From: Solirubrobacteraceae bacterium
GTDB taxonomy: Bacteria; Actinomycetota; Thermoleophilia; Solirubrobacterales; Solirubrobacteraceae
Length of the DNA: 42,592 nt
Assembly: GCA_036403675.1 (NCBI GenBank)
Contig: DASWQM010000196.1
Span: 1-42,592 of the forward strand
Direction: 5' to 3'
Shown here: piece after piece, positions 1-42,592 of the stretch
Numbering within the stretch: the stretch's first letter is position 1
How the letters are laid out: every line of letters begins with the position of its first letter
The notes under the pieces: generated by a model
Told to the model about the DNA's origin: nothing
Database searches by the model: none
What the model saw: the letters and a program-made list of their open reading frames with translations, nothing else
Program-made: the position numbers and the translations under genes

Positions 1-420
1 ACGGGCGTCGAGGGCGACATCGAGCAGGCCACGAAGATCGCGCACGCGATGGCCGCGACGTACGGCATGAGCCCCGAGATCGGGATGGTCGCGATCGGCG
101 AGAGCTCCGGCGAGGTCTTCCTCGGTCGCGACCTCGCGAACATGGGCAACGTCTCCCCCGGGTCCCAGGAGCTCGTCGACAGCGAGACGCGGCGGCTCGT
201 CCACGAGGCGGAGGAGACGGCGGTCCAGGTGCTCAGGCTCAACGCCAAGGTCCTGGAGGAGCTCGCGAACGCGCTGCTGGAGTCCGAGACCCTGTCGGGG
301 CCGGCGCTGGACGTCTACTTGGAGGCCGTCGTACCGTGGCCGCGCCCGCTGCTGGACTCGGTCAACGGCCGCCGGCCGCCCGTGCGCATGCGTGCGCAAG
401 CGGCGGAAACCGCCGACTGA
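1..420 (+). CDS. ftsH: ATP-dependent zinc metalloprotease FtsH, C-terminal fragment (5' end outside window)
   Basis: Frame 1 is open from base 1. TGVEGDIEQATKIAHAMAATYGMSPEIG... matches the conserved C-terminal protease-domain region of FtsH, and an Arg/Ala-rich tail precedes the stop at 418-420. Confidence 0.8.
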   Translation, partial: TGVEGDIEQATKIAHAMAATYGMSPEIGMVAIGESSGEVFLGRDLANMGNVSPGSQELVDSETRRLVHEAEETAVQVLRLNAKVLEELANALLESETLSGPALDVYLEAVVPWPRPLLDSVNGRRPPVRMRAQAAETAD

Positions 421-456
421 GCCTTTCACGAGGCGCCTCGGTCCGGAGAGCCGCAC

Positions 457-972
457 ATGCCGATCGCGGACTTCAGCGCGGTCTACGACGACCACGTCGA
501 CCAGGTCTACGGCTTCTTCTCCTACCGCCTGCGCGGCGGGTCCGACGTCGAGGACCTCACGCAGCAGACGTTCGAGCGCGCGCTGCGGGCCTGGGGGCGC
601 TACGACCCCGGGCGCGCGAGCGTCGCCACCTGGCTGCTCGTCATCGCCCGCAACCTGCTCGTCGATCACCTGCGCTCGAGCCGCAGGACGCGCGAGCGCC
701 CGCTCGACGGCGTGCGCGCCGACGACGCCGCGCTGGCCGCCGCGCCGGACCGTCACGACCTCGGCCTGCCGCCGGACCTCGAGCGCGCGCTTGCGGAGCT
801 CGGCGAGCGCGAGCGCGAGCTCATCGCGCTGCGCTTCGGCGGCGACCTGAGCTGTCCCGAGATCGCCGCACTCACCGGCCTGACGCTCGCCAACGTCCAG
901 CAGATCCTTTCGCGGTCGCTGCGCCGGATGCGGTCGAGCCTCGAGCGGCCGCCCGTGCGCTCCCCGGTGTGA
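457..972 (+). CDS. ECF-type RNA polymerase sigma-70 factor
   Basis: 171 aa. Region 2 (DLTQQTFERALRAW, ATWLLVIARNLLVDHLR) and region 4 (RELIALRFGGDLSCPEIAALTGLTLANVQQILSRSLRRMR) are present. A GGAGAG Shine-Dalgarno (SD) sequence lies about 6 nt before the ATG. Confidence 0.85.
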   Translation: MPIADFSAVYDDHVDQVYGFFSYRLRGGSDVEDLTQQTFERALRAWGRYDPGRASVATWLLVIARNLLVDHLRSSRRTRERPLDGVRADDAALAAAPDRHDLGLPPDLERALAELGERERELIALRFGGDLSCPEIAALTGLTLANVQQILSRSLRRMRSSLERPPVRSPV

Positions 973-1006
973 CGGCCACGCCGCCCGCGATCTAGGGTTC
1001 TCTGCG

Positions 1007-1939
1007 ATGGCACTGGAGGGCCTGCACCACATCACGGCGATCACCGGCGGCGCGCCACGCAACGTCGACTTCTACGCGCGGACGCTCGGGCTGCGGCTCG
1101 TCAAGAAGACGGTGAACTTCGACCAGCCGACCGCGTACCACCTGTACTACGGCGACGAGCTCGGCACGCCCGGCTCGCTGCTGACGTTCTTCGAGTTCCC
1201 CGGCGTGCCCGCCGGGCGCAGCGGCGGCGGCATGCCCTACCGCATCGCCTGGCGCGTCGCCGGCGACGCGGCGCTGGACTTCTGGAGCGCGCGCCTCGAC
1301 GATGCCGGGGTGCCCTTCGCGCGTGGCGAGGACGGCGTCCGGTTCGCCGACCCGGAGGGCCTCGAGCACGAGCTCGTCGCCGACGGCGCGCCCGACGCCG
1401 CGCTGCGGGCCGTCGCCGCCGACGTTCCCGCCGAGTACGCCCTGCTCGGCCTCGCCGGGGTGCATGCGTATGCGTCTCACGCGCGCGCGAGCGGTCCGCT
1501 GCTCGGCGCGCTCGGATTCACGCCGGGTGACGAGGAGGGCACGTGGAAGCTCGCCGGCGACGAGCGCCGGGCGCGCTGGTCCTACGACGCCGCGGCCGCA
1601 CGCGGCTTGCAGGGCGCGGGCTCGATCCATCACGTCGCCTGGTCGGCGGCCGACGACGCCGAGCTCGTGCGCCTGCGCGCGACCGTGGCGGCGGCGGGCG
1701 CGCGTCCGACGCCGATCATCGACCGCCAGTACTTCCACTCGGTCTACTTCCGCGAGCCCAGCGGCGTGCTGTTCGAGCTCGCGACGCGCGACATCGGCTT
1801 CACCATCGACGAGCCGCTGCAGTCGCTCGGCGACGAGCTGAAGCTGCCGCCGCAGCACGAGCCCGACCGCGCCCGCCTCGAGGGGCTGCTGACGCCGATC
1901 GTCAACCCGCGCAGCGAGGCCGCGGACCGCTCGCAATGA
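1007..1939 (+). CDS. Two-domain VOC/glyoxalase-family ring-cleaving dioxygenase (MhqO/YkcA-like)
   Basis: 310 aa. The N-terminus LHHITAITGGAPRNVDFYARTLGLRLVKKTVNFDQPTAYHLYYGD is typical of this family, and a second repeat contains IHHVAW. Confidence 0.8.
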   Translation: MALEGLHHITAITGGAPRNVDFYARTLGLRLVKKTVNFDQPTAYHLYYGDELGTPGSLLTFFEFPGVPAGRSGGGMPYRIAWRVAGDAALDFWSARLDDAGVPFARGEDGVRFADPEGLEHELVADGAPDAALRAVAADVPAEYALLGLAGVHAYASHARASGPLLGALGFTPGDEEGTWKLAGDERRARWSYDAAAARGLQGAGSIHHVAWSAADDAELVRLRATVAAAGARPTPIIDRQYFHSVYFREPSGVLFELATRDIGFTIDEPLQSLGDELKLPPQHEPDRARLEGLLTPIVNPRSEAADRSQ

Positions 1940-2589
1940 CCGATCAACTCGTCCACCTCGTCCGGGAGGTCCCGGGCGAGCCCGCGGGCGCGCTCGTGCT
2001 CCTGCACGGCCGCGGCGCCGACGAGCACGACCTCGTGCCGCTCTTCGACATCCTCGACCCCGAGCGCCGCCTGGCCGGGCTGACGCCGGGCGCGCCGCTC
2101 ACACCTCCGCACGGCGGGCGCTGGTGGTACCACGTGCCGCGCGTCGGCTTCCCCGACCCCGCGAGCTTCCACGCCGCCTACGCCGCGCTGACGAGCCTGC
2201 TCGACGGCTGGCTGCGGGAGCGCGGCATCGACTGGTCGCGGACGATCGTCGGCGGCTTCTCGATGGGCTGCGTCATGTCCTACGCGACCGCACTCGGTCC
2301 CGGCCGCCCCTCGCCGGCGGGCATCCTCGCGATGAGCGGCTTCATCCCGACGGTCGAGGGCTGGGAGCCCGATCTCGAGCACCGCCGCGGGCTGCCGGTC
2401 TTCATCACCCACGGCTCGCGCGACCCCGTCATCTCGGTCGAGTTCGCCCGCGACGCCCGCCGGCGCCTCGAGGACGCGGGCCTCGTGGTCTCCTACCACG
2501 AGCACGGCGGAGGCCACCACATCGATCCGCGCACGCTGCCGCTCATGACGGAGTGGGTCGCGCAGCGCGTCGCGCAGTTCGGGAACTAG
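1936..2589 (+). CDS. Alpha/beta hydrolase, phospholipase/carboxylesterase family (MhqD-like)
   Basis: The ATG at 1936 overlaps the upstream stop (ATGA). 217 aa, with LVLLHGRGADEHDL, the nucleophile elbow GFSMGC and a C-terminal GGGHHI. The ORF-track version (1543..2589) is an over-extension. Confidence 0.8.
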   Translation: MTDQLVHLVREVPGEPAGALVLLHGRGADEHDLVPLFDILDPERRLAGLTPGAPLTPPHGGRWWYHVPRVGFPDPASFHAAYAALTSLLDGWLRERGIDWSRTIVGGFSMGCVMSYATALGPGRPSPAGILAMSGFIPTVEGWEPDLEHRRGLPVFITHGSRDPVISVEFARDARRRLEDAGLVVSYHEHGGGHHIDPRTLPLMTEWVAQRVAQFGN

Positions 2590-2598
2590 GCTGCGCGG

Positions 2599-3057
2599 AT
2601 GGCCGAAGAGCGCAGCCACGACAAGTTCCACCGCCTGCTCGAGCAGCAACTGGAGATGAACCCGCGGACGTGGTCCGCGCTCGAGGAGCGCGGCATCGAC
2701 GCCCGCACGTTGCTCGTCATCGAGTACTCGTTCACGGCGCCCGGCAAGCGCGCCGCCCGCGACCTGGTGAAGGTCCTGCGCGAGCGGACGAACTTCACCG
2801 CCGAGGTCATCGGCGAGGGGCCGCGGCTGAGGCGGCATTGGCGCGTCGTGGGGCACACGCAGCCGGCGACGGCGTCGGTCGAGATGCTCAACGACTGGGT
2901 GACGTTCATGGTCACGCTGGGCGCGAAGAACGGCGCCTGCCGCTTCGACGGCTGGGGCGTGAAGGTGCCCGAGGCACAGCCGCCGGAGGACGGTGGCGAC
3001 GAGCTCCAGCAGACCCTCTCGGCGTTCCGGCGCAACGGTCACAGCCGCGGCGATTGA
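2599..3057 (+). CDS. RraB-like (regulator of ribonuclease activity B family) small protein
   Basis: 152 aa. The pattern IEYSFTAP...AARDLVKVLRE...MLNDWVTFMVTL...FDGWG resembles the RraB family (E. coli RraB ends ...YDGWGTYFED). Confidence 0.5.
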   Translation: MAEERSHDKFHRLLEQQLEMNPRTWSALEERGIDARTLLVIEYSFTAPGKRAARDLVKVLRERTNFTAEVIGEGPRLRRHWRVVGHTQPATASVEMLNDWVTFMVTLGAKNGACRFDGWGVKVPEAQPPEDGGDELQQTLSAFRRNGHSRGD

Positions 3058-3120
3058 GCCGCGCGCGGGCAGGGTCACACGACAAGCGCAACCCCGCTGC
3101 CGCAGCACCGTTACCGGAAC

Positions 3121-4131
3121 ATGAAGCCCCTCGTCACGCTCCTTGCAACGTCCGCCGTCGTCGCAGCCGCCGCCGCTCCCGCCACCGCGGCGCCGACGAC
3201 CATCGCCACGCTCCATGGCGAGACCGCCGTCCGTGCATTCAGCGGCGTCCAGTCCTGGAGCGACCTCGATCCCGCCGACAAGCAGTGGCACGTCATGGTC
3301 CGCAGCAACGGCCAGGTCACCCGCCCGCCGATCCCGGCGGCCAAGGACGCGATCGAGGTCGACGTCGGCCCCGGCGCCGGCGGTGCGCCCGTGCTCGCGT
3401 ACCTCAGCTGCACCGACACGTGCCGCGTCGTCGTCGCCGGCATCGACGGCGGCGCCCCGCAGGCCGTCGCCGGCAGTGAGGGCGCGTCGCATCCGACCGT
3501 CTGGCGCAACCGGGTCGCGTGGGTGCGCGGCAAGGCGACCGTCATGACCAGCACGCTTACGGCCAGCGGGCGCAAGGTGCTCGCCGGCGCGCCGCGGCGC
3601 AAGTGCTACCGGCCGTACACGGGCAAGCCGCGGCGCTGCGAACGCCCGCAGAACCCCTCGGTCGACGCGCTCGAGCTGTTCGGAAACCAGCTTGCGCTCG
3701 TCGACACGTACGGCCTCAAGGCGGCGACCGGGAACGGCACGACGGAGGTGCGCACCGAGTCGGTCAAGGGCGGCCCGCAGAAGCTCGTCGCGCTCAACGC
3801 GATCGGCGAGTCCGGCCAGACCTGGGTGGGACCGTCCTGGGCGAAGGGCAAGCTCTACTTCTACAAGTCGTGCTTCGGCGACCCCTCCGGCTGCGTCGGA
3901 GGGCGCGCGGGCGCCTTCGGCTACGACCCCGGAAGGAACACGTACGTCCACGCCGGCGGCTCGACCGTGCTCAGCGGCTTCGCGATGGACGACGACGGCA
4001 GCCGCGCCTACGAGGCGTCGGCGCCCGGATCCGGCCTGGCGTGCGACGACGCCGACGCCAAGTCGTGCCTGCTGCGGCTCACCGACCCGCTCCCGTTCGC
4101 GCCGACGCGCTCGCTCGTGGGCCAGCCGTAG
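3121..4131 (+). CDS. Secreted hypothetical protein
   Basis: 336 aa. It has an N-terminal signal peptide (MKPLVTLLATSAVVAAAAAPATAAP) and high third-position GC. I recognise no family. Confidence 0.6.
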   Translation: MKPLVTLLATSAVVAAAAAPATAAPTTIATLHGETAVRAFSGVQSWSDLDPADKQWHVMVRSNGQVTRPPIPAAKDAIEVDVGPGAGGAPVLAYLSCTDTCRVVVAGIDGGAPQAVAGSEGASHPTVWRNRVAWVRGKATVMTSTLTASGRKVLAGAPRRKCYRPYTGKPRRCERPQNPSVDALELFGNQLALVDTYGLKAATGNGTTEVRTESVKGGPQKLVALNAIGESGQTWVGPSWAKGKLYFYKSCFGDPSGCVGGRAGAFGYDPGRNTYVHAGGSTVLSGFAMDDDGSRAYEASAPGSGLACDDADAKSCLLRLTDPLPFAPTRSLVGQP

Positions 4132-4180
4132 CGTCCGCCAGCCGCGCCGGCGTGCCGGGCTCCCGGCGGCGCTCTGGCCA

Positions 4181-4195
4181 CCGCGCGAGGCGCGG
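4181..4195. terminator. Short GC hairpin between convergent genes (CCGCGC-GAG-GCGCGG)
   Basis: A perfect 6-bp stem with a 3-nt loop lies in the 76-nt gap between the + gene ending at 4131 and the - gene ending at 4208. There is no U-tract. Confidence 0.25.
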
Positions 4196-4207
4196 TCGCC
4201 CGCGAGC

Positions 4208-5635
4208 TCAGAGCGCCGCCGGTGCCGGTACGACGAGCAGCCGCGGCTCGGTCATCTCCTCCATCGCGAAGCTCACGCCCTCGCGGCCGGAGCCGGAGTC
4301 GCGGACACCGCCGTAGGGTTGCTGCACCGCGCGGAAGAACGGCGCCTCGTTGACGACGACCGCCCCCGCCTCGATCGAGGCGAAGGCGGCCATCGCAGCC
4401 CCGAGATCACGCGTGAAGATCGCCGCCTGCAGCCCGTAACGAGTGGCGTTCGCAAGCCGGATGCCCTCCGCGAGGTCGTCGTAGCGGTCGATGCAGGCGA
4501 CCGGCCCGAAGACCTCCTCCCGCCAGCAGCGCGCGCCGTGAGGGACGTTCTCGATCACCGTCGCCTCGTGGAAGCGCCCGTAGCCGTCGCCCCCGAGCAG
4601 GACGTCGGCGCCGCCGGCGCGCGCCTCCCCCACCCACTCCGCGACGCGCGCCACCTCCGCCGCGGAGATCATCGGCGGCATCTCGGTGCTCTCCTGGAGC
4701 GGGTCGCCGGGCCGCAGCCGCCGCGCCCGCGCCACGAACGCGTCGAGGAAGTCGTCGGCGACCGCCCGCGCGACGAGGATCCGCTGCGCCGAGATGCAGA
4801 CCTGACCCGCGTACGCGAACGCGCCGAACGTCAGCCGGTCGGCGGCGAGCTCCACGTCGGCGTCGGGCTCGACGAGGACGGCCGCGTTGCCGCCGAGCTC
4901 GAGCGTCACCTTCTTGCGCGCGTTGGCGGCCTTCAGTGGCCAGCCGACGGCGTCCGAGCCCGTGAACGTGATCCCGCGCACGCGCGGGTCGGCGGCGATC
5001 CGCGACGCCCGCTGCCCGCCGACCGCCAGCACGCCGATCGCGCCGTCGGGCCAGTCGTCCTCGGCGACCAGCGCGGCGAGCGCAAGCGCCGACAGCGGCG
5101 TCTGCGAGGCCGGCTTGACGAGCACCGGGTTGCCCGCCGCCAGCGCCGGCGCGACCTTGTGCGCCACGAGGTTCAACGGGAAGTTGAACGGCGTGATCGC
5201 CAGCACCGGCCCGATCGGGAAGCGCTGCAGCAGCCCGGCGCGGTTGCCGAGGCCCGGCTCGGTGTCGAACGGCAGCCAGCGTCCCTCCATCCGCTTGGCC
5301 TGCTCGCCCGCCCAGCGGAAGACGTACATCGCCCGGGTCGCCTCGCCGCGCGCCTCGCGGATCGGCTTGCCCGCCTCCAGCGAGATCGTCCGGGCGAGCT
5401 CCTCGACCCGCTCCCCGATCCGCGCGGACGCCGCCAGCAGACGCTCGGAGCGCTCCCACGCCGGCATCGCCGCGACCAGCGGGGCCGCGGCGGCGGCAGC
5501 GTCGAGCGCGGCGTCCACGGCCGCCTCGGAGGGAACGGCAGCCTCGCCGACGACCGAGCCGTCGTAGGGGCTGCGGACCTCGAGGCGCTCTCCGACCGCG
5601 CGCAGCGCGCCGGCGGTGTCCGGGCGGGCGGCCAC
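4208..5635 (-). CDS. NAD(P)-dependent aldehyde dehydrogenase
   Basis: I chose the GTG at 5635, 2 nt after the upstream stop, giving 475 aa. The catalytic motifs LELGGNA (Glu) and GQVCISAQR (Cys) are present. The 634-aa track ORF overlaps the upstream gene. Confidence 0.85.
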   Translation of the reverse strand: MAARPDTAGALRAVGERLEVRSPYDGSVVGEAAVPSEAAVDAALDAAAAAAPLVAAMPAWERSERLLAASARIGERVEELARTISLEAGKPIREARGEATRAMYVFRWAGEQAKRMEGRWLPFDTEPGLGNRAGLLQRFPIGPVLAITPFNFPLNLVAHKVAPALAAGNPVLVKPASQTPLSALALAALVAEDDWPDGAIGVLAVGGQRASRIAADPRVRGITFTGSDAVGWPLKAANARKKVTLELGGNAAVLVEPDADVELAADRLTFGAFAYAGQVCISAQRILVARAVADDFLDAFVARARRLRPGDPLQESTEMPPMISAAEVARVAEWVGEARAGGADVLLGGDGYGRFHEATVIENVPHGARCWREEVFGPVACIDRYDDLAEGIRLANATRYGLQAAIFTRDLGAAMAAFASIEAGAVVVNEAPFFRAVQQPYGGVRDSGSGREGVSFAMEEMTEPRLLVVPAPAAL

Positions 5636-5637
5636 GA

Positions 5638-6774
5638 CTACCCGGCCAGCGCGGCCCGCGGCGCCGTCCCCTCCTTGATCTCCTCGCGCACGATCGCCGC
5701 GCCGTCGACGAGCGCGCGCAGCTTGCTGGCGCCGATCATGCGCGGGAGGTTGATGAGGCCGCAGTCCGTCGAGAGCCCCAGGCGCTCGGCCGGCACGACC
5801 TCCAGGCAGCGGCGGATCCGCTCGGCGACGTCCTGCGCGGTCTCGGTGATCGTCGACTTCACGTCCACGACCCCGGCGACGAAGTCGCGGTCCCAGTTGT
5901 TGTCGACGAGCGGCTTGAGGTCGTCGACGCCCATGCGGGCGACCTCGTAGTTCAACGCGTCCATGTGCGCGTCGAGCGCCTGCGGGAAGATCGCCGCGGC
6001 GCGCTCGGGTGCGGCGGCGTCGGACGGGCGCTTGTCGAGCACCCAGGCGCCGAACTCCCGCTCTCCCTCGTCCGGGAAGTAGCCGGGCGTGCCGGAGTAG
6101 TTGCCCCAGCACGTGTGGACCCAGAACTGCACGCCCGGGACCTCGTCCACCGCGAGGTTGAAGGCCTCGACCTCCCAGTCGGACATGCCGTAGGGCCAGA
6201 CGAACTCGTCGAGCTGGATGATGTCGACGCCCTCGTCGGCGAGCTGCAGGAAGTCCTCGTGGAACGCCTTTGCGATCGCGCGGGCGAGGTCGCGGTTGGA
6301 GTTGTAGAACGTGTCGTTGGACGCGAGCGTCAGCACCTGGATGCCGTTGTAGGAGACCTTCACCGGCTTGCGCGTCGCCTTGCGCACGGCCCGCAGCGTG
6401 GCGACGTGGAACGGGTGCAGGCGGCGCACCTCGCCCGTGACCGTCGGCGCGAACAGCGTCGAGTAGATCGGCAGGCCGATCGGCGGACCGGACATCTGGT
6501 AGCCGGCCATCCGCTCGTAGTAGTGGTAGAGGATCTGGCCGTAGGGGCTGTCGCCGCCATACACCTTGCCATCGGAGATGACGTCGATCCCGGCGGCCTC
6601 CTGGTCATGGACGATCGCGGCGACGGCATCCTCGAACGCCTCGCGAGAGATCGAGTCGTAGACGAACTCCCCCTTCGGGAACTGGGCGAAGGCGTGGCCG
6701 TCGTACCAGCGTGGGTTGGGGTAGTTGCCGACCATTGTGGTGGGCAGCAGGATGTCCTGATTGCCGATGCGCAT
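5638..6774 (-). CDS. etnE: MetE-family zinc alkyltransferase, best read as epoxyalkane:coenzyme M transferase (EaCoMT, XecA/EtnE-like)
   Basis: 378 aa, the size of a single MetE C-terminal-type domain. It has a His-x-Cys...Cys zinc pattern (WVHTCWGN and STDCGL). It also has the blocks NYPNPRWYD (6700-6726) and VKSTITETA, which I recall as the conserved EaCoMT blocks. The CoM gene context supports the call. Confidence 0.75.
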   Translation of the reverse strand: MRIGNQDILLPTTMVGNYPNPRWYDGHAFAQFPKGEFVYDSISREAFEDAVAAIVHDQEAAGIDVISDGKVYGGDSPYGQILYHYYERMAGYQMSGPPIGLPIYSTLFAPTVTGEVRRLHPFHVATLRAVRKATRKPVKVSYNGIQVLTLASNDTFYNSNRDLARAIAKAFHEDFLQLADEGVDIIQLDEFVWPYGMSDWEVEAFNLAVDEVPGVQFWVHTCWGNYSGTPGYFPDEGEREFGAWVLDKRPSDAAAPERAAAIFPQALDAHMDALNYEVARMGVDDLKPLVDNNWDRDFVAGVVDVKSTITETAQDVAERIRRCLEVVPAERLGLSTDCGLINLPRMIGASKLRALVDGAAIVREEIKEGTAPRAALAG

Positions 6775-6847
6775 CGCGAAAAACTCCTCCTCGCCTTCGA
6801 ACGTGGCAGCTGCAGGGTGACGCTAGATCCGGGGGCGACGCGGTTCA

Positions 6848-8953
6848 CTATCCCCCGACGAGCATTCCGGCGGGCGCGGTTGGCGCTGGGGGAGCAGGCG
6901 CGCCGACGATCCGCACGTCGACGGCCACGCTGCCGCGCGGCCCGGCGAGCACCGGGTTGAGATCGAGCTCGGCGATCCCGTCAACGCCGGCGATGAGCCG
7001 CGACGCGGCGGCGACTGTGGCCGCCAGCGCGCCGAGGTCTGCCGGCGGCCCGCCACGGGCCCCGGTCAGCAGCCCGATGCCCCGCAGGGACTCGATCGCC
7101 TCCAGCGCCTGCGCCTCGCTGACGGGCGCCAGGCGGAAGGCGACGTCCTGCAGCAGCTCGACGAAGACGCCGCCGAAGCCGACCATGACGACGGGACCGA
7201 GCGCCGGGTCGCGCAGCGCGCCGACGACCATCTCGGTGCCGCTCACCATCGGCTGGACCAGCACATCGGCCTGCGGGTCGAGTGCCAGCAGCGCAGCGGC
7301 GGCGGCGCGCACGGCGGCGGCGTCGCCGAGCCCGAGCTGCACACCGCCGGCGTCGGACTTGTGCACGTGCGCGCCGCCGGCGAGCTTCACCGCGACCGGC
7401 AAGCCGATCCGCGCGGCCGCCGCGGCGGCGTCGTCGGCGTCCGAGCAGACCGCCTGCGGCGGCACGGCGATTCCGAACGCCGCGGCGAGGCGGGCGGCGT
7501 CGCCGGGCGCCAGCAGCCCCGCCCCGACGGCTGGCAGATCGTCCGAGACGGCGGCGGGCGCCGCCTGCCGCGCGCGCCCGCGCACCTGCCCGTGCCGCCA
7601 GGCGAGCGCAGCGGCGCGCGCGGTGCGCTGCGGCCAGTCGAATGTGGGCACGCGCGCGTCGTGCAGGAGGTCGGCGTTGGGGCGCGCCTGCGCCGGCGCG
7701 ACCCAGCAGACGTAGACCGGGATGTCGAAGCCGCCGGCGTGCAGCCGCGCCGTCGCATCGCGCACCGCCGCCGCGACGGCGGGGTCCATCGCCGACCGCT
7801 GGAGCAGGACCGGCACGACGACGTCGACCTCGCCCGAGCGCGCGAGGAGCTCGATGGCGAGCGGGTAGAGATCCGCGAAGCGCGCCCACGCGGTCGTCAC
7901 GTCGACGGGGTTGCGGGCGCTGCCGTATCCCGGCAGCACGTCGGCGAGCTCACGCCGGAGGTCCTGCGACAGCTCGGGGACCTCCAGGCCCTGCTCGCTG
8001 AGCAGGTCCGCGAGCTCGACGCCGGTGCCGCCCGAGTTCGTCACGATCCCGACGCGCGGCCCGCGCGGCACGGGCTGCCAGTCCAGCGCCCGCGCGGCGT
8101 CGATCATCTCCAGGCCGCTGTCGGCGACGACGACGCCCGCCTGCTCGAGCGCCGCCCGCCAGATCACGGCATCGCCGGCGAGCGCGGCGGTGTGCGACAG
8201 CGCCGCGCGCGCGCCCGCGCCGGTGCGGCCGGTCTTCGTCACGAGCACCGGCTTGCGCGCCGTGACCTCGATCGCGGCCTCGCAGAAGCCGCGTGCGCCC
8301 GCGACGGACTCGACGAAGAAGCACGCGACGCTCGTCTGCTCGTCGGCGCCGAGATGGGCGAGCAGCTCGGCGTCCGTGACGTCGGCCTTGTTGCCGGCGG
8401 CGTAGACCTTCGCAAAGCCCATCCGCTGCTCGATCCCGAGCATGTACACCGCCATGCCGTAGGCACCCGATTGCGTGACGAGCGAGATCCCGCCGGCGTG
8501 CTCGGCCGTGCCGGCGGCCATCGAGGCGTTCAGTCCGGTGGCGCAGTTCTGCACGCCGAGGCAGTTCGGCCCGACGATCCGCACGCCGCCGCGGCGCGCC
8601 GCCGCGACCACCTGCTCCTGCAGCTCGGCGCCCTCTGTCCCCGTCTCCGCGAAGCCGCCCGACAGCACGACGACCGCGCCCGCGCCCACGGCGACGGCAT
8701 CGTCGACGACCGCCGGCACCGCGGCGGCCGGGACGGCGGCGACGACGAGGTCGACGCCGCCCGGCACGTCGCGCAGCCGGGCGTATGCGCGCAGGCCGCC
8801 GACCACCTCGCGGCGCGTGCTGACCGGGACGACGTCACCGGCGAACGCCTCGAGGTTGCGCATGACCGTCGTGCCGAGCTTGCCCGGCTCGTCGGAGGCG
8901 CCGACGACCGCGACGCGGGCGGGATCGAAGACCGCTCGCAGCCCGTGACTCAT
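6848..8953 (-). CDS. ADP-forming acyl-CoA synthetase (fused CoA-binding / succinyl-CoA-synthetase-like / ATP-grasp)
   Basis: The ATG at 8953 overlaps the upstream stop (ATGA). 701 aa, with the N-terminus VAVVGASDEPGKLG...IVGPNCLG and a C-terminal ATP-grasp region. The 835-aa track ORF is an over-extension. Confidence 0.85.
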   Translation of the reverse strand: MSHGLRAVFDPARVAVVGASDEPGKLGTTVMRNLEAFAGDVVPVSTRREVVGGLRAYARLRDVPGGVDLVVAAVPAAAVPAVVDDAVAVGAGAVVVLSGGFAETGTEGAELQEQVVAAARRGGVRIVGPNCLGVQNCATGLNASMAAGTAEHAGGISLVTQSGAYGMAVYMLGIEQRMGFAKVYAAGNKADVTDAELLAHLGADEQTSVACFFVESVAGARGFCEAAIEVTARKPVLVTKTGRTGAGARAALSHTAALAGDAVIWRAALEQAGVVVADSGLEMIDAARALDWQPVPRGPRVGIVTNSGGTGVELADLLSEQGLEVPELSQDLRRELADVLPGYGSARNPVDVTTAWARFADLYPLAIELLARSGEVDVVVPVLLQRSAMDPAVAAAVRDATARLHAGGFDIPVYVCWVAPAQARPNADLLHDARVPTFDWPQRTARAAALAWRHGQVRGRARQAAPAAVSDDLPAVGAGLLAPGDAARLAAAFGIAVPPQAVCSDADDAAAAAARIGLPVAVKLAGGAHVHKSDAGGVQLGLGDAAAVRAAAAALLALDPQADVLVQPMVSGTEMVVGALRDPALGPVVMVGFGGVFVELLQDVAFRLAPVSEAQALEAIESLRGIGLLTGARGGPPADLGALAATVAAASRLIAGVDGIAELDLNPVLAGPRGSVAVDVRIVGAPAPPAPTAPAGMLVGG

Positions 8954-9795
8954 GCGCAGCACGGACAGGAGGCGTGGTGGGCCGACCGGCTGAAGCGGCG
9001 CTCCAGCTCGCGCGGGTGGAACTCCGCGCGCCGCACGCCCAGGCGGTCGACCGAGCGCACGACCGCGAGCTCCTCGGCGCGGGGCGGTGCGACGGCCCGC
9101 AGGTCGCGGGCGACGTCGAGCTCGAAGCCGGTGGCGGCCAGCACGTGGTCGAGCTGGACGTCGGGGAACAGCTCGCGCAGCCGCAGGCGCCCGTCGGGGA
9201 AGTCGAAGACGCCGAGCTCGGTCACCATCGCGCCCGGGCCGCCGCCCGCCAGGCCGAGCTCCTTGCGCGTGCCCAGCGACGTCCGGTGGCCGAGATCGGT
9301 GATGAAGTCGCAGTCCGCGACGAGGGCCCGGCCGGAACGGTGGCGGGTCGTCCACAGCGTCAGCTCGCGGACGGTCGCCGAGAGGTTGCAGCCGCCGCCG
9401 CCGCCGCCGAGCTTGACCCGCGGCCGCGGCAGCCCCCCGACGGCGGTGACGTTCGTGTTGCCGTGGGGGTCGATCTGCGCGCCCGACAGGAACATCCGGT
9501 CAAGCTGGCCGCGCGCGGCCAGGTCGAAGAGCTCCTCGAAGCGCAGGATGTGGTCGGCGCCGCGCAGCAGCGCCCAGTCGTTGGACGTCGCCGGGATGAA
9601 CGCCGGCTCGGGGTCGAGCGCGTACGTCGATCCCTCGACGAGGACCATGTGCGGCGCGTGCGTGCGCTTGGCGACGTACATCGCCACCTGGGCGCACGGG
9701 CTGCCGAAGCCGTGGAAGACGATCTCGCCGTCGCGGATCGTGCGTGCGAGCGCGATGCAGAACCACTCGTCGATCGTGAACTCGACCGGCGTCAT
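8950..9795 (-). CDS. Family I CoA-transferase, subunit B (glutaconate/3-oxoadipate CoA-transferase beta-like)
   Basis: ATG at 9795, 281 aa: MTPVEFTIDEWFCIALARTI...MFLSGAQIDPHGNTNVT...GGGGGGCNL, which is typical of beta subunits. Confidence 0.8.
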   Translation of the reverse strand: MTPVEFTIDEWFCIALARTIRDGEIVFHGFGSPCAQVAMYVAKRTHAPHMVLVEGSTYALDPEPAFIPATSNDWALLRGADHILRFEELFDLAARGQLDRMFLSGAQIDPHGNTNVTAVGGLPRPRVKLGGGGGGCNLSATVRELTLWTTRHRSGRALVADCDFITDLGHRTSLGTRKELGLAGGGPGAMVTELGVFDFPDGRLRLRELFPDVQLDHVLAATGFELDVARDLRAVAPPRAEELAVVRSVDRLGVRRAEFHPRELERRFSRSAHHASCPCCA

Positions 9796-9850
9796 CGCGA
9801 GGACCGACCTCGCGAGTCGACGGGAGCGACGGTCGGGCGATGGCGCGCTG

Positions 9851-10774
9851 TCATGCCGACGCGAGCTCCATCCAGCGCTCGGTGGAGTCCTTCCACTCGC
9901 ACAGCCCCCGCAGGCGCTCGTCGCCGACGGCATCCAGGTACGCCGCCTCGCCGTCGCCGGTCACGTAGCGCGCGAGGTAGTCGCTGACGCCGTCGTCGCT
10001 GCCGGCGGCATCGACCCATTCGCGCAGATGCGCCCGGTCGTAGGCGTACTGCGGATAGCACGAGGTCGGGTGGGCGCCGAGCGGCGCCTCGACGACGGCG
10101 TCGACGAGGAACGACGGCAGCACGATGCCGGCCTCGGCGACCTCGTCGGCGGGCGCCAGCCGCTCGACGGTGACGATGAGCTGGCGGCTCGCGTGCGCGA
10201 AGCGCTCGTCGAGCACGAACGGGCGGCGCAGGTGGACGTTGCCGCGCCGGTCGGCGCTGAGGCCGTGGATGAGCGCGACGTCCGGCGCCAGGGCCGGCAC
10301 GGCGACGAGCCGCTGGCCCGTGAAGGGGCATGTGATCTCGCCGTACTCGGGGTGCAGCGCGAGGATCCCGGTGCCCGCGACGCCGCGCACCGGCATGAAC
10401 GGCAACCCGTACTCGGCCGCGCGCAGCTGCTGCAGCAGCGTGTAGCAGCAGGTCTCCCGGACCGCGATCAAGCCCAGCTCGGCGGCGCGGCGGTACGCGG
10501 GCGCCAGCCCGAGATCCTGCTCGAAGCCGACATAGCTCTGCTCGACCGCAGCCACCGCGCCGGCCCCGACGAGCAGGTCGACGTCGATCCCGTGGGCCGA
10601 GCCCACGAGGCGCAGGTCGCGGCGTTCCTGCCGGACGAGCTCCCGTACGAGCGCCATCGGCTCGCGGTAGGAGAGCGCGCCCCCGAGCGCGACGGTGTCG
10701 CCGTCGCGCACGAGCGCGATCGCATCGGCCAGGGTGCGCCGCTTGTCGGGCAGCATCCGCGCGCGCATCATCAC
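9851..10774 (-). CDS. Family I CoA-transferase, subunit A
   Basis: 307 aa, with ...LADAIALVRDGDTVALGG... and the rest of the alpha-subunit layout. Candidate starts GTG 10774, ATG 10771 and ATG 10768 overlap the upstream TGA (10771-10773). Confidence 0.8.
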   Translation of the reverse strand: MMMRARMLPDKRRTLADAIALVRDGDTVALGGALSYREPMALVRELVRQERRDLRLVGSAHGIDVDLLVGAGAVAAVEQSYVGFEQDLGLAPAYRRAAELGLIAVRETCCYTLLQQLRAAEYGLPFMPVRGVAGTGILALHPEYGEITCPFTGQRLVAVPALAPDVALIHGLSADRRGNVHLRRPFVLDERFAHASRQLIVTVERLAPADEVAEAGIVLPSFLVDAVVEAPLGAHPTSCYPQYAYDRAHLREWVDAAGSDDGVSDYLARYVTGDGEAAYLDAVGDERLRGLCEWKDSTERWMELASA

Positions 10775-11541
10775 TGCGCCGTCATGCCGCCGTCGGCGGC
10801 GTGGATCGAGCCGGTCAGGAAGGCGGCGTCGTCGCTGACGAGAAAGAGGGCGACGCGGGCGATCTCCTCAGGCGCCCCGAGTCGCCCGATCGGGTACTTC
10901 TCGACCGTCATCGCGATCCCGCGGTCGAGGTCGCCGTTGCCGCGCTCGGTGATCATCGTCTCCATCAGCGGTGTGAGCACCGTTCCCGGGCAGACGCAGT
11001 TGACGCGGATGCCGCGCGGTGCGAGGTCGAGCGCCATCGCGCGCGTCAGCGACACGACCGCGCCCTTGGCGGCGCAGTAGGCCGCGAAGCGGCGGATGCC
11101 GACCAGCGCCGCGACGGAGCCCTGGTTGACGATCGCGCCGCCGCCGTTGCGCTCCATCTCGGCGACGGCGTACTTCGAGCACAGCCACGTGCCCTTGACG
11201 TTGACGTCGAAGCAGCGGTCCCAGTCCTCCGCGCTGACGTCGACGACGTCCCCCGTGGCGTCCACGCCCGCGTTGTTGTAGAGCACGTCGAGCCGTCCCC
11301 AGGCGTCGACGGGCGCGCCGACGATCGCCCGCGCGCCGTCGTCGGAGCCGACGTCGCCGACGACGGCAAGCGCCTCGCCGCCGGACTGCGCGATCTCGTC
11401 GGCGACCTGCTCGGCGGCCTCCGCGCGCACGTCGGCGACGGCCACGCGGGCGCCCTCGGCCGCAAACAGCCGCGCCGCCGCGGCACCGATCCCCGAGCCG
11501 GCCCCGGTCACGATCGCCACTCTTCCGTCGAGGCGCCCCAC
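10771..11541 (-). CDS. Short-chain dehydrogenase/reductase (SDR)
   Basis: TGAGSGIG cofactor motif, NNAG, and catalytic YCAAK. I prefer the GTG at 11541 (VGRLDGRVAIVTGAG), which lies 10 nt after the upstream stop. The ATG at 11631 would overlap the upstream gene by 80 nt. Confidence 0.8.
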   Translation of the reverse strand: MGRLDGRVAIVTGAGSGIGAAAARLFAAEGARVAVADVRAEAAEQVADEIAQSGGEALAVVGDVGSDDGARAIVGAPVDAWGRLDVLYNNAGVDATGDVVDVSAEDWDRCFDVNVKGTWLCSKYAVAEMERNGGGAIVNQGSVAALVGIRRFAAYCAAKGAVVSLTRAMALDLAPRGIRVNCVCPGTVLTPLMETMITERGNGDLDRGIAMTVEKYPIGRLGAPEEIARVALFLVSDDAAFLTGSIHAADGGMTAQ

Positions 11542-11551
11542 GGCTCGGACG

Positions 11552-13123
11552 CTAGTTCGGTCCCGCCGCGCCGTGATGGGCTGCGGGAGACAAAGATCCG
11601 TCCGGACCTTGTCCGCCGTTGCCGACGACACGGGCGCGGGCGCGCTCCAGCAGCGCCTCCTCCGCCCTCGCCAGCGCCTCGCGCCGCTGCGCGACGGAGG
11701 CCGCGAGGCCCGCCGCCCCAGCGCGGTCGGCGTCGAGCATCGCCTCCATCGGAGCCTCGGCCGCCCCGCCGGTGACGGTCCGCGTGGCGATCGCGGCGCG
11801 CGGGTTCAGCGCATCGGCGATGAGCGCGGGCGAGATCGTCAGCGACCGCCCGAGCACTTCCTGCGCGGCGCCGTCGAGCGCCTGCGCGTCGAGCGCCGCC
11901 GGTCCCGCGCCGCGCTCGATCGCGACGGCGACGGCACGCCCGACGACGCGGTAGCAGGCGCGGTAGTCCAGGCCGCTCGCCAGCATGACGGCGTCGGCGA
12001 GGTCCGCGGCGCCGGCAAAGCCCTCGTACAGCGGCCGCGCGAGCGCCGGCACGTCGAGCTCGAGGTGCTCGACGACGGCCGCCGCGAGGCTCACGGCGCC
12101 GGCCGCGAGCGTCACGGACTCGGCGCAGTCGCGGTAGGCGTAGAGCAGGTTGTCGGTGCGACCCGACGGCGTGCGCTGCGTCGCGGCCAGGCCGGCGGCG
12201 CGCCCGATGAGCGTGCCGGCGGCGCCGCGGACGACCGCCAGCGCGTACGGGTTGCGCTTCTGCGGCATGAGCGCGCTGGCGCGGCAGTGCTCGGCGGCGA
12301 GGCGGATGAAGCCGAACTGCTCGCTGGCGTAGATCTCGAGGTCCTCGGCCAGGCGGCTGGCGGTCGTCGCCGCCAGCGCGGCGTGGGAGACGAGTTCGAC
12401 GAGGCCGTCCGCCTGCCACATCGCGTCGCGCGTGTGGGTGATGACCGCGTCGAAGCCGAGGTCGCGCGCGAGAGCCCGGCGGTCGACGGGGACGCGCGAG
12501 CCGTTGACGCCGCCGGCGCCCGCGGGGCTCGCGTTGACCCAGTCGAAGTCGCGCCGCAGCCGCTCGCCGTCGCGCAGCGCGGGCGCGGCGAACGACAGCA
12601 GCCAGTGGCCGGCGGTCGTCGGCTGCGCGACCTGCAAATAGGTGAAGTCGGGCATCAGCGTCCCGACGTGACGCGCGGCCTGCTCGACGAGCGCCGCTGC
12701 GAGCCGCGCGACCGCCTCCTCGAGGTCCAGCACGAGCGCCCGCAGGCCGATCCGGAAGGCGATCCGCCCAGCCTCCCGCCGCGGCCTGCCGGCCGCCAGC
12801 CAGCCGCCGGCCGCGCCGATGCGCTGCTCGAGCCAGCGCTCGCGCAGGTTGTAGAGGTCGCCGTAGCGGGCGTCGGCGAGCGTCGCCGGATCGCGTTCGC
12901 GCAGGTCCAGCAGCGCGGCCAGCAGAACCTGCTCCTGGTCGGCGGGAACCACCCCGTGCTCGCCGAGTGACAGGACGTGCGCGATGTCGGCCAGGTCCAT
13001 GCCGGCGGCCAGCAGCTCGCTGTCGGCCAGCTCGCGCTGGTAGCCGGCGGCAACGAGCTCGGGCGCGGGGCCGGCGCCGATCCGCCCGGTCGCGCCGAGG
13101 TAGCCCTCGGGCAGCTCGCTCAC
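11552..13123 (-). CDS. Aspartase/fumarase-superfamily lyase, argininosuccinate-lyase-like (candidate XcbC/XcbD-type CoM biosynthesis enzyme)
   Basis: The GTG at 13123 overlaps the upstream stop (GTGA). 523 aa, with the superfamily signature SALMPQKRNP. The 959-aa track ORF is an artefact. Confidence 0.8.
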   Translation of the reverse strand: MSELPEGYLGATGRIGAGPAPELVAAGYQRELADSELLAAGMDLADIAHVLSLGEHGVVPADQEQVLLAALLDLRERDPATLADARYGDLYNLRERWLEQRIGAAGGWLAAGRPRREAGRIAFRIGLRALVLDLEEAVARLAAALVEQAARHVGTLMPDFTYLQVAQPTTAGHWLLSFAAPALRDGERLRRDFDWVNASPAGAGGVNGSRVPVDRRALARDLGFDAVITHTRDAMWQADGLVELVSHAALAATTASRLAEDLEIYASEQFGFIRLAAEHCRASALMPQKRNPYALAVVRGAAGTLIGRAAGLAATQRTPSGRTDNLLYAYRDCAESVTLAAGAVSLAAAVVEHLELDVPALARPLYEGFAGAADLADAVMLASGLDYRACYRVVGRAVAVAIERGAGPAALDAQALDGAAQEVLGRSLTISPALIADALNPRAAIATRTVTGGAAEAPMEAMLDADRAGAAGLAASVAQRREALARAEEALLERARARVVGNGGQGPDGSLSPAAHHGAAGPN

Positions 13124-14466
13124 GGCACGCCGCCCTCCGAGAGCACGCGGTCGACGAGCGCGATCGCCGGGCTCGCCGCCGTGACCGGGTCCAGCAGCCG
13201 GTCGAGCTCCTCCGCCGTCAGCGCGGCGGCGATCGCCGGCTCGGCCGTCAGCGCCTCGCGCAGCGTGCGGCCTTCGGCCTGGCCGCGCATCGAGGCGGCG
13301 TAGACGAGCTCGTGCGCGGTGTGCTTCCCGAGGCGGTCGGTCAGCGCGCGCATGACCGGCTCGGACTGCACCCAGCCACCCTGCGCGGCGACGTTGGCCG
13401 CCATCCGCTCGGCGTCGACCTCCAGGCCCTCGACGAGGTCGATCCCGAAGTGCAGCGCGGCGGCGGTCGCCACGCAGGCCTCGGGCAGGTAGGCCCACTC
13501 GGCCTTCCAAGCGGCGCCGTCGCGCTCGTGCTCGTGGACGACCCCCTCCAGCGCGAGCCCCGCGGCGCCGCGGACGACGCGCCAGAGCGTGCCGAGATGC
13601 TCGGACAGCTCGGGGTTGCGCTTGTGCGGCATCGTGATCGAGCCGACGAGCCCGCTGCGCGTGGCCTCGGCGAGCTCGCCGATCTCCGGTCGCTGCAGCT
13701 GGTAGACCTCGCGCCCGATCTTCGCCAGCGTCCCCGTGACGAGCGCCAGCAGGGTGAGGAACTCCGCGACCCGGTCGCGCGCCGTCAGCCACGTGACGTC
13801 GGGCGCCGCCAGCCCGAGGCGCTCGCACATCCTCCCCTGCAGCTCGAGCCCCGCGTCGCCCCAGAACGAGCACGTGCCGACGGCGCCCGCGAGCTGGCCG
13901 ACGGCCAGCCGCGGGCGGGCCTGGGCGACGCGCTCGCGATGGCGGCGCACCTCGGCGACCCAGACCGCAGCCTTGAAGCCGAACGTCACCGGCAGCCCCG
14001 GCTGCCCGTGCGTGCGGCCCAGCACGACGGTCGTGCGGTGCTCGCGCGCGAGCACCAGCAGCGCCCGCTCCAGGCGCTGCAGGTCGGTGGCCGTGTCGTC
14101 CAGGACGTCGCGCATGACGATGCCGGTCCAGCTGTCGGTGACATCCTGAACCGTCGCGCCCCAGTAGACCCACTCGCGGGCCGCGGGCGACAGGCGCGCC
14201 TGCCACGCGCGGATGAGCCCGAGCGTCGAGTGGCCGCTCGCGCGCGTGCCGGCGGCGACCTCCGCGAGGTCGAAGCCGTCCACGTCGGCGGTCGCCACGA
14301 TCTCCTCCGCGGCCGCCCGCGGCACGAGGCCGAGGTCGGCCTGCGCGGCGGCGAGCGCCGCCAGGACGTCGAGCCAGGCCTGCAGGCGGCCGCGCTCGCC
14401 GAAGCGCTCGCGCGCCGCGGGCGTGCTCCACAGGTGCTCGTAGACCACCGAGTCGATGATGTGCAT
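13120..14466 (-). CDS. Aspartase/fumarase-superfamily lyase, adenylosuccinate-lyase / carboxymuconate-cycloisomerase-like (candidate XcbC/XcbD-type)
   Basis: ATG at 14466 (MHIIDSVVYEHLW), 448 aa, with the signature GSITMPHKRNP. Confidence 0.8.
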   Translation of the reverse strand: MHIIDSVVYEHLWSTPAARERFGERGRLQAWLDVLAALAAAQADLGLVPRAAAEEIVATADVDGFDLAEVAAGTRASGHSTLGLIRAWQARLSPAAREWVYWGATVQDVTDSWTGIVMRDVLDDTATDLQRLERALLVLAREHRTTVVLGRTHGQPGLPVTFGFKAAVWVAEVRRHRERVAQARPRLAVGQLAGAVGTCSFWGDAGLELQGRMCERLGLAAPDVTWLTARDRVAEFLTLLALVTGTLAKIGREVYQLQRPEIGELAEATRSGLVGSITMPHKRNPELSEHLGTLWRVVRGAAGLALEGVVHEHERDGAAWKAEWAYLPEACVATAAALHFGIDLVEGLEVDAERMAANVAAQGGWVQSEPVMRALTDRLGKHTAHELVYAASMRGQAEGRTLREALTAEPAIAAALTAEELDRLLDPVTAASPAIALVDRVLSEGGVP

Positions 14467-14471
14467 GGCGC

Positions 14472-15365
14472 TCACGACGTCGGCACCGGCGTCCAGGCCG
14501 GGACGAGGAGGTGCAGCGCCTCGCGGACCTCCTCGAGCGTCGCGCCCCACGGCACGACCACGAGCGCGCCGTCGGACTCGATGCCGCGCTCGCGCAGGCA
14601 GCACTTCACGAGCGTCGGCTCCGTGCGCTCGTCCGCGCGCACGCGCGGGCACAGCTCCACCCGGGCCGCGGGCTCGGCGCCGTACAGCTCGCTGTGGATC
14701 TGGCGCGAGCGCTCGCAGCCGAGCAGCGTCCAGCCACCGTCCGGTGGCTCGGCCGGGCCGGAATCAAGGAAGTCGACCGGGCCGGCGAGCTCGAGCCCGC
14801 CGCAGCGGCAGGGCAGCAGCCAGTGCTCGGTCGCGACCTCCGCCGCGATCTCGTTGAGGTCGATCGCCTCCAGCTCGAGCGCGACCGGGTCGAGGTCCTC
14901 GTCGTACTCGAGCACGCGCCGGGCCATGTCGAGCAGCTTCGGCGGCGCGGGCGGGACGACCTCGACGACACGGATCCGGACCGGCGCCGGCTCGACGATG
15001 AGGTTGACGTGCTGGTTGCGCCCCTCGACGACGTAGACGCGCGCCGCCTGACCGCTGGCCGCTGCCGCGCGTGCCATCTGCGTGGCGTTGCCCGTGTCGA
15101 TCTGCGGGTCGCGCACGAACGCGGTCTCCTCGGGCCCCGAGACCCAGTGGATCTCGCTGACGGGCCAGAACAGGGCGTCGCCGGCGGGCTCCTTGTCGAC
15201 CGTCACGACCGCATGGCCCTCGTCGCCCTCGGCGATCAGCACCTCCGTGCGCCGGTATACGCGCCGGTTGACGAGGTGCTCGCGAACGGCGTCCTCGGTC
15301 AGCGCCACGCCGAGGCGCTGCACGCTCACGCCGCGGTACGGCCGGCAGATCCAGTTCGGGCGCAT
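14472..15365 (-). CDS. Hypothetical protein with a Cys-rich C-terminal half; no family recognised
   Basis: 297 aa from the ATG at 15365, which shares its A with the upstream TGA. Third-position GC is high. The gene is embedded in the operon, with a 5-nt gap to the next start. Cys motifs are LLPCRCGG, LLGCERS, ELCPR and VKCCL. Confidence 0.65.
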   Translation of the reverse strand: MRPNWICRPYRGVSVQRLGVALTEDAVREHLVNRRVYRRTEVLIAEGDEGHAVVTVDKEPAGDALFWPVSEIHWVSGPEETAFVRDPQIDTGNATQMARAAAASGQAARVYVVEGRNQHVNLIVEPAPVRIRVVEVVPPAPPKLLDMARRVLEYDEDLDPVALELEAIDLNEIAAEVATEHWLLPCRCGGLELAGPVDFLDSGPAEPPDGGWTLLGCERSRQIHSELYGAEPAARVELCPRVRADERTEPTLVKCCLRERGIESDGALVVVPWGATLEEVREALHLLVPAWTPVPTS

Positions 15366-16090
15366 CACACCGCCGTCCAGGCGCCGTCGATGACGAGCAT
15401 CGCGCCGTTCATGTACGCCAGCCGGTCCCCGGCGAGCAGCGCGACGGCATCGGCGATCTCCTCGGCGACCGCGACGCGCCCGGCCGGGATCCGGGTGAGC
15501 ACGTCGGCGCGCAGCTGCGGGTCCTCGAGGCGCCAGCGCGTCATCGGCGTGTCGACGATCCCCGGGCAGATCGCGTTGGCGCGGATGCCTCGTGCGGCGT
15601 AGTCGGCCGCCAGCGAGCGCGTGAGCTGCACGACGCCGCCCTTGGACGCGGAGTAGGCGCAGCGGCCGGGGAAGGCGACGAGGCCTGCGGCGGATGCGAC
15701 GTTGACGATCGAGCCGCCGCCACGCGCGAGCATTCCCGGCAGCGCCGCGCGGCAGACGAGAAACGGGCCGGTGAGGTTGACCTCGAGGACGCGGCGCCAC
15801 TCGTCGACCGGCGTCACGTCGCACTCGGCGGCCGCCGGCGACCCCGTGATGCCGGCGACGTTGACGACGGCGTCGAGCGGGCCGAGCTCCGCCTCGGCCC
15901 GGCCGACCGCGCGCTCGACGGCGTCGGCGTCGGTGACGTCCGCCGTGAGCGCGAGCGCGTCGAGATCGCGCAGGCGCGCGCCGTCGAGGTCGAGCGCGGC
16001 CACTGCCGTGCCGCCGGCCAGCAGGCGCTCGACGCAGGCGCGCCCGATGCCCGACGCGGCTCCGGTGACGAACGCGACCGCCGGCGTCAC
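15365..16090 (-). CDS. SDR with the 2-(R)-hydroxypropyl-CoM dehydrogenase-like residue pattern
   Basis: 241 aa, GTG start at 16090. TGAASGIG cofactor motif. Ser lies at Tyr-13 and the catalytic motif is YSASK. Arg lies at Tyr-3 (GRCAY) and at Tyr+41 (TPMTRWR), the same spacing I recall for S142/R152/Y155/K159/R196 of Xanthobacter R-HPCDH. Confidence 0.75.
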   Translation of the reverse strand: MTPAVAFVTGAASGIGRACVERLLAGGTAVAALDLDGARLRDLDALALTADVTDADAVERAVGRAEAELGPLDAVVNVAGITGSPAAAECDVTPVDEWRRVLEVNLTGPFLVCRAALPGMLARGGGSIVNVASAAGLVAFPGRCAYSASKGGVVQLTRSLAADYAARGIRANAICPGIVDTPMTRWRLEDPQLRADVLTRIPAGRVAVAEEIADAVALLAGDRLAYMNGAMLVIDGAWTAV

Positions 16091-16093
16091 GCC

Positions 16094-17866
16094 CTACGTC
16101 TCCTGGAGCTCGAGCGTGCGCAGGATGCTGATCGCCAGCTGCGCCTCGAAGCGATCGCGCTGGCGTGCGAAGTCGAGCTTCGCGAGGCCCTGGACCTTGT
16201 CGAGCCGGTAGCGCACCGTCTTCGGATGCACGAACATCGCCGCCGCCGTGCGCTGGAGGTTGCAGTCGTTGGCGAGGAACGCCTCGATCGTGTGCGTCAG
16301 GTCGCTGGGATGGTCGCGGTCGTAGTCGAGCACCCCGCCGAGGACGCGGCGCGCGAACTCGCGCAGGTCGCCACGGTCGCCGGGGGCGAGCAGGAAGCGC
16401 ATGACGCCGAGCTCGTCGAGCACGGCGACGTGATGGCAGCCCACATCCGTCGGCGCCGCGTTGAGGGCGACCTGCGCCTGGGCGAGCGCCTCGGGCAGGT
16501 CGGCGATGTCGGCGGCGCACGCGCTCACCCCGGCCGCCACGTCGATCTCCGGGAAGCGCTCGCCGAGCCGGTCGACGACGGCCTCGACGCTGGCGCGCGG
16601 ATCGTCGGTGGCGGGCAGCAGCAGCGCGATGAGCGAGCCCCGCGCCGCCGCCAGCGCGGCCTCGCCGCCCTGCGCCGTCGCGGCCCGCTCGGCGACCTGG
16701 GCGAGCGACTCGCGCAGCGCCAGCTGCGGCAGCGCGCCATCGCTCGACGCGTGGCGCGGGCGCGCCTGCGCGCGGATGAGCGCCACCCGCACCTTCTCCG
16801 GCAGCTCGAGGCGCAGCGCGCGCGCCCAGACGAGCGCCTCGGCGACGTCGGCGATCTTGCCGTCGAGCAGGTCCCAGAGGAAGTCCCCGCGGACCCTCGT
16901 GCGAGCCTGTAGCACCGCGCGCTCGCGCGTGAGCTCCAGCGCGCACATGATCGTCGCCTGCTCGACGAGCACGACGTCGAGCGGCACGGGCGGGTGGCGC
17001 AGCGCGACGCCGAGGTAGCCGAGCCGCTCGCCCCCGGCGAAGACGTCGCGGACGAGCAGGCGGTCGTCGGCGACGGGCCGGGGCGCCGCGATGCGCGCCG
17101 CCATCCGCGACTGGAGCGCCAGCCCCGCGGCACCGCTGGCGGCCATCACGCGGCAGCCGGTGTCGAGCGTCGCGACGTCGGCATCCAGCAGCCGCGCGAC
17201 GCCGTCGACGAGATCGGTGAGCGCGACGTCCTCCAGCACGAGCCGCATGAGCTCGTCGTGGACCTCGGTGGCGCGCTGCAGGACCTCGTTCTGCGTCTCG
17301 AGCCGCTGGTTGACGATCTGCAGGCCGTCGACGGTGCGGCGCTGCGCCTCGTAGAGCCGCGCGTTCTCGACGGCGATCGCGGCGAGGTTGGCGAGCGTCG
17401 TCATCGCCTGCACGTCGGCGGCGACGTAGGCGTCGGGCTGTCGCCGCCAGCTCATCGCCACGCCGATCGCGCGGCCGCGCACGGCCATCGGCGCGCCGAG
17501 CGCCGCCCGCGTGCCGTCGGCCTGCGCGATGTCCGCGAAGTCGCGCGAGATCCGCTGGTCGGACTGGTAGTCGTCGACGCGCACCGGGCGCCCCTCCTCG
17601 AAGACCTTGCCGGCGACGCCCTGCCCGCGGCCGACGACGAGGCGCGCCGTCCCGACGGTGCGATGTCCCGTGCAGGCCTGCATCCGCAGCGTCTCGCCGG
17701 TCTCGTCGGCGAGCAGGATGCCGGCGATGTCGGCGTTCGTCGTCGCGACGACGGCGTTGAGGACCGACAGCAGCGTGGTGTCGAGCTCGAGCGAGCTGAG
17801 GATGTCGGCGGCGACGCGCCCGAAGGCGCCGAGGCGTCCGGCCTCCAGGGTTGCGACGGGACCCAT
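16094..17866 (-). CDS. GAF-domain / PucR-family transcriptional regulator
   Basis: 590 aa. The N-terminal region is GAF-like (LLSVLNAVVATTNADIAGILLADETGETLRMQA...GVAGKV). The C-terminal PucR helix-turn-helix (HTH) is NLQRTAAAMFVHPKTVRYRLDKV. The stop lies 3 nt before the next gene's start. Confidence 0.85.
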   Translation of the reverse strand: MGPVATLEAGRLGAFGRVAADILSSLELDTTLLSVLNAVVATTNADIAGILLADETGETLRMQACTGHRTVGTARLVVGRGQGVAGKVFEEGRPVRVDDYQSDQRISRDFADIAQADGTRAALGAPMAVRGRAIGVAMSWRRQPDAYVAADVQAMTTLANLAAIAVENARLYEAQRRTVDGLQIVNQRLETQNEVLQRATEVHDELMRLVLEDVALTDLVDGVARLLDADVATLDTGCRVMAASGAAGLALQSRMAARIAAPRPVADDRLLVRDVFAGGERLGYLGVALRHPPVPLDVVLVEQATIMCALELTRERAVLQARTRVRGDFLWDLLDGKIADVAEALVWARALRLELPEKVRVALIRAQARPRHASSDGALPQLALRESLAQVAERAATAQGGEAALAAARGSLIALLLPATDDPRASVEAVVDRLGERFPEIDVAAGVSACAADIADLPEALAQAQVALNAAPTDVGCHHVAVLDELGVMRFLLAPGDRGDLREFARRVLGGVLDYDRDHPSDLTHTIEAFLANDCNLQRTAAAMFVHPKTVRYRLDKVQGLAKLDFARQRDRFEAQLAISILRTLELQET

Positions 17867-17921
17867 GTGCGGACTCTAGTCCCCTTGGGTTGCTCTCCGA
17901 AAGACAATCGAGCAGCGGGGC

Positions 17922-17939
17922 TTTGTCCGCGCGAGCAAA
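17922..17939. promoter_or_regulatory. Imperfect 18-nt palindrome TTTGTCCGCGCGAGCAAA in the divergent intergenic region
   Basis: 14 of 18 positions are self-complementary (TTTG..CGCGCG..CAAA). It sits in the lower-GC 130-nt gap between the PucR regulator gene and the 2-KPCC gene. Confidence 0.25.
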
Positions 17940-17996
17940 CGAGACGACCCTGTATCGCACGTACGCTGGCGACACCACAGCCACGAGGAGGACGAC

Positions 17997-19547
17997 ATTC
18001 CCGAGCTTGACGTCGTCGGCTGGCGGTCCGCCATCGAGGATGCGCTGGGCCGTCCCGGCGCAGCCCCGATCCTCAACCTCGACGACGACGGCCGGGGGCC
18101 GTACGACGCGATCTTCGTCGGCGGCGGCGCCGCCGGGCGCTTCGGCGGCTCCTACCTGCGGGCGATGGGCGGGCGCGCGCTGATCGTCGACCGGTGGCCG
18201 TTCCTCGGCGGCAGCTGCCCGCATCAGGCGTGCGTGCCCCACCACCTCTTCTCCGAGGCGGCGGCTCTGCTCGACCGCGCGCGGTGGTTCTCCGGCGAGC
18301 TCTTCTTCCCCCCGTTCGACCCGGCGCGCGCGAGCATCCTGCAGCTCGTCGAGCTGTTCCGCGCCGGCCGCTCGACCGCGCACGCCTTCATGAACTGGCA
18401 GACCCAGGTCCAGCTCGAGGTCGAGTTCGTCCTCAACGCGGAGGCCGAGATCCTCGACGCCAACCGCGTGTCGGCGGCCGGCCGGACCTTCGAGGCCCGC
18501 AACCTCGTCATCGGGCTCGGCGCCTTCCAGAAGCCGCTGGAGATCCCGGGCGCCGACCTGCCCGGCGTGCACGACTGGGCGACGCTCGTCGAGGACCTCG
18601 ACTACGAGCCGACGCGCTGCGTGATCATCGGCGGCGGCAAGACGGCCGTCGAGTACGGCTCGTTCTTCCAATCGACCGGCTGCGCGACGACGATCGTCTC
18701 GCGCGCGCCGGTCATGCGGACGCGCAGCCTGCACCACGTCGACGAGGACATCCGCCGCTATGTCGTCGACGGCATGCGCGCCCGCGGCATGACGCTGCTC
18801 GAAGGCGCCCGCGTGATCGCGCTCGAGGGCGACGGCGTGGTCGAGCGTGCGCTCGTCAGCCATCCCGACGGCCGGGTGGAGGCGATCGAGTGCGACTTCG
18901 TCTTCAACTGCACCGGCGAGCGCGCCAACAGCGAGGCGGCCGTGCGCGCGCTCGGGCTGGCGACCGGTCCGGGCGGAGAGATCCTCGTCGACGACCGGAT
19001 GCGCACGAGCGTCGACGGCGTCTACGCCGCAGGCGACGTCATCGGATCGCCGATGGAGATGTTCAAGGCGCGCAAGTGCGGCATGACGGCGGCACGCAAC
19101 GTCATGGGCGAGGACTACACGTTCGACTTCAGCGAGTACCCCGACTTCCTCCACACGACCTACGAGGTCAGCTGGGTCGGGCTGAGCGAGGAGGAGGCGC
19201 GCGAGCGCCACGACGACATCGCGGTGATCCGCATGCCGCCCAAGGGGCAGGAGCGCGACAACCCGCTGCCCTGCGCCGAGGGGACGATGCTCTACGCCTT
19301 TGCCAAGCCGGAGCTCTCCGGCCTGCAGAAGTGCATCGTCGACTCCGGATCTCGGCGTATCATCGGTTTCCACCATGTCGGCTACGGGGCCAAGGACGCC
19401 TTCCAGTACCTCGACGCCCTCCTGCGCCGTCCCCAGGGGCTGACGATCGATGAGCTCGGGGAGATGAACGAGCTGTTCCTCAACCCGGAGCACTTCATCC
19501 AGCTCTCGCGCCTGCGGGCCGGACGGCGAGAGCTGGTGGATCTTTGA
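17997..19547 (+). CDS. xecC: 2-oxopropyl-CoM reductase (carboxylating), 2-KPCC-like flavoprotein disulfide oxidoreductase
   Basis: Motifs: YDAIFVGGGAAGRFGGSYLRAMGGRALIVDRWPFLGGSCPHQACVPHHLF, GGGKTAVEYG, PMEMFKARK, YPDFLHTTYEVSWVG, HHVGYGAKDAFQYL and the C-terminal ELFLNPEHFIQLSRLRAG. These closely follow my recollection of Xanthobacter 2-KPCC. The 5' end is uncertain. Homology extends upstream of the first ATG (18165), and there is no in-frame ATG, GTG or TTG after the stop at 17877. I propose the ATT at 17997, which follows GAGGAGGA. Confidence 0.85.
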   Translation: MPELDVVGWRSAIEDALGRPGAAPILNLDDDGRGPYDAIFVGGGAAGRFGGSYLRAMGGRALIVDRWPFLGGSCPHQACVPHHLFSEAAALLDRARWFSGELFFPPFDPARASILQLVELFRAGRSTAHAFMNWQTQVQLEVEFVLNAEAEILDANRVSAAGRTFEARNLVIGLGAFQKPLEIPGADLPGVHDWATLVEDLDYEPTRCVIIGGGKTAVEYGSFFQSTGCATTIVSRAPVMRTRSLHHVDEDIRRYVVDGMRARGMTLLEGARVIALEGDGVVERALVSHPDGRVEAIECDFVFNCTGERANSEAAVRALGLATGPGGEILVDDRMRTSVDGVYAAGDVIGSPMEMFKARKCGMTAARNVMGEDYTFDFSEYPDFLHTTYEVSWVGLSEEEARERHDDIAVIRMPPKGQERDNPLPCAEGTMLYAFAKPELSGLQKCIVDSGSRRIIGFHHVGYGAKDAFQYLDALLRRPQGLTIDELGEMNELFLNPEHFIQLSRLRAGRRELVDL

Positions 19548-20386
19548 GCTCCGACCACGCGCTCACCGGCGGGCAGATCGCCCGCTTCGCCATCAAGCGG
19601 CCCGGCGGCGCCACGCCGGGCTTCCTCGAGCTGCCCGACCGCACGGTCAAGCCGCGCGCCGCCGGCGTCACGCACGTGCTCGACAAGGGGCTGACGCTCG
19701 TGGAGCTCGACGGGCTGCTCGGCTCGGCCGGACCGCACATCGACTTCGTCAAGCTCGGCTGGGGCACGGCCTACGTCTCGGCCGACGTCTCGGCGAAGGT
19801 CGCCCACTGCGATCGCGCGAACGTCGGCGCGTGCCTCGGCGGCACGCTGCTGGAACTGGCCTGGGCGCAGGGGCGCATGGCGCAGTACGTGCACTGGGCG
19901 CACGGCATCGGCGTCTCCTGCGTCGAGGTCTCGAACGGCTCGGTCGGCATGTCCCCCGCCGAGAAGCGCCGGCTGATCCAGGAGCTCGCGGAGGAGTTCG
20001 AGGTCCTCGCCGAGGTCGGCTCCAAGCGGCCGGGACCGGTCGACGTGCGCAGCTGGTGCGACGAGCTGGCGCGCGACCTCGACGCCGGCGCGAGCTGGCT
20101 CGTCACCGAGGGACGCGAGAGCGGCACGGTCGGGCTGTTCGAGCCCAACGGAGACGTGCGCGTGGAGCTCGTGGACGCGATCGCCGCAGCCGTGCCGGTC
20201 GACCGGGTGATCTTCGAGGCGCCGCTGAAGGCGCAGCAGGCGGTCCTCATCCACCTCGTCGGCCCGAACGTCGGGCTCGGCAACATCGCTCCCGGGGAGG
20301 CGCTGTCGGTGGAGACGCTGCGGCGTGGCCTGCGAACCGACACGATCGACCTCGCGCTTCCCGAGCTCGACCGGCTGCCCGTCTAG
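19544..20386 (+). CDS. comA: (2R)-phospho-3-sulfolactate synthase (ComA / XcbB-like)
   Basis: 280 aa. The motifs HIDFVKLGWGTAYV, GGTLLE, VEVSNGS, EVGSK, DLDAGASWLVTEGRESG, IFEAPLKAQQ and VETLRRGLRTDT align with archaeal ComA. The TTG start overlaps the upstream TGA (TTGA). Confidence 0.9.
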   Translation: MSSDHALTGGQIARFAIKRPGGATPGFLELPDRTVKPRAAGVTHVLDKGLTLVELDGLLGSAGPHIDFVKLGWGTAYVSADVSAKVAHCDRANVGACLGGTLLELAWAQGRMAQYVHWAHGIGVSCVEVSNGSVGMSPAEKRRLIQELAEEFEVLAEVGSKRPGPVDVRSWCDELARDLDAGASWLVTEGRESGTVGLFEPNGDVRVELVDAIAAAVPVDRVIFEAPLKAQQAVLIHLVGPNVGLGNIAPGEALSVETLRRGLRTDTIDLALPELDRLPV

Positions 20387-20412
20387 GCGGGAGGCACACG
20401 GCAGCGAATCGC

Positions 20413-20436
20413 GCCGCCGCCGTGACGGCCGGCGGC
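20413..20436 (+). terminator. GC-rich bulged hairpin downstream of comA
   Basis: GCCGCCGCCG-TGA-CGGC(C)GGCGGC lies 27 nt after the comA stop, between convergent genes. There is no U-tract. Confidence 0.3.
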
Positions 20437-20463
20437 ACGATTCACACGTGCGCACGATTCACA
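20435..20463. repeat. Perfect 12-nt direct repeat GCACGATTCACA x2 (20435-20446 and 20452-20463)
   Basis: Read directly from the sequence. The repeat lies in a locally AT-richer patch of the convergent intergenic region. Confidence 0.9.
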
Positions 20464-20489
20464 GGTACCGGATGGCTACCGGGGTCAGC

Positions 20490-20948
20490 TCAGCTGCAAT
20501 TGTGCTGGCCGTGCTTGACCCTCTCCGGCGCTGCGAGCGGCGTCGGGGCGACCAGGACGTTGATCCCGAGGCAATCGCCGTCGTGGTAGTACTCGGTGGC
20601 GGCGATCGCAAAAGCTCCGGCCGAGGCAAGGATCGCGCCCCTACAGACGGTCTTCACGATCGGAAGGTCTACGGGGTCACACGCCGCTGAGGCGATACCG
20701 GTGACGATCCCCGTGACGGTCCCGGCGTTGCGAGTCGTGGCCCGGTTGAGCCGGATCGTGCAGTTGGGGGGCAGCAACCCACAGCTCGTGTCGAATGGCG
20801 CGCTGAGGATCACCGCCTGTGGCTCCGGCGCGTGGCCCGCGGCCTGCTGCCCAGCGCTTGCGGCGGCGGGCCCCCCCAGCATGAGCGGCAGCGCGACCGC
20901 CAGGGCGGCCGCCTTCCAAGACCTGCGTACCGTGTTGCGATCGAACAT
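20490..20948 (-). CDS. Small secreted Cys-containing protein (hypothetical)
   Basis: The ATG at 20948 is preceded by GAAGGAGG. 152 aa, with an RR-containing signal peptide MFDRNTVRRSWKAAALAVALPLMLGGPAAASA and 6 Cys in the mature part. Confidence 0.6.
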   Translation of the reverse strand: MFDRNTVRRSWKAAALAVALPLMLGGPAAASAGQQAAGHAPEPQAVILSAPFDTSCGLLPPNCTIRLNRATTRNAGTVTGIVTGIASAACDPVDLPIVKTVCRGAILASAGAFAIAATEYYHDGDCLGINVLVAPTPLAAPERVKHGQHNCS

Positions 20949-21077
20949 CCGAACCTCCTTCGGGTGGATTTTGTTTCCCCGCACACCACAAGGCGGGGGT
21001 TCACCAAAGGACCCTCAGACTTTTCGACGACCCGCCGGAACCGGGCTACGCCGGCGAGGGCGCCGGCCCGTGACGCG
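20901..21077 (-). repeat. Copy 1 of a ~175-nt duplicated module (vestigial gene 3' end + leader + SD + first ~16 codons)
   Basis: It aligns by eye along its whole length with 22103-22278, with most positions identical. Shared blocks include CGGCGGGTCGTCGAAA, CCCCCGCC, GGTGTGCGGGG, CCCGAAGGAGG and ATGTTC. Confidence 0.8.
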
Positions 21078-21081
21078 CGCG

Positions 21082-21684
21082 CTACCTGGGCGAAAGCTCC
21101 GGACAGCCCGGCGGCAGTCCGGGCGGCAGCGGCTGCGTGCGTACCGGCCGTCCGGCGGGCGTGACCCACACGAGCGCGCGCAGCGGGGCCATGCCGGGGC
21201 CGATCCGCGTCGTGAGCGCGAACACCCGGCGGACTGCCGTCACACTGATCGGCGCCGCGCCGCCGCGCACGAGGCGGACGGACCAGACGGCGTGCGGGAC
21301 AATGCCGAACACGGTTCGTATACCGTGGTTCGCGTTGCAGCGGTCGAAGACGTTGACCGCCCGCCCCGTGCGGATGTCGCTCGTCCGGTAGCAGTGCCAC
21401 ATGAGCACGCGCCCGCGCCGGTTCGCGAACACCCCGCACGCCTGCCCGGCGGTATGCCCGAGACCGACCGAGTACCCCGAGCCAAGTCGAAACAGACGCC
21501 GCGTATGGGCGGGCGGCAGCGCCGTCGCCGGCGAGTCGCCGGCCCGGGCCGTCGACACGCGCGGATGACCGGCCGACGTGACCGGGTCGGCTGACCGACC
21601 CGGATCGCCGGGCGCTCGGCCGCCGCACGCCGTCATCAGCACGGCGGCGGCTGCCAGCCCGGCAAGCGCCGGAGTGCGCTTCAC
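21082..21684 (-). CDS. Putative lipoprotein (hypothetical)
   Basis: 200 aa, GTG start. The signal peptide has a lipobox-like LMTAC. I recognise no family. Confidence 0.55.
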   Translation of the reverse strand: MKRTPALAGLAAAAVLMTACGGRAPGDPGRSADPVTSAGHPRVSTARAGDSPATALPPAHTRRLFRLGSGYSVGLGHTAGQACGVFANRRGRVLMWHCYRTSDIRTGRAVNVFDRCNANHGIRTVFGIVPHAVWSVRLVRGGAAPISVTAVRRVFALTTRIGPGMAPLRALVWVTPAGRPVRTQPLPPGLPPGCPELSPR

Positions 21685-21718
21685 ACGGATCCCAGACGCA
21701 CCGCGGACGCGTCCGCGG

Positions 21719-22150
21719 TTACAGGAGGACCGTCATGTAGAGGGTCTCGCCGCTGTCGGGCGTCGAGGCCTGATCGCGCACGATCGCCGCCGTCTCTCCG
21801 GCACCGTACAGGGACGTGGAGCAGCTTCCGTTTCCGTACCCGATGGACGCCGTGGTGGCGTTGGTCATGCTCCTGATCTGACATGCCATGAAAGCACCGC
21901 TTCGGTTCGCTCCCTTCACGTAGAAGATCCTCCCGGTCTTCGTGAGGTTGCAGAGTTGCCAGGGCACCCCGCCAGGACAGGTGCGCGAGTAGCCGCGGCT
22001 CACCGCAGACGCCTGCGGGACGACCACGGTGAGCCCGAGCACCGCGGTGAGCACGCCGGCGGCGCAGATTCCCATCAGGCGGGTGGTGCGTGCCTGCATC
22101 GTCAAGGCGGCCGCCTTCAAGGACCTACGTACCGAACTGCGATTGAACAT
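21719..22150 (-). CDS. Small secreted protein (hypothetical), unrelated mature domain
   Basis: The ATG at 22150 is preceded by GAAGGAGG. 143 aa, with MFNRSSVRRSLKAAAL followed by a second signal-like segment MQARTTRLMGICAAGVLTAVLGLTVVVPQASA. There are 4 Cys in the mature part. Confidence 0.6.
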   Translation of the reverse strand: MFNRSSVRRSLKAAALTMQARTTRLMGICAAGVLTAVLGLTVVVPQASAVSRGYSRTCPGGVPWQLCNLTKTGRIFYVKGANRSGAFMACQIRSMTNATTASIGYGNGSCSTSLYGAGETAAIVRDQASTPDSGETLYMTVLL

Positions 22151-22278
22151 CGGACCTCCTTCGGGTTTGGGCTTTGTTCCCCCGCACACCAGAGGCGGGG
22201 GCCCACCGAAGGCCCCTCATGATTTCGACGACCCGCCGGATGGAGCTACGCCAGCGATGCCGCCAGCGCCGTGACCGC
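22103..22278 (-). repeat. Copy 2 of the duplicated leader/signal module
   Basis: See copy 1. Its upstream end is the genuine 3' end of the TauE-family gene (stop at 22246-22248). Confidence 0.8.
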
Positions 22279-22970
22279 GGTGACCGCCAGCACGGCGAGC
22301 ACCGCGCGCTCGTAACGCTCGCCGCGCAGGCGGCCGAACGCGCGCCGGCCGAGCAGCTGGCCGGCGAGACCGGCGAGCAGCAGCAGCCAGACCGCGTCTG
22401 GCAGCGCGAACGTTCCGGTCAGCACTAGCGCGGGCAGCCCGAGCACGGCGTGCACGAGGAAGATGGCGGCCAGCGTGTCGCGCATCTGCGCCGGCGACGC
22501 GCCGCGCGCGAGCAGGCAGAAGACGAGCGGCGGGCCGTTCAGCGACGTCGCAGTCGACAGCGCGCCGCCGGTGATCCCCGCCGCCGGAAGCTGCCACGCG
22601 CGCGGGCGTGCGGTCGCGGCCGTGCGCCGTCCCGGCACGCGCAGCGCCAGCCCGCCGAGCACCGCCACCGCGACGAGCCCCGACAGGGCCTGCTCGGACA
22701 GCTCGCGCAGCGCGAACGCGCCGATCGCCAGCCCCGGCAGCGACCACGCCAGCAGCGCCGACGCGTCGCCGCGGCGAACCTGCGGCCGGCGGCGCTCGCC
22801 CGCGAGCGTCACGACGTTCAGCGCCATCGCGACCAGCACGCCCGCCGTCACCGCCTCCCGCGGGCCGAGCAGCGCGAAGAGGATCGGAGCCGACACGAGC
22901 GCGAAGCCGAAGCCCGTCGCCGACTGCAGGGCGGCACCGGCCAAGAGCGCCAGCGCAGCGCCGGCGACCG

Positions 22971-22974
<4 letters not shown>
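22246..22974 (-). CDS. TauE/SafE-family (DUF81) membrane anion/sulfite-type exporter
   Basis: 242 aa and polytopic. The N-terminus LQSATGFGFALVSAPIL is typical of the family. The GTG start overlaps the gpmI stop (GTGA). Confidence 0.75.
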
Positions 22975-24496
<1,522 letters not shown>

Positions 24497-24500
<4 letters not shown>

Positions 24501-25264
24501 GCGGCGAGGGCGACCGCGGCGTCCACGATCTGCGCGAACGAGTCTGGGTCGAGCGACGCTCCGCCGACGAGGGCGCCGTCGACGTCGGGCAGCGCGAGCA
24601 GCTCCGGGGCGGTGTCGGGGCTCACCGAGCCGCCGTAGAGCACGCGCGCGACCGGCGCCGCCTCCGCCGCCCTGTCGCCGATCAGCGCGCGGACGAAGGC
24701 GATCGCGTCCTGCGCCTGCTCGGGCGTGGCGACGACGCCCGTGCCGATCGCCCAGATCGGCTCGTAGGCCACGGTCACCTCGGCGATCTGCTCGGCCGAC
24801 AGGCGTTCGAGCCCCTCCTGGACCTGATGGCGCAGCTTGCGCTCGGTGTCGCCGCGCTCGCGCTCGTCCTCGGTCTCGCCCACGCAGAGGATCGGCTTCA
24901 GGCCGGCGTTGAGCGCCGCGAGCACCTTGTGCGACAGCGCGCGGTCGGTCTCGTTGTAGTACTGGCGCCGCTCGGAGTGCCCGAGCACGACGCCGTGGAC
25001 GTCGATCTCGGTGAGCATCGGCGCCGAGATCTCGCCGGTGTACGGTCCCTCCGGCGCTTCGTGCATGTTCTGCGCGAAGACCTCGACGCGCGAGCCGCGC
25101 GTCGAGTCGACCATCGCCTGCAGGTCCGTGTACGGCACGCAGATCGCCACGTCGACGCCGTCGACCGCGGAGACGCGCGGCAGGAAGGCCTGGATGTACT
25201 CCTCGGCCTCGGCCACCGTCTTGTGCATCTTCCAGTTGCCGGCGATGAACGGCGTGCGGCTCAT
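24497..25264 (-). CDS. tpiA: Triosephosphate isomerase
   Basis: 255 aa, with IAGNWKMHKT, GHSERR, AYEPIWAIGTG and YGGSV. Confidence 0.95.
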
Positions 25265-25278
25265 GCGTGCCCCGCAGC

Positions 25279-26427
25279 CTATTCCGACAGGGCGTCGAGC
25301 CCGGGCAGCGGCGCGCCCTCGATGAGCCGCAGCGAGGCGCCGCCGCCGGTTGACAGGTGGGTCACGCTGTGGGCCAGCCCGAACTCGGCCATCGCGGCGC
25401 CCGAGTCGCCGCCGCCGACGACGGTCGTCGCATCGGTCTGCGCCATCGCCTGCGCGATCGCCAGCGAGCCCGCCGCGAACGGCTTGTGCTCGTAGGCGCC
25501 GATCGGCCCGTTCCAGAAGATCGTCTCGGCCTTGCGGATCTCGGCGACGTACTCCGTCCTCGTCCTCGAGCCGATGTCGAGCTGCATCCAGCCGTCCGGC
25601 ACGTCGACGCCCTGGATGATCTGCACCTCGGCCTGACCGCTGAATTCGTTGGCGATGACGAGGTCCGACGGCAGGCGCAGCTTGCCGTCGGGGTAGCCGT
25701 CCTTCGCGAGCGCCTCGCGGGCGGGCTCGAGGCCGTCCTGCTCGCAGAGCGAGTCGCCGATCGAGTGCCCCAGCACCGAGAGGAACGGCGTCGCCATCGC
25801 CCCGCCCAGCAGGACGACGTCGGCGATCTCGAGGAACTTGTCGATGACGCCGATCTTCTCCGTCACCTTGGCCCCGCCGATGATCGCCAGCAGCGGCCGA
25901 TCGGCGTGGTGCATGATGAGCCGGATCGTGTCGACCTCGCGCTGGAAGAGCAGCCCGGCGGCGGCGTGATCGACGTGCTTGACGATGCCCTCCGTCGAGG
26001 CGTGCGCGCGGTGCGACGTGCCGAAGGCGTCGTTGACGTAGAAGTCGGCCAGTCCCGCCAGGCGCTTTGCGAGCTCGTCGTCGTTCTTCGTCTCGCCGGG
26101 CTCGAAGCGGATGTTCTCGAGCATGACGACGTCGTCGTCGGGCACGTCGTCGAGGCTCTCGGCGAGCGTCACGTCGGTGTGGAGCAGATGCGACGCGCGC
26201 TCGGCGACCGGCTTGAGCGAGAACTCGGCTTCGCGGTCCTTCGGCCGCCCGAGGTGCGAGACGAGCAGGAGCTTGGCGCCGCGGTCGCGCAACTCATCGA
26301 GCGTCGGGATCGCGCGCCGCATGCGCGCGTCGTCTCTCACCTTGCCGTCGGAGACGGGGACGTTGAAGTCGACGCGGACGAGGACGCGCTTGCCGTCCAC
26401 GTCGCCGAGGTTGTCCAGCGTTCGCAC
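25279..26427 (-). CDS. pgk: Phosphoglycerate kinase
   Basis: The GTG at 26427 is preceded by AGAGGAA. 382 aa, with VRVDFNVPV, SHLGRPK, FWNGPIG and VVGGGDS. The 574-aa track ORF is over-extended. Confidence 0.9.
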   Translation of the reverse strand: MRTLDNLGDVDGKRVLVRVDFNVPVSDGKVRDDARMRRAIPTLDELRDRGAKLLLVSHLGRPKDREAEFSLKPVAERASHLLHTDVTLAESLDDVPDDDVVMLENIRFEPGETKNDDELAKRLAGLADFYVNDAFGTSHRAHASTEGIVKHVDHAAAGLLFQREVDTIRLIMHHADRPLLAIIGGAKVTEKIGVIDKFLEIADVVLLGGAMATPFLSVLGHSIGDSLCEQDGLEPAREALAKDGYPDGKLRLPSDLVIANEFSGQAEVQIIQGVDVPDGWMQLDIGSRTRTEYVAEIRKAETIFWNGPIGAYEHKPFAAGSLAIAQAMAQTDATTVVGGGDSGAAMAEFGLAHSVTHLSTGGGASLRLIEGAPLPGLDALSE

Positions 26428-26459
26428 TAGTCGTTCCTCTGGCCTGGCGGGCGGACCAC

Positions 26460-27635
<1,176 letters not shown>

Positions 27636-27637
27636 TC

Positions 27638-28768
27638 ATGCCTCCCGAGCATCTCGTCTCCGTCCGGCCCCGCACCGTCTGGATGGTGGTGGGGATCGTC
27701 CTCGCGACGATCGTGTTCGTCTGGGTCGTGCTCAAGTCCCAGCAGGTGCTCGTGTGGGCGTTCACGTCGCTTCTGCTCGCGCTCGCGCTGAACCCGGCGG
27801 TGGAGAAGTTCCAGCGTCTCGGGGTGCGCCGGCGCGGCGCTGCCGCCGGGCTCGTCTACCTCGTCGTCACGGCGATCATCGCCGGCATCGCCGCGCTCGT
27901 CATCCCGACGCTCGTCGACCAGGTCAGCGCCTTCATCGACGCCGTGCCCGGCTACGTGCAGCAGCTCACGGCAGGTCGCGGGCCGCTCGGCTTCCTCGAG
28001 CGCGACTACCACGTCGTGGAGCGGGTGCGCGACGCGGTCTCCAAGAGCGGCGGCGGCGCCGCCTCGCTCGCCGGGGGCGCGAGCACCGCGCTCGACGTCA
28101 CCCGCAGCGTCGTGACGTTCGTCGCCGCCATCGTGACGATCACGTTCCTGACGCTCTTCATGCTGCTCGAGGGGCCGGCCTGGGTCCAGCGCGCGATCGC
28201 CATGCTGCCCCCGCGCCTGCAGCCCACGTGGCGCGAGATCGCCGACGACATCTACCACCTCGTCGGCCGCTACGTGAACGGCAACCTCCTCATCAGCCTC
28301 ATCGCCGGCACGGCGACGACGATCGTGCTGCTCGCGCTCGGGGTGCCGTTCGCGCTCGCGCTCGGACTGATCGTCGCGATCCTCGACCTCATCCCGCTCG
28401 CGGGCGCGACGCTCGGTGCGATCGTCGTCACGCTCGTCGCCCTGTCGCACTCGCTCACGGCAGCGATCATCGTGCTCGTGTTCTACATCGTCTACCAGCA
28501 GATCGAGAACCACCTGCTGCAGCCGCTCATCTACGGGCGCACGGTCCGGCTCTCGCCGCTGGCGATCCTGCTCTCGGTGCTGATCGGCTCACAGGTCGCG
28601 GGGGTCATCGGGGCGCTCGCCGCGATTCCGGTCGGCGGGACGATCCAGATCCTGCTCGATCACTGGCAGAAGAGCCGGCGTCCGCCGGACGAGCCGATCC
28701 CGCCGCCGGAGCCCGCCGGGAAGCTCAAGGACCGCTCGCGGGAAGAGCCCGCGGTCGCACAGTCCTGA
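27638..28768 (+). CDS. AI-2E (PerM/UPF0118) family membrane transporter
   Basis: ATG at 27638, 376 aa. The multi-TM layout and the C-terminal ...IENHLLQPLIYGRTVRLSPLAILLSVL... are typical of the family. Confidence 0.8.
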   Translation: MPPEHLVSVRPRTVWMVVGIVLATIVFVWVVLKSQQVLVWAFTSLLLALALNPAVEKFQRLGVRRRGAAAGLVYLVVTAIIAGIAALVIPTLVDQVSAFIDAVPGYVQQLTAGRGPLGFLERDYHVVERVRDAVSKSGGGAASLAGGASTALDVTRSVVTFVAAIVTITFLTLFMLLEGPAWVQRAIAMLPPRLQPTWREIADDIYHLVGRYVNGNLLISLIAGTATTIVLLALGVPFALALGLIVAILDLIPLAGATLGAIVVTLVALSHSLTAAIIVLVFYIVYQQIENHLLQPLIYGRTVRLSPLAILLSVLIGSQVAGVIGALAAIPVGGTIQILLDHWQKSRRPPDEPIPPPEPAGKLKDRSREEPAVAQS

Positions 28769-28783
28769 CGTTAGTGTGCGCGC

Positions 28784-29167
28784 ATGTCAGCCGCCATCCG
28801 CAGCGTGGGCGCGACCGCCTCGCTGAACCACGACGGTCCCGAGGACCCCGACTTCGCCGTCGTCGACCTCCGCCTCTTCGCGACGACCGACGACGGCGAG
28901 CGCGTCGCCGATCCGCAGCCCGCGTCGACGAGCGTGCGCATCGAGCGCACGAAGCTCGCCGCGCTCGAGCTCTCCGTCCAGATGTCGCTGCGCCTGCGCC
29001 AGGCGCCGACGGGCGCGCGCCTCGAGGCCTGGCAGCGGATCGCCGCGGAACTCGGCGCGAACGGGATCGACGCTGAGCCCGAAGCGCTGCACCGGATGCC
29101 CTTCGAGTTCGTGCCCGACGACGAGCTGCGCGCTGCCCAGCAGGTGGTGTGGCCGATCGGGCATTAG
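28784..29167 (+). CDS. Hypothetical protein
   Basis: 127 aa with very high third-position GC. I recognise no family. Confidence 0.5.
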   Translation: MSAAIRSVGATASLNHDGPEDPDFAVVDLRLFATTDDGERVADPQPASTSVRIERTKLAALELSVQMSLRLRQAPTGARLEAWQRIAAELGANGIDAEPEALHRMPFEFVPDDELRAAQQVVWPIGH

Positions 29168-29316
29168 CGCGGGCGGGGGTCGCGCTGGATCCGGTCGCGC
29201 GACGGGCTGCCGGCGCTGGAGCTCGCCAATCGGGCGCACGCGACATGCCTGGCGGCGCCGCGCCACCGGGTGTCCGACCCGCCTCCCCTCTCTGAACGCC
29301 GCCTCACGCACAGGTA

Positions 29317-29336
29317 GGGCGGCACCTGTGCCGCCC
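29317..29336. terminator. Strong hairpin GGGCGGCA-CCTG-TGCCGCCC
   Basis: A perfect 8-bp GC-rich stem with a 4-nt loop. It lies 16 nt beyond the stop of the minus-strand small ORF and 150 nt after the plus-strand gene. There is no U-tract. Confidence 0.45.
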
Positions 29337-29351
29337 CACCGTGACCGCTGA

Positions 29352-29675
29352 TTATCGACGTCGGCGCGGCGGGCCACGCGCGTACGGAGTCCGCATCGGC
29401 ATCCGCGGCCGGAGATTCACGCCGGACGCCCTGCTCCACGTCCTGCTGTCGCGCAGGCGACTCAGGAGCCCCGCGCGGATCGCGCGCCTGGTCGCACGGC
29501 GCCGCTGCCTCCGCACGCCAGCGGCTTCGGGAAGGACCGCAAGGTGCACCCCCGGAGGACGCAGCGGAGCGCTGCGCGCGGGCGTCATCAGCGGCGCGGC
29601 AAGCGACGGCACGCCCACGAGCGCGACAAAGACGAAGGCGAAGGCGATGAACGTGTTCTTCTGGCTGAGTGTCAT
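29352..29675 (-). CDS. Possible small membrane/secreted protein downstream of htrA-like gene
   Basis: The ATG at 29675 gives MTLSQKNTFIAFAFVFVALVGVPSLAAP, followed by an Arg-rich tail. The coding signal is weaker in the second half. Confidence 0.3.
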   Translation of the reverse strand: MTLSQKNTFIAFAFVFVALVGVPSLAAPLMTPARSAPLRPPGVHLAVLPEAAGVRRQRRRATRRAIRAGLLSRLRDSRTWSRASGVNLRPRMPMRTPYARGPPRRRR

Positions 29676-29686
29676 GACGTGCCCTT

Positions 29687-30835
29687 TCACTGAGCAGCGC
29701 TCTGCGACGTCGGCTGGGTGCCGAGCGTGACGGCCAGCGTCCGCGACGCGGAGCCCCGGCGGATCGTGAGCTCGGCCTCGTCGCCTGCGGAGCGGCCGGC
29801 GATCGCGGCGACGAGACCGCTGCTGCCCGTGATCTTCTTGCCGTCGAAGGCGGTTACGACGTCGCCCGCCTTCACGCCGCCGGAGGCCGCCGGGCTGCCG
29901 CCGGTGACGGAGGCGACAAGCGCGCCGGTCGAACTCGTCGACTCGGTCGTGCTCACGCCGAGATACGCGTGGCTGACGGTTTGTCCGGCCTCCAGCTTGT
30001 GGAGCTCAGCCGCGACCACGTCGATTGGCACCGCGAAGCCGACGCCGGAGCTCTGCTGCGACGAGCCGTTGGTCGCGATCTGGTCGGCGACGCCGACGAC
30101 GCGGGCACCGGAGTCGAGGATCGGGCCGCCGGAGTTGCCGGGATTCAGCGCGGCATCAGTCTGGATCGCGTGCGCCACCGTGAAGCCGTTGGGCGCGGCG
30201 ATCGTGCGGTCCAAGCCGGAGACCACGCCGGTGCTGAGGCTCTCCGCGTAGCCGAACGGACTGCCGATTGCGGCGACCGCGTCGCCGACGTGCAGCGCGG
30301 CGGAGCTGGCAAGGGTCAGGGGGTGCAGCGTCAGGCCGGAGGGGTCGACCTTCAGGACCGCCACGTCGGTGGCGTCGTCCCGGCCGGCCAGCGTGGCCGT
30401 ACGAGTGGTGCCGTCCGAGAAGGTGACCTTGATCGAGTTCGCACCGGCGACGACGTGCGCGGCCGTGACGATCTGGCCCTTGCCGTCGACCACGAAGCCC
30501 GAGCCGGTCGCGGTGGACTGCGCGGAGCCTCCGCCGAATGGACCGGCCGGTGAAGAGCCGGCGCCCGTCGCGGTGATCTGGACCACGCCGGCGGAGGCGC
30601 TCGCGTAGACGGCATGCGAATCGAGGCTCGTAGATGAACCACTCGACGCGCCGGTCGGCAAGGACGGCGGCACCGTCGTGGCGGTCGTCGCCGTCGTCGA
30701 GCCACTGTCACCGAGCACGCCGGCCACTGCCAGCGCGCCGGCACTCGCGAAACCGCCGAGGAGCGCCGCGGCTGCCACCAGCAGGGCCAGCGAGCGGCGG
30801 CCGGGCCAGCGCGGAGGCTGGTGCGTGGTCGACAT
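29687..30835 (-). CDS. HtrA/DegP-type trypsin-like serine protease with PDZ domain
   Basis: 382 aa with an N-terminal membrane anchor. The catalytic triad context is TAAHVV, DVAVLKV and GNSGGP. The C-terminal PDZ-like region contains GDVVTAFDGKKI. Confidence 0.9.
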   Translation of the reverse strand: MSTTHQPPRWPGRRSLALLVAAAALLGGFASAGALAVAGVLGDSGSTTATTATTVPPSLPTGASSGSSTSLDSHAVYASASAGVVQITATGAGSSPAGPFGGGSAQSTATGSGFVVDGKGQIVTAAHVVAGANSIKVTFSDGTTRTATLAGRDDATDVAVLKVDPSGLTLHPLTLASSAALHVGDAVAAIGSPFGYAESLSTGVVSGLDRTIAAPNGFTVAHAIQTDAALNPGNSGGPILDSGARVVGVADQIATNGSSQQSSGVGFAVPIDVVAAELHKLEAGQTVSHAYLGVSTTESTSSTGALVASVTGGSPAASGGVKAGDVVTAFDGKKITGSSGLVAAIAGRSAGDEAELTIRRGSASRTLAVTLGTQPTSQSAAQ

Positions 30836-30948
30836 CGTGACCTCCTTGAGGTCGCGTGGAGGGATGCGAGGACGACGCCATCGTCGCGCCCGCTGCGTAG
30901 AGCGCCCTGGGAGAACACTGGGACGTTGCTGAGCGTCGCCGCTGGACG

Positions 30949-30990
30949 GGTGCGCGCCGCTACGGGCTGTCGCCGGTGCGCGCCGCTACG
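30949..30990. repeat. Perfect 16-nt direct repeat GGTGCGCGCCGCTACG x2 (30949-30964 and 30975-30990)
   Basis: Read directly from the sequence. The second copy contains the stop codon of the ROK gene (30986-30988). Confidence 0.9.
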
Positions 30991-31975
30991 CCGCCGTCGC
31001 GGCCACCGGCGTGAGCAGGCTCGCCCCGATCGCGCCCCCGAGGTCGCCGAGCTCGGCGACGACGACCGGCGGCGGGCGGTGGTCGTGGAAGAGGTGCGGC
31101 AGCATCGCGGCCGCGATCTTGTCAGCGTACGGCTGTCCGAGCCGCACGCCGAGGCCGCCGCCGAGGATGATGACCTCGACGTCGAGGACGTTGTCCACGG
31201 ACGCCACGCCGGCGCCGAGCGCCTCGACCGCGCGCCCGATGAGCTTCGTGGCCAGGACGTCCTTGCGCTCGAGCGCCGCCGCCCAGATGCCGCTCGTGAG
31301 GCGCTCGCGCCCGCGCTTTTGGGCGATCTTGAAGAGCTCCGTCGCCTCGCCCCTGGCGTGCAGCTCGCGGGCGCGGCGCTCCATCGCGCTGCGCCCCGCG
31401 TAGGCCTCCATGCAGCCGCGGCGCCCGCACGGGCACTGCGCGCCGTCGATCTTCACGACGACATGGCCGATCTCGCCCGCGCCGCCCTGGCCGAGCCACG
31501 GCCTGCCGTCGAGCACGATGCCGCCGCCGACGCCGGTCCCCCAGAAGACGCCGAGCATCGAGCGGTACGAGCGCCCGGCACCGAGCTGGGCCTCGGCGTC
31601 GGTCGCGACCTGGACGTCGTTGCCCAGCACGACCCCCGTGCCGAGTGCTTCGGCGAGCTCCCGCCCGAGCGGGTAGGAGCCCTCCCAGCTCGGCAGGTTG
31701 CGCGCGCTCGTGACCGTCCCGGTCGCCGCGTGGACCTCCCCCGGCGAGCCGACGCCGACATGGGTGAGCTCCCCCGTCGCGACGCCCGCGGCCGCGGCCG
31801 CCTCGCGCAGCGCGACGAGCATCGCGGCTGCCACGTCGCCGGGGCCGCCGGTCGTCGGGGTCGGCGCGCGCGCCTCGCCGGCGACGACGTTGCGGTCGTC
31901 GAGGACGACCGTCTGGATCTTCGTGCCGCCGAGGTCGATGCCTCCGCGCAGGCCACCTGTGAGGTGCTCAGTCAC
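30986..31975 (-). CDS. ROK-family sugar kinase (glucokinase-like)
   Basis: 329 aa, GTG start. It has the DLGGTK ATP-binding motif and the ROK zinc motif CPCGRRGCMEAY. Confidence 0.85.
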   Translation of the reverse strand: MTEHLTGGLRGGIDLGGTKIQTVVLDDRNVVAGEARAPTPTTGGPGDVAAAMLVALREAAAAAGVATGELTHVGVGSPGEVHAATGTVTSARNLPSWEGSYPLGRELAEALGTGVVLGNDVQVATDAEAQLGAGRSYRSMLGVFWGTGVGGGIVLDGRPWLGQGGAGEIGHVVVKIDGAQCPCGRRGCMEAYAGRSAMERRARELHARGEATELFKIAQKRGRERLTSGIWAAALERKDVLATKLIGRAVEALGAGVASVDNVLDVEVIILGGGLGVRLGQPYADKIAAAMLPHLFHDHRPPPVVVAELGDLGGAIGASLLTPVAATAA

Positions 31976-32147
31976 CGTCCATGCCCGTGTCGCGCGTCAT
32001 GTCGCCTCCCGAGGGTACCCGTCGGTCGCCGCCGCTCCGCGCCACGATCCATTCGCCCCGCGCGGCGCCCGGCGCCGCCGCCGTGTTCCCGCGCTCACGG
32101 CAGCGGGTATCGGATGGAGGCCGAAAGGAGCCGATCCGAGGGGTCCG

Positions 32148-32687
32148 ATGCCGATCGCAGGACCGCAGGGCGCGGGCCACACGCCCGCCGAACCACCACT
32201 GGCGGCGCCCGACGCTCGCAGTCTCGAGCTCGGGCTGCTGCTCGCCGGTGCCGGCGCCGTCCTGCTCTTCATCAGCCTCTTCCTCGACTGGTACGCCCCG
32301 GGGCTGGATGCGTGGACCTCGTTCGAGGTCTGGGACCTCGTCCTCGCCACGGTCGCCATCGTCGCGCTCGTGGCCGTCGCCGGGCGCCTGGGCTTCGGCC
32401 GGCCGCGGCCCAACAGCTGGCTGCTCGCGACCTCCGGGATCGCGTTCGTCGTCGTCGTGGCCGCGATCGTGAACCACCCGCCCGCGGCGGCGGGCATCGA
32501 CAACGACCCGAGGACCGGCATCTGGCTCGCGCTCGCGGGCGCGGCGCTCATGCTCGCCGGTACGGTCCTCGCGGTCGCCCGCATCTCCGTCGCCGTCAAC
32601 ATCGGCGACCCGCCGGTCACCATGACACCGCCACCGCCACCGCCCGTCGGAGGCAGGCCGCCCACCGAGCCGACGAGCAGGCTCTAG
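32148..32687 (+). CDS. Hypothetical membrane protein with Pro-rich C-terminus
   Basis: The ATG at 32148 is preceded by GAGGGG. 179 aa, with about 4 hydrophobic segments. Confidence 0.5.
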   Translation: MPIAGPQGAGHTPAEPPLAAPDARSLELGLLLAGAGAVLLFISLFLDWYAPGLDAWTSFEVWDLVLATVAIVALVAVAGRLGFGRPRPNSWLLATSGIAFVVVVAAIVNHPPAAAGIDNDPRTGIWLALAGAALMLAGTVLAVARISVAVNIGDPPVTMTPPPPPPVGGRPPTEPTSRL

Positions 32688-32696
32688 CGGCGTCGG

Positions 32697-33062
32697 CTAC
32701 CGGGCGCCGGCGGCGAGCTCGACCCGCAGCCCGTCCGGATCGCGCAGGTAGCCGGCGTAGTAACGCGTCCCGTAGCGCGGGCGCGGGCCCGGCTGCCCGT
32801 CGTCGCTCCCGCCGCTCGCCAGTCCGGCCGCGTGCGCTCCGTCGACCGCGGCGCGCCCGGCCGCCGCCAGCGCGACATGACCGTACTCGGGCGCCGGGCC
32901 GCGCCCGCGCGCGACGATCCAGAACTGCTCGTGGTCGTGGCCGTAGGCCACGGCGCCGTCGCTCTCGAACATGCGGCGCGCGCCGAGCGCATGGAAGACG
33001 GCGTCGTAGAAGCGCGCCGAGCGCGTGAGGTCGGAGACTTCGAAGGCGACGTGGACGATCAT
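32697..33062 (-). CDS. VOC/glyoxalase-family protein
   Basis: ATG at 33062 (MIVHVAFEVSDLTRSARFYDAVF), 121 aa. The C-terminal YLRDPDGLRVEL is typical of the family. Confidence 0.7.
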   Translation of the reverse strand: MIVHVAFEVSDLTRSARFYDAVFHALGARRMFESDGAVAYGHDHEQFWIVARGRGPAPEYGHVALAAAGRAAVDGAHAAGLASGGSDDGQPGPRPRYGTRYYAGYLRDPDGLRVELAAGAR

Positions 33063-33152
33063 CGCGAGCGCATGCGTCCGAGGTCCACCGAAACGATCGT
33101 CGAGCAACGGTCCGCAGTCATCGCGAGCGGAAGCGTCGCAGGTCGCCCGGCG

Positions 33153-34088
33153 TCAATCCGCCAGGCGCCCCACGTCGCGGTGCGAAACCTCGACCGCCAC
33201 GTCGTCGCGGCCGCGGTAGCGAGCGGCCAGCGCCTCGGCGATCGCGACCGAGCGGTGACGCCCGCCGGTGCAGCCGATCGCCACCGCGAGGTGCGCCTTG
33301 CCCTCGGCGATGTACTCGGGGACGAGGAAGTCCAGCAGCGGCTCGAGGTGGTCGTAGAAGGCCTGCAGCTTGCCGTCGCGCTGGATGTAGTCGACGACCT
33401 GCGGGTCGAAGCCGGTCAGGTCGCGCAGGTCGGTCTCCCAGTGCGGGTTGGCCAGGAAGCGCACGTCGAAGACGATGTCGGCGTCGCGCGGGGCGCCATG
33501 CTTGTGGCCGAACGACGAGAATGTCACGGCGAGCTTCGAGCGCGCGTGGCGCGGCAGGAAGTCCTCGGCGATCCGCCGGCGCAGCGTCGCGGCGCCGATG
33601 CCGCTCGTGTCGAGCACGAGGTCGGCGGCCGCGTGGAACGGCGCGAGCGCCGCGCGCTCGGCCGCGATGCCCTGCACGACGGAGCCGGTCGGGCTCAGCG
33701 GATGGCGCCGGCGCGTCTCCTTGTAGCGCCCGAGCAGCGTCTCCTCGTCGGCGTCGAGGAACAGCACGCGGTGCGGCACGCCGAGTGCGCGAAGGTCGTC
33801 GAGCACCTCGCTCAGCGCCTCGAAGAGCTCCCCGCCGCGGACGTCGGAGACGACCGCCGCGCGGCGCACCTTCGCGCCCCCGTGGACGACGAGGTCGACG
33901 AGCCCGCGGATCATCTCCGGCGGCAGGTTGTCGACGCAGAAGTAGCCGTCGTCCTCGAAGACGTTCATGGCGGTCGACTTCCCGGCGCCCGAGAAGCCGG
34001 TGATGATGACGAGGTCCTCGAGCGTCGAGAACGAGGACGGCTCGCCGGCGACGGTCGCGTCATCCACTCCGCCGCGCGTCGCGGTCAT
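33153..34088 (-). CDS. rapZ: RNase adapter / nucleotide-binding protein RapZ
   Basis: 311 aa, with the P-loop GFSGAGKST, FLDA and GCTGGRHRSV. The ATG overlaps the uvrC stop (ATGA). Confidence 0.9.
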   Translation of the reverse strand: MTATRGGVDDATVAGEPSSFSTLEDLVIITGFSGAGKSTAMNVFEDDGYFCVDNLPPEMIRGLVDLVVHGGAKVRRAAVVSDVRGGELFEALSEVLDDLRALGVPHRVLFLDADEETLLGRYKETRRRHPLSPTGSVVQGIAAERAALAPFHAAADLVLDTSGIGAATLRRRIAEDFLPRHARSKLAVTFSSFGHKHGAPRDADIVFDVRFLANPHWETDLRDLTGFDPQVVDYIQRDGKLQAFYDHLEPLLDFLVPEYIAEGKAHLAVAIGCTGGRHRSVAIAEALAARYRGRDDVAVEVSHRDVGRLAD

Positions 34089-35971
34089 CCGCTCGTCCGG
34101 TTCAGATACGAGTAGAGCTCGCCGGCGGTCTTCGACGGCAGGCCGGGCACGGCCTCGAGCTGCTCGCGCGAGGCGGCGAGAACCGCCTCCGGCGAGCCGA
34201 AGTGCGTCAGCAGCGCGCGCTTGCGCTTCGGCCCCACGCCCGGCAGCCGGTCGAGCACCGACTCCGTCATCTGCCGGTCGCGGCGCGTGCGGTGGTGCGT
34301 GAGGGCGAACCGGTGGGCCTCGTCGCGCACCCGCTGCAGGAGCTGCAGCTCGGGGGTGTCGTGGCCGAGCACGAGCGCCTCGCGGCGGCCCGGCACGAAG
34401 ATCTCCTCGATCCGCTTGGCGAGGCTGATGACCGCCACGCCGCGCTCGCGGAAGCCCTGCAGCGCGCGCATGCCGGCGGCGAGCTGCCCAGCGCCGCCGT
34501 CGATGACGACGAGGCTCGGTAGCGTCGCGAAGGACTCGTTGCGCTTCGGGTCGTTCGGGCTGAGGTCCTGCTCGGCCTCCCAGCGCGCGAGCCGGCGCGA
34601 GAGCACCTCCTCCATCGCGGCGAAGTCGTCGGGCACCCCCTCGGTCGTCGAGCGGATGTTGAAGCGCCGGTAGTCGTTCTTCTTCGGCGCGCCGCCCTCG
34701 AAGACCACCATCGACGCCGTCGTGTTCGTCCCCATGAGGTTCGAGATGTCGAAGCACTCGATCCGCAGCGGCAGCGAGTCGAGGCCGAGCACCTCCTGCA
34801 GGCCGTCGAGCGCCTCGACGCGTTGCTGGCGGCGGCGCTCGTCGCGCAGGCGCTCCTGGTCGAGCGCGAGCGCGGCGTTGCGCTCGGCCATCTCGAGGAT
34901 CCGCCGCTTGTCGCCGCGCTCGGCGGCGCGGACCTCGACCCGCGTTCCGCGCAGCGACCCGAGCAGCTCGCCCAGCGCGTCGCGGTCGGCGACCTCGCCC
35001 TGCACGATGACCTGCGGCGGGATCGCCATCGTGTCGCTGTAGTACTGCAGCAGGAACTCCTGGGCGACCTCGCCGAGGTCGTAGCCGGCTTCGTTGGCGA
35101 GGTAGAACGACTGGCGGTCCGACAGGACGCCGTCGCGGACCTGGAAGACCTGGGCGTTGGCATCGGTGCCGTCGACGGCGATCGCCACCGCGTCGAGCGT
35201 GCCGACCGCCTCGTTGGCGACGCGCTGGCGCTCGAGCAGGCTGCGCACGGCCTTCAGGCGGTTGCGCTCCAGCGCCGCCTGCTCGAACTCCTGCGCGGCG
35301 GCGGCGTCCTGCATGCGCTCCTCGAGGTCGTTCTCGATCTGGCGGTAGCGCCCGGAGAGGAAGTCCACGACGCCGTCGATCGCCTCGCGGTACTCCTCCT
35401 TGGTCTGGTAGCCGACGCACGGCGCGCCGCAGCGCTTGATGTAGAAGTCGAGGCACGGCGAGCCGCTGCGCCGGCCCGGCTCGGCGCCCGGGCAGGAGCG
35501 GAACGCGAACACCTTCTGGAGGAGGTCGAGCGTCCCGCGCACCTTCTTCGCGTTCGAATACGGCCCGAAGTAGAGACGGTCCTTGCGGTGGCGCTCGCGC
35601 GTGAAGTACACGCGCGGGAACTCCTCGTCCATCGAGATCGCGAGGAACGGATAGGACTTGTCGTCGCGCAGCCGGATGTTGAAGCGCGGCTTGTACTGCT
35701 TGATGAAGCTCTGCTCGGTGAGCAGCGCCTCGGCCTCGGAGGCGACGAGCAGGAAGTCGATGTGGTGGATGAGGTCCACCATCTCGACCGCGCCGCGCGT
35801 GACGGAGTTCGAGAAGTGGCTGGCGACGCGCTTGCGGATCGACTTCGCCTTGCCGACGTAGATGACCTTGCCGCGGTCGTCACGGAACAGGTAGACCCCC
35901 GGCCCGTCCGGCAGGCTGCGGCGCTGCTCGCGCAGGCGGGTGGATGCGGTCGGTGCGTCGGTGACGGGCAC
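34085..35971 (-). CDS. uvrC: Excinuclease ABC subunit C
   Basis: GIY-YIG N-terminus (GPGVYLFRDDRGKVIYVGKAKSIRKRV), a central UvrBC region and a C-terminal HhH (LDRLPGVGPKRKRALLTHFGS). The GTG start at 35971 is tentative. The 1007-aa track ORF is over-extended. Confidence 0.85.
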   Translation of the reverse strand: MPVTDAPTASTRLREQRRSLPDGPGVYLFRDDRGKVIYVGKAKSIRKRVASHFSNSVTRGAVEMVDLIHHIDFLLVASEAEALLTEQSFIKQYKPRFNIRLRDDKSYPFLAISMDEEFPRVYFTRERHRKDRLYFGPYSNAKKVRGTLDLLQKVFAFRSCPGAEPGRRSGSPCLDFYIKRCGAPCVGYQTKEEYREAIDGVVDFLSGRYRQIENDLEERMQDAAAAQEFEQAALERNRLKAVRSLLERQRVANEAVGTLDAVAIAVDGTDANAQVFQVRDGVLSDRQSFYLANEAGYDLGEVAQEFLLQYYSDTMAIPPQVIVQGEVADRDALGELLGSLRGTRVEVRAAERGDKRRILEMAERNAALALDQERLRDERRRQQRVEALDGLQEVLGLDSLPLRIECFDISNLMGTNTTASMVVFEGGAPKKNDYRRFNIRSTTEGVPDDFAAMEEVLSRRLARWEAEQDLSPNDPKRNESFATLPSLVVIDGGAGQLAAGMRALQGFRERGVAVISLAKRIEEIFVPGRREALVLGHDTPELQLLQRVRDEAHRFALTHHRTRRDRQMTESVLDRLPGVGPKRKRALLTHFGSPEAVLAASREQLEAVPGLPSKTAGELYSYLNRTSG

Positions 35972-36081
35972 ACACCGAGGATAGTTGGGCGTGCCGCCGT
36001 ACCGGTCGACTCGGCGCTGCTCGTCCTCACGGGCGTGCCGCTGCGGCGTGCCACCTGACCGGCGCACGACCTCGAGCGGCG

Positions 36082-36639
36082 TCAGGCGTCGCGACGACCG
36101 TCCTCGGACTTGTGGACCTCGAGGCGGGCGGTCTCCTCCTTGGGCTTGCCGAACAGCGTGTCGAAGACGTCGGTGAGCTTGCTGACGGCATGGCGCGTGA
36201 ACAGGCCGACGAGCGCCGACAGCGCCGCCACGCCGTAGGGGTTGACCGGCGCCCTCTGGTCCTGGCCGAGATATCCGCCGCGCAGCGTGAAGTAGACGAT
36301 GAGCGCGAGCGCCGCACCCTGCAGCGGGCGCATGAGATAGGACCACTCGTCGCGCCGCGTGAGCTCCTCGCGCCCGGCGAAGTACAAGAAGCGCCGTGTC
36401 ACGCCGACGAGGGCGCCGAGCGCGCCCACCATCAGCACCATCGCGATGAGCACCACCTCGGGGCTGAAGGTCGTGTGCGCGAATCCGAACAGCAGCGCTG
36501 TCGTCGGGATCGCCGGCGCCGGCTTCTCGATCGACGTCGCGGCCGCGACCGACGCCCAGATCGCGAGCAGCTGGGTCATGAGCACGAGCGTCACCAGCAC
36601 GAGCGTCGCTGCGACGAACGCGCGCTGCCGCTCGCTCAT
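36082..36639 (-). CDS. Hypothetical membrane protein
   Basis: The ATG at 36639 follows GAGGAG with a 6-nt spacer. 185 aa, with about 4 TM segments. An alternative ATG at 36756 has poor SD spacing. Confidence 0.5.
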   Translation of the reverse strand: MSERQRAFVAATLVLVTLVLMTQLLAIWASVAAATSIEKPAPAIPTTALLFGFAHTTFSPEVVLIAMVLMVGALGALVGVTRRFLYFAGREELTRRDEWSYLMRPLQGAALALIVYFTLRGGYLGQDQRAPVNPYGVAALSALVGLFTRHAVSKLTDVFDTLFGKPKEETARLEVHKSEDGRRDA

Positions 36640-36800
36640 CGGGCGCTCCTCGACGACGGCCAGCGGTTCGCCGGCAGCGCTCGGTGCGGGCAGCACCGCG
36701 TCCGCGAGGTCCTGCGTCGCGCCGCTGCCGATCGGGCCGATTGCGGTGTCCACCATGTCTCCAAGAGCCTCGGATGTCGCGTCCTGATACGGCGACGCGG

Positions 36801-37262
36801 TCAGCGCCCCGCCTCTTGCGTGCGGACGCGCGGCCCGGTCGCATGGTCGGCCAATCCCTCGGCGCACTGGCGCAGGAAGCGGCCGAGGGCGAGCCGCAGC
36901 AACAAGCCCATCCCTGGAACCGTGGGCGTGAACGACGCTCGCCAGCGGATCCGCGTCCCGCTGCCGTGGGGCTCGAGGTCGACGTCCGCGCGGTAGTCCC
37001 TGATCGGAAGCTTGGAGACATGGGTGTAGCCGAAGCTGCGATCGGTCGCGAGCTCGACGATCGTGTCGCGCCCTTCGGTCCGGCCGCGACGGAAGACCCG
37101 CACCGCACCGATGCCCTCCGGCGCGCCTGCGCCCTCCCGCTCGAGCTCGAACGAGTCGATCGGCGCCCAATCGGGCCACGTACCGCCGTTCGTGAGCAGC
37201 TCGTAGACGGCGGCCGGCCCCGCTGCGGTGCTCGTCGTGACGTCGATGAGTTGGCGTCGCAT
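36801..37262 (-). CDS. SRPBCC (polyketide cyclase/dehydrase-like) family protein
   Basis: ATG at 37262, 153 aa. The pattern VYELLTNGGTWPDWAP...GAVRVF is typical of SRPBCC ligand-binding proteins. Confidence 0.65.
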   Translation of the reverse strand: MRRQLIDVTTSTAAGPAAVYELLTNGGTWPDWAPIDSFELEREGAGAPEGIGAVRVFRRGRTEGRDTIVELATDRSFGYTHVSKLPIRDYRADVDLEPHGSGTRIRWRASFTPTVPGMGLLLRLALGRFLRQCAEGLADHATGPRVRTQEAGR

Positions 37263-37288
37263 GCGGCCTCTCAGGATGGCAGCGCACA

Positions 37289-38026
37289 ATGGACCGCGAC
37301 ATGAGTGAGGTCCGTCTGTGGGTGCTGCCCCTCGATATCGCGCGCGGCCTGCGGGTGGACCACCTGCTCGACGACGGCGAGCGCGATCGCTCGGCCCGCT
37401 TCATGCAGCGCGACGACGCGGTTCGCTACGAGGCCGGCCGCGTGCTGCTGCGCCTTGCCGCCGCCGACCTGCTCGGCCGGCGAGCGCGGGACGTTCGCCT
37501 GACCCGGCACTGTCCGGTGTGCCACTCGACCGAGCACGGCCGCCCGGTCGTCGCCGGCGCGGCCGACCGCGCGCACCTCTCGCTCACGCACGGCGGCGAC
37601 GTCATCGCCGTGGCCGCTGCCGCCGAGCCAGTGGGAATCGACGTCGAGCCACATGGCCGGCGGCGCGATCTCGACGCCATCGCCCACGACGTGCTGACGG
37701 CGGCCGAGCGCGCTGCGATCGACCCAGCCGGACGGGCCGCCGGCCCGTCCCCGTTCCACGATCTGTGGACGCTCAAGGAGGCGTTCATCAAGGCGAGCGG
37801 GCTGACGCTCGACGACCTCGCCGAGATCGACGTCCTCGCGGCGCTCGCCGGCCCCGCCTGGATCGAGCACGGCGCCTTCCGGTTGCTGTGCCGCCGCCTG
37901 GAGCTGGCGCCCGGTCACGCCGGCGCCCTCGCGTCGTCCGGCGCGCGGATCGTGACTCGAGACGCGGTTGGAGCCGTCCGACCGTTCGTCGTGTCAGCGC
38001 CCGTAGGCTCCGAAGACGATCGCTGA
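37289..38026 (+). CDS. Sfp-type 4'-phosphopantetheinyl transferase
   Basis: It has the GIDVE and WTLKEAFIKASG motifs. The start could instead be the ATG at 37301. Confidence 0.8.
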   Translation: MDRDMSEVRLWVLPLDIARGLRVDHLLDDGERDRSARFMQRDDAVRYEAGRVLLRLAAADLLGRRARDVRLTRHCPVCHSTEHGRPVVAGAADRAHLSLTHGGDVIAVAAAAEPVGIDVEPHGRRRDLDAIAHDVLTAAERAAIDPAGRAAGPSPFHDLWTLKEAFIKASGLTLDDLAEIDVLAALAGPAWIEHGAFRLLCRRLELAPGHAGALASSGARIVTRDAVGAVRPFVVSAPVGSEDDR

Positions 38027-38039
38027 GGCGTCGTCTGGC

Positions 38040-40520
38040 TCAGCGCGGCGCGGGCCAGCGCGGTGCGGTCGTGCAGCCTCTGCGCGAGCTCGGCCACCTG
38101 CCCGCCGGCCTGCCTCGCCCCGCGACGCCCTGGCCGCCGGCTGCGGCCTGCGAGAAGTGGTGCGCCGGCATGTCGACGTACGCGTCCGCTGCGGACAGCG
38201 CCTCCAGCGCCTCGCCGACCTGGCCGTGAAGACGTGCCCGCCGCAGCGAGCCGAGCCGCTCGTAGATCGTCTGGCGCACGAGCGCGTGCGCGAACGCGTA
38301 GCCGCCCTGGCCCGCTTCGGTCAGCAGCCCCGCGGCGGTGGCCTCGTCGAGCGCGTCCAGCACTCCGGCGTCCTCGCCGAGCACGCGCTCCAGGACCGCG
38401 AACGAGAACCTCGGTCCGGCGACGGCGGCGACGTTCAACGCGCGCCCGGTGGGCGCGGACAGCCGCGCAACGCGCTGCCCGATGACGTGCCGCAGCCCGG
38501 CGGGGACCTCGAGCTGCGCCGCGCTGACGAGCGCGTCGAGGCGCTCACCGTCGGCCGGCATCGGCCCGGACTCGGCGACGTTCGCCAGGAGCTCGCGGAT
38601 GAAGAACGGATTGCCGGCGGTCTGCGCCTCCAGCACGCGCACGAGCGCGGCCGCGCGCTCGCCGAGCGCCTGCCCGACGGCCGCCTCGAGCAGCTCCGCG
38701 ATCGCCGGCTCATCCAGCCCGGCGAGGCTCAGGCGCTGCACGTTGTCGTCGCCGTGCAGATCGGCCAGCAGCTGCGCCGGCGGCTCGCCGAGATGCAGCT
38801 CCGTCGCACGATGTGTGCACAGCACCAGCACGCGCAGTCGGCGCTCGGAGCGGATCAGGTGACGCAGCAGCAGCAGCGTCGGGCTCGTCGCCCAGTGCAG
38901 GTCGTCGAGGATCAGCAGCATCGGCTGGCGGCGCGTCGCCGCCTCGACGAGCGCGGCGACCGCCTCGAACAGCGCGAAGCGCTCGGACTCCGGATCGGCC
39001 CGCATCGGCAGGCCCAGCGTCGCGAGCTCCGGCAGCAGGCGCCCCAGCTCAGGCGCCAGATGGGCGAGCTCCGTGCGCAGGCGATCCAGGCCGACCGCGG
39101 CGGCGTACGGTCGCAGCGCCTGCACGAACGGCTGGTAGGGCACCGCGAGGCCCTCGTCACAGCGCCCGTACAGCACGAGTGCCCCCTGCTCGTGCACGGC
39201 GGCCGCAAGCTCGCTCGCCAGGCGCGTCTTGCCGATGCCCGCCTCGCCGCCGATCACGACGGCGCTGCCGGCGCCACCGGGCAGTCCCGTCCAGCAGTCG
39301 CGCAGGCGCGCGAGCTCCGCGCTGCGCCCGACGAACCGCGAGCCCGGCGCGGTCTGCAACGAGCGCGGAAGCGGCAGCGCGAGCGGCGCCGCCGCCGCAT
39401 CCGGTCCGCCGGCGGCGGCGGGGCCGGCCGCCGCGCGCAGCTCGAAGGCGTGCTCCGGGCGCGACAGTCCCCGCAGCTCGTGACGCCCGACGTCGACGAG
39501 CGACAGCTCCCGCGGCAGGCGGTCGCGCACGAGCTCGGCCGTCGTCTGGGAGAGCACCGTCACGCCGCCTGCAGCCAGCGAACGCAGCCGCGAGGCGCGG
39601 TTCAGCGTGGGCCCGAGGTAGTCGCCGGCGCGCTCCTGCGCCTCGCCGCTGTGCAGCGCGACGCGCAGCCGCAGCTCGAGCCCGACATCGTCCGTCGCCG
39701 CCGCCAGCGCGCCGTGCAGCTCGGCGGCGCAGGCGACCGCGTCGGAGGCGCGCTGGAAGACCGAGCAGGTCGAGTCGCCCTCGCTCTTGTCCTTCAACTG
39801 TCGCCCGCCGTGACGCTCGACGACGCGTGCGACGAGCGCGTCGTGGACTGCCAGCGCCGCGGCCATCGCGTCCGAATCGGCCTCCCAGAGCCGTGTCGAG
39901 CCCTCGATGTCGGTCAGCAGGAACGTGACGACGCCGGCCGGCAGCCGCTCGGCGGGCCGAGGCTCCAGCAGCGGGACGTCGCCGATCGCGCCGCTGCGCG
40001 CCCCGAGCGCCAGCTCGCAGTCCACCCGTGCCTCGATCGCGGCAAGGCGGAGCTCCTCGAGGCGACGGATCTCCACCTGCGCGAACTCGTGGTATGCGAC
40101 CTCGGCCAGCGGAGGCCCGCGCCACATCGCGAGCGCAGCGCGCAGCACCTCTCGCGCCCGCTCCGCGTCGCCGTCCTCCAGCGCGCGGCGGCCAGCGTCG
40201 ACCCGCGTCCGGAAGACCTCGGCGTCGAGCTCGCCGGCGCGCACCTCGAGCAGGTAGCCGCCGGGGACGGTCCGCAGCACGTGCGCGCCGTCCGGCTCGA
40301 GCGCCCGGCGCAGCCGCCCGACGGCGACCTGCAGTCGCTTGCCCGCCGCGCCCGAGCCGAGATCGCCCCACAGCGCCGCGATGATCCAGTCGCGGGAGAG
40401 CGGGCGGTTGGCGTTGACCAGCAGCAACGCCAGCAGTGCGACCTGGCGCGGACCGCCGACGGCCAGCCTGCGTTCGCCGTCGCTGAGCTCGACCGGTCCG
40501 AGGACGGCGTACTTGAACAT
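38040..40520 (-). CDS. Multidomain regulator: SARP (OmpR-type winged helix + BTAD) - class III nucleotidyl cyclase - AAA/STAND ATPase
   Basis: ATG at 40520 (MFKYAVLGPVEL), 826 aa. The BTAD region contains ALAMWRGPPLAEV. The cyclase motifs are FLLTDIEGST, KSEGDS, LHSGEA and GPTLNRASRL. The Walker A motif is GEAGIGKT. Confidence 0.85.
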   Translation of the reverse strand: MFKYAVLGPVELSDGERRLAVGGPRQVALLALLLVNANRPLSRDWIIAALWGDLGSGAAGKRLQVAVGRLRRALEPDGAHVLRTVPGGYLLEVRAGELDAEVFRTRVDAGRRALEDGDAERAREVLRAALAMWRGPPLAEVAYHEFAQVEIRRLEELRLAAIEARVDCELALGARSGAIGDVPLLEPRPAERLPAGVVTFLLTDIEGSTRLWEADSDAMAAALAVHDALVARVVERHGGRQLKDKSEGDSTCSVFQRASDAVACAAELHGALAAATDDVGLELRLRVALHSGEAQERAGDYLGPTLNRASRLRSLAAGGVTVLSQTTAELVRDRLPRELSLVDVGRHELRGLSRPEHAFELRAAAGPAAAGGPDAAAAPLALPLPRSLQTAPGSRFVGRSAELARLRDCWTGLPGGAGSAVVIGGEAGIGKTRLASELAAAVHEQGALVLYGRCDEGLAVPYQPFVQALRPYAAAVGLDRLRTELAHLAPELGRLLPELATLGLPMRADPESERFALFEAVAALVEAATRRQPMLLILDDLHWATSPTLLLLRHLIRSERRLRVLVLCTHRATELHLGEPPAQLLADLHGDDNVQRLSLAGLDEPAIAELLEAAVGQALGERAAALVRVLEAQTAGNPFFIRELLANVAESGPMPADGERLDALVSAAQLEVPAGLRHVIGQRVARLSAPTGRALNVAAVAGPRFSFAVLERVLGEDAGVLDALDEATAAGLLTEAGQGGYAFAHALVRQTIYERLGSLRRARLHGQVGEALEALSAADAYVDMPAHHFSQAAAGGQGVAGRGRPAGRWPSSRRGCTTAPRWPAPR

Positions 40521-40530
40521 CGCGCTCTCA

Positions 40531-40544
40531 GTGAGAGTCCTCAC
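40531..40544. promoter_or_regulatory. Inverted repeat GTGAG-AGTC-CTCAC upstream of the SARP-cyclase gene
   Basis: Read directly from the sequence. It shares the 8-mer CCTCACAC with the 40602-40619 repeat. Confidence 0.3.
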
Positions 40545-40601
40545 ACTCATAGGACCGCGGAATCCGCCAGGAGATTCAATTTCGACGCGCCAAACGCGCT
40601 T

Positions 40602-40619
40602 GTGTGACCGACCTCACAC
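40602..40619. promoter_or_regulatory. Inverted repeat GTGTGA-N6-TCACAC upstream of marR-like gene
   Basis: Perfect 6-nt arms with a 6-nt spacer, in the divergent intergenic region. Confidence 0.35.
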
Positions 40620-40681
40620 GGCTGGCTCCGCGTACGCGACGACTCACCCGCGAGGTGTCACGAATTTCGTACGCTGCGCAC

Positions 40682-41158
40682 ATGGACGCCATGCTCGAGC
40701 TCGCGATGTCGGCGAAGGCCGTGCAGCGCGACCTCGAACGACGGCTCAACGACGCACTGCGGCCGATCGGGCTGACGGCGGCGCAGGCCGAGGCGATCGT
40801 CGTCATCGGGCAGGCGCAGCCGCTGTCGCTGAAGGAGCTGGGCGAGCTGCTGATCGCCGAGGCCGGCCACCCCAGCCGCCTCGTCGACCGGCTCGTCGAA
40901 GCCGGACTGGTGGAGCGCCGCAGCGCGCCCGACGATCGCCGCCGCGTCGACCTGTCGCTCACGCCCAGGGGCCGCGAGCTCGAGCAGCGAGTGAACGTCG
41001 AGCGCATGCACGTCCTGCAGCTCGGACGCGAGCTCGTCGGCGACCGCGACCTCGAGCCAGCGCTGGAGATCCTGCGACTCATGCTCGCGGACGGCCCGTT
41101 CGCGCAGCTCATCGCCCGGCGGGCGGAGCTGCTGCAGCGCACCGGCGTGGCCGCCTGA
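40682..41158 (+). CDS. MarR-family transcriptional regulator
   Basis: The ATG at 40682 gives 158 aa, the usual MarR size. The winged helix is LSLKELGELLIAEAGHPSRLVDRLVEAGLVERRSAPDDRRRVDLSLT. The track start GTG at 40604 would add 26 aa. Confidence 0.85.
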   Translation: MDAMLELAMSAKAVQRDLERRLNDALRPIGLTAAQAEAIVVIGQAQPLSLKELGELLIAEAGHPSRLVDRLVEAGLVERRSAPDDRRRVDLSLTPRGRELEQRVNVERMHVLQLGRELVGDRDLEPALEILRLMLADGPFAQLIARRAELLQRTGVAA

Positions 41159-41187
41159 GCCTCCGCGCATCGTCGATTGAACGTTGC

Positions 41188-41200
41188 GGTCCAGTGGACC
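41188..41200. promoter_or_regulatory. Perfect 13-nt palindrome GGTCCA-G-TGGACC between marR and the SGNH hydrolase gene
   Basis: Read directly from the sequence. The 1-nt centre makes an RNA hairpin unlikely, so a dimeric protein-binding site is the better reading. Confidence 0.35.
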
Positions 41201-41245
41201 GAGGCGTAGGCTCGCGCGCGATATCGAGCGGTGGGGGGAGTGGCG

Positions 41246-42442
41246 ATGCGCCAGGCAGGCCGGTTCGTGTTCGTGGTGGTGGCCGTCGTGCTGGGGCTCG
41301 CCGCCCCGGCGGCGGCGGACGGTCCGGGCGTCGGGACGCCCGCGGTCGTGACGCTCGGCGATTCGGCGGTCTCCGGCGAGGCGGGGCGCTGGGCGGGCAA
41401 CACGAACGAGGACCCGGCGCGCGCCGACGCGCTCGGCTCGACCGCCTACTGGGACACGCCGACCGGCGAGGCGGTCGGACACTGTCATCGCTCGAAGTCG
41501 GCGCAGGCCTTCATCGGTGGCGGCGTGCTCGGCTACAACCTCGCGTGCTCGGGCGCGACCACGGCAACGCACGGCACCGCGCCGGGCGAGGACTTCAAGC
41601 CCGGCATCGACTTCTACGCAGACGCCCAGGGCCGCCGCGGCCAGGCGCGCGCGCTGCAGGATCTGGCGGGGACGCACAACGTCAAGGCCGTCGTCGTGAT
41701 GATCGGCGCCAACAACTACGGCTTCGCCGCCATCGTCACCCGCTGCATCGAGAACTGGATCACGTCCCCGTCCTTCCTCAAGAACTTCTGCAGCGACGAC
41801 GGCGACATCGCGTGGCGCTTCACGCCGGCTCGGGTCGCGGCCGAGACGACGAACGTGCGCACCGCGCTGGTGAACGTCCGAACCGCGATGGCAAGCGCCG
41901 GCTACGGGGCCTCGCAGTACACGATCCTCGCCCAGACGTACTGGTCGCCCGTGCCGCGCGGCGCGCAGATCCGCTATCCCCAGAGCGGCTTCGAGCGCCA
42001 GACGGTCGGCGGCTGCGGCATCTGGAACCGGGACGCCGACTGGGCCAACAACACCGTCGTCACGACACTGAACTCGACGATGCGCAACGCCGCCGCCACG
42101 AGCGGGCTGCCGAACGTCGAGGTGCTCGACCTGGAGAAGGCGCTGAACGGGCGGCGGCTGTGCGAGAACACCGTGGGGCTGCTCGAGGAGAAGGGCGTCG
42201 CGTCGTGGAAGAGCGCGGGCGCGGTCGACAAGACCGAGTGGGTGGAGCAGATCCGGACGGCCTCGACGATCTTCGGTCCGTATCAGCTCCAGGAGGACGC
42301 CCATGCCGACTACTGGGGGCAGCTCGCGATGCGCAACTGCCTGCGCCTGGCCTACAACGGCGGGACGGTGCGGGGCGGTGCGTGCGTGCGCGCGGCGAAC
42401 GGGCTCACGAGCCGGGGGGAGCCGAAGATGGCCCTGCAGTAA
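41246..42442 (+). CDS. Secreted SGNH/GDSL-family hydrolase (lipase/esterase-like)
   Basis: The ATG at 41246 follows GGGGGAG. It has a signal peptide ending in AAPAAA, the block I motif TLGDSAVSGE, and several Cys pairs. Confidence 0.75.
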   Translation: MRQAGRFVFVVVAVVLGLAAPAAADGPGVGTPAVVTLGDSAVSGEAGRWAGNTNEDPARADALGSTAYWDTPTGEAVGHCHRSKSAQAFIGGGVLGYNLACSGATTATHGTAPGEDFKPGIDFYADAQGRRGQARALQDLAGTHNVKAVVVMIGANNYGFAAIVTRCIENWITSPSFLKNFCSDDGDIAWRFTPARVAAETTNVRTALVNVRTAMASAGYGASQYTILAQTYWSPVPRGAQIRYPQSGFERQTVGGCGIWNRDADWANNTVVTTLNSTMRNAAATSGLPNVEVLDLEKALNGRRLCENTVGLLEEKGVASWKSAGAVDKTEWVEQIRTASTIFGPYQLQEDAHADYWGQLAMRNCLRLAYNGGTVRGGACVRAANGLTSRGEPKMALQ

Positions 42443-42484
42443 GGTCGCCGGCGTGAACCCGCGGCCGCGTGGGAAGGATCGTCG

Positions 42485-42592
42485 CATGCGTTTCCGGTCC
42501 ATTGCCCTTGCCGTAGCGATCGTCGTTCTGGCCCCGGCGGCGGCTCGGGCCTCCGACCCGCCGACCTCCGTCGGGCGCGGCGGCGCCGCCGC
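42485..42592 (+). CDS. Partial ORF, N-terminus of a secreted protein (3' end outside window)
   Basis: MRFRSIALAVAIVVLAPAAARA is signal-like. Too little sequence is available to assign a family. Confidence 0.35.

Follow-up and report, generated by a model that had tools for sequence, protein, structure and literature searches.

Why would the chromosome of a soil actinobacterium encode enzymes for coenzyme M (CoM)-dependent epoxide conversion together with most of the bacterial CoM biosynthesis genes, and no alkene monooxygenase beside them? The locus lies in a 42.6 kb stretch of DNA (42,592 nucleotides, hereafter the window) from an uncultured member of the Solirubrobacteraceae, a family for which the literature that could be searched holds no report of CoM metabolism, in line with the suspicion of the earlier note on this DNA. 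At a probability of about 0.7, we read the locus as a functional, vertically inherited chromosomal module that consumes toxic C2-C3 epoxides with CoM and has no link to alkene oxidation.

Gene calling by third-position GC content yielded 13 closely spaced genes forming two divergent operons (4208-20386), as originally described: eleven genes on the minus strand (4208-17866), spaced by -13 to +73 nucleotides (overlaps or gaps), and two on the plus strand (17997-20386). Domain assignment via Pfam, NCBIfam and PDB searches confirmed all the domains and coordinates named before. The features are as follows:

4208-5635, minus strand: NAD(P)-dependent aldehyde dehydrogenase, last gene of the operon (Pfam Aldedh, 463 bits)
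5638-6774, minus strand: EtnE/EaCoMT epoxyalkane:coenzyme M transferase (identity and zinc ligands)
6848-8962, minus strand: ADP-forming acyl-CoA synthetase (ACS), fused alpha/beta, ATP-grasp (Pfam domains)
8950-9795, minus strand: CoA-transferase subunit B (Pfam CoA_trans; 62% identical to NBB4 CoAT2)
9851-10774, minus strand: CoA-transferase subunit A (Pfam CoA_trans, 95 bits; 64% identical to NBB4 CoAT1)
10771-11541, minus strand: SDR of the etn-cluster type, candidate 2-hydroxyalkyl-CoM dehydrogenase (62% identical to the NBB4/JS614 SDR)
11552-13123, minus strand: XcbC-like lyase of the aspartase/fumarase superfamily (NCBIfam CoM_syn_XcbC, 471 bits)
13120-14466, minus strand: XcbD, 3-sulfopropionylcysteine synthase (NCBIfam CoM_syn_XcbD, 656 bits)
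14472-15368, minus strand: XcbA, [2Fe-2S] reductase (Pfam DUF7714, 275 bits; NCBIfam XcbA family, 351 bits)
15365-16090, minus strand: R-HPCDH-type 2-hydroxyalkyl-CoM dehydrogenase (PDB match and active-site residues)
16094-17866, minus strand: GAF, GGDEF-like and PucR-HTH regulator, first gene of the long operon (Pfam GAF, GGDEF_2, HTH_30)
17867-17996, no strand: divergent intergenic control region (palindrome and Shine-Dalgarno)
17997-19547, plus strand: 2-KPCC homologue, 2-ketopropyl-CoM oxidoreductase/carboxylase (1MO9 match and residues)
19544-20386, plus strand: ComA/XcbB phosphosulfolactate synthase (Pfam ComA, 252 bits)

Apart from the missing etnABCD, this gene content is that of two ethene/vinyl-chloride (etn) plasmids, pMYCCH.02 of Mycolicibacterium chubuense NBB4 and pNOCA01 of Nocardioides sp. 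JS614. Both plasmid clusters share with the window the order SDR, CoA-transferase A and B, ADP-forming ACS and EtnE, as well as XcbA, XcbC, XcbD, ComA, a 2-KPCC homologue with an adjoining R-HPCDH-like SDR, and a GAF/PucR-type activator, at identities of 42-73% (31% for the regulator). In contrast to them, the window lacks etnABCD, xcbE, the MEDS sensor (EtnR2) and a CoADR-like second DSOR, carries a classical aldehyde dehydrogenase after etnE, the position held by etnABCD in NBB4, pairs the 2-KPCC gene with ComA in the divergent two-gene operon, and belongs to the core chromosome. All four catalytic types of Xanthobacter autotrophicus Py2 (XecA, XecD/E, XecC, xcbA-E) also occur here, with the defining residues of XecA/EtnE, R-HPCDH and 2-KPCC conserved and XcbA-D common to both; however, EtnE and XecA share only 50% identity, a clear S-HPCDH is lacking, genes for a CoA-transferase, ACS and aldehyde dehydrogenase are added, and xcbE, the alkene monooxygenase and the megaplasmid context are missing. 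The homology to the Xanthobacter/Rhodococcus epoxide carboxylase system proposed in the earlier note is real, but the closest model is the NBB4/JS614 etn cluster, Xanthobacter being more distant.

As had been proposed, the proteins are genuine members of the EaCoMT, 2-KPCC, R-HPCDH and Xcb families and do more than resemble them. EtnE is 76%, 73% and 75% identical to its counterparts in JS614, NBB4 and Rhodococcus B-276 (EaCoMT), its next-best matches being methionine synthases (31%), and H220, C222 and C338, invariant in the family alignment, align to the zinc ligands of MetE; these features mark it as an EaCoMT-family zinc thiol-alkyltransferase. The SDR at 15365-16090 has R-HPCDH (2CFC) as its top PDB match (233 bits; runner-up 160), shares 56% identity with the NBB4 SDR adjoining that plasmid's 2-KPCC homologue, and keeps S142, R152, Y155, K159, W195 and R196; with both sulfonate-binding arginines retained, its active site is that of the R-HPCDH type. 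The other SDR corresponds to the one preceding the CoA-transferases in NBB4 and JS614; S-HPCDH (4GH5) ranks third among its PDB matches, and K214 and Y215 are conserved, but R211 is replaced by Thr, and for this reason no clear S-HPCDH is assigned at the locus. The 2-KPCC homologue matches 1MO9 over its full length (571 bits; next match 122), with R56, C82/C87, H137, R365 and F501/H506 all conserved, and thus keeps the Cys pair, the Phe-His dyad and the CoM-binding Arg. Since the dyad specifies carboxylation in 2-KPCC (PMC8358701), this disulfide oxidoreductase is, as far as its residues tell, a true 2-KPCC of the carboxylating type.

Four of the five bacterial CoM biosynthesis genes are present (XcbA, XcbB/ComA, XcbC, XcbD). 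Three had been recognized before, all correctly; the fourth is the ORF at 14472-15368, previously listed as unknown, which is XcbA/DUF7714 (NCBIfam cut-off 150) and belongs to the family performing the last step of CoM synthesis (PMC9457059). XcbD exceeds its NCBIfam cut-off of 600 (51% identical to NBB4), while CoM_syn_XcbC is by far the best match of the XcbC-like lyase yet falls below the cut-off of 575 (46% to NBB4; predicted role, phosphate elimination from phosphosulfolactate), and ComA/XcbB scores 230 bits with arch_ComA, below the cut-off of 280 (53% to NBB4). XcbE, which the earlier note had marked for a search, gave noise only at E<=10 in a tblastn of the window with the NBB4 and JS614 proteins, and the overlap of the xcbD stop with the xcbC start leaves no space for it between the two. 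As the in-vitro CoM pathway needs xcbE (PMC9457059), CoM biosynthesis is incomplete in cis and not demonstrably complete.

The remaining enzymes would process the acid products. The CoA-transferase was identified correctly at the outset but consists of two genes (8950-9795 and 9851-10774), and alignment of subunit B with NBB4 CoAT2 from residue 1 places its start at ATG 9795. The ACS combines CoA_binding_2, Succ_CoA_lig, Ligase_CoA_2 and ATP-grasp_5 domains (Pfam) and is 42% identical to the ACS of the NBB4 cluster. Among related loci, an aldehyde dehydrogenase after EtnE is found only in the clade of the window and in that of L009/L011; a correspondence to the JS614 aldehyde dehydrogenase was ruled out, the two not being homologous. 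The regulator has the architecture of EtnR1 (its identity to the NBB4 protein extends over 291 amino acids), and its MEDS partner EtnR2 is absent from the window.

By analogy with the pathway characterised in Xanthobacter and the one proposed for etn systems, an epoxide would be opened by CoM to a 2-hydroxyalkyl-CoM, which the SDRs would oxidize to a 2-oxoalkyl-CoM; the 2-KPCC homologue would then cleave the thioether with NADPH and add CO2, releasing free CoM and an acid product, acetoacetate from C3 and malonate semialdehyde from C2 substrates. These products could enter central metabolism as CoA thioesters via the aldehyde dehydrogenase, the CoA-transferase and the ADP-forming synthetase, although everything downstream of hydroxyalkyl-CoM is still hypothetical in the model ethene degraders, too (PMC11507031, PMC8727900). 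CoM may be made from PEP and sulfite via XcbB, XcbC, XcbD and XcbA, with the PLP-dependent XcbE step supplied in trans. The EtnR1-like regulator would turn the operon on, probably on sensing epoxide, the inducer of EtnR1/EtnR2, which passes between cells in co-culture (PMC11197473).

The lack of an epoxide-forming enzyme in cis would also suit a substrate other than an epoxide, as in ketone carboxylation, degradation of CoM thioethers from the environment or of other organosulfonates, or conjugation of CoM to other electrophiles such as halo-alcohols and halo-aldehydes. The NCBIfam models nearest to the aldehyde dehydrogenase (lactaldehyde, sulfoacetaldehyde SafD, phosphonoacetaldehyde and SSADH, all below their cut-offs) act on small or anionic aldehydes, and a TauE/SafE-family membrane protein is encoded 1.9 kb away; the latter gene, however, is part of the glycolytic operon and only about 30% identical to TauE near other EtnE loci. 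With EtnE 72-76% identical to characterised actinobacterial enzymes of demonstrated epoxyalkane:CoM transferase activity, R-HPCDH and 2-KPCC residues for hydroxyalkyl- and oxoalkyl-CoM conserved, and a regulator resembling epoxide-responsive EtnR1, we consider such a substrate improbable.

If epoxide is the substrate, its origin lies elsewhere. That no alkene monooxygenase is encoded in cis held throughout the 42.6 kb: tblastn with NBB4 EtnA, EtnB, EtnC and EtnD gave no match at E<=1e-3, EtnA and EtnC gave short noise only at E<=10 (best E 0.046, 51 amino acids), and the ORFs scanned contained no SDIMO or other oxygenase domain. Nor was such a domain found in an extra 6.5 kb of flank in the sister species L014 and L015, and the roughly 9 kb that follow the aldehyde dehydrogenase in sister species contain no SDIMO. 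The window itself covers 4.2 kb beyond that gene on the ftsH side, and classical assimilation, in which the host grows on ethene or propene with a dedicated monooxygenase encoded elsewhere and the locus is the downstream half of an etn-type pathway, is possible though rather unlikely. In JS614, treated in the literature as an ethene/vinyl-chloride degrader, etnC lies at 131 kb of pNOCA01 and the CoM/CoA-transferase cluster, whose etnE copy is split into two pieces, at 155-177 kb, about 23 kb from etnC to the nearest cluster gene (the 2-KPCC homologue), so that an unlinked monooxygenase in the present genome is quite possible. The JS614 distance and the 4 kb visible on one side also undercut the "monooxygenase-independent" half of the earlier description, of which "chromosomal" stands.

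Of the 49 species-level EtnE loci that have 8 kb or more on each side, seven have an adjoining SDIMO, scattered across the EtnE tree, and 42 have none within 10 kb; the EtnE clade of the window and its neighbouring clades include no locus with an SDIMO in cis. Clustering of genes neighbouring EtnE loci revealed no alternative conserved oxygenase. In a collection of 5.8 billion proteins, EtnE-like proteins form 641 clusters (E<=1e-40) and just about 115 clusters reach 50% identity to EtnC, making group-4 SDIMO alpha-subunit clusters about five times rarer; group-4 alkene monooxygenases were known from only 22 sequences in 2025 (PMC11825192). No named EtnC relative is from the Solirubrobacteraceae, which is weak evidence because most matches are unnamed.

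A layout without monooxygenase is thus common in related genomes and little discussed in the searchable literature. It also has a precedent (Toppings et al. 2024, PMC11507031): Methylohalobius crimeensis and some 10% of methanotroph genomes carry an epoxyethane/CoM cluster of this kind, and the arrangement is less exceptional than it had first appeared. The methanotroph cluster shares EtnE, SDR, CoA-transferase, ACS, DSOR, CoM genes and regulator, and has no dedicated alkene monooxygenase; in a methanotroph it responds to ethylene exposure by induction, and its published reading is detoxification, handling epoxide produced elsewhere (PMC11507031). Methanotrophs, however, have pMMO as an obvious epoxide source, whereas the present host, an actinobacterium of heterotrophic type, has no visible oxygenase; their cluster lies on a genomic island, includes the PLP enzyme missing here and has an EtnE of Xanthobacter type (77% to XecA), whereas the window cluster is vertically inherited, with an EtnE of actinobacterial type. 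For the epoxide-consuming module that we favour, the epoxide could come from an unlinked or non-dedicated oxygenase of the same cell, or be released by neighbouring alkene-co-oxidising microbes.

The locus is chromosomal, as claimed earlier; it is under purifying selection and keeps its synteny in sister species. It is flanked on the left by the ftsH C-terminus, an ECF sigma factor, a glyoxalase, an esterase, RraB and a secreted 336-amino-acid protein, and on the right by three small secreted proteins followed by TauE-iPGM-tpi-pgk-gap, rapZ and uvrC. The ORFs scanned include no transposase or integrase, in agreement with the reported absence of mobile-element genes, and GC content is uniform between cluster and flanks. 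In sister species the cluster occupies the identical chromosomal position, with a nucleotide identity of about 83%. Purifying selection is seen in each of the ten operon genes that were compared with three sister species, with dN/dS of 0.14-0.42 (0.14-0.16 for EtnE), values that are qualitative only since dS is probably compressed at 95% GC3. A decaying etn remnant, no longer working after loss of etnABCD and xcbE, is accordingly most improbable: xcbE, present in L014, is absent from the window and from L015, L016 and L008, but all 13 genes are intact ORFs with coding-type GC3, the catalytic residues are intact, and the arrangement is kept across about 17% nucleotide divergence.

The 2-KPCC gene, whose stop codon overlaps the TTG start of ComA/XcbB, might also suggest decay, having no canonical start codon at a fitting position; the first in frame, at 18165, lies downstream of the FAD motif, and GC3 of 17997-18164 is 0.91. 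Translation probably starts at AUU (ATT 17997), on which expression of the gene would depend. Neither a sigma-70 consensus promoter nor an intrinsic terminator was detected in 17867-17996, which means little in a 73% GC actinobacterium. The region contains an imperfect palindrome, TTTGTCCGCGCGAGCAAA, at 17922-17939, and a strong Shine-Dalgarno sequence, GAGGAGGA, at 17985-17992, at the right spacing for ATT 17997, which argues against decay.

Because the GC content of the window is 73%, raw lists of open reading frames were full of spurious frames, and the gene map was made by third-position GC. This map bears out the 13 genes in two divergent operons described in the earlier note, whose family assignments were correct and could be sharpened with Pfam, NCBIfam and alignments to characterised enzymes. 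The minus strand carries 11 genes, running from 17866 down to 4208 with intergenic distances of -13 to +73 nt, five junctions being overlaps of 4 to 13 nt; the plus strand carries two genes, the second starting at a TTG that overlaps the stop codon of the first.

Genes of the cluster in order of transcription on each strand, with the basis of the assignment in brackets.
Gene 1, from 17866, minus: GAF/GGDEF-like/PucR-HTH regulator (Pfam/NCBIfam)
Gene 2, 15365-16090, minus: SDR of R-HPCDH type (PDB match)
Gene 3, 14472-15368, minus: XcbA, DUF7714 (NCBIfam, 351 bits, cut-off 150)
Gene 4, 13120-14466, minus: XcbD (NCBIfam, 656 bits, cut-off 600)
Gene 5, 11552-13123, minus: XcbC-like lyase (NCBIfam, 471 bits, under the cut-off of 575; next model argH, 266)
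Gene 6, 10771-11541, minus: second SDR (Pfam/NCBIfam)
Genes 7 and 8, minus: CoA-transferase subunits A then B (Pfam/NCBIfam)
Gene 9, minus: ADP-forming acyl-CoA synthetase (Pfam/NCBIfam)
Gene 10, 5638-6774, minus: MetE-like protein, EtnE (Pfam Meth_synt_2)
Gene 11, 4208-5635, minus: aldehyde dehydrogenase (Pfam/NCBIfam)
17997-19547, plus: pyridine-nucleotide disulfide oxidoreductase (DSOR), the 2-KPCC homologue (Pfam/NCBIfam)
19544-20386, plus: ComA (Pfam/NCBIfam)

The window EtnE is 76% identical to EtnE of Nocardioides sp. JS614, 73% to that of Mycolicibacterium chubuense NBB4, 75% to the epoxyalkane:CoM transferase (EaCoMT) of Rhodococcus B-276 and 50% to Xanthobacter XecA; after the EaCoMTs, matches fall abruptly to at most 31% and are methionine synthases. 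Judged by these matches, the MetE-like protein groups with the characterised EaCoMTs, apart from methionine synthases. Its residues H220, C222 and C338, invariant in a 12-sequence family alignment, align with His618, Cys620 and Cys704 of Thermotoga maritima MetE, the zinc ligands (His-X-Cys ... Cys) of that enzyme. Over its whole length the 2-KPCC homologue matches Xanthobacter 2-KPCC (1MO9), with a score of 571 bits, the next structure scoring 122 bits. The redox pair Cys82-X4-Cys87 is kept (GSCPHQAC, aligned with GSCPHNAC of 1MO9), as are the Phe501/His506 dyad (ELFLNPEHF, aligned with ELFLNPTHF) and Arg56, His137 and Arg365, and every 2-KPCC orthologue of the related loci retains both GSCPHQAC and ELFLNPEHF. 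Arg56 and Arg365 belong to the CoM sulfonate or anion pocket. The Phe/His dyad stands in place of the usual DSOR His-Glu and specifies carboxylation, and Arg365 is cited for an anion pocket (PMC8358701).

For the SDR at 15365-16090 the clear best match is 2CFC, the R-HPCDH (233 bits versus 160 for the next), and Ser142, Arg152, Tyr155, Lys159, Trp195 and Arg196 are all kept. We take Ser142/Tyr155/Lys159 to be the SDR triad and Arg152 and Arg196 to bind the sulfonate, as is reportedly the case in R-HPCDH. The SDR at 10771-11541, which shares 62% identity with its NBB4 counterpart, is the one conserved in etn clusters. Its third-best PDB match, 4GH5, is on our assumption, numbering offset included, the S-HPCDH with a sulfonate site of Arg211/Lys214/Tyr215; Lys214 and Tyr215 are kept, but Arg211 is replaced by Thr, so that this protein is no clear S-HPCDH. 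Among the CoM biosynthesis proteins, XcbB/ComA matches Pfam ComA at 252 bits and is 53% identical to the NBB4 protein, the NCBIfam archaeal model remaining under its cut-off, and the XcbC-like lyase is 46-51% identical to, and syntenic with, its NBB4 and JS614 homologues. The gene identities and active-site residues are established at the level of sequence.

The start of the 2-KPCC gene is unusual. No ATG, GTG or TTG occurs between the in-frame upstream stop at 17877-17879 and an ATG at 18165, yet the 56-codon stretch ahead of 18165, with a GC3 of 0.91, contains the FAD-binding motif and Arg56. A strong Shine-Dalgarno sequence, GAGGAGGA, lies five bases upstream of the ATT at 17997, which is placed exactly where orthologues carry ATG or GTG. 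A sequencing error would be the alternative to a true ATT; our search found no independent contig over the site and no record of a 460-aa product, and the one ComA-bearing contig found ends inside the 2-KPCC gene. Initiation at a rare AUU is the simplest reading, and translation probably begins at ATT 17997, which appears to be the sole plausible start.

The arrangement was compared with the ethene/vinyl-chloride etn clusters of NBB4 and JS614. On plasmid pMYCCH.02 of NBB4 one strand reads xcbC-xcbE-xcbD-xcbA-comA and the divergent strand DSOR-SDR-(regulators)-CoAT-CoAT-ACS-etnE-etnABCD, with a 2-KPCC homologue and an SDR 12 kb off the main cluster; the layout of JS614 pNOCA01 is similar. All window cluster genes except the aldehyde dehydrogenase have etn-plasmid homologues, at 42-73% identity and 31% for the regulator, and because nearly all genes are so matched the cluster is of the actinobacterial ethene/vinyl-chloride type. 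The Xanthobacter-type carboxylase components are common to the window and the plasmid clusters. In contrast to the plasmids, the window is without etnABCD, xcbE, the MEDS sensor EtnR2 and a CoADR-like second DSOR, which has no CxxxxC motif, and an added gene, the aldehyde dehydrogenase, follows etnE at the position held by etnABCD in the etn cluster. The regulator is EtnR1-like (31% identity to NBB4 EtnR1 over 291 aa, with like domain types), and no MEDS protein was detected in the window. Moreover, the etn clusters of NBB4 and JS614 are carried on plasmids, whereas the window locus is chromosomal. The locus, as read from its genes, fits best as a variant of the CoM-dependent epoxide pathway already known, vertically inherited and chromosomal in Solirubrobacteraceae; it is not categorically new, since the concept of a cluster without a monooxygenase has already been published for methanotrophs.

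An imperfect palindrome, TTTGTCCGCGCGAGCAAA, at 17922-17939 in the 130-bp divergent region between the regulator and 2-KPCC/ComA operons is a candidate operator; consensus scans for promoters and terminators gave no match. The CoADR-like DSOR (no CxxxxC, C-terminal DLSYAPPYAPVYEP) is encoded close to EtnE, often beside ComA, at 32 of 49 loci (the best ones that extend for at least 8 kb to either side of EtnE), and could be a CoM-disulfide reductase. Among the EtnE loci of related genomes, numbered here with the prefix L, it occurs at L016 (6057-7439), L008 (6292-7741) and most of L020-L093; two close relatives carry it inserted between the genes for CoA-transferase B and ACS.

The host assignment is in keeping with UvrC of the window, whose matches at 80-92% identity belong to Solirubrobacteraceae MAGs in every case where a name is given. 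One flank holds ftsH, an ECF sigma factor, a glyoxalase, an esterase and RraB, the other TauE-iPGM-tpi-pgk-gap, rapZ and uvrC; GC content is uniform over the window, and no mobile-element genes were found among the ORFs scanned. The closest three genomes, the Microflora Danica MAGs with loci L014 and L015 and Solirubrobacteraceae BP_483 (L016), carry the operon at about 83% nucleotide identity, and L014 and L015 also share the esterase and glyoxalase neighbours. The conservation of operon and neighbours shows vertical inheritance in the lineage, and the chromosomal, core-gene setting proposed earlier is confirmed by the flanks, the uniform GC and the synteny with sister species. A horizontally transferred island was rejected on the last two grounds. 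For ten genes compared with the sister species, dN/dS is 0.14-0.42, lowest for EtnE, so that these genes are maintained by selection; the values are qualitative, since a GC3 of 95% probably compresses dS.

A TauE/SafE-family (sulfite exporter-like) membrane protein is encoded at 22246-22974, 1.9 kb from ComA. Its gene overlaps the iPGM stop codon and thus ends the gap-pgk-tpi-iPGM operon. TauE-family genes also stand near EtnE in L047, L050, L052 and L057 at only about 30% identity; being in the glycolytic operon and not orthologous to these, the window gene was set aside as a cluster member. A large regulator at 38040-40550 (winged-helix, BTAD, adenylate/guanylate cyclase and AAA/NACHT-type ATPase) is unrelated to the cluster.

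The biosynthesis of CoM proceeds through XcbB, XcbC, XcbD, XcbE and XcbA in that order (PMC9457059). A tblastn search of the 42.6-kb window with NBB4 and JS614 XcbE (E<=10) returned noise matches only, and xcbD and xcbC overlap at 13120-13123. Sister locus L014 has a 1.1-kb xcbE between xcbD and xcbC (L014 2549-3625), while the gene is absent at the window, L015 (3462-3608), L016 and L008 loci, where the other xcb genes are under purifying selection. Because of this selection, the PLP step of XcbE is most likely provided in trans, and presence and absence of xcbE among sister species amount to a natural experiment on replacing that step. At L008 (ENA ERZ25039588 contig_32436) the EtnE alignment covers 74% of the query at 94% identity, and the gene calls break up or fuse many cluster genes, which looks like a frameshift-rich assembly rather than real decay. 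Downstream of EtnE at this locus, at a distance of 7.5 kb, lies a gene of the PALP family with 35% identity to XcbE.

The window ORFs scanned contain neither an SDIMO (soluble di-iron monooxygenase) nor an oxygenase domain of any other kind, and no match to a group-4 SDIMO etnABCD adjoining etnE was obtained in the window. Searches for relics of etnABCD and xcbE across the window, including the weakly coding 20.4-22.2 kb, gave noise matches only, that stretch encoding three small secreted proteins, and no monooxygenase was present in an extra 6.5 kb of flank of L014 and L015. The three secreted or lipoprotein-like ORFs (20490-20984, 21082-21684 and 21719-22189) have a weak coding signal and no Pfam match; the first and last share an N-terminus, MF(D/N)R..VRRS.KAAAL, and look paralogous.

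EtnE relatives are encoded by 389 species-representative genomes, and only 7 of the 49 loci have a SDIMO within 10 kb of EtnE. These seven are scattered over the EtnE tree, with none in the clade of the window or neighbouring clades; the layout without a monooxygenase is thus dominant among the species-level loci checked. Clustering of all coding-type ORFs from 80 related loci revealed no convincing conserved substitute oxygenase. Recurrent extra families were an acylating aldehyde dehydrogenase, an F420-dependent LLM oxidoreductase (9 loci; absent in the window), 2-oxoacid dehydrogenase E1 subunits, accompanied by a second MetE-like gene, and TauE. Furthermore, a collection of 5.8 billion proteins contains 641 EtnE-like clusters at E<=1e-40, the best 120 of which are all at least 70% identical to the window EtnE, and only about 115 clusters at least 50% identical to the SDIMO alpha subunit EtnC; the group-4 alkene monooxygenases numbered 22 sequences in a review of 2025 (PMC11825192). 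In sequenced Actinomycetota the majority of EtnE/CoM loci have no linked alkene monooxygenase, a pattern little discussed, to which the present locus is chiefly of value as an entry point. The earlier note had suggested a monooxygenase-independent use of CoM: absence in cis holds in the window search, but independence goes beyond data in cis, given that etnC of JS614 lies about 23 kb from the nearest equivalent-cluster gene, the 2-KPCC homologue.

The second MetE-like gene (about 359 aa, 29-33% identical to EtnE) recurs near EtnE clusters at L009 (1119-2198), L011-L013 (about 1-350), L020, L027, L037, L044, L045, L051, L066, L069-L071, L075, L078, L081 and L092. At L009 it is flanked by the E1-beta gene and the E2 gene in a 2-oxoacid dehydrogenase operon; genes for E1 subunits are a recurrent feature close to EtnE, found in 6-9 loci.

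By analogy with the Xanthobacter pathway and the proposed etn pathway (PMC9457059; PMC8727900), EtnE would add CoM to an epoxide, the SDRs would oxidise the 2-hydroxyalkyl-CoM to 2-oxoalkyl-CoM, and the 2-KPCC homologue would cleave the thioether reductively and carboxylate the product, regenerating CoM and yielding acetoacetate from C3 or malonate semialdehyde from C2 substrates. The aldehyde dehydrogenase, whose nearest NCBIfam models act on small or anionic aldehydes, and the CoA-transferase/ACS pair would then yield CoA thioesters. A precedent is the 13-gene EtnE/CoM-biosynthesis cluster without alkene monooxygenase of Methylohalobius crimeensis, induced by ethylene exposure and interpreted by its authors as detoxifying epoxyethane made by pMMO; about 10% of methanotroph genomes contain a similar cluster, such genes having otherwise been studied only in alkene-utilising heterotrophs and bacterial CoM biosynthesis genes having previously come from alkene utilisers only (Toppings et al. 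2024, PMC11507031). Beyond that paper, our search found no literature on etnE or CoM in monooxygenase-less Actinomycetota, Solirubrobacterales included.

The epoxide itself is the signal for EtnR1/EtnR2 of NBB4, and in co-culture one strain senses the epoxide made by another (PMC11197473). Since the window regulator has the EtnR1 architecture and EtnR1/EtnR2 sense epoxide passing between cells, use of exogenous epoxide is plausible. We tentatively propose, with a probability of about 0.3, that Solirubrobacteraceae and many other soil Actinomycetota with monooxygenase-less EtnE/CoM clusters form a guild of epoxide scavengers, living partly on epoxyethane or epoxypropane that escapes from methanotrophs, nitrifiers and alkane oxidisers when these co-oxidise ethylene and propylene in soil, this lineage making CoM with the four-gene Xcb set and a non-orthologous PLP enzyme. 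Bacterial CoM has so far been treated as a rarity, limited to a small number of alkene degraders with plasmids and, from 2024 on, to some methanotrophs; were the scavenger reading true, it would be a widespread soil cofactor. Counts of etnE are a field marker for aerobic vinyl-chloride/ethene degraders, and under the same reading etnE would be unreliable as a marker of alkene or vinyl-chloride oxidisers. If the locus works as proposed, an abundant family of uncultured soil bacteria would have the full epoxide-carboxylation toolkit as a fixed part of its core chromosome, soil ethylene/epoxide cycling may include consumers of epoxide that make none, and etnE counts may largely report organisms unable to oxidise alkene.

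Cultured strains with EtnE/CoM loci and no SDIMO within 10 kb (L024, L036, L064, L065, L058, L039 and L025) are ready test organisms for the epoxide-scavenging idea. Such loci, SDIMO-free within 10 kb, are carried by Kribbella alba JCM 14306, Nocardioides pocheonensis Gsoil 818, Amycolatopsis nalaikhensis 2-2 (chromosomal), A. echigonensis, A. alkalitolerans, Haloechinothrix salitolerans and Mycobacterium sp. SM1.

What the first reader, a model, noticed from the sequence alone, without database searches (positions are those of the whole stretch)
5638..6774. Stand-alone MetE-like gene with epoxyalkane:CoM transferase hallmarks at the distal end of the operon
The 378-aa product is a single-domain MetE/UroD-fold zinc alkyltransferase with an H-x-C...C metal pattern (VHTCWGN, STDCGL). 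It contains NYPNPRWYD and VKSTITETA. To my recollection these are the peptide blocks encoded by the degenerate PCR primers widely used to detect EaCoMT (etnE) genes. At the DNA level the first site, AACTACCCCAACCCACGCTGGTACGAC, differs from the remembered primer at about one position. In ethene and vinyl chloride degraders etnE directly precedes the monooxygenase genes. Here it is followed only by an aldehyde dehydrogenase gene.
Basis: partly seen in the sequence, partly recalled or inferred. Interest (0 to 1): 0.65.

Follow-up and report, generated by a model that had tools for sequence, protein, structure and literature searches.

The report
Epoxide:coenzyme M transferase gene, soil actinobacterium
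The gene encodes a genuine relative of the zinc enzyme that attaches coenzyme M to small toxic epoxides such as ethylene oxide, and it sits in a full coenzyme M pathway cluster with no alkene-oxidising enzyme nearby, an arrangement that proved to be the usual one in soil actinobacterial genomes.

Summary
A 378-aa ORF lies at 5638-6774 on the minus strand and carries NYPNPRWYD, VHTCWGN, VKSTITETA and STDCGL. It is 72-76% identical to EtnE of Mycolicibacterium chubuense NBB4, Nocardioides JS614 and Rhodococcus B-276, and 50% identical to Xanthobacter Py2 XecA. Identity to MetE-like proteins is only about 30%. It falls inside the EaCoMT clade with 100% bootstrap.

It is the tenth of eleven co-directional genes: a PucR regulator, an R-HPCDH-like SDR, xcbA, xcbD, xcbC, a second SDR, two CoA-transferase subunits, an ADP-forming acyl-CoA synthetase, etnE and an ALDH. 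A 2-KPCC homologue that keeps the Phe-His carboxylase dyad, plus comA, are transcribed divergently. The host is an uncultured soil Solirubrobacteraceae, and the locus is chromosomal.

No SDIMO genes occur in the 42.6 kb window. That is typical: only 6 of 53 evaluable genomes have one within 10 kb of etnE.

The recalled primers check out. CoM-R2E matches NBB4 30/30 and the pair predicts an 891-bp product there. In this gene the forward site has 1 mismatch and the reverse site has 9 of 30, so standard PCR would probably miss it.

Verdict: a new member of a known family, of moderate interest. Side puzzles are a missing xcbE and a probable ATT start for the 2-KPCC gene.

The parts
5638..6774 (-). 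etnE/xecA-type epoxyalkane:coenzyme M transferase (EaCoMT) gene, 378 aa. Predicted Zn ligands are His220, Cys222, Glu277 and Cys338.
   Evidence: Translation. Pfam Meth_synt_2 only. 72-76% identity to JS614/NBB4 EtnE and 50% to Py2 XecA. 75% identity to the B-276 EaCoMT. Clade bootstrap 100. Motif columns. dN/dS 0.04-0.16.
6784..6790 (-). Shine-Dalgarno GGAGGAG, 9 nt upstream of the etnE ATG. It lies in a 73-nt gap after the acyl-CoA synthetase gene.
   Evidence: Read from the sequence.
6700..6726 (-). Site homologous to primer CoM-F1L (encodes NYPNPRWYD). It has 1 mismatch to the recalled primer.
5833..5862 (-). Site homologous to primer CoM-R2E (encodes VKSTITETAQ). It has 9/30 mismatches, 4 of them within the 9 bases at the primer's 3' end. 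The predicted product is 894 bp.
4208..5635 (-). NAD(P)-dependent aldehyde dehydrogenase, the last gene of the operon. Its GTG start is 2 nt after the etnE stop.
   Evidence: Pfam Aldedh 9e-139. No NCBIfam equivalog is reached: lactaldehyde DH scores 401 against a cut-off of 650, and SafD 328 against 700. Orthologues downstream of etnE occur only in L009-L011.
6848..8953 (-). ADP-forming acyl-CoA synthetase (CoA-binding, succinyl-CoA-ligase-like and ATP-grasp domains).
   Evidence: It is the conserved upstream neighbour of etnE in 45 of 80 loci.
8950..9933 (-). CoA-transferase subunit B (the start codon is uncertain: 9933 or 9795).
9851..10771 (-). CoA-transferase subunit A.
10771..11541 (-). 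Short-chain dehydrogenase SDR1. It is 62% identical to the SDR of the JS614 and NBB4 etn clusters and 47% to Py2 XecE.
11552..13123 (-). xcbC-like aspartase/fumarase-family enzyme (the phosphate-elimination step of bacterial CoM synthesis).
   Evidence: NCBIfam CoM_syn_XcbC scores 471 bits, below the 575 cut-off. Pfam Lyase_1 and ASL_C2.
13120..14466 (-). xcbD, 3-sulfopropionylcysteine synthase.
   Evidence: NCBIfam CoM_syn_XcbD scores 656 bits, above the 600 cut-off.
14472..15365 (-). xcbA-family protein (DUF7714), the [2Fe-2S] reductase of the last step of CoM synthesis.
   Evidence: Pfam DUF7714 7e-82. NCBIfam XcbA_fam scores 350 against a cut-off of 150. Function is taken from PMC9457059.
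15365..16090 (-). Short-chain dehydrogenase SDR2, 52% identical to Py2 XecD (R-hydroxypropyl-CoM dehydrogenase). The Arg residues at XecD positions 152 and 196 are kept.
   Evidence: That these two Arg bind the CoM sulfonate is from my own memory.
16094..17866 (-). GAF / PucR-family transcriptional regulator, the first gene of the co-directional block.
17997..19547 (+). [quoted passage not shown] The probable start is ATT at 17997, behind GAGGAGG.
   Evidence: 53% identity to Py2 2-KPCC. CPHQAC (C82/C87) and FLNPEH (the F501/H506 dyad) are conserved. The role of the dyad is from PMC8358701. Three independent assemblies give the same sequence.
19544..20386 (+). comA/xcbB, phosphosulfolactate synthase (first step of CoM synthesis).
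   Evidence: Pfam ComA 4e-75.

Best explanation
The gene encodes an epoxyalkane:coenzyme M transferase (EaCoMT) of the actinobacterial EtnE type, in an uncultured soil Solirubrobacteraceae. By analogy with characterised family members, a zinc ion activates the thiol of coenzyme M. The ligands would be His220, Cys222 and Cys338, with Glu277 as the likely resting-state fourth ligand. The thiolate opens a short-chain epoxide ring (epoxyethane and/or epoxypropane) to give a 2-hydroxyalkyl-CoM thioether.

The surrounding operon supplies the rest of the pathway. comA, xcbC, xcbD and xcbA make CoM. Two SDRs oxidise the hydroxyalkyl-CoM to the 2-keto or 2-oxo thioether. A 2-KPCC-type flavoenzyme with the carboxylase Phe-His dyad reductively cleaves the C-S bond, probably with carboxylation. 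The CoA-transferase and ADP-forming acyl-CoA synthetase pair activates the acid product. The translationally coupled ALDH oxidises an aldehyde intermediate; candidates are 2-oxoethyl-CoM, acetaldehyde and malonate semialdehyde.

Shown here: clade membership, metal-ligand and clade motifs, pathway gene content, purifying selection, and the presence of near-identical sequence in soil metatranscriptome assemblies, which cannot exclude carried-over DNA. Inferred: catalytic activity, substrate range, the order of the steps after the SDRs, and the role of the ALDH. The source of the epoxide is unresolved, because no alkene monooxygenase lies within the window.
For: Identity is 72-76% to EtnE of JS614, NBB4 and B-276 and 50% to Py2 XecA. 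The next best plasmid hit is 31%. The NJ tree puts the protein in the EaCoMT clade with bootstrap 100, separate from MetE-like paralogues. The identity histogram is bimodal. The blocks GNYPNPRW[YW]D, CWGN[YW] and DVKSTxTE are clade-specific, and H-x-C, E and C align with the MetE zinc ligands. The AF2 model (pLDDT 79) has the MetE catalytic-domain fold, with TM 0.75 to 3rpd. The 2-KPCC homologue keeps C82/C87 and F501/H506. SDR2 is 52% identical to XecD. The same ACS-to-EtnE junction occurs in 45 of 80 genomes. dN/dS is 0.04-0.16. The exact protein occurs in five soil metagenome contigs, and more than 20 soil runs hold the locus. Contigs of 150-250 nt at about 98% identity lie on etnE in three soil metatranscriptomes. 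A published precedent exists for a functional, ethylene-induced etnE/CoM cluster without an alkene monooxygenase (PMC11507031).
Against: No enzyme assay exists for this protein or for any member of its subclade. There is no solved EaCoMT structure to check the active site against; the best PDB hit is a MetE-like protein at about 26% identity. xcbE, the PLP enzyme needed for CoM synthesis in Xanthobacter, is absent from the window, so CoM supply is not assured. No monooxygenase that would make an epoxide is in the window. The xcbC-like gene falls below NCBIfam's cut-off. The metatranscriptome evidence consists of short contigs from assemblies that may contain DNA.
Confidence: 0.85

Rival explanations
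1. Physiological-role variant A. The cluster serves epoxide scavenging or detoxification without a dedicated alkene monooxygenase. The epoxides would arise from co-oxidation by unrelated oxygenases or from the environment, as proposed for methanotrophs.
For: No SDIMO is found in 42.6 kb. Only 6 of 53 evaluable genomes have an SDIMO within 10 kb of etnE. The methanotroph precedent has an ethylene-induced EtnE and no alkene monooxygenase. The locus is chromosomal, has uniform GC and lies beside housekeeping genes.
Against: Only 5.6 kb of sequence lies beyond the etnE end of the cluster. The rest of the genome is unseen. Other monooxygenase classes (CuMMO, P450, AlkB) were not searched for in related genomes.
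Confidence: 0.45
2. Physiological-role variant B. This is a true alkene-assimilation pathway whose monooxygenase is encoded elsewhere in the genome, i.e. an unlinked etnABCD/amo equivalent.
For: The downstream pathway is complete, including a carboxylase-type 2-KPCC and CoA activation genes, which suggests carbon assimilation rather than detoxification alone. In Py2 the monooxygenase and xecA are in separate operons. Six related genomes do have an SDIMO adjacent to etnE.
Against: No monooxygenase is seen in the window or within 10 kb of etnE in the three closest relatives, L009-L011.
Confidence: 0.35
3. The gene is a cobalamin-independent methionine synthase (MetE-type) or another thiol methyltransferase, as automatic annotation names its homologues.
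For: The only Pfam hit is Meth_synt_2. Public sources name the homologues 'methionine synthase II'.
Against: All NCBIfam methionine-synthase equivalogs are far below cut-off, for example 186.7 against 406. Identity to MetE-like proteins is only 27-32%, against 72-76% to EtnE. The tree places it elsewhere. The operon is dedicated to CoM.
Confidence: 0.03
4. The pathway is a decaying remnant. Without xcbE the cell makes no CoM, so EtnE is non-functional.
For: xcbE is missing from the window and from L010 and L011, although it is present in L009. The 2-KPCC gene lacks a canonical start codon.
Against: All eleven operon ORFs are intact with a strong coding signature. etnE is under strong purifying selection across four genomes. 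The same xcbE-less layout is kept in three species-level genomes. Near-identical sequence occurs in soil metatranscriptome assemblies. A good SD plus ATT precedes the 2-KPCC gene, and the sequence is the same in independent assemblies. xcbE could lie elsewhere in the genome.
Confidence: 0.07

Closest known systems
EtnE of ethene/vinyl-chloride-assimilating actinobacteria (Mycolicibacterium chubuense NBB4, M. rhodesiae JS60, Nocardioides sp. JS614) and the EaCoMT of Rhodococcus rhodochrous B-276
   Same: 72-76% amino-acid identity over the full length, with the same length, zinc motif and clade-specific blocks. The same upstream module of SDR, two CoA-transferase subunits and an ADP-forming acyl-CoA synthetase is present. 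The same link to CoM biosynthesis genes exists.
   Different: Here etnE is followed by an ALDH rather than by etnABCD. The locus is chromosomal in a Thermoleophilia-class host rather than on a plasmid of Mycobacteriales or Propionibacteriales. The regulator is a GAF/PucR protein without a MEDS partner. xcbE is absent. The reverse-primer site has diverged at the DNA level.
XecA (2-hydroxypropyl-CoM lyase, epoxide carboxylase component I) of Xanthobacter autotrophicus Py2, together with XecC (2-KPCC) and XecD/XecE
   Same: 50% identity to XecA. Homologues of all four epoxide-carboxylase components are present: 2-KPCC at 53% with the Phe-His dyad, SDR2 at 52% to XecD and SDR1 at 47% to XecE. The xcb CoM genes are alongside.
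   Different: The window protein belongs to the actinobacterial sub-clade, not the Py2 sub-clade. The cluster adds CoA-transferase and acyl-CoA synthetase genes, as in ethene-type clusters. The gene order differs.
etnE/CoM cluster of the methanotroph Methylohalobius crimeensis (PMC11507031)
   Same: It has an epoxide/CoM pathway cluster with a regulator but no alkene monooxygenase, and an aldehyde dehydrogenase is part of the cluster.
   Different: That EtnE is of the Py2 type (77% to Py2, 47% to JS60). Its host supplies epoxide through pMMO co-oxidation, and the cluster lies on a genomic island. Here the host is an actinobacterium with no known epoxide source and no compositional island.
Single-domain MetE-like 'methionine synthase II' proteins (e.g. 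PDB 3rpd, and plasmid-borne genes of Pantoea and Acetobacter next to DUF1852)
   Same: The same TIM-barrel fold and the same H-x-C...E...C zinc site.
   Different: Only 26-31% identity. They lack the NYPNPRWYD and CWGNY blocks and the 225-256 insertion. They are not linked to CoM genes.

Membership tests
Epoxyalkane:coenzyme M transferase (EaCoMT; EtnE/XecA) | Single-domain protein of about 370 aa with the MetE catalytic-domain (Meth_synt_2) fold. | tested here: met
   Pfam Meth_synt_2 only. Full-length alignment to 3rpd. AF2 model TM 0.75 to 3rpd and 0.70 to the T. maritima MetE C-terminal domain.
Epoxyalkane:coenzyme M transferase (EaCoMT; EtnE/XecA) | His-X-Cys ... Cys zinc-binding motif. 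| tested here: met
   H220-T-C222 and C338 are invariant in 38 homologues. They align with the MetE zinc ligands, and E277 aligns with the MetE Glu ligand.
Epoxyalkane:coenzyme M transferase (EaCoMT; EtnE/XecA) | Groups phylogenetically with experimentally characterised EaCoMTs, to the exclusion of MetE-like and other paralogues. | tested here: met
   NJ tree with 100 bootstraps: the clade holding Py2 XecA, NBB4 EtnE, the B-276 EaCoMT and the window protein is supported 100/100, and the actinobacterial sub-clade 85/100. No maximum-likelihood tree was possible with the tools at hand.
Epoxyalkane:coenzyme M transferase (EaCoMT; EtnE/XecA) | Clade-specific conserved blocks that the diagnostic primers target (NYPNPRWYD; VKST[IV]TE[TS]A). 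| tested here: met
   NYPNPRWYD occurs in 82 of 84 clade genes. Paralogues have FPRPHWLQ or LPKPSW instead. At the DNA level the forward site has 1 mismatch and the reverse site 9/30.
Epoxyalkane:coenzyme M transferase (EaCoMT; EtnE/XecA) | Genomic association with CoM biosynthesis and with the downstream hydroxyalkyl-CoM enzymes. | tested here: met
   comA, xcbA, xcbD, an xcbC-like gene, two SDRs and a 2-KPCC homologue are in the same cluster. xcbE is missing.
Epoxyalkane:coenzyme M transferase (EaCoMT; EtnE/XecA) | CoM- and Zn-dependent ring opening of epoxyethane or epoxypropane. | not testable with these tools
   This requires an enzyme assay.
etnEABCD-type ethene/vinyl-chloride assimilation operon | etnE lies immediately upstream of, and is co-transcribed with, a four-component soluble di-iron alkene monooxygenase. 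| tested here: not met
   tblastn with NBB4 EtnABCD and Py2 XamoA finds nothing in the window, even at E = 10. The gene after etnE is an ALDH.
Cobalamin-independent methionine synthase (MetE / MetE-like) | Reaches the curated equivalog score, or clusters with MetE-type proteins. | tested here: not met
   The best NCBIfam methionine-synthase model scores 186.7 bits against a cut-off of 406. Identity to MetE-like proteins is 27-32%, and they fall outside the clade.
Methylcobamide:CoM methyltransferase (MtaA/MtbA, UroD family) | URO-D family domain, or close structural or sequence similarity to MtaA. | tested here: not met
   No URO-D Pfam hit. The M. mazei methyltransferase 4ay7 is only a distant structural match, with TM 0.52 and 11% identity.
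2-KPCC (for the neighbouring gene 17997-19547) | Redox-active Cys82/Cys87 pair, and a Phe501/His506 dyad replacing the His-Glu dyad of typical disulfide oxidoreductases. | tested here: met
   The alignment shows CPHQAC and ELFLNPEHF, matching the Py2 sequences CPHNAC and ELFLNPTHF. The definition of the dyad is from PMC8358701.

The most novel reading that the evidence does not exclude
A widespread, uncultured soil Solirubrobacteraceae lineage runs a monooxygenase-independent, CO2-fixing coenzyme M epoxide pathway. It also makes CoM without the canonical PLP enzyme XcbE, either by using another lyase or by a shortened route. That would make it part of a large, PCR-invisible soil sink for ethylene-derived epoxides.
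Probability: 0.2. Interest if true: 0.6.

Novelty: new member of a known kind. Interest (0 to 1): 0.38.

Why it matters
EaCoMT (etnE) is the standard functional marker for aerobic ethene and vinyl-chloride degraders at contaminated sites. CoM was long thought to be rare in bacteria.

This locus and the 80 related genomes surveyed show that etnE/CoM clusters are common in uncultured soil Actinomycetota, here a Thermoleophilia-class lineage. They are usually not linked to an alkene monooxygenase. Most of them also match the classical reverse primer poorly: only 3 of 84 genes have at most 2 mismatches to both primers. PCR and qPCR surveys therefore probably under-count this gene family, and the presence of etnE alone should not be read as alkene-assimilating capacity. 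None of this changes what kind of enzyme it is.

Tried and rejected
**Literature check of the primers.** Two full-text searches for the primer names and sequences and four look-ups by PMC id (PMC193758, PMC4959245, PMC2876445 and PMC6440738) did not yield the CoM-F1L or CoM-R2E sequences. I validated the recalled sequences against NBB4 etnE instead.

**Search for a monooxygenase or xcbE in the window.** tblastn with NBB4 EtnA-D, Py2 XamoA and the JS614 PLP enzyme found nothing, even at E = 10. Pfam scans of 40 ORFs found no oxygenase and no PLP enzyme.

**Promoter and terminator scan of 3900-7100.** No sites were found, so it gave no information on operon boundaries in this high-GC organism.

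**Genomic-island hypothesis.** GC is uniform at 0.69-0.76, and no transposase or integrase domains were seen. I rejected it.

**Assembly error as the cause of the missing start codon in the 2-KPCC gene.** Three independent soil assemblies agree with the window and show no indels. I rejected it.

**ALDH orthology.** The window ALDH is not an orthologue of the ALDHs near the JS614 or Py2 clusters. There is no hit to JS614 and only a 23% partial hit to Py2.

**Bootstrapping.** The first attempt with Biopython's distance calculator timed out. I redid it with a numpy Kimura-distance NJ.

**Transcription evidence.** It is weak. Most metatranscriptome matches are fragments of about 35 nt. Only a few contigs of 150-250 nt lie fully on etnE, and DNA carry-over cannot be excluded.
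Full report
**1. Observation**

The ORF at 5638-6774 is real, but it runs on the minus strand. It encodes 378 aa. NYPNPRWYD is at residue 17, VHTCWGN at 219, VKSTITETA at 305 and STDCGL at 335. Its codon-position GC of 0.66/0.42/0.97 is the signature of a true coding frame in this 73% GC window. GGAGGAG lies 9 nt before the ATG. The stop is followed after 2 nt by the GTG start of a 475-aa aldehyde dehydrogenase.

**2. What the protein is**

Pfam sees only the cobalamin-independent methionine synthase catalytic domain. Every NCBIfam methionine-synthase model is far below its cut-off, for example 186.7 bits against 406.

tblastn against plasmids gives these identities:
- 76% to the etnE region of Nocardioides JS614;
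- 73% to the gene directly upstream of etnABCD in Mycolicibacterium chubuense NBB4;
- 50% to Xanthobacter Py2 2-hydroxypropyl-CoM lyase (XecA).

After that there is a sharp fall to 31% or less for about 400 MetE-like genes. The large protein database lists the Rhodococcus rhodochrous B-276 epoxyalkane:CoM transferase at 75%.

Across 109 homologous segments collected from 91 loci, identities are bimodal. They are at least 47% within the EaCoMT group and at most 32% outside it. A neighbour-joining tree with Kimura distances and 100 bootstraps gives these supports:
- 100/100 for the clade holding the window protein with XecA, NBB4 EtnE and the B-276 enzyme;
- 85/100 for the actinobacterial sub-clade;
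- 100/100 for a tight subgroup of the window protein with L009-L011.

The blocks GNYPNPRW[YW]D, CWGN[YW] and DVKSTxTE are specific to this clade. The H-x-C, E and C positions align with the zinc ligands of MetE.

An AlphaFold model (pLDDT 79, pTM 0.84) matches the single-domain MetE-like structure 3rpd at TM 0.75. It matches MtaA and UroD only remotely, at about TM 0.5. The one low-confidence stretch, 225-256, is an insertion after the H-x-C motif that MetE-like proteins lack. No EaCoMT structure was found in the PDB copy.

**3. Primers**

The paper library did not yield the published primer sequences. The recalled sequences could be tested on data instead. In NBB4 etnE, CoM-R2E matches 30/30, CoM-F1L matches 26/27, and the predicted product is 891 bp. 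A 30-mer cannot match exactly by chance, so the recollection is sound.

In the window the forward site (6700-6726, minus strand) has 1 mismatch. The reverse site (5833-5862, minus strand) has 9 of 30 mismatches, including a Ser codon switch from AGC to TCG, and 4 of them fall within the 9 bases at the primer's 3' end. The predicted product is 894 bp.

Among 84 clade genes, NYPNPRWYD is encoded in 82. Only 3 genes have at most 2 mismatches to both primers.

**4. Context**

The window is chromosomal. uvrC, rapZ and the gap-pgk-tpi genes flank the cluster. UvrC is 90-92% identical to Solirubrobacteraceae MAG proteins. GC is uniform, and no mobile-element genes were seen.

etnE is the tenth of eleven co-directional, tightly spaced minus-strand genes:

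| Coordinates | Gene |
|---|---|
| 16094-17866 | GAF/PucR regulator |
| 15365-16090 | SDR2 |
| 14472-15365 | xcbA family |
| 13120-14466 | xcbD (above the NCBIfam cut-off) |
| 11552-13123 | xcbC-like (below the cut-off) |
| 10771-11541 | SDR1 |
| 9851-10771 and 8950-9933 | CoA-transferase subunits A and B |
| 6848-8953 | ADP-forming acyl-CoA synthetase |
| 5638-6774 | etnE |
| 4208-5635 | ALDH |

Two genes are transcribed divergently: a 2-KPCC homologue and comA (19544-20386). The 2-KPCC homologue is 53% identical to the Py2 enzyme. It keeps the redox-active CPHQAC pair and the FLNPEH motif. That motif holds the Phe501/His506 dyad, which in 2-KPCC replaces the His-Glu dyad of ordinary disulfide reductases and directs carboxylation (PMC8358701). 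SDR2 is 52% identical to XecD and keeps the Arg residues at XecD positions 152 and 196. That those two residues bind the CoM sulfonate is from my own memory.

The locus therefore encodes homologues of all four Xanthobacter epoxide-carboxylase components, four of the five bacterial CoM-synthesis enzymes (PMC9457059), and the CoA-transferase/synthetase pair typical of ethene-type clusters.

**5. The missing monooxygenase**

No SDIMO component is detectable anywhere in the window, even at E = 10. A scan of one genome per species returned 80 loci. Of the 53 with at least 8 kb on both sides of etnE, only 6 carry an SDIMO within the flank.

The conserved junction is acyl-CoA synthetase to etnE, found in 45 of 80 loci. 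The gene after etnE is most often comA (35 loci). It is an ALDH only in the window's own subgroup, L009-L011. The etnE-etnABCD arrangement of the cultured degraders is the minority.

A published precedent exists in methanotrophs. There, an etnE/CoM cluster without an alkene monooxygenase is induced by ethylene and is thought to detoxify epoxyethane (PMC11507031).

**6. Signs of function**

dN/dS for etnE is 0.04-0.16 among the four genomes of the subgroup, and 0.22-0.39 for the ALDH. The exact protein is found on five soil metagenome contigs, and the locus is held by more than 20 soil metagenome runs. Three soil metatranscriptome assemblies contain contigs of 150-250 nt at about 98% identity that lie wholly on etnE. 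That last point is weak support, because such assemblies can contain DNA.

**7. Mechanism proposed**

Zinc-activated CoM thiolate attacks the epoxide to give 2-hydroxyalkyl-CoM. This is established for the family and inferred here. The SDRs oxidise that product. The 2-KPCC-type enzyme cleaves the thioether reductively and, judging by its dyad, carboxylates the enolate: acetoacetate from a C3 substrate, malonate semialdehyde from a C2 substrate. The CoA-transferase and synthetase activate the acid. The translationally coupled ALDH handles an aldehyde intermediate.

The ALDH's best family matches are all below their cut-offs: lactaldehyde dehydrogenase and sulfoacetaldehyde dehydrogenase SafD. 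Its substrate is therefore open.

Whether the epoxide comes from an unlinked alkene monooxygenase or from co-oxidation or environmental sources cannot be decided from this window. I rate the two at 0.35 and 0.45.

**8. Verdict**

This is a new member of a well-known enzyme family, found in a new host lineage and in the commonest genomic arrangement, which has so far been little discussed. Interest is moderate to low, at 0.38. The practical point is that the standard etnE primers probably miss this gene and most genome-derived EaCoMT genes. Minor puzzles are the missing xcbE and the apparent ATT start of the 2-KPCC gene.

Noticed in passing
window 17877-18165 (gene 17997-19547, + strand): The 2-KPCC homologue has no in-frame ATG, GTG or TTG between the upstream stop (17877-17879) and the ATG at 18165. 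Homology to Py2 2-KPCC nevertheless begins at 18006, and the FAD-binding GGGAAG motif lies upstream of 18165. A strong GAGGAGG (17985-17991) followed by ATT at 17997 suggests a non-canonical ATT start. Three independent soil assemblies show the same sequence without indels.
   Followed up: partly
window 13120-13123 (xcbD/xcbC junction); L009 2642-3541: xcbE, the PLP-dependent enzyme required for bacterial CoM synthesis in Xanthobacter, is absent from the whole window and from the ±10 kb held around etnE in relatives L010 and L011. It sits between xcbD and xcbC in L009 and in most other loci. In the window, xcbD and xcbC overlap by 4 nt, so the junction is clean.
   Followed up: partly
window 22246-27458 (- strand): A TauE/SafE-type sulfite or sulfonate permease (22246-22974) and a cofactor-independent phosphoglycerate mutase (22971-24500) are appended to the gap-pgk-tpi operon, about 2 kb from comA. 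PEP and sulfite are the ComA substrates, so this may be a supply arrangement, or it may be coincidence.
   Followed up: no
L054, L055, L056, L060, L063, L066, L074, L080, L084, L088 (upstream of the CoA-transferase genes): Many related clusters carry a second MetE-like paralogue with about 30% identity to EtnE (FPRPHWLQG, HxCYG), immediately upstream of the CoA-transferase genes. These paralogues form their own clade, and their function is unknown. None is present in the window.
   Followed up: partly
L046 1755-2891 and L071 1789-2889 (Pseudonocardia MAGs): These genomes carry two EaCoMT genes in one locus: an actinobacterial EtnE type (72% identity to the window protein) and a Xanthobacter XecA type (47-48%). 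This suggests two substrate specificities or a recent transfer.
   Followed up: no
L001 15001-16112 (Nocardioides JS614 pNOCA01): The JS614 copy hit here is split into two tblastn pieces, is annotated only as a 627-nt hypothetical protein, and has no monooxygenase after it. It appears to be a disrupted second etnE allele. The record holds a second matching place that I did not fetch.
   Followed up: no
window 3121-4131 (+), 20490-20984 (-), 21082-21684 (-), 21719-22189 (-), 28784-29167 (+), 32148-32687 (+), 36082-36756 (-): These ORFs have a coding-like GC3 signature but no Pfam match. The first converges on the end of the etnE operon. Three of them lie between comA and the TauE gene.
   Followed up: no
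window 5638-6774, residues 225-256 of the protein: There is an insertion after the H-x-C zinc motif that is specific to the EaCoMT clade and absent from MetE-like structures. AlphaFold models it with pLDDT below 50. It may form a lid or substrate-binding element.
   Followed up: partly

Follow-up and report, generated by a model that had tools for sequence, protein, structure and literature searches.

A probable XcbD–XcbC lyase pair, joined where relatives carry xcbE, in a CoM/epoxide gene cluster of Solirubrobacteraceae

Genes at the Locus

The window analyzed here is a contig of 42,592 nucleotides (DASWQM010000196.1, assembly GCA_036403675.1) from an uncultured actinobacterium of soil, a member of the Solirubrobacteraceae. 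Two genes of the aspartase/fumarase superfamily lie back to back on its minus strand, at 13120–14466 and 11552–13123, and both are real as judged by GC3 (third-codon-position GC) and homology. The features of the surrounding cluster are listed below, with identities to proteins of Xanthobacter autotrophicus Py2 and Nocardioides sp. JS614.

4208–5635, minus: aldehyde dehydrogenase, with which the operon ends (Pfam Aldedh, 463 bits; NCBIfam matches all under their cutoffs)
5638–6774, minus: epoxyalkane:CoM transferase (EaCoMT) homologue, 378 aa (Meth_synt_2; 50% to Py2 XecA, full length)
6848–8953, minus: ADP-forming acyl-CoA synthetase (Pfam domains; 51% to the JS614 enzyme)
8950–10774, minus: CoA-transferase subunits A (9851–10774) and B (8950–9795) (Pfam CoA_trans; 65% and 68% to the JS614 subunits)
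10771–11541, minus: SDR like XecE and the SDR of the JS614 cluster (63% to the JS614 SDR; 53% to XecE over 175 aa)
11552–13123, minus: xcbC orthologue, argininosuccinate-lyase-like, 523 aa (profile score, identity, tree, loop)
13120–13123, minus: xcbD/xcbC stop/start overlap GTGA, the site of xcbE in relatives (sequence)
13120–14466, minus: xcbD orthologue, adenylosuccinate-lyase-like, 448 aa from ATG (profile score, identity, tree, loop)
14472–15365, minus: xcbA orthologue, 297 aa, DUF7714 (NF052538, 351 bits, cutoff 150; Pfam E 7e-82)
15365–16090, minus: SDR like R-hydroxypropyl-CoM dehydrogenase, XecD (50% to Py2 XecD)
16094–17866, minus: GAF and PucR/CdaR-type HTH regulator, 590 aa (Pfam GAF, GGDEF_2, HTH_30)
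17867–17996, no strand: regulatory region with conserved blocks, from which the regulator and 2-KPCC-like genes diverge (alignment of five relatives)
17997–19547, plus: disulfide oxidoreductase like 2-ketopropyl-CoM reductase/carboxylase, 2-KPCC (53% to Py2 XecC, 65% to the JS614 homologue)
19544–20386, plus: xcbB/comA, phosphosulfolactate synthase, 280 aa (Pfam ComA, 253 bits; TIGR03849, 231 bits)
22246–24500, minus: iPGM (22971–24500) and a TauE/SafE sulfite-exporter-family protein (22246–22974)

The initial annotation had described back-to-back superfamily lyases with a GTGA overlap inside a CoM-utilization operon, and the locus agrees with it on each point. Both open reading frames and the 4-nt overlap are seen in the sequence, the motifs GSITMPHKRNP (adenylosuccinate-lyase-like) and SALMPQKRNP (argininosuccinate-lyase-like) are found in the respective proteins, and homologues of epoxyalkane:CoM transferase, both hydroxypropyl-CoM dehydrogenases, and 2-KPCC are co-encoded. 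In Pfam the first protein matches Lyase_1 and ADSL_C (E 9e-39 and 3e-15) and the second Lyase_1 and ASL_C2 (E 5e-34 and 5e-07). At the junction, which reads GGC GTG CCG TGA GCG AG, the GTG start of xcbC shares 4 nt with the TGA stop of xcbD. Nearly all junctions of the operon show such overlaps, and thus the coupling of xcbD to xcbC is the usual style of a high-GC operon and nothing special. An xcbD start at GTG 14475 would overlap the xcbA stop by GTGA, as it does in the relatives L001, L005, and L090; this is the likelier start and would give a protein of 451 aa.

The 2-KPCC-like gene is full length only from an ATT start, 5 nt after GAGGAGGA, and its product carries the motifs CPHQAC and FLNPEH. 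Decay by N-terminal truncation was considered for this gene and rejected, as the 56 “missing” codons follow the ATT in the same reading frame and are conserved. The iPGM and TauE/SafE genes end a gap-pgk-tpi operon that adjoins comA, a neighborhood also found in L001 and L005, and they are possibly tied to the CoM pathway. An Rfam scan and promoter and terminator scans of the window found nothing, and no alkene monooxygenase is encoded in the 42.6-kb contig.

Identity of the Two Lyases

Several lines of evidence assign the adenylosuccinate-lyase-like protein to XcbD. It scores 656.3 bits on the XcbD profile NF052536 of NCBIfam, above the cutoff of 600 (Py2 XcbD itself scores 643), and its next-best model reaches 463 bits, that model’s own cutoff being 626. 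It is 47% identical to the characterized Py2 XcbD and 57% to JS614 XcbD, against 26–41% to PurB and PcaB outgroups. In a neighbor-joining tree (96 sequences, 200 bootstraps) the XcbD-like proteins separate from PurB/PcaB at 100% bootstrap and the window protein groups with Xanthobacter XcbD, the outgroups in this tree and in that of XcbC being thin, at four sequences each. The window protein carries the GSITMPHKRNPE loop; the family loop GSITMPHK(R/V)NPE is common to the window, Py2, JS614, and Methylocystis, with Ile replacing the second Ser or Thr of PurB/PcaB. The window protein also keeps all nine residues that reach 97% conservation or more in the family and that none of the four outgroups has. 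On these grounds the protein is a predicted 3-sulfopropionylcysteine synthase, acting on sulfoacrylate and L-cysteine. A genome scan returned at least hundreds of XcbD relatives, none above 66% identity among the matches listed.

For the argininosuccinate-lyase-like protein, the XcbC profile NF052535 is the best model at 471.3 bits, 205 more than the ArgH model, although this falls under the curated cutoff of 575. XcbC proteins from complete clusters also fall under it (JS614 378, Methylocystis 423, L005 493) and only Py2 passes (742); the cutoff is set near the Xanthobacter sequence and is no boundary of the orthologous group. The window protein is 42% identical to Py2 XcbC and 52% to JS614 XcbC, against 28–30% to ArgH outgroups in the alignment, and XcbC-like proteins split from ArgH at 100% bootstrap (neighbor joining, 67 sequences). 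It has a RAS-x-LMPQKRNPYAL loop, with R-A/S-S where ArgH has G-S-S, Tyr162 at the position of a His invariant in the ArgH outgroups, and all 11 of the family-specific columns. By analogy with its characterized homologue it would form sulfoacrylate from phosphosulfolactate by eliminating phosphate. A C-terminal extension of about 50 aa had been pointed out in the initial annotation; it exists, but about 30 of these residues are a trait of the XcbC family, which has a C-terminal helical extension, and only the last 25 or so are clade-specific. Consistent with this, the ArgH model TIGR00838 stops at residue 467 of 523 and the XcbC model reaches residue 498.

ArgH, PurB, and PcaB belong to the same aspartase/fumarase fold family as the window pair, the nearest solved structures of which are 1tj7 (ArgH) and 1re5 (PcaB). 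A general resemblance to housekeeping purB (adenylosuccinate lyase) and argH (argininosuccinate lyase) is indeed visible in the 285 and 266 bits scored on the respective models, but both scores lie under the cutoffs (326.2 for TIGR00928, 279.5 for TIGR00838) and the XcbD model beats the purB model by 370 bits. Moreover, the catalytic loops read GSIT and RAS where the housekeeping enzymes have GSS, and the neighborhood is a CoM/epoxide operon with neither purine nor arginine genes, such that the housekeeping identity is highly improbable. Still less credible is that the adenylosuccinate-lyase-like protein is PcaB (3-carboxymuconate cycloisomerase): 1re5 is its closest solved structure (273 bits), yet it scores under the cutoffs of the PcaB models (NF006554, 347 against 595; TIGR02426, 266 against 355.75), it is 41% identical to a PcaB as opposed to 47–57% to XcbD, and no pca genes were found in the contig. 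When plasmids were searched by tblastn with the window proteins, the xcb genes of JS614, NBB4, Py2, and Methylocystis ranked top, with genes annotated argH at no more than 37% (partial matches) and those annotated pcaB or purB at no more than 41%. Taken together, the pair is 28–41% identical to ArgH, PurB, and PcaB, with an altered catalytic loop, scores under the family cutoffs, and another gene context; we reject all three identities on profile scores, trees, motifs, and context. The view that these are cofactor-biosynthetic and not purine or arginine enzymes, together with the profile and tree comparison proposed for examining it, was already contained in the initial annotation and is upheld here, and the clustering with carboxymuconate cycloisomerases that would have spoken against it is not seen, PcaB being separated at 100% bootstrap.

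The Remaining Pathway Genes and the Loss of xcbE

The initial annotation saw no obvious equivalent of XcbA, which proves mistaken: xcbA lies directly 5′ of xcbD. Its product is 44% identical to Py2 XcbA, five Cys are invariant across the window, Py2, and JS614, and it is a predicted [2Fe-2S] reductase of the final pathway step. The window thus encodes the final step, and the XcbE step alone is lacking. The window ComA is 53% identical to that of JS614, which scores 217 bits on TIGR03849, and XcbB/ComA, XcbC, XcbD, and XcbA are all encoded within 9 kb.

The absence of an XcbE-like gene from the window, on the other hand, had been recognized correctly. Searches by tblastn with the Py2, JS614, and P0089 proteins gave no match at E ≤ 0.5 in the 42.6-kb contig, and domain scans found no PLP enzyme of whatever fold among its ORFs. 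The xcbE gene lies directly 3′ of xcbD in 68 of 69 informative genomes. Sister lineages at 86% identity retain it between xcbD and xcbC; in L005, L089, and L102 a PALP gene of 326–338 aa separates the two lyases in otherwise identical synteny. The direct xcbD–xcbC junction is common to the window, L001, and L090, which form a monophyletic set at 99–100% bootstrap. It is seen in independent soil assemblies, and two contigs from soil runs in Logan span it, these contigs being fragmentary and many reported “joints” among them k-mer noise in high-GC DNA. Given the position of xcbE in 68 of 69 genomes and its retention in the sisters, we interpret the tandem arrangement as a deletion scar: on this comparative evidence, the back-to-back lyases are a derived state, produced by a clean deletion of xcbE in a monophyletic subclade, and not the canonical layout.

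We also looked for close XcbE homologues in other contexts. In a protein search, P0246, P0248, and P0249 are each encoded directly 3′ of xcbD inside an xcb cluster, and P0242 lies on a 1.3-kb contig after an overlapping ORF; none of the close homologues checked was seen outside an xcb-cluster context. Among the matches listed in a metagenome scan with the nearest XcbE there are only distant D-cysteine-desulfhydrase relatives, at no more than 50% identity.

Selection on the Remaining Genes

Among the xcbE-less lineages, dN/dS of xcbA, xcbD, and xcbC is 0.18–0.24, compared with 0.17–0.21 for the glycolytic neighbors tpi and iPGM and 0.19–0.39 for xcbE-bearing pairs, values which were obtained by NG86 and are approximate in a 74% GC genome. 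For xcbA, xcbD, xcbC, and comA the ratio equals that of the housekeeping neighbors at dS up to 0.37. As judged from these ratios, the remaining xcb genes are shown to be still under purifying selection after the loss of xcbE. Conservation is stronger still in the CoM-consuming enzymes, which are intact: the EaCoMT homologues of the window and L001 are 98% identical with a dN/dS of 0.07. A shift in XcbD function following the loss is unsupported, T112S being the sole change at conserved sites. In two clusters of the same clade, L002 and L088, xcbC, comA, and the oxidoreductase gene are lost or truncated, which suggests that the pathway is dispensable in some lineages.

A Probable CoM Pathway with a Missing Step

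The chemistry proposed here is carried over from the characterized Xanthobacter enzymes, and the evidence from the locus bears on orthology, context, loss of xcbE, and selection. In the account of Wu et al. 2022 (PMC9457059), phosphate is eliminated by XcbC, thiolation is the addition of L-cysteine to sulfoacrylate by XcbD, and cleavage and decarboxylation fall to XcbE, a PLP enzyme. The initial annotation was inexact on these steps, having given decarboxylation to a superfamily lyase and thiolation to the PLP enzyme. We consider it quite probable that the lyases are XcbD and XcbC of a Xanthobacter-type CoM pathway, located on the chromosome in a CoM-dependent epoxide-catabolic cluster, with the XcbE step supplied elsewhere. 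In such a pathway ComA/XcbB (19544–20386) would form phosphosulfolactate from sulfite and PEP, XcbC (11552–13123) would convert it to sulfoacrylate, and XcbD (13120–14466) would add L-cysteine across the double bond to give 3-sulfopropionyl-cysteine. The PLP-dependent C–S cleavage and decarboxylation would then come from outside the cluster, by a paralogue or an unrelated C–S lyase, and XcbA (14472–15365) would carry out the final reduction to CoM, which the homologues of epoxyalkane:CoM transferase, the two SDR dehydrogenases, and 2-KPCC would consume. The enzymes are known ones, and what is modestly new is the four-gene version of the bacterial CoM pathway that the locus presents; de novo CoM synthesis is a putative capacity of the organism, as the contig lacks XcbE, one of five enzymes that define the pathway.

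Purifying selection is undiminished on xcbA, xcbD, xcbC, and comA even though xcbE is absent, and the close XcbE homologues of the clade that were checked all lie inside the clusters of the xcbE-bearing sister group. Both observations would fit a CoM synthesis that dispenses with an XcbE-family enzyme altogether. A generic cysteine-S-conjugate lyase might then take the step, XcbD or XcbA might do so, or XcbD might use another sulfur donor. We regard such a synthesis as doubtful given that the xcbA-xcbD-xcbE trio is near universal and xcbD-xcbE fusions exist (P0089), which indicates that XcbE is normally indispensable, that XcbD of the xcbE-less subclade is unchanged at conserved sites save the one substitution, and that the absence of XcbE applies to the 42.6-kb contig. 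It is equally doubtful, then, that a widespread soil lineage of Solirubrobacteraceae makes CoM with four dedicated enzymes (XcbB, XcbC, XcbD, and XcbA) and no XcbE-family PLP enzyme; if it did, the C–S cleavage and decarboxylation assigned to XcbE could be bypassed or achieved by unrelated chemistry, and the five-step bacterial pathway would have to be revised. Less likely again is that the loss of xcbE broke de novo synthesis, with the genes kept for sulfoacrylate or sulfolactate handling or salvage, or with CoM or an intermediate scavenged. The erosion in L002 and L088 points in that direction, as does an isolated xcbD-xcbC pair in L077, which stands without xcbA, xcbB, and xcbE, but the housekeeping-like dN/dS of the four genes, the retention of all family-specific residues, and the still more conserved CoM-consuming enzymes argue against it.

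Comparison with Known Clusters

The biochemically defined bacterial pathway is that of xcbABCDE on pXAUT01 of Py2 (PMC9457059). The window shares with it orthologues of XcbA, XcbB, XcbC, and XcbD at 37–47% identity with the same signature loops, as well as linkage to homologues of XecA (EaCoMT), XecC (2-KPCC), XecD, and XecE. It differs in lacking XcbE, in gene order (A-D-C with a divergent B, as opposed to A-B-C-D-E), in being chromosomal rather than on a megaplasmid, in having no alkene monooxygenase in 42.6 kb, and in its additional CoA-transferase, acyl-CoA synthetase, and aldehyde dehydrogenase genes. Also related are the etn/CoM clusters of the ethene and vinyl chloride degraders Nocardioides sp. 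JS614 (pNOCA01), Mycolicibacterium chubuense NBB4, and M. vinylchloridicum (PMC8727900). With these the window shares, at 48–68% identity, the same actinobacterial genes in the same order: comA, xcbA, xcbD, [xcbE], xcbC, together with the SDRs, FAD oxidoreductase, CoA-transferase A/B, acyl-CoA synthetase, aldehyde dehydrogenase, and CdaR-type regulator. Those clusters, however, keep xcbE between xcbD and xcbC and are plasmid-borne, horizontally acquired, and accompanied by the etnABCD monooxygenase, whereas the window cluster has lost xcbE and is a chromosomal neighbor of gap-pgk-tpi.

A CoM/epoxide cluster without its own alkene monooxygenase, as in the window, is found in Methylohalobius crimeensis and other methanotrophs (PMC11507031) and on a plasmid of Methylocystis iwaonis. 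For the methanotroph etnE/CoM cluster, a role in detoxifying or using epoxides made elsewhere has been suggested (PMC11507031). The methanotroph clusters have a D-cysteine-desulfhydrase-like XcbE and that of M. crimeensis is without an XcbA homologue, so that the window presents the reverse case.

To our knowledge, bacterial CoM biosynthesis was elucidated between 2018 and 2022 in a single organism and has been described as limited to a few alkene degraders. In the window and the retrieved loci, the xcbA-xcbD(-xcbE)-xcbC module is spread over hundreds of uncultured Actinomycetota from soil and also occurs in other phyla, and CoM-dependent epoxide metabolism in soil may thus be far commoner than isolate work suggests. 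A natural deletion of xcbE with the other genes under selection offers a ready test of whether XcbE is indispensable and bears on the working of the least understood steps, those of XcbE and XcbA. Both lyases are routinely mislabeled as argininosuccinate or adenylosuccinate lyase, and the NCBIfam cutoff for XcbC misses every actinobacterial orthologue tested.

Identity of the Tandem Lyases

GC3 frame analysis and the ORF listing delimit, in the 74% GC window, a minus-strand operon that spans 17866 down to 4208 and contains two adjoining genes of the aspartase/fumarase superfamily:

13120-14466, minus strand: lyase A (xcbD), adenylosuccinate-lyase-like, 448 aa, Lyase_1 and ADSL_C
11552-13123, minus strand: lyase B (xcbC), argininosuccinate-lyase-like, 523 aa, Lyase_1 and ASL_C2

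At their junction, GTGCCGTGAGCGAG, the GTG start of lyase B overlaps the TGA stop of lyase A, and the loops GSITMPHKRNP and (A)SALMPQKRNP are both found in the encoded proteins. ORFs, Pfam matches, junction sequence and loops thus confirm the overlapping tandem pair described in the initial annotation. Given that almost all junctions of this operon overlap by 1-4 nt, the coupling of the two lyase genes is ordinary for a high-GC operon. The xcbA/xcbD junction also overlaps if xcbD starts at GTG 14475, the start called in the related loci L001, L005, and L090. The C-terminal extension noted earlier for lyase B is likewise present and reaches ~56 aa past the end of the ArgH model; the XcbC family model covers ~30 aa of it, leaving ~25 aa at the very end as a clade-specific tail.

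Several lines of evidence support the earlier proposal that these proteins are XcbD and XcbC and not purine or arginine enzymes. NCBIfam covers the bacterial CoM pathway with models of its own, and lyase A scores 656 bits against the XcbD model (cutoff 600), versus 285 bits for purB (cutoff 326) and 266-347 bits for the pcaB models (cutoffs 356 and 595). The best NCBIfam model for lyase B is XcbC (NF052535), at 471 bits and under the cutoff of 575, and its score on the argH model is 266 bits (cutoff 279.5). When the XcbC model was calibrated, the characterized XcbC of Xanthobacter scored 742 bits, and the XcbC proteins of Nocardioides sp. JS614, Methylocystis iwaonis, and L005, all from complete xcb clusters, scored 378, 423, and 493 bits, respectively. 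The cutoff of 575 serves conservative naming and does not mark where the orthologous group ends: it excludes the XcbC of JS614, Methylocystis, L005, and the window, and the 280-bit cutoff of TIGR03849 (ComA) excludes the ComA of JS614 and the window. Because both cutoffs are too high for these genes, automated names such as "argininosuccinate lyase" or "lyase family protein" result.

In comparisons with the reference clusters on plasmids pXAUT01 of Xanthobacter autotrophicus Py2 and pNOCA01 of JS614, lyase A is 47% identical to XcbD of Py2 and 57% identical to that of JS614; the corresponding values for lyase B and XcbC are 42% and 52%. In a plasmid-wide search the best matches of both were the xcb lyases of JS614, Mycolicibacterium chubuense NBB4, and Py2, joined for lyase B by Methylocystis; argH-annotated genes reached at most 37% identity and pcaB/purB-annotated genes at most 41%. 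Neighbor-joining trees were built from 92 XcbD-like sequences (outgroups: PurB of E. coli, Pantoea, and Haloprofundus, and Azospirillum PcaB) and 63 XcbC-like sequences (outgroups: ArgH of E. coli, Anoxybacillus, and Azospirillum, and an argH-annotated gene of Roseibium), and in both the split between ingroup and outgroup has 100% bootstrap support.

Signature residues agree with this assignment. In XcbD the catalytic loop reads GSIT, with Ile at the position where PurB/PcaB have their second Ser or Thr. The XcbC loop reads RAS-x-LMPQKRNPYAL versus GSS-x-MPQKKNPD, and XcbC has Tyr where the ArgH outgroups have an invariant His, the residue proposed as the catalytic one in argininosuccinate lyase and delta-crystallin. 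All family-specific columns are kept in both lyases of the window. The PDB holds no XcbC or XcbD structure, the nearest being PcaB 1re5 and ArgH 1tj7. The window enzymes belong to known, curated families.

Gene Context of the CoM Cluster

The initial annotation saw no obvious XcbA equivalent; this does not hold, as the XcbA gene directly adjoins lyase A upstream. Its product matches Pfam DUF7714 (E 7e-82) and scores 351 bits on the NCBIfam XcbA family (cutoff 150); it shares 44% identity with Py2 XcbA, and five of its Cys are invariant in the window, Py2, and JS614. The remaining pathway and epoxide-related genes are as follows:

14472-15365, directly upstream of lyase A: XcbA
19544-20386, divergent operon, behind the 2-KPCC homologue: ComA/XcbB
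minus-strand operon: GAF/PucR regulator
minus-strand operon: SDRs related to XecD and XecE
minus-strand operon: CoA-transferase subunits A and B
minus-strand operon: ADP-forming acyl-CoA synthetase
minus-strand operon: epoxyalkane:CoM transferase (EaCoMT) homologue, 50% identical to XecA
minus-strand operon: aldehyde dehydrogenase

The homologue of 2-ketopropyl-CoM reductase/carboxylase (2-KPCC) shares 53% identity with XecC and contains CPHQAC as well as a 2-KPCC-type FLNPEH motif. This gene set is the actinobacterial etn-type set of JS614 and Mycolicibacterium (PMC8727900), in a variant from which xcbE and, as far as the contig extends, a monooxygenase are missing. ORFs for an alkene or soluble di-iron monooxygenase are absent from the whole contig (1-42592), and none was found within 10 kb on either side of the L001, L005, and L089 clusters, an absence shared with methanotroph clusters (PMC11507031).

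The window is one complete NCBI contig of 42,592 nt, and the 90%-identity clusters to which its UvrC and PGK belong include proteins named Solirubrobacteraceae bacterium. Chromosomal housekeeping genes (ftsH, uvrC, rapZ, gap-pgk-tpi) lie on the flanks, together with an ECF sigma factor, a ROK kinase, and HtrA, and the CoM/epoxide cluster stands alone on this background. The gap-pgk-tpi operon (22246-27590, minus strand) runs via 4-nt overlaps into genes for a cofactor-independent phosphoglycerate mutase and a TauE/SafE sulfite-exporter-family membrane protein, and its end adjoins comA, whose product needs PEP and sulfite. The same neighborhood occurs in L001 and L005 and not in L089; a functional link between this operon and comA is possible. 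A large regulator unrelated to the lyases (38040-40550, minus strand, 836 aa) resembles SARP/AfsR in its N-terminal part and also matches two models, one of the adenylate-cyclase type (LipJ) and one of the TOMM kinase/cyclase fusion.

Loss of xcbE

In the Xanthobacter pathway, XcbB joins sulfite to PEP, and the elimination of phosphate by XcbC then leaves sulfoacrylate, which XcbD couples to L-cysteine, forming 3-sulfopropionyl-cysteine. PLP-dependent XcbE carries out the cleavage and decarboxylation of this product, yielding sulfoethanethioaldehyde, and the [2Fe-2S] protein XcbA reduces the latter to CoM (Wu et al. 2022, PMC9457059). The XcbB, XcbC, XcbD, and XcbA of the window would each carry out the corresponding activity. 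For XcbE, the earlier observation that the window has no such gene stands: tblastn with three XcbE sequences gave no match in the contig, and no ORF of the contig encodes a PLP enzyme.

Comparison with related loci indicates how this state arose. L001 (JGI; XcbD 94% identical) and L090 (ENA forest soil; 90%) have the same synteny, with xcbD and xcbC joined by a 4-nt overlap. In L005 (86%), L089, and L102, a PALP gene of 326-338 aa lies between the lyase genes and overlaps both neighbors, and the best NCBIfam model for that of L005 is XcbE (313 bits). The order xcbD then xcbE recurs in JS614, NBB4, Methylocystis, Carbonactinospora, and Kineosporia; among 80 loci from GTDB species genomes, 69 extend far enough downstream of xcbD, and 68 of these have xcbE directly 3' of it; xcbA is directly 5' of xcbD in 71/76. 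The window, L001, and L090 are monophyletic (99-100% bootstrap) and nested in the xcbE-bearing clade, which points to a single clean deletion of xcbE in their common ancestor. The tandem xcbD-xcbC arrangement is thus a deletion scar. Three independent assemblies, and spanning contigs from separate soil runs, rule out an assembly artifact at the junction.

Two further arrangements were observed. P0089 (782 aa, JGI metagenome) is a natural fusion of an N-terminal XcbD and a C-terminal XcbE-like PALP domain, and lends Rosetta-stone support to functional coupling of the XcbD and XcbE steps. In an uncultured Actinomycetes MAG (CAWBJP010000004.1; L077:9992-12843), a second, independent direct overlap joins an xcbD (632 bits) to an xcbC-like gene (354 bits); xcbA, xcbB, xcbE, and EaCoMT are all absent within 10 kb, and the neighbors are P450, MBL-fold, F420-LLM, and acyl-CoA dehydrogenase genes.

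The remaining genes were compared by dN/dS.

Nei-Gojobori dN/dS of xcb and neighboring genes
xcbA, xcbE-less versus xcbE-less (dS 0.16-0.37): 0.18-0.23
xcbD, xcbE-less versus xcbE-less: 0.19-0.21
xcbC, xcbE-less versus xcbE-less: 0.23-0.24
comA, window versus L001: 0.20
tpi and iPGM, window versus L001: 0.21 and 0.17
xcbA, xcbD, and xcbC, xcbE-bearing sister pairs: 0.19-0.39

The sole change at highly conserved sites in the xcbE-less subclade is a conservative T112S in XcbD. These ratios and the otherwise intact conserved sites argue that selection on the remaining xcb genes has not been relaxed since xcbE was lost, and the subclade offers a natural experiment in which one pathway enzyme is gone and the rest are still under selection. 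Most likely another part of the genome provides the XcbE step, through a D-cysteine-desulfhydrase-family paralogue or an unrelated C-S lyase. The close XcbE homologues that we checked lie in xcbE-bearing sister-group clusters or on one too-short contig, and none has another context. That the step is bypassed seems unlikely, and we consider it quite improbable that it is simply missing and the pathway incomplete. Eroded clusters do occur in other members of the clade: L002 (ENA ERZ25039547 contig_105053) keeps xcbA and xcbD without xcbE, xcbC, or comA and has a split oxidoreductase, and in L088 (ENA ERZ25039504 contig_14611) xcbC is cut to 290 aa and the oxidoreductase to 216 aa, with a DDE transposase as neighbor. 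Some lineages can therefore do without the cluster.

Distribution of XcbD

The XcbD signature (GSITMPHK plus NPE[LI][SA]EHL) matched at least 599 stretches in GTDB species-representative genomes, at least 536 of them confirmed relatives. The 80 listed loci fall in Actinomycetota, Chloroflexota, Dormibacterota, Acidimicrobiia, and sponge-associated Proteobacteria, and include Pseudonocardia, Kribbella, Kineosporia, Streptomyces, Geodermatophilaceae, and sponge-associated Spongiisociaceae; EaCoMT lies within 10 kb in 33 of the 41 that are full-length. This spread goes far beyond the "small number of bacteria" given in published accounts, and the literature searched makes no mention of CoM genes in Solirubrobacter or of xcbE-less clusters.

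Probable Oxidoreductase Start and Divergent Intergenic Region

Upstream of its FAD-binding GGGAAG motif, the 2-KPCC-like disulfide oxidoreductase gene (17997-19547, plus strand) offers none of the start codons ATG, GTG, and TTG, so gene callers shorten the product to 460 aa. The conserved N-terminus lies in frame behind an ATT codon, 5 nt after GAGGAGGA; this position is ATT in L001 too and ATG in L005, and the ATT is probably a non-canonical start. The intergenic region between the regulator and oxidoreductase genes (17867-17996) has blocks conserved in five relatives, TGCTCTC..AAAGACAA..(N~14)..GCTTTGTC, and, ~30 nt ahead of the Shine-Dalgarno sequence, an invariant CGTACGCT that resembles a TANNNT -10 element. 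These blocks may serve the GAF/PucR regulator as operator and promoter elements.

Follow-up and report, generated by a model that had tools for sequence, protein, structure and literature searches.

A cluster of genes predicted to encode coenzyme M (CoM) biosynthesis contains a cysteine-rich ORF of 297 amino acids (aa) at positions 14472 to 15365 (minus strand) of a 42,592-nucleotide stretch of Solirubrobacteraceae DNA, which is referred to here as the window. What does this ORF contribute to CoM synthesis, and how does it fit a cluster in which one gene of the known pathway is missing? Based on sequence similarity, the ORF is predicted to encode a clear XcbA orthologue of the CoM reductase family. 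We put the probability at roughly 0.88 that its product carries out the last step of CoM synthesis and serves a CoM-dependent epoxide pathway. The enzyme has been known since 2022, and the gene is ordinary apart from the absence of xcbE from its cluster; taken alone, it amounts to a routine annotation: an uncultured soil actinobacterium encodes the last enzyme of bacterial CoM synthesis.

Gene structure and coding potential

The GC contents of the three codon positions of the ORF were 0.775, 0.477, and 0.960 (GC3, 0.96), which is typical of coding sequence in a window with 73% GC. The length of the frame is in itself no evidence of a gene, because the frame remains open for 1673 codons; a random open frame of 297 codons at the GC content of the window has a probability of ~0.009. 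The status of the ORF as a gene is based on the codon-position GC and on homology. Long open frames occur in every frame at 73% GC, so that a frame may stay open by chance or as an antisense shadow, but this has a negligible probability as an explanation of the ORF: the codon-position GC, a 350-bit match to the curated family NF052538, and more than 2,000 homologues speak against it, and at the level of sequence the homology results have already refuted it. The plus-strand translation of the same positions is an Arg/Ala-rich shadow frame and was rejected; the gene lies on the minus strand.

The first-pass annotation had described the ORF as strongly coding by third-position GC and as coupled to its neighbors on both sides, and both descriptions were borne out. 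Base 15365 is common to the stop codon of the upstream SDR gene (TGA, 15367 to 15365) and the ATG of xcbA (15365 to 15363), which form a TGATG junction. On the other side, the xcbA stop codon (TGA, 14474 to 14472) is separated by five bases (14467 to 14471) from the next ATG (14466). An in-frame GTG at 15368, one codon upstream of the ATG, would make a GTGA overlap. Because this GTG corresponds to the start position of close homologues (MIRPNW...), the true start of xcbA may be 15368, giving a protein of 298 aa.

Family assignment and the characterized enzyme

The predicted protein matched NCBIfam NF052538 ("XcbA family"; CoM_XcbA_fam) with 350.6 bits (cut-off, 150), the match spanning residues 2 to 288 and model positions 5 to 289 of 293. 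It also matched Pfam PF24830 (DUF7714) with 275.2 bits (cut-off, 25; positions 2 to 280 of 280). BLASTP against XcbA of Xanthobacter autotrophicus Py2 gave 44% identity and 59% positives over 293 aa (E = 3e-75) and aligned C186, C217, C239, C255, and C256. When 56 members were scanned for remote Pfam links (e.g., COG1900/HcyBio) at E values up to 1, only DUF7714 was matched. The family is compact: among 1.8 billion representatives, it comprises 440 clusters at the 50% identity level. The earlier statements that no family could be recognized and that the window lacks the reductase of the pathway were not supported, as the ORF itself belongs to the family of the known reductase.

The Py2 protein (XAUT_RS25610) was located on pXAUT01 as an ORF with the N-terminus MNKPEKIEPKPIA, as encoded by the published cloning primer. 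This plasmid holds three xcbA copies, and the copy beside xcbB1 is frameshifted. The copy upstream of xcbB1 (pXAUT01 positions 85918 to 86783; L086/L089/L090) is split into two pieces, and the intact copies lie at 271442 to 272311 and 293908 to 294771. Since the copy at 271442 to 272311 carries the primer-encoded N-terminus, the biochemically studied XcbA is an intact copy.

Py2 XcbA was purified by Wu et al. (PNAS 2022; PMC9457059) and contains a redox-active [2Fe-2S] cluster (EPR g = 1.89, 1.96, and 2.03; E = -372 mV). The PLP enzyme XcbE forms sulfoethanethioaldehyde, and Py2 XcbA converts this compound to CoM as the completing step of a bacterial pathway that runs in the order XcbB, XcbC, XcbD, XcbE, and XcbA; thiolation in the characterized pathway is carried out by XcbD and XcbE and reduction by XcbA (PMC9457059). 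The mechanism of the window protein is most likely that of the Py2 enzyme. By analogy, the window protein would carry a [2Fe-2S] cluster and would use two electrons to reduce sulfoethanethioaldehyde to 2-mercaptoethanesulfonate (CoM). Of the roles that the first-pass annotation had proposed, a redox step in CoM synthesis is supported by the characterized homologue, a [2Fe-2S] reductase (PMC9457059). A sulfur insertion step finds no support, given that the homologue reduces and that XcbD and XcbE thiolate, and a role as an accessory factor of the epoxide pathway gained none from any result.

Conserved cysteines and predicted structure

The window XcbA contains seven cysteines (residues 7, 186, 188, 217, 239, 255, and 256), six of them within residues 186 to 256, in the motifs LLPCRCGG (at residue 183), LLGCERS (214), ELCPR (237), and VKCCL (253). 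Among 56 diverse members (25 to 83% identity), the invariant columns were P138, P139, C186, G216, C217, C239, and C255, and C256 was conserved in at least 90%. Across 78 locus-derived XcbA sequences, including that of Py2, C186, C217, C239, C255, and C256 were 100% conserved, as were H119 and S220, and H224 was conserved with one exception; C7 and C188 were not conserved. Py2 XcbA has nine cysteines, for which no recognizable cluster-binding motif was noted (PMC9457059), and five of the nine are common to the window XcbA.

Because only five cysteines occur family-wide, a concrete ligand assignment can be proposed: C186, C217, C239, and C255 are candidate ligands of the [2Fe-2S] cluster, and C256, which adjoins C255, is a candidate redox or substrate-contacting thiol. 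Alternatively, three cysteines and one histidine could ligate the cluster, with the cysteine pair left free. Either way, conservation provides a testable ligand and active-site set of four invariant cysteines and one that is nearly invariant. The suggestion that the clustered cysteines bind a metal or an Fe-S cluster thus stands, given the invariant cysteines and the [2Fe-2S] homologue; the suggestion that they carry persulfide sulfur received no support.

An AlphaFold2 model based on the 56-sequence alignment had a pLDDT of 95.6 and a pTM of 0.91, and the N-terminal domain modeled separately had a pLDDT of 96.3. In the model, a small beta-rich N-terminal domain is predicted to precede a flavodoxin-like C-terminal domain. 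Secondary structure assignment by DSSP placed the conserved cysteines after strands 182 to 184, 213 to 216, and 234 to 237 and at the end of strand 251 to 255, so that they would lie at the C-terminal ends of successive strands in the flavodoxin-like domain, a placement consistent with one site.

In Foldseek searches of the PDB, neither the full-length model nor the N-terminal domain had a match at E ≤ 0.001, and a PDB sequence search found nothing (best E value, 0.27). The best VIA-align Z score for residues 126 to 294 was 6.1, to generic alpha/beta domains (HypD, 4.6), and that for residues 1 to 127 was 4.0. For the N-terminal domain, matches with Z scores of 2.3 to 4.0 recurred among PUA-like barrels (ASCH, YTH, RsmE-N, and Lon-N); for the C-terminal domain, matches with Z scores of ~5 to 6 were to generic flavodoxin-like, Rossmann-like, and periplasmic-binding-protein-like folds. 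These matches are weak or generic and do not rise above background, and they were set aside as leads only. As modeled, XcbA is without a convincing relative among solved structures. The structure prediction that had been proposed as a check thus gave a confident model but no convincing relative in the PDB, and for that reason XcbA is a structural target worth solving.

Gene neighborhood

The gene downstream of xcbA was annotated as xcbD, encoding 3-sulfopropionylcysteine synthase (positions 13120 to 14466, minus strand; NF052536, 656 bits; cut-off, 600), and is followed by an xcbC-like gene for a phosphosulfolactate phosphate-eliminating lyase (11552 to 13123, minus strand; NF052535, 471 bits; cut-off, 575). 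Directly upstream of xcbA lies an SDR gene (15365 to 16090, minus strand; adh_short_C2, 201 bits), preceded by the first gene of the operon, which is predicted to encode a GAF-PucR regulator with GAF_2, GGDEF_2, and HTH_30 domains (16094 to 17866, minus strand). The minus-strand order is therefore the regulator, the SDR, xcbA, xcbD, the xcbC-like gene, and a second SDR, continuing with two CoA-transferase subunits, an ADP-forming acyl-CoA synthetase, a MetE-like gene, and an aldehyde dehydrogenase. The divergent operon contains a disulfide oxidoreductase gene (2-KPCC-like) and, behind it, the xcbB/comA gene for phosphosulfolactate synthase (19544 to 20386, plus strand; TIGR03849, 230.9 bits; cut-off, 280). 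The direct succession of xcbA and xcbD is the arrangement of actinobacterial loci, and the regulator-first order was kept in loci L004 to L007. The nearest named homologues of the window XcbA are from Solirubrobacteraceae.

In the proposed arrangement, xcbA shares an operon with xcbD and xcbC, facing the divergent operon of the 2-KPCC-like gene and comA/xcbB. The CoM made through XcbA would serve the epoxide pathway predicted to be encoded alongside, with an epoxyalkane:CoM transferase, SDRs, and the 2-KPCC-like enzyme. No monooxygenase gene was found among the window genes scanned. ORFs at 3121 to 4131, 20490 to 20984, and 21082 to 21684, considered as candidate thiolation genes, had no Pfam match and were not conserved in related loci. 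Since XcbC and ComA score below the NCBIfam equivalog cut-offs, the CoM pathway here is in its entirety a diverged version, a point against the XcbA reading. XcbD and XcbA pass their NCBIfam cut-offs, the XcbC-like protein and ComA fall below theirs, and no actinobacterial XcbE reached 450 bits; the curated cut-offs seem to miss actinobacterial members.

The flanks consist of chromosomal housekeeping genes (TauE, iPGM, tpi, pgk, gap, rapZ, and uvrC), and the host MAG comprises 3.3 Mb at 81% completeness. A gene of the TauE/SafE sulfite exporter family overlaps by 4 nucleotides (nt) with a gene for a cofactor-independent phosphoglycerate mutase (22246 to 24500); this pair separates the CoM cluster from tpi-pgk-gap and also occurs in L004. 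It is a candidate source of sulfite handling and of PEP precursors for ComA.

Distribution and co-occurrence with CoM genes

Among 185,579 species genomes scanned, 318 encode an XcbA relative, and these 318 species-level genomes include Solirubrobacteraceae, Acidimicrobiia, Chloroflexota, and methanotrophs. The loci of the best 80 of the 318 relatives, from named genomes, were examined with flanks of up to 10 kb. XcbB, XcbC, or XcbD was encoded within the fetched flanks in 78 of these 80; in the remaining two, xcbA lies close to the end of a short contig. A distant member, with 30% identity, is encoded in a ComA-lyase-lyase-PALP-DUF7714 cluster. Across the phylum, XcbA scored over its cut-off in 11 of 401 sampled genomes, and exactly these 11 also had XcbD, which either exceeded its cut-off or was truncated at the end of a contig. 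Homologues were thus confined to genomes or loci with CoM genes (11/11 and 78/80), the co-occurrence that had been proposed as a check on a role in CoM synthesis. Given this co-occurrence and the compactness of the family, the XcbA family is therefore tied to CoM biosynthesis. Its distribution is wider than the characterized system, and because it is found with CoM genes, XcbA can serve as a specific marker for bacterial CoM synthesis.

Several loci were from methanotrophs. Loci L062 to L068, L078, and L080 (Methylocystis, Methylocella, Methylococcales, and Methylumidiphilus) have xcbA-B-C-D-E, the Xanthobacter order, often with genes for an epoxyalkane:CoM transferase and a 2-KPCC homologue nearby. 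These loci fit the published observation on Methylohalobius crimeensis (PMC11507031). A DUF7714 member 27% identical to the window XcbA was found at the start of a contig in a "Candidatus Thermoplasmatota" MAG (L091, 379 to 1218), where it adjoins genes for large PKD/CARDB surface proteins; no CoM gene was seen on this contig, which is 8.8 kb long. The control genome of Methanosarcina acetivorans gave a subthreshold match to the XcbA model.

Absence of XcbE and alternative explanations

A point against the XcbA reading is that XcbE, which makes the substrate of XcbA in the defined pathway, is not in the window. The xcbD stop codon and the GTG start of the xcbC-like gene overlap by 4 nt, which leaves no room for xcbE between them. 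XcbE was absent from the window as a whole, as the first-pass annotation had noted of the PLP thiolation enzyme, and its best match in the MAG (81% complete) reached 38 bits (cut-off, 450). In the phylum sample, each of the ten further genomes positive for XcbA has an XcbE-like gene directly after xcbD, with 302 to 340 bits; these are the ten best XcbE scores in that sample and lie below the NCBIfam cut-off of 450. In L004, the closest named relative, whose XcbA is 83% identical to that of the window and which shares the tpi-iPGM-TauE context, xcbE lies between xcbD and xcbC.

The absence recurs. Of the 80 best loci, 28 contained XcbA, XcbD, and XcbC and no XcbE in flanks of up to 10 kb, and no XcbE-like gene was present anywhere in the genomes of Solirubrobacter soli DSM 22325, Conexibacter sp. 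CPCC 206217, or two MAGs (best match, 97 bits). For the window and its four closest relatives (L004 to L007), dN/dS of XcbA was 0.21 to 0.31 and did not differ between pairs with and without XcbE, so that XcbA remains under purifying selection in clusters without XcbE. In the Solirubrobacterales-type clade, many clusters and entire isolate genomes have lost xcbE but retain xcbA-xcbD-xcbC(-xcbB) under selection. This repeated absence of XcbE beside a conserved XcbA calls into question the universality of the published five-enzyme pathway.

The additional cysteine C188 (PCRC) was present in 23 of 27 loci without XcbE versus 3 of 38 loci with it. As a marker of XcbE loss, it was rejected as phylogenetically confounded. 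It is not tied to the loss, being a clade trait that occurs in the XcbE-containing loci L004, L019, and L021 and is absent from the XcbE-less loci L007 and L048, and it does not speak for a new function.

With xcbE missing, the thioaldehyde would have to be supplied by a non-orthologous C-S lyase or by an xcbE located on a contig that was not assembled; that XcbA has a modified role is less likely. Such a role would place XcbA in an XcbE-independent variant of the pathway, with a substrate or function different from that of the Xanthobacter enzyme; for example, XcbA might reduce or resolve another sulfur intermediate, formed from 3-sulfopropionylcysteine by a housekeeping C-S lyase, or might itself take part in C-S cleavage. 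The 28 loci and the whole genomes without XcbE, the purifying selection on XcbA in such clusters, and the presence of C188 in the clade that holds almost all of the XcbE-less loci are in its favor. We nevertheless consider this variant improbable, as C188 follows the clade and not the loss, xcbE is present in the same chromosomal context in L004, whose XcbA shares 83% identity with the window XcbA, no domain has been gained, and any PLP C-S lyase encoded elsewhere in the genome could substitute for XcbE. For the Solirubrobacterales-type clade as a whole, a four-enzyme CoM route that dispenses with a dedicated PLP lyase and in which XcbA, carrying the clade-specific Cys-x-Cys, acts on a different sulfur intermediate is doubtful.

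That the CoM genes, including xcbA, are decaying remnants left after the loss of xcbE, with CoM imported or unused, is very improbable. It would account for the absence of xcbE from the window and the MAG and for the scores of XcbC and ComA below the curated cut-offs, but all of the genes are intact and tightly coupled, and XcbA retains all five conserved cysteines and has a dN/dS of 0.25 to 0.31. The XcbE-less arrangement moreover persists across many species-level genomes, unlike what would be expected of decay. The preferred reading thus remains an XcbA orthologue that completes CoM synthesis.

Comparison with known systems

The closest characterized counterpart of the window XcbA is that of Py2, which belongs to the same NCBIfam and Pfam families, shares 44% full-length identity and five aligned cysteines, and is likewise encoded with xcbB, xcbC, and xcbD beside genes of a CoM-dependent epoxide pathway. 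The two systems differ in gene order (A-D-C, with B in a divergent operon, in the window; A-B-C-D-E in Py2), in phylum, in the lack of xcbE from the window cluster, and at residue 188, which is Cys in the window XcbA and Ser in Py2.

In Mycolicibacterium spp. and Nocardioides sp. JS614, the vinyl-chloride clusters encode a hypothetical protein of ~308 aa named "xcbF1" (PMC8727900), which, like the window xcbA, sits inside an actinobacterial CoM biosynthetic cluster. Hypothetical proteins 46 to 49% identical were found by tblastn on pNOCA01 and on Mycolicibacterium chubuense NBB4 plasmids, and from its size and position we infer that xcbF1 is XcbA. Those clusters are plasmid-borne, contain xcbE, and lie beside etnABCD alkene monooxygenase genes, whereas the window cluster is chromosomal and next to tpi-pgk-gap and uvrC.

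Two further enzymes resemble XcbA in chemistry or in pathway position. Ferredoxin:thioredoxin reductase, an analogy drawn by Wu et al. (PMC9457059), likewise combines an Fe-S cluster with cysteine thiol chemistry in a two-electron reaction, but its cluster is [4Fe-4S] and that of XcbA is [2Fe-2S]; it showed no sequence or fold similarity to XcbA, for which all PDB matches were weak (best Z score, 6.1). MMP16/ComF, the archaeal CoM synthase composed of COG1900 and a ferredoxin domain (PMC11844431), is, like XcbA, a metalloprotein that forms the thiol of CoM at the end of the biosynthetic pathway, but its chemistry differs, being the thiolation of sulfoacetaldehyde. No family link between it and XcbA was found, the 56 XcbA members matching only DUF7714 in Pfam at E values up to 1.

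A recurrent gene block was observed among the Solirubrobacteraceae. Approximately 21 loci (L013 to L041 and L048; e.g., L024, 2 to 9986, and L015, 2339 to 8761) have xcbA-xcbD-xcbC with xcbB nearby and no xcbE, epoxyalkane:CoM transferase, or 2-KPCC gene within flanks of up to 10 kb. Upstream, these loci share a conserved block that encodes an amidohydrolase, a radical SAM protein, a GNAT protein, an AIR-synthase-related protein, an AllG-like protein, and a cupin-HTH regulator.

Follow-up and report, generated by a model that had tools for sequence, protein, structure and literature searches.

2-Ketopropyl-CoM reductase/carboxylase (2-KPCC, EC 1.8.1.5) belongs to the disulfide oxidoreductase (DSOR) family, whose FAD and cysteine pair it shares, and is to our knowledge the only carboxylase known in that family. 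Other DSORs have a catalytic His-x4-Glu dyad where 2-KPCC has Phe-x4-His. The biochemistry of 2-KPCC comes mainly from one proteobacterium, Xanthobacter, and we know of no enzyme assay for its actinobacterial etn-type homologues. In the enzyme of Xanthobacter autotrophicus Py2 (Xa), we take Arg56 to bind the CoM sulfonate together with Arg365 and His137 to stabilize the enolate, with Met140 and Met361 flanking, alongside Gln509, and His84 lying inside the CxxxxC motif. Phe501 prevents protonation, an F501H variant yielding 90% acetone, and His506 and Arg365 form an anion/CO2 site (PMC8358701). For etn clusters, a reductase/carboxylase has been proposed that turns 2-ketoethyl-CoM into malonate semialdehyde (PMC8727900), and CoM-dependent epoxyethane clusters that lack an alkene monooxygenase are described in Methylohalobius crimeensis and other methanotrophs (PMC11507031).

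We analyzed an open reading frame at nt 17997–19547 (+ strand) of a 42,592-nt stretch of DNA from a Solirubrobacteraceae-like actinobacterium, hereafter the window. Frame 1 contains 516 open codons and a stop, with a third-position GC of 0.92 in line with the coding genes of the window, and sequence comparison identifies the 516-aa product as a predicted 2-KPCC orthologue (NADPH:2-ketoalkyl-CoM oxidoreductase/carboxylase). The enzyme type is already known; its gene here lies within a full CoM epoxide-degradation cluster of a soil actinobacterium. The motifs listed in the initial annotation all recur on the + strand: the FAD motif GGGAAG (nt 18120–18137, aa 42–47), the redox-active CPHQAC (nt 18216–18233, aa 74–79), the NAD(P)H motif GGGKTAVEYG (nt 18630–18659, aa 212–221), and the Phe-His dyad in FLNPEH, exactly at nt 19476–19493 (aa 494–499). 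The blocks it had likened to the Xanthobacter enzyme, PMEMFKARK (nt 19050–19076) and HHVGYGAKDAFQYL (nt 19371–19412), are also present, as is the AIEDAL stretch (nt 18030–18047) of an N-terminal extension that aligns with Xa from residue 12 onward.

The protein is 53% identical to Xa 2-KPCC over its full length, and the alignment to Xa residues 12–523 contains indels of just 1–4 residues. In the pairwise alignment, FLNPEH pairs with FLNPTH column for column and without gaps, placing F494 on Phe501 and H499 on His506, the equivalence on which the initial annotation had hinged. Likewise, C74-P-H76-Q-A-C79 aligns to Xa C82-P-H84-N-A-C87. The retained Xa residues comprise R56, F57, C82, H84, C87, H137, M140, M361, R365, F501, H506, and Q509, and the small-substrate pocket is preserved in all its residues. 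Conservation extends to relatives: FLNP[ED]H was found in 115 and CPHQAC in 117 of 120 homologues, and in alignment A1 F494 and R359 are invariant, with H499 found in at least 90%.

A phmmer search of the PDB returned 2-KPCC (1MO9) as the best match, with an E-value of 2.3e-170 (residues 5–516 versus 12–523); the next family, MerA, followed at 1.8e-34. The AlphaFold model (pLDDT 87; 86–92 in the N-terminal helix) adopts a closed fold, as in 1MO9. Foldseek aligned this model to 1MO9/7MGO with a TM-score of 0.92–0.93 (0.93 for 1MO9), versus at most 0.78 for other DSORs (lipoamide, glutathione, and mercuric reductases). Pfam assigns Pyr_redox_2, Pyr_redox, and Pyr_redox_dim. The protein passed none of the NCBIfam models, all DSOR equivalogs lying far under cutoff (100–160 bits for DLD, MerA, and GR, versus cutoffs of 400–600); we therefore base the family call on the PDB matches and on the fold. 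No second class I disulfide reductase is encoded in the window, and the term "paralogue" used initially should be replaced by orthologue of 2-KPCC.

Genes on both sides belong to CoM metabolism. Downstream, a gene at 19544–20386 (+) encodes a phosphosulfolactate synthase, ComA/XcbB, the first step of CoM biosynthesis (PF02679 ComA, 252.8 bits), which is 53% identical to ComA of Nocardioides sp. JS614 and scores 230.9 bits against TIGR03849, short of that archaeal cutoff of 280. The gene starts with TTG and shares 4 nt with the 2-KPCC gene at the stop codon of the latter, and the two are probably translationally coupled; their adjacency recurs in related loci L081 and L089. Divergently transcribed from the 2-KPCC gene is a GAF/GGDEF-like/PucR-type HTH transcriptional regulator (16094–17866, −; Pfam GAF, GGDEF_2, HTH_30), whose gene is likewise placed in L082 and L089.

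The remaining genes also lie on the − strand. An SDR of the R-hydroxypropyl-CoM dehydrogenase (XecD) type (15365–16090) is 50% identical to Xa XecD and 57% identical to the JS614 SDR that follows the 2-KPCC homologue of that strain; it keeps the Ser-Tyr-Lys triad and XecD Arg152/Arg196. XcbA (14472–15368; NF052538 350.8 bits, cutoff 150; Pfam DUF7714 275 bits) is 44% identical to Xa XcbA, a [2Fe-2S] reductase that catalyzes the last step of bacterial CoM biosynthesis (PMC9457059). A 1673-aa open reading frame (14472–19493, −) running antisense over the 2-KPCC gene is a high-GC artefact, real only in its last 298 codons, which are XcbA. Then follow XcbD, a 3-sulfopropionylcysteine synthase of the aspartase/fumarase superfamily (13120–14466; NF052536 656.3 bits, cutoff 600), and an XcbC-like phosphosulfolactate phosphate-eliminating lyase (11552–13123), 54% identical to its JS614 counterpart and 40% to Xa XcbC, for which NF052535 is the best match at 471.3 bits, under its cutoff of 575.

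A second SDR (10771–11541) groups with Xa XecE (S-HPCDH, 48% identity) and JS614 SDR1 (62%). Next to it are the two subunits of a CoA transferase (8950–10771; A at 9851–10771, B at 8950–9795; PF01144 on both), each 67% identical to its counterpart in the JS614 etn cluster, and an NDP-forming acyl-CoA synthetase (6848–8953; Pfam CoA_binding_2, Succ_CoA_lig, ATP-grasp_5; 50% identity to JS614 ACS). The epoxyalkane:CoM transferase (EaCoMT; 5638–6774), an EtnE/XecA orthologue, is 75% identical to JS614 EtnE over its full length and 50% to Xa XecA, and keeps the Zn-ligand positions His218/Cys220/Cys341. The last gene encodes an NAD(P)-dependent aldehyde dehydrogenase (4208–5635; PF00171 463 bits), with lactaldehyde dehydrogenase and the sulfoacetaldehyde dehydrogenase SafD as best NCBIfam models, all under cutoff. 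It has the same position in L082 and sits where JS614 has etnABCD.

Within the window, the xcbA–E set is represented by XcbA and XcbD above NCBIfam cutoffs, XcbB/ComA above its Pfam cutoff, and XcbC as a best match under cutoff; the PLP enzyme XcbE was not found. Neither xcbE nor the alkene monooxygenase (JS614 EtnA–D) had a tblastn match in the 42.6-kb window at E up to 10, and xcbE may be located elsewhere in the genome. Megablast of 17000–21000 against plasmids gave a single 86-bp match, to pXAUT01, so the window is not a known alkene-degradation plasmid. As predicted from gene content, the locus is a chromosomal CoM-dependent epoxide pathway of the etn (ethene/vinyl-chloride) type, combined with the CoM biosynthesis genes xcbA–D.

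The 2-KPCC gene opens with a non-canonical codon, ATT (17997–17999). Close homologues have ATG at exactly the equivalent codon ("MPELDVVGWRS", 516 aa), a Shine-Dalgarno AGGAGG (17986–17991, +) precedes the ATT by 5 nt, and initiation at the ATG at 18165 would lose the FAD-binding motif. On these grounds we consider ATT 17997 the right start; the initial annotation had begun the gene at this codon. A GGAGG-type motif with comparable spacing is found in L001–L003 and L007, and a weaker one in L004. Because of the ATT, gene callers shorten the product to 460 aa, which costs it the FAD-binding motif, and an identical 460-aa product is labeled "dihydrolipoamide dehydrogenase" by JGI. The interval between the regulator and the 2-KPCC gene (17867–17996) is a putative divergent regulatory region. 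A palindrome search identified conserved half-sites, AAAGACAA (17900–17907) and TTTGTC (17922–17927), and a −10-like TACGCT is located at 17962–17967; blocks of this region are kept across six Solirubrobacteraceae-type loci. A scan of 17700–20700 for sigma-70 consensus promoters and intrinsic terminators found nothing, and searching the window for Rfam families and tRNAs gave no match.

It is highly probable that the ORF product is an ATT-initiated 2-KPCC orthologue (EC 1.8.1.5) that recycles CoM in the terminal step of an etn-type epoxide pathway encoded on the chromosome, and its conserved residues suggest that it fixes CO2. By analogy with the Xanthobacter enzyme, NADPH would reduce FAD, which in turn would reduce the Cys74–Cys79 disulfide. 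Cys74 would then attack the thioether sulfur of a 2-ketoalkyl-CoM supplied by the adjacent EaCoMT and SDR dehydrogenases. The released enolate, from which Phe494 would bar proton access, is expected to attack CO2 near His499/Arg359, generating a β-keto acid, and Cys79 would resolve the mixed disulfide to free CoM. Two substrates may be envisaged: 2-ketopropyl-CoM, giving acetoacetate, or 2-ketoethyl-CoM, giving malonate semialdehyde that the aldehyde dehydrogenase, CoA transferase, and acyl-CoA synthetase would process further. As the substrate, 2-ketoethyl-CoM is as likely as 2-ketopropyl-CoM or likelier, given the etn-type cluster layout and the closer relationship to homologues of ethene/vinyl-chloride degraders (63–65% identity).

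Three other explanations were weighed. A decaying or truncated gene, yielding just the 460-aa product from Met57 or no product, would account for the lack of any in-frame ATG, GTG, or TTG between the upstream stop (17877–17879) and the gene callers' start at 18165. It is nonetheless very unlikely: the protein sequence of the 56 codons upstream of 18165 is conserved and aligns to homologues, the ATT takes the place of the relatives' ATG behind an ideally spaced Shine-Dalgarno, a second contig that is 98.7% identical in DNA has the same ATT, the third-position GC is typical of coding genes in the window, and in the species of L001 just 5 codons separate the ATT from an in-frame stop on its 5′ side. 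Least credible of the three is an ordinary disulfide reductase, such as dihydrolipoamide dehydrogenase (E3) or a mercuric or glutathione reductase. The JGI name and the generic Pfam matches (Pyr_redox_2/Pyr_redox_dim) fit this assignment, but the DLD, MerA, and GR scores fall far below cutoff, Phe-His stands in for the catalytic His-Glu dyad, 2-KPCC is far ahead of other families in both PDB and fold searches, and the window contains no E1/E2 partner genes. Orthology to 2-KPCC at 53% identity, the fold, and the CoM-dependent epoxide and CoM biosynthesis context thus exclude a generic reductase, as the initial annotation had maintained.

The third explanation, which we regard as improbable, is an enzyme of the same family that cleaves the C–S bond without fixing CO2. 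Here the CoM thioether would be cut reductively and the carbanion protonated; a possible substrate is CoA-activated carboxymethyl-CoM, formed by the aldehyde dehydrogenase and the CoA transferase or acyl-CoA synthetase, which would give acetyl-CoA directly plus CoM. In this lineage, as in etn clusters, the gene is conserved together with genes for an aldehyde dehydrogenase, a CoA transferase, and an NDP-forming acyl-CoA synthetase; acetyl-CoA is the end point of published schemes, whose steps are unproven (PMC11507031, PMC8727900); and the clade has a Glu/Asp next to the dyad His that is absent from the characterized enzyme. Against protonation stand the invariance of the proton-excluding Phe494 in A1 and the retained His499/Arg359 anion/CO2 pocket. 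The model, moreover, predicts a closed, 1MO9-like fold around an unaltered small-substrate pocket, in which a CoA thioester would have no obvious fit. Carboxylation by a 2-KPCC orthologue hence remains our preferred reading.

Close orthologues are present in at least 80 species-level genomes, mainly of soil Actinomycetota and Chloroflexota, and EtnA/EtnC lie within 10 kb in only 5 of the 80 related genome loci. A broader proposal, which we put forward tentatively and rate as rather unlikely, is that a complete, chromosomal CoM epoxide-carboxylation module, syntenic in Solirubrobacteraceae and mostly unlinked to alkene monooxygenase, occurs widely among uncultured Actinomycetota, Chloroflexota, and Dormibacterota of soils, where it has an unrecognized role. 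If true, and if the hosts have no dedicated alkene monooxygenase, abundant soil bacteria might be using the module, with fixation of CO2, to scavenge or detoxify environmental or co-oxidation epoxides, or to process another electrophile; the ATT start, being conserved, would then also throttle translation of the carboxylase. A large actinobacterial clade, most of it uncultured, keeps the Phe-His dyad along with the entire substrate pocket; its members are routinely mislabeled dihydrolipoamide dehydrogenase, an annotation corrected here. With this locus, Solirubrobacteraceae-like soil bacteria would join the organisms that use and synthesize CoM. As a natural variant (Gln85, Glu505, SLHH insert), the protein may be useful for studying dyad control of carboxylation versus protonation, and it offers a handle on the etn-type carboxylation of 2-ketoethyl-CoM, a still-unproven step of ethene/vinyl-chloride degradation.

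Compared with Xanthobacter 2-KPCC (XecC, Xaut_5048; PDB 1MO9/2C3C/7MGO), the new protein has the same architecture, consisting of an N-terminal extension and FAD, NADPH, and dimerization domains. It differs in reading CPHQAC instead of CPHNAC (Asn85 to Gln) and FLNPEH instead of FLNPTH (Thr505 to Glu), which puts an acidic residue beside the dyad His, and in a 4-residue SLHH insert in an NAD(P)H-domain loop. The Xa gene likewise adjoins EaCoMT, SDR, and xcb genes, but on a megaplasmid, whereas the new locus is chromosomal, lacks a nearby alkene monooxygenase in the 42.6-kb window, uses an ATT start for 2-KPCC, and, like etn clusters, has the CoA transferase, acyl-CoA synthetase, and aldehyde dehydrogenase immediately upstream of its EaCoMT gene.

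The methanotroph clusters resemble the new locus in combining epoxide and CoM biosynthesis genes with a 2-KPCC-like "E3 component" and no dedicated monooxygenase nearby (PMC11507031). In those hosts pMMO supplies the epoxide by co-oxidation, whereas no monooxygenase of any kind was seen in the window of this Solirubrobacteraceae-like actinobacterium.

The homologues of Nocardioides sp. JS614 (pNOCA01, NOCA_RS00610) and Mycolicibacterium chubuense NBB4 (pMYCCH.01, MYCCH_RS26655) are 63% and 65% identical to the new protein, respectively. Their clusters are plasmid-borne, transposase-flanked, and linked to etnABCD, in contrast to the chromosomal locus, where no etnABCD was seen in the window. 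They encode an acylating-type aldehyde dehydrogenase and MEDS/CdaR regulators, where the new locus has a non-acylating enzyme and the GAF-PucR regulator. They also include xcbE, missing from the window, and a second, CoADR-like flavoprotein; in an alignment, JS614 FADox2 and L082 DSOR2 appear CoADR-like, without CxxxxC, and their His-Glu position is not readable. Despite these differences, both homologues share CPHQAC, FLNP(D/E)H, and the SLHH insert with the new protein, and both clusters display the same operon order, SDR-CoAT-CoAT-ACS-EtnE, together with xcbA/B/C/D homologues.

The open frame at nt 17997–19547 of the plus strand (frame 1) contains 516 codons followed by a stop. A phmmer search of its product against all PDB sequences returned 1MO9, the 2-ketopropyl-CoM reductase/carboxylase (2-KPCC) of Xanthobacter autotrophicus Py2 (Xa), with E = 2.3e-170 (residues 5–516 versus 12–523), followed by the mercuric reductase family at 1.8e-34. 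The protein shares 53% global identity with the Xa enzyme and 63% with the homologue encoded by pNOCA01 of Nocardioides sp. JS614; identity to the homologue of Mycolicibacterium chubuense NBB4 is 65%. An AlphaFold2 model calculated with 42 homologues as input (pLDDT 87, pTM 0.87) has a TM-score of 0.92–0.93 to 1MO9/7MGO, versus ≤0.78 to lipoamide, glutathione, and mercuric reductases. Alignment and predicted structure thus uphold the initial annotation, which had named the protein 2-KPCC from motifs. All of these motifs are found in the translation, including the redox motif CPHQAC (aa 74–79, nt 18216–18233), the FAD Rossmann motif GGGAAG (nt 18120–18137), the NAD(P)H motif GGGKTAVEYG (nt 18630–18659), and the blocks PMEMFKARK (nt 19050–19076) and HHVGYGAKDAFQYL (nt 19371–19412), all on the plus strand. 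FLNPEH lies exactly where it had been placed (nt 19476–19493) and aligns without gaps to FLNPTH of 2-KPCC, with Phe494 equivalent to Phe501 and His499 to His506.

The alignment reveals that Arg56, Phe57, Cys82, His84, Cys87, His137, Met140, Met361, Arg365, and Gln509 (Xa numbering) are kept. In the Xa enzyme, Phe501 shields the enolate from protons, an F501H variant yields 90% acetone, and His506 and Arg365 form the anion/CO2 site (PMC8358701). By homology, NADPH would reduce the Cys74–Cys79 disulfide through FAD, and Cys74 would attack the thioether sulfur of 2-ketoalkyl-CoM. The resulting enolate would attack CO2 near His499/Arg359, shielded by Phe494, and Cys79 would free CoM. Three differences from Xa 2-KPCC are common to the actinobacterial clade. 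Asn85 is replaced by Gln (117 of 120 homologues have CPHQAC), Thr505 by Glu (Glu or Asp in 115 of 120), and the loop that follows the second NAD(P)H-domain strand has four extra residues, SLHH (aa 244–247, nt about 18726–18737). Both histidines of this insert, which is also found in JS614 and the whole clade, are invariant, and it could affect pyridine-nucleotide binding.

Between an upstream TAG (17877–17879) and ATG 18165, the target frame has no ATG, GTG, or TTG, and for this reason a mechanical ORF list begins it only at 18165. Initiation at this ATG would delete the FAD-binding GGGAAG. Codon 17997 is ATT, with a well-placed AGGAGG upstream at 17986–17991. The closest homologues have 516 aa and start with 'MPELDVVGWRS' or 'MPDLDVVGWRS', where the target reads 'IPELDVVGWRS'. 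Among related loci of other genomes, the equivalent codon is ATG in L003, L004, and L089 and ATT in L001, L002, and L007. In L001 (ATT at 3272), an in-frame TAG precedes the ATT by only five codons, and no canonical start follows before codon 57; the ATT recurs (position 890) in L081, a separate metagenome contig whose DNA is 98.7% identical to the window. From these sequence features, we infer that translation begins at ATT 17997. The ATT in place of ATG leads gene callers to cut the protein to 460 aa without the FAD motif, so that the identical product (database entry P0002) is publicly called a 460-aa 'dihydrolipoamide dehydrogenase'. The ATT start may also throttle translation of the 2-KPCC gene. 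On the opposite strand, a 1673-aa ORF (14472–19493, minus) was rejected as a gene; it is an artefact of the 73% GC content, and only its last 298 codons, which encode XcbA, are real.

The start of the gene for ComA/XcbB, phosphosulfolactate synthase (19544–20386), overlaps the 2-KPCC stop codon. Eleven minus-strand genes with overlaps or very short spacers run divergently from 17866 down to 4208. They encode, in this order, a GAF/PucR regulator, an SDR (50% identity to Xa R-hydroxypropyl-CoM dehydrogenase, Arg152/Arg196 kept), XcbA (14472–15368; NF052538, 351 bits, cutoff 150), XcbD (656 bits, above the cutoff of 600), an XcbC-like lyase (best match 471 bits, short of the cutoff of 575), another SDR, the two CoA transferase subunits (A, then B), an acyl-CoA synthetase of the NDP-forming type, an epoxyalkane:CoM transferase (75% identity to JS614 EtnE, Zn ligands conserved), and a non-acylating aldehyde dehydrogenase (4208–5635; best matches lactaldehyde dehydrogenase and SafD, all below cutoff). 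XcbA is a [2Fe-2S] sulfoethanethioaldehyde reductase (PMC9457059); its Pfam entry is still DUF7714, 'unknown function'. XcbE, which serves a PLP-dependent, D-cysteine-desulfhydrase-like step, has no tblastn match at E up to 10 in the window, which does contain xcbA, B, C, and D. It lies within 10 kb at about 33 of 83 related loci, and in this lineage it may be encoded elsewhere in the genome or its step done differently.

Blocks at 17900–17939 and 17960–17967 of the divergent promoter region are conserved across six related species. They comprise half-sites of the form AAAGACAA...TTTGTC, the palindrome TTTGTCCGCGCGAGCAAA, and the element CGTACGCT, which is similar to an actinobacterial -10 (TAnnnT); judged by sequence, they are a candidate operator of the GAF-PucR regulator. 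Between ComA and the glycolytic genes, two small Cys-containing proteins (20490–20984 and 21719–22216, both minus) have similar, apparently signal-like N-termini and no Pfam match above threshold. A TauE/SafE-family membrane protein of the sulfite exporter type (22246–22974, minus), whose proposed GTG start (22972–22974) abuts the gpmI stop codon, ends the gap-pgk-tpi-gpmI string 1.9 kb from ComA, a sulfite consumer; this adjacency is not kept in L089.

The cluster belongs to the etn type, and the substrate would arise from epoxide and CoM via EtnE, followed by SDR oxidation. For this type, a route from 2-ketoethyl-CoM through malonate semialdehyde, malonate, and malonyl-CoA to acetyl-CoA has been proposed, with aldehyde dehydrogenase and CoA transferase among the enzymes and all steps unproven (PMC8727900, PMC11507031). 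The '2-ketopropyl' of the initial reading is therefore a possible but not established substrate; in other respects that reading is supported. A thioether reductase that does not carboxylate, acting for example on CoA-activated carboxymethyl-CoM, would be compatible with the additional Glu498 and with the conservation of genes for CoA handling. This reading is disfavoured because Phe494 is invariant, His499 is retained, and the small-substrate pocket is unchanged. The dyad, the gene context, and the scores rule out a generic E3, MerA, or glutathione reductase, an option that the initial annotation had also dismissed. All NCBIfam equivalog models for MerA and for lipoamide, glutathione, and mycothione reductases or dehydrogenases of this family (lipoamide dehydrogenase, glutathione reductase, mycothione reductase) give 100–160 bits against cutoffs of 400–650. 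Decay of the gene is likewise excluded, since the 56 N-terminal codons are conserved and the ATT recurs. The protein is an orthologue of a known, structurally characterised enzyme inside a known kind of gene cluster, and its closest relatives, the homologues from ethene/vinyl-chloride degraders, are uncharacterised.

At E ≤ 1e-50, the target has more than 1000 matches among database proteins, the closest (84–89% identity) from Solirubrobacteraceae MAGs. In a collection with one genome per species, relatives occur in 354 stretches. The best 80 of these, each at least 61% identical to the target, belong to Solirubrobacterales, Pseudonocardiaceae, Kribbella, Actinomycetospora, Mycobacterium, Chloroflexota, and Dormibacterota. 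Within 10 kb of these 80 genes, xcb genes and SDRs are common, at roughly 35–50 loci (the number varies with the gene), whereas EtnE-like genes occur at about half and EtnA/EtnC at only five. Synteny with the window is preserved in L082 and L089. L089 also encodes an acyl-CoA synthetase fused to a Pyr_redox_2 flavoprotein (1–913, 1211 aa), and in L082 the 2-KPCC gene adjoins a second MetE-like gene and an E1ab/E2 set resembling acetoin dehydrogenase (11631–15916). In L009–L015, the neighbouring MetE-like genes share only 28–42% identity with EtnE and may represent different CoM transferases.

The novelty is modest and resides in the Solirubrobacteraceae-like, chromosomal host lineage, the lack of xcbE and of a linked monooxygenase in the window, the ATT start with its systematic mis-annotation, and how broadly the clade is represented in soil genomes. 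The JS614-type order SDR-CoAT-CoAT-ACS-EtnE is kept, but EtnE is followed by etnABCD in JS614 and by the aldehyde dehydrogenase here, and EtnA-D homologues are found nowhere in the window. The 'ALDH' adjoining the 2-KPCC gene in JS614 and NBB4, possibly an acylating-type enzyme, gave no tblastn match to this aldehyde dehydrogenase. Methanotrophs provide a precedent for clusters without a monooxygenase, interpreted as epoxide detoxification systems (PMC11507031). The Xanthobacter, JS614, and NBB4 clusters are plasmid-borne, whereas the locus described here is flanked by housekeeping genes (FtsH, gap-pgk-tpi-gpmI, UvrC), with no transposase seen, and is therefore chromosomal.
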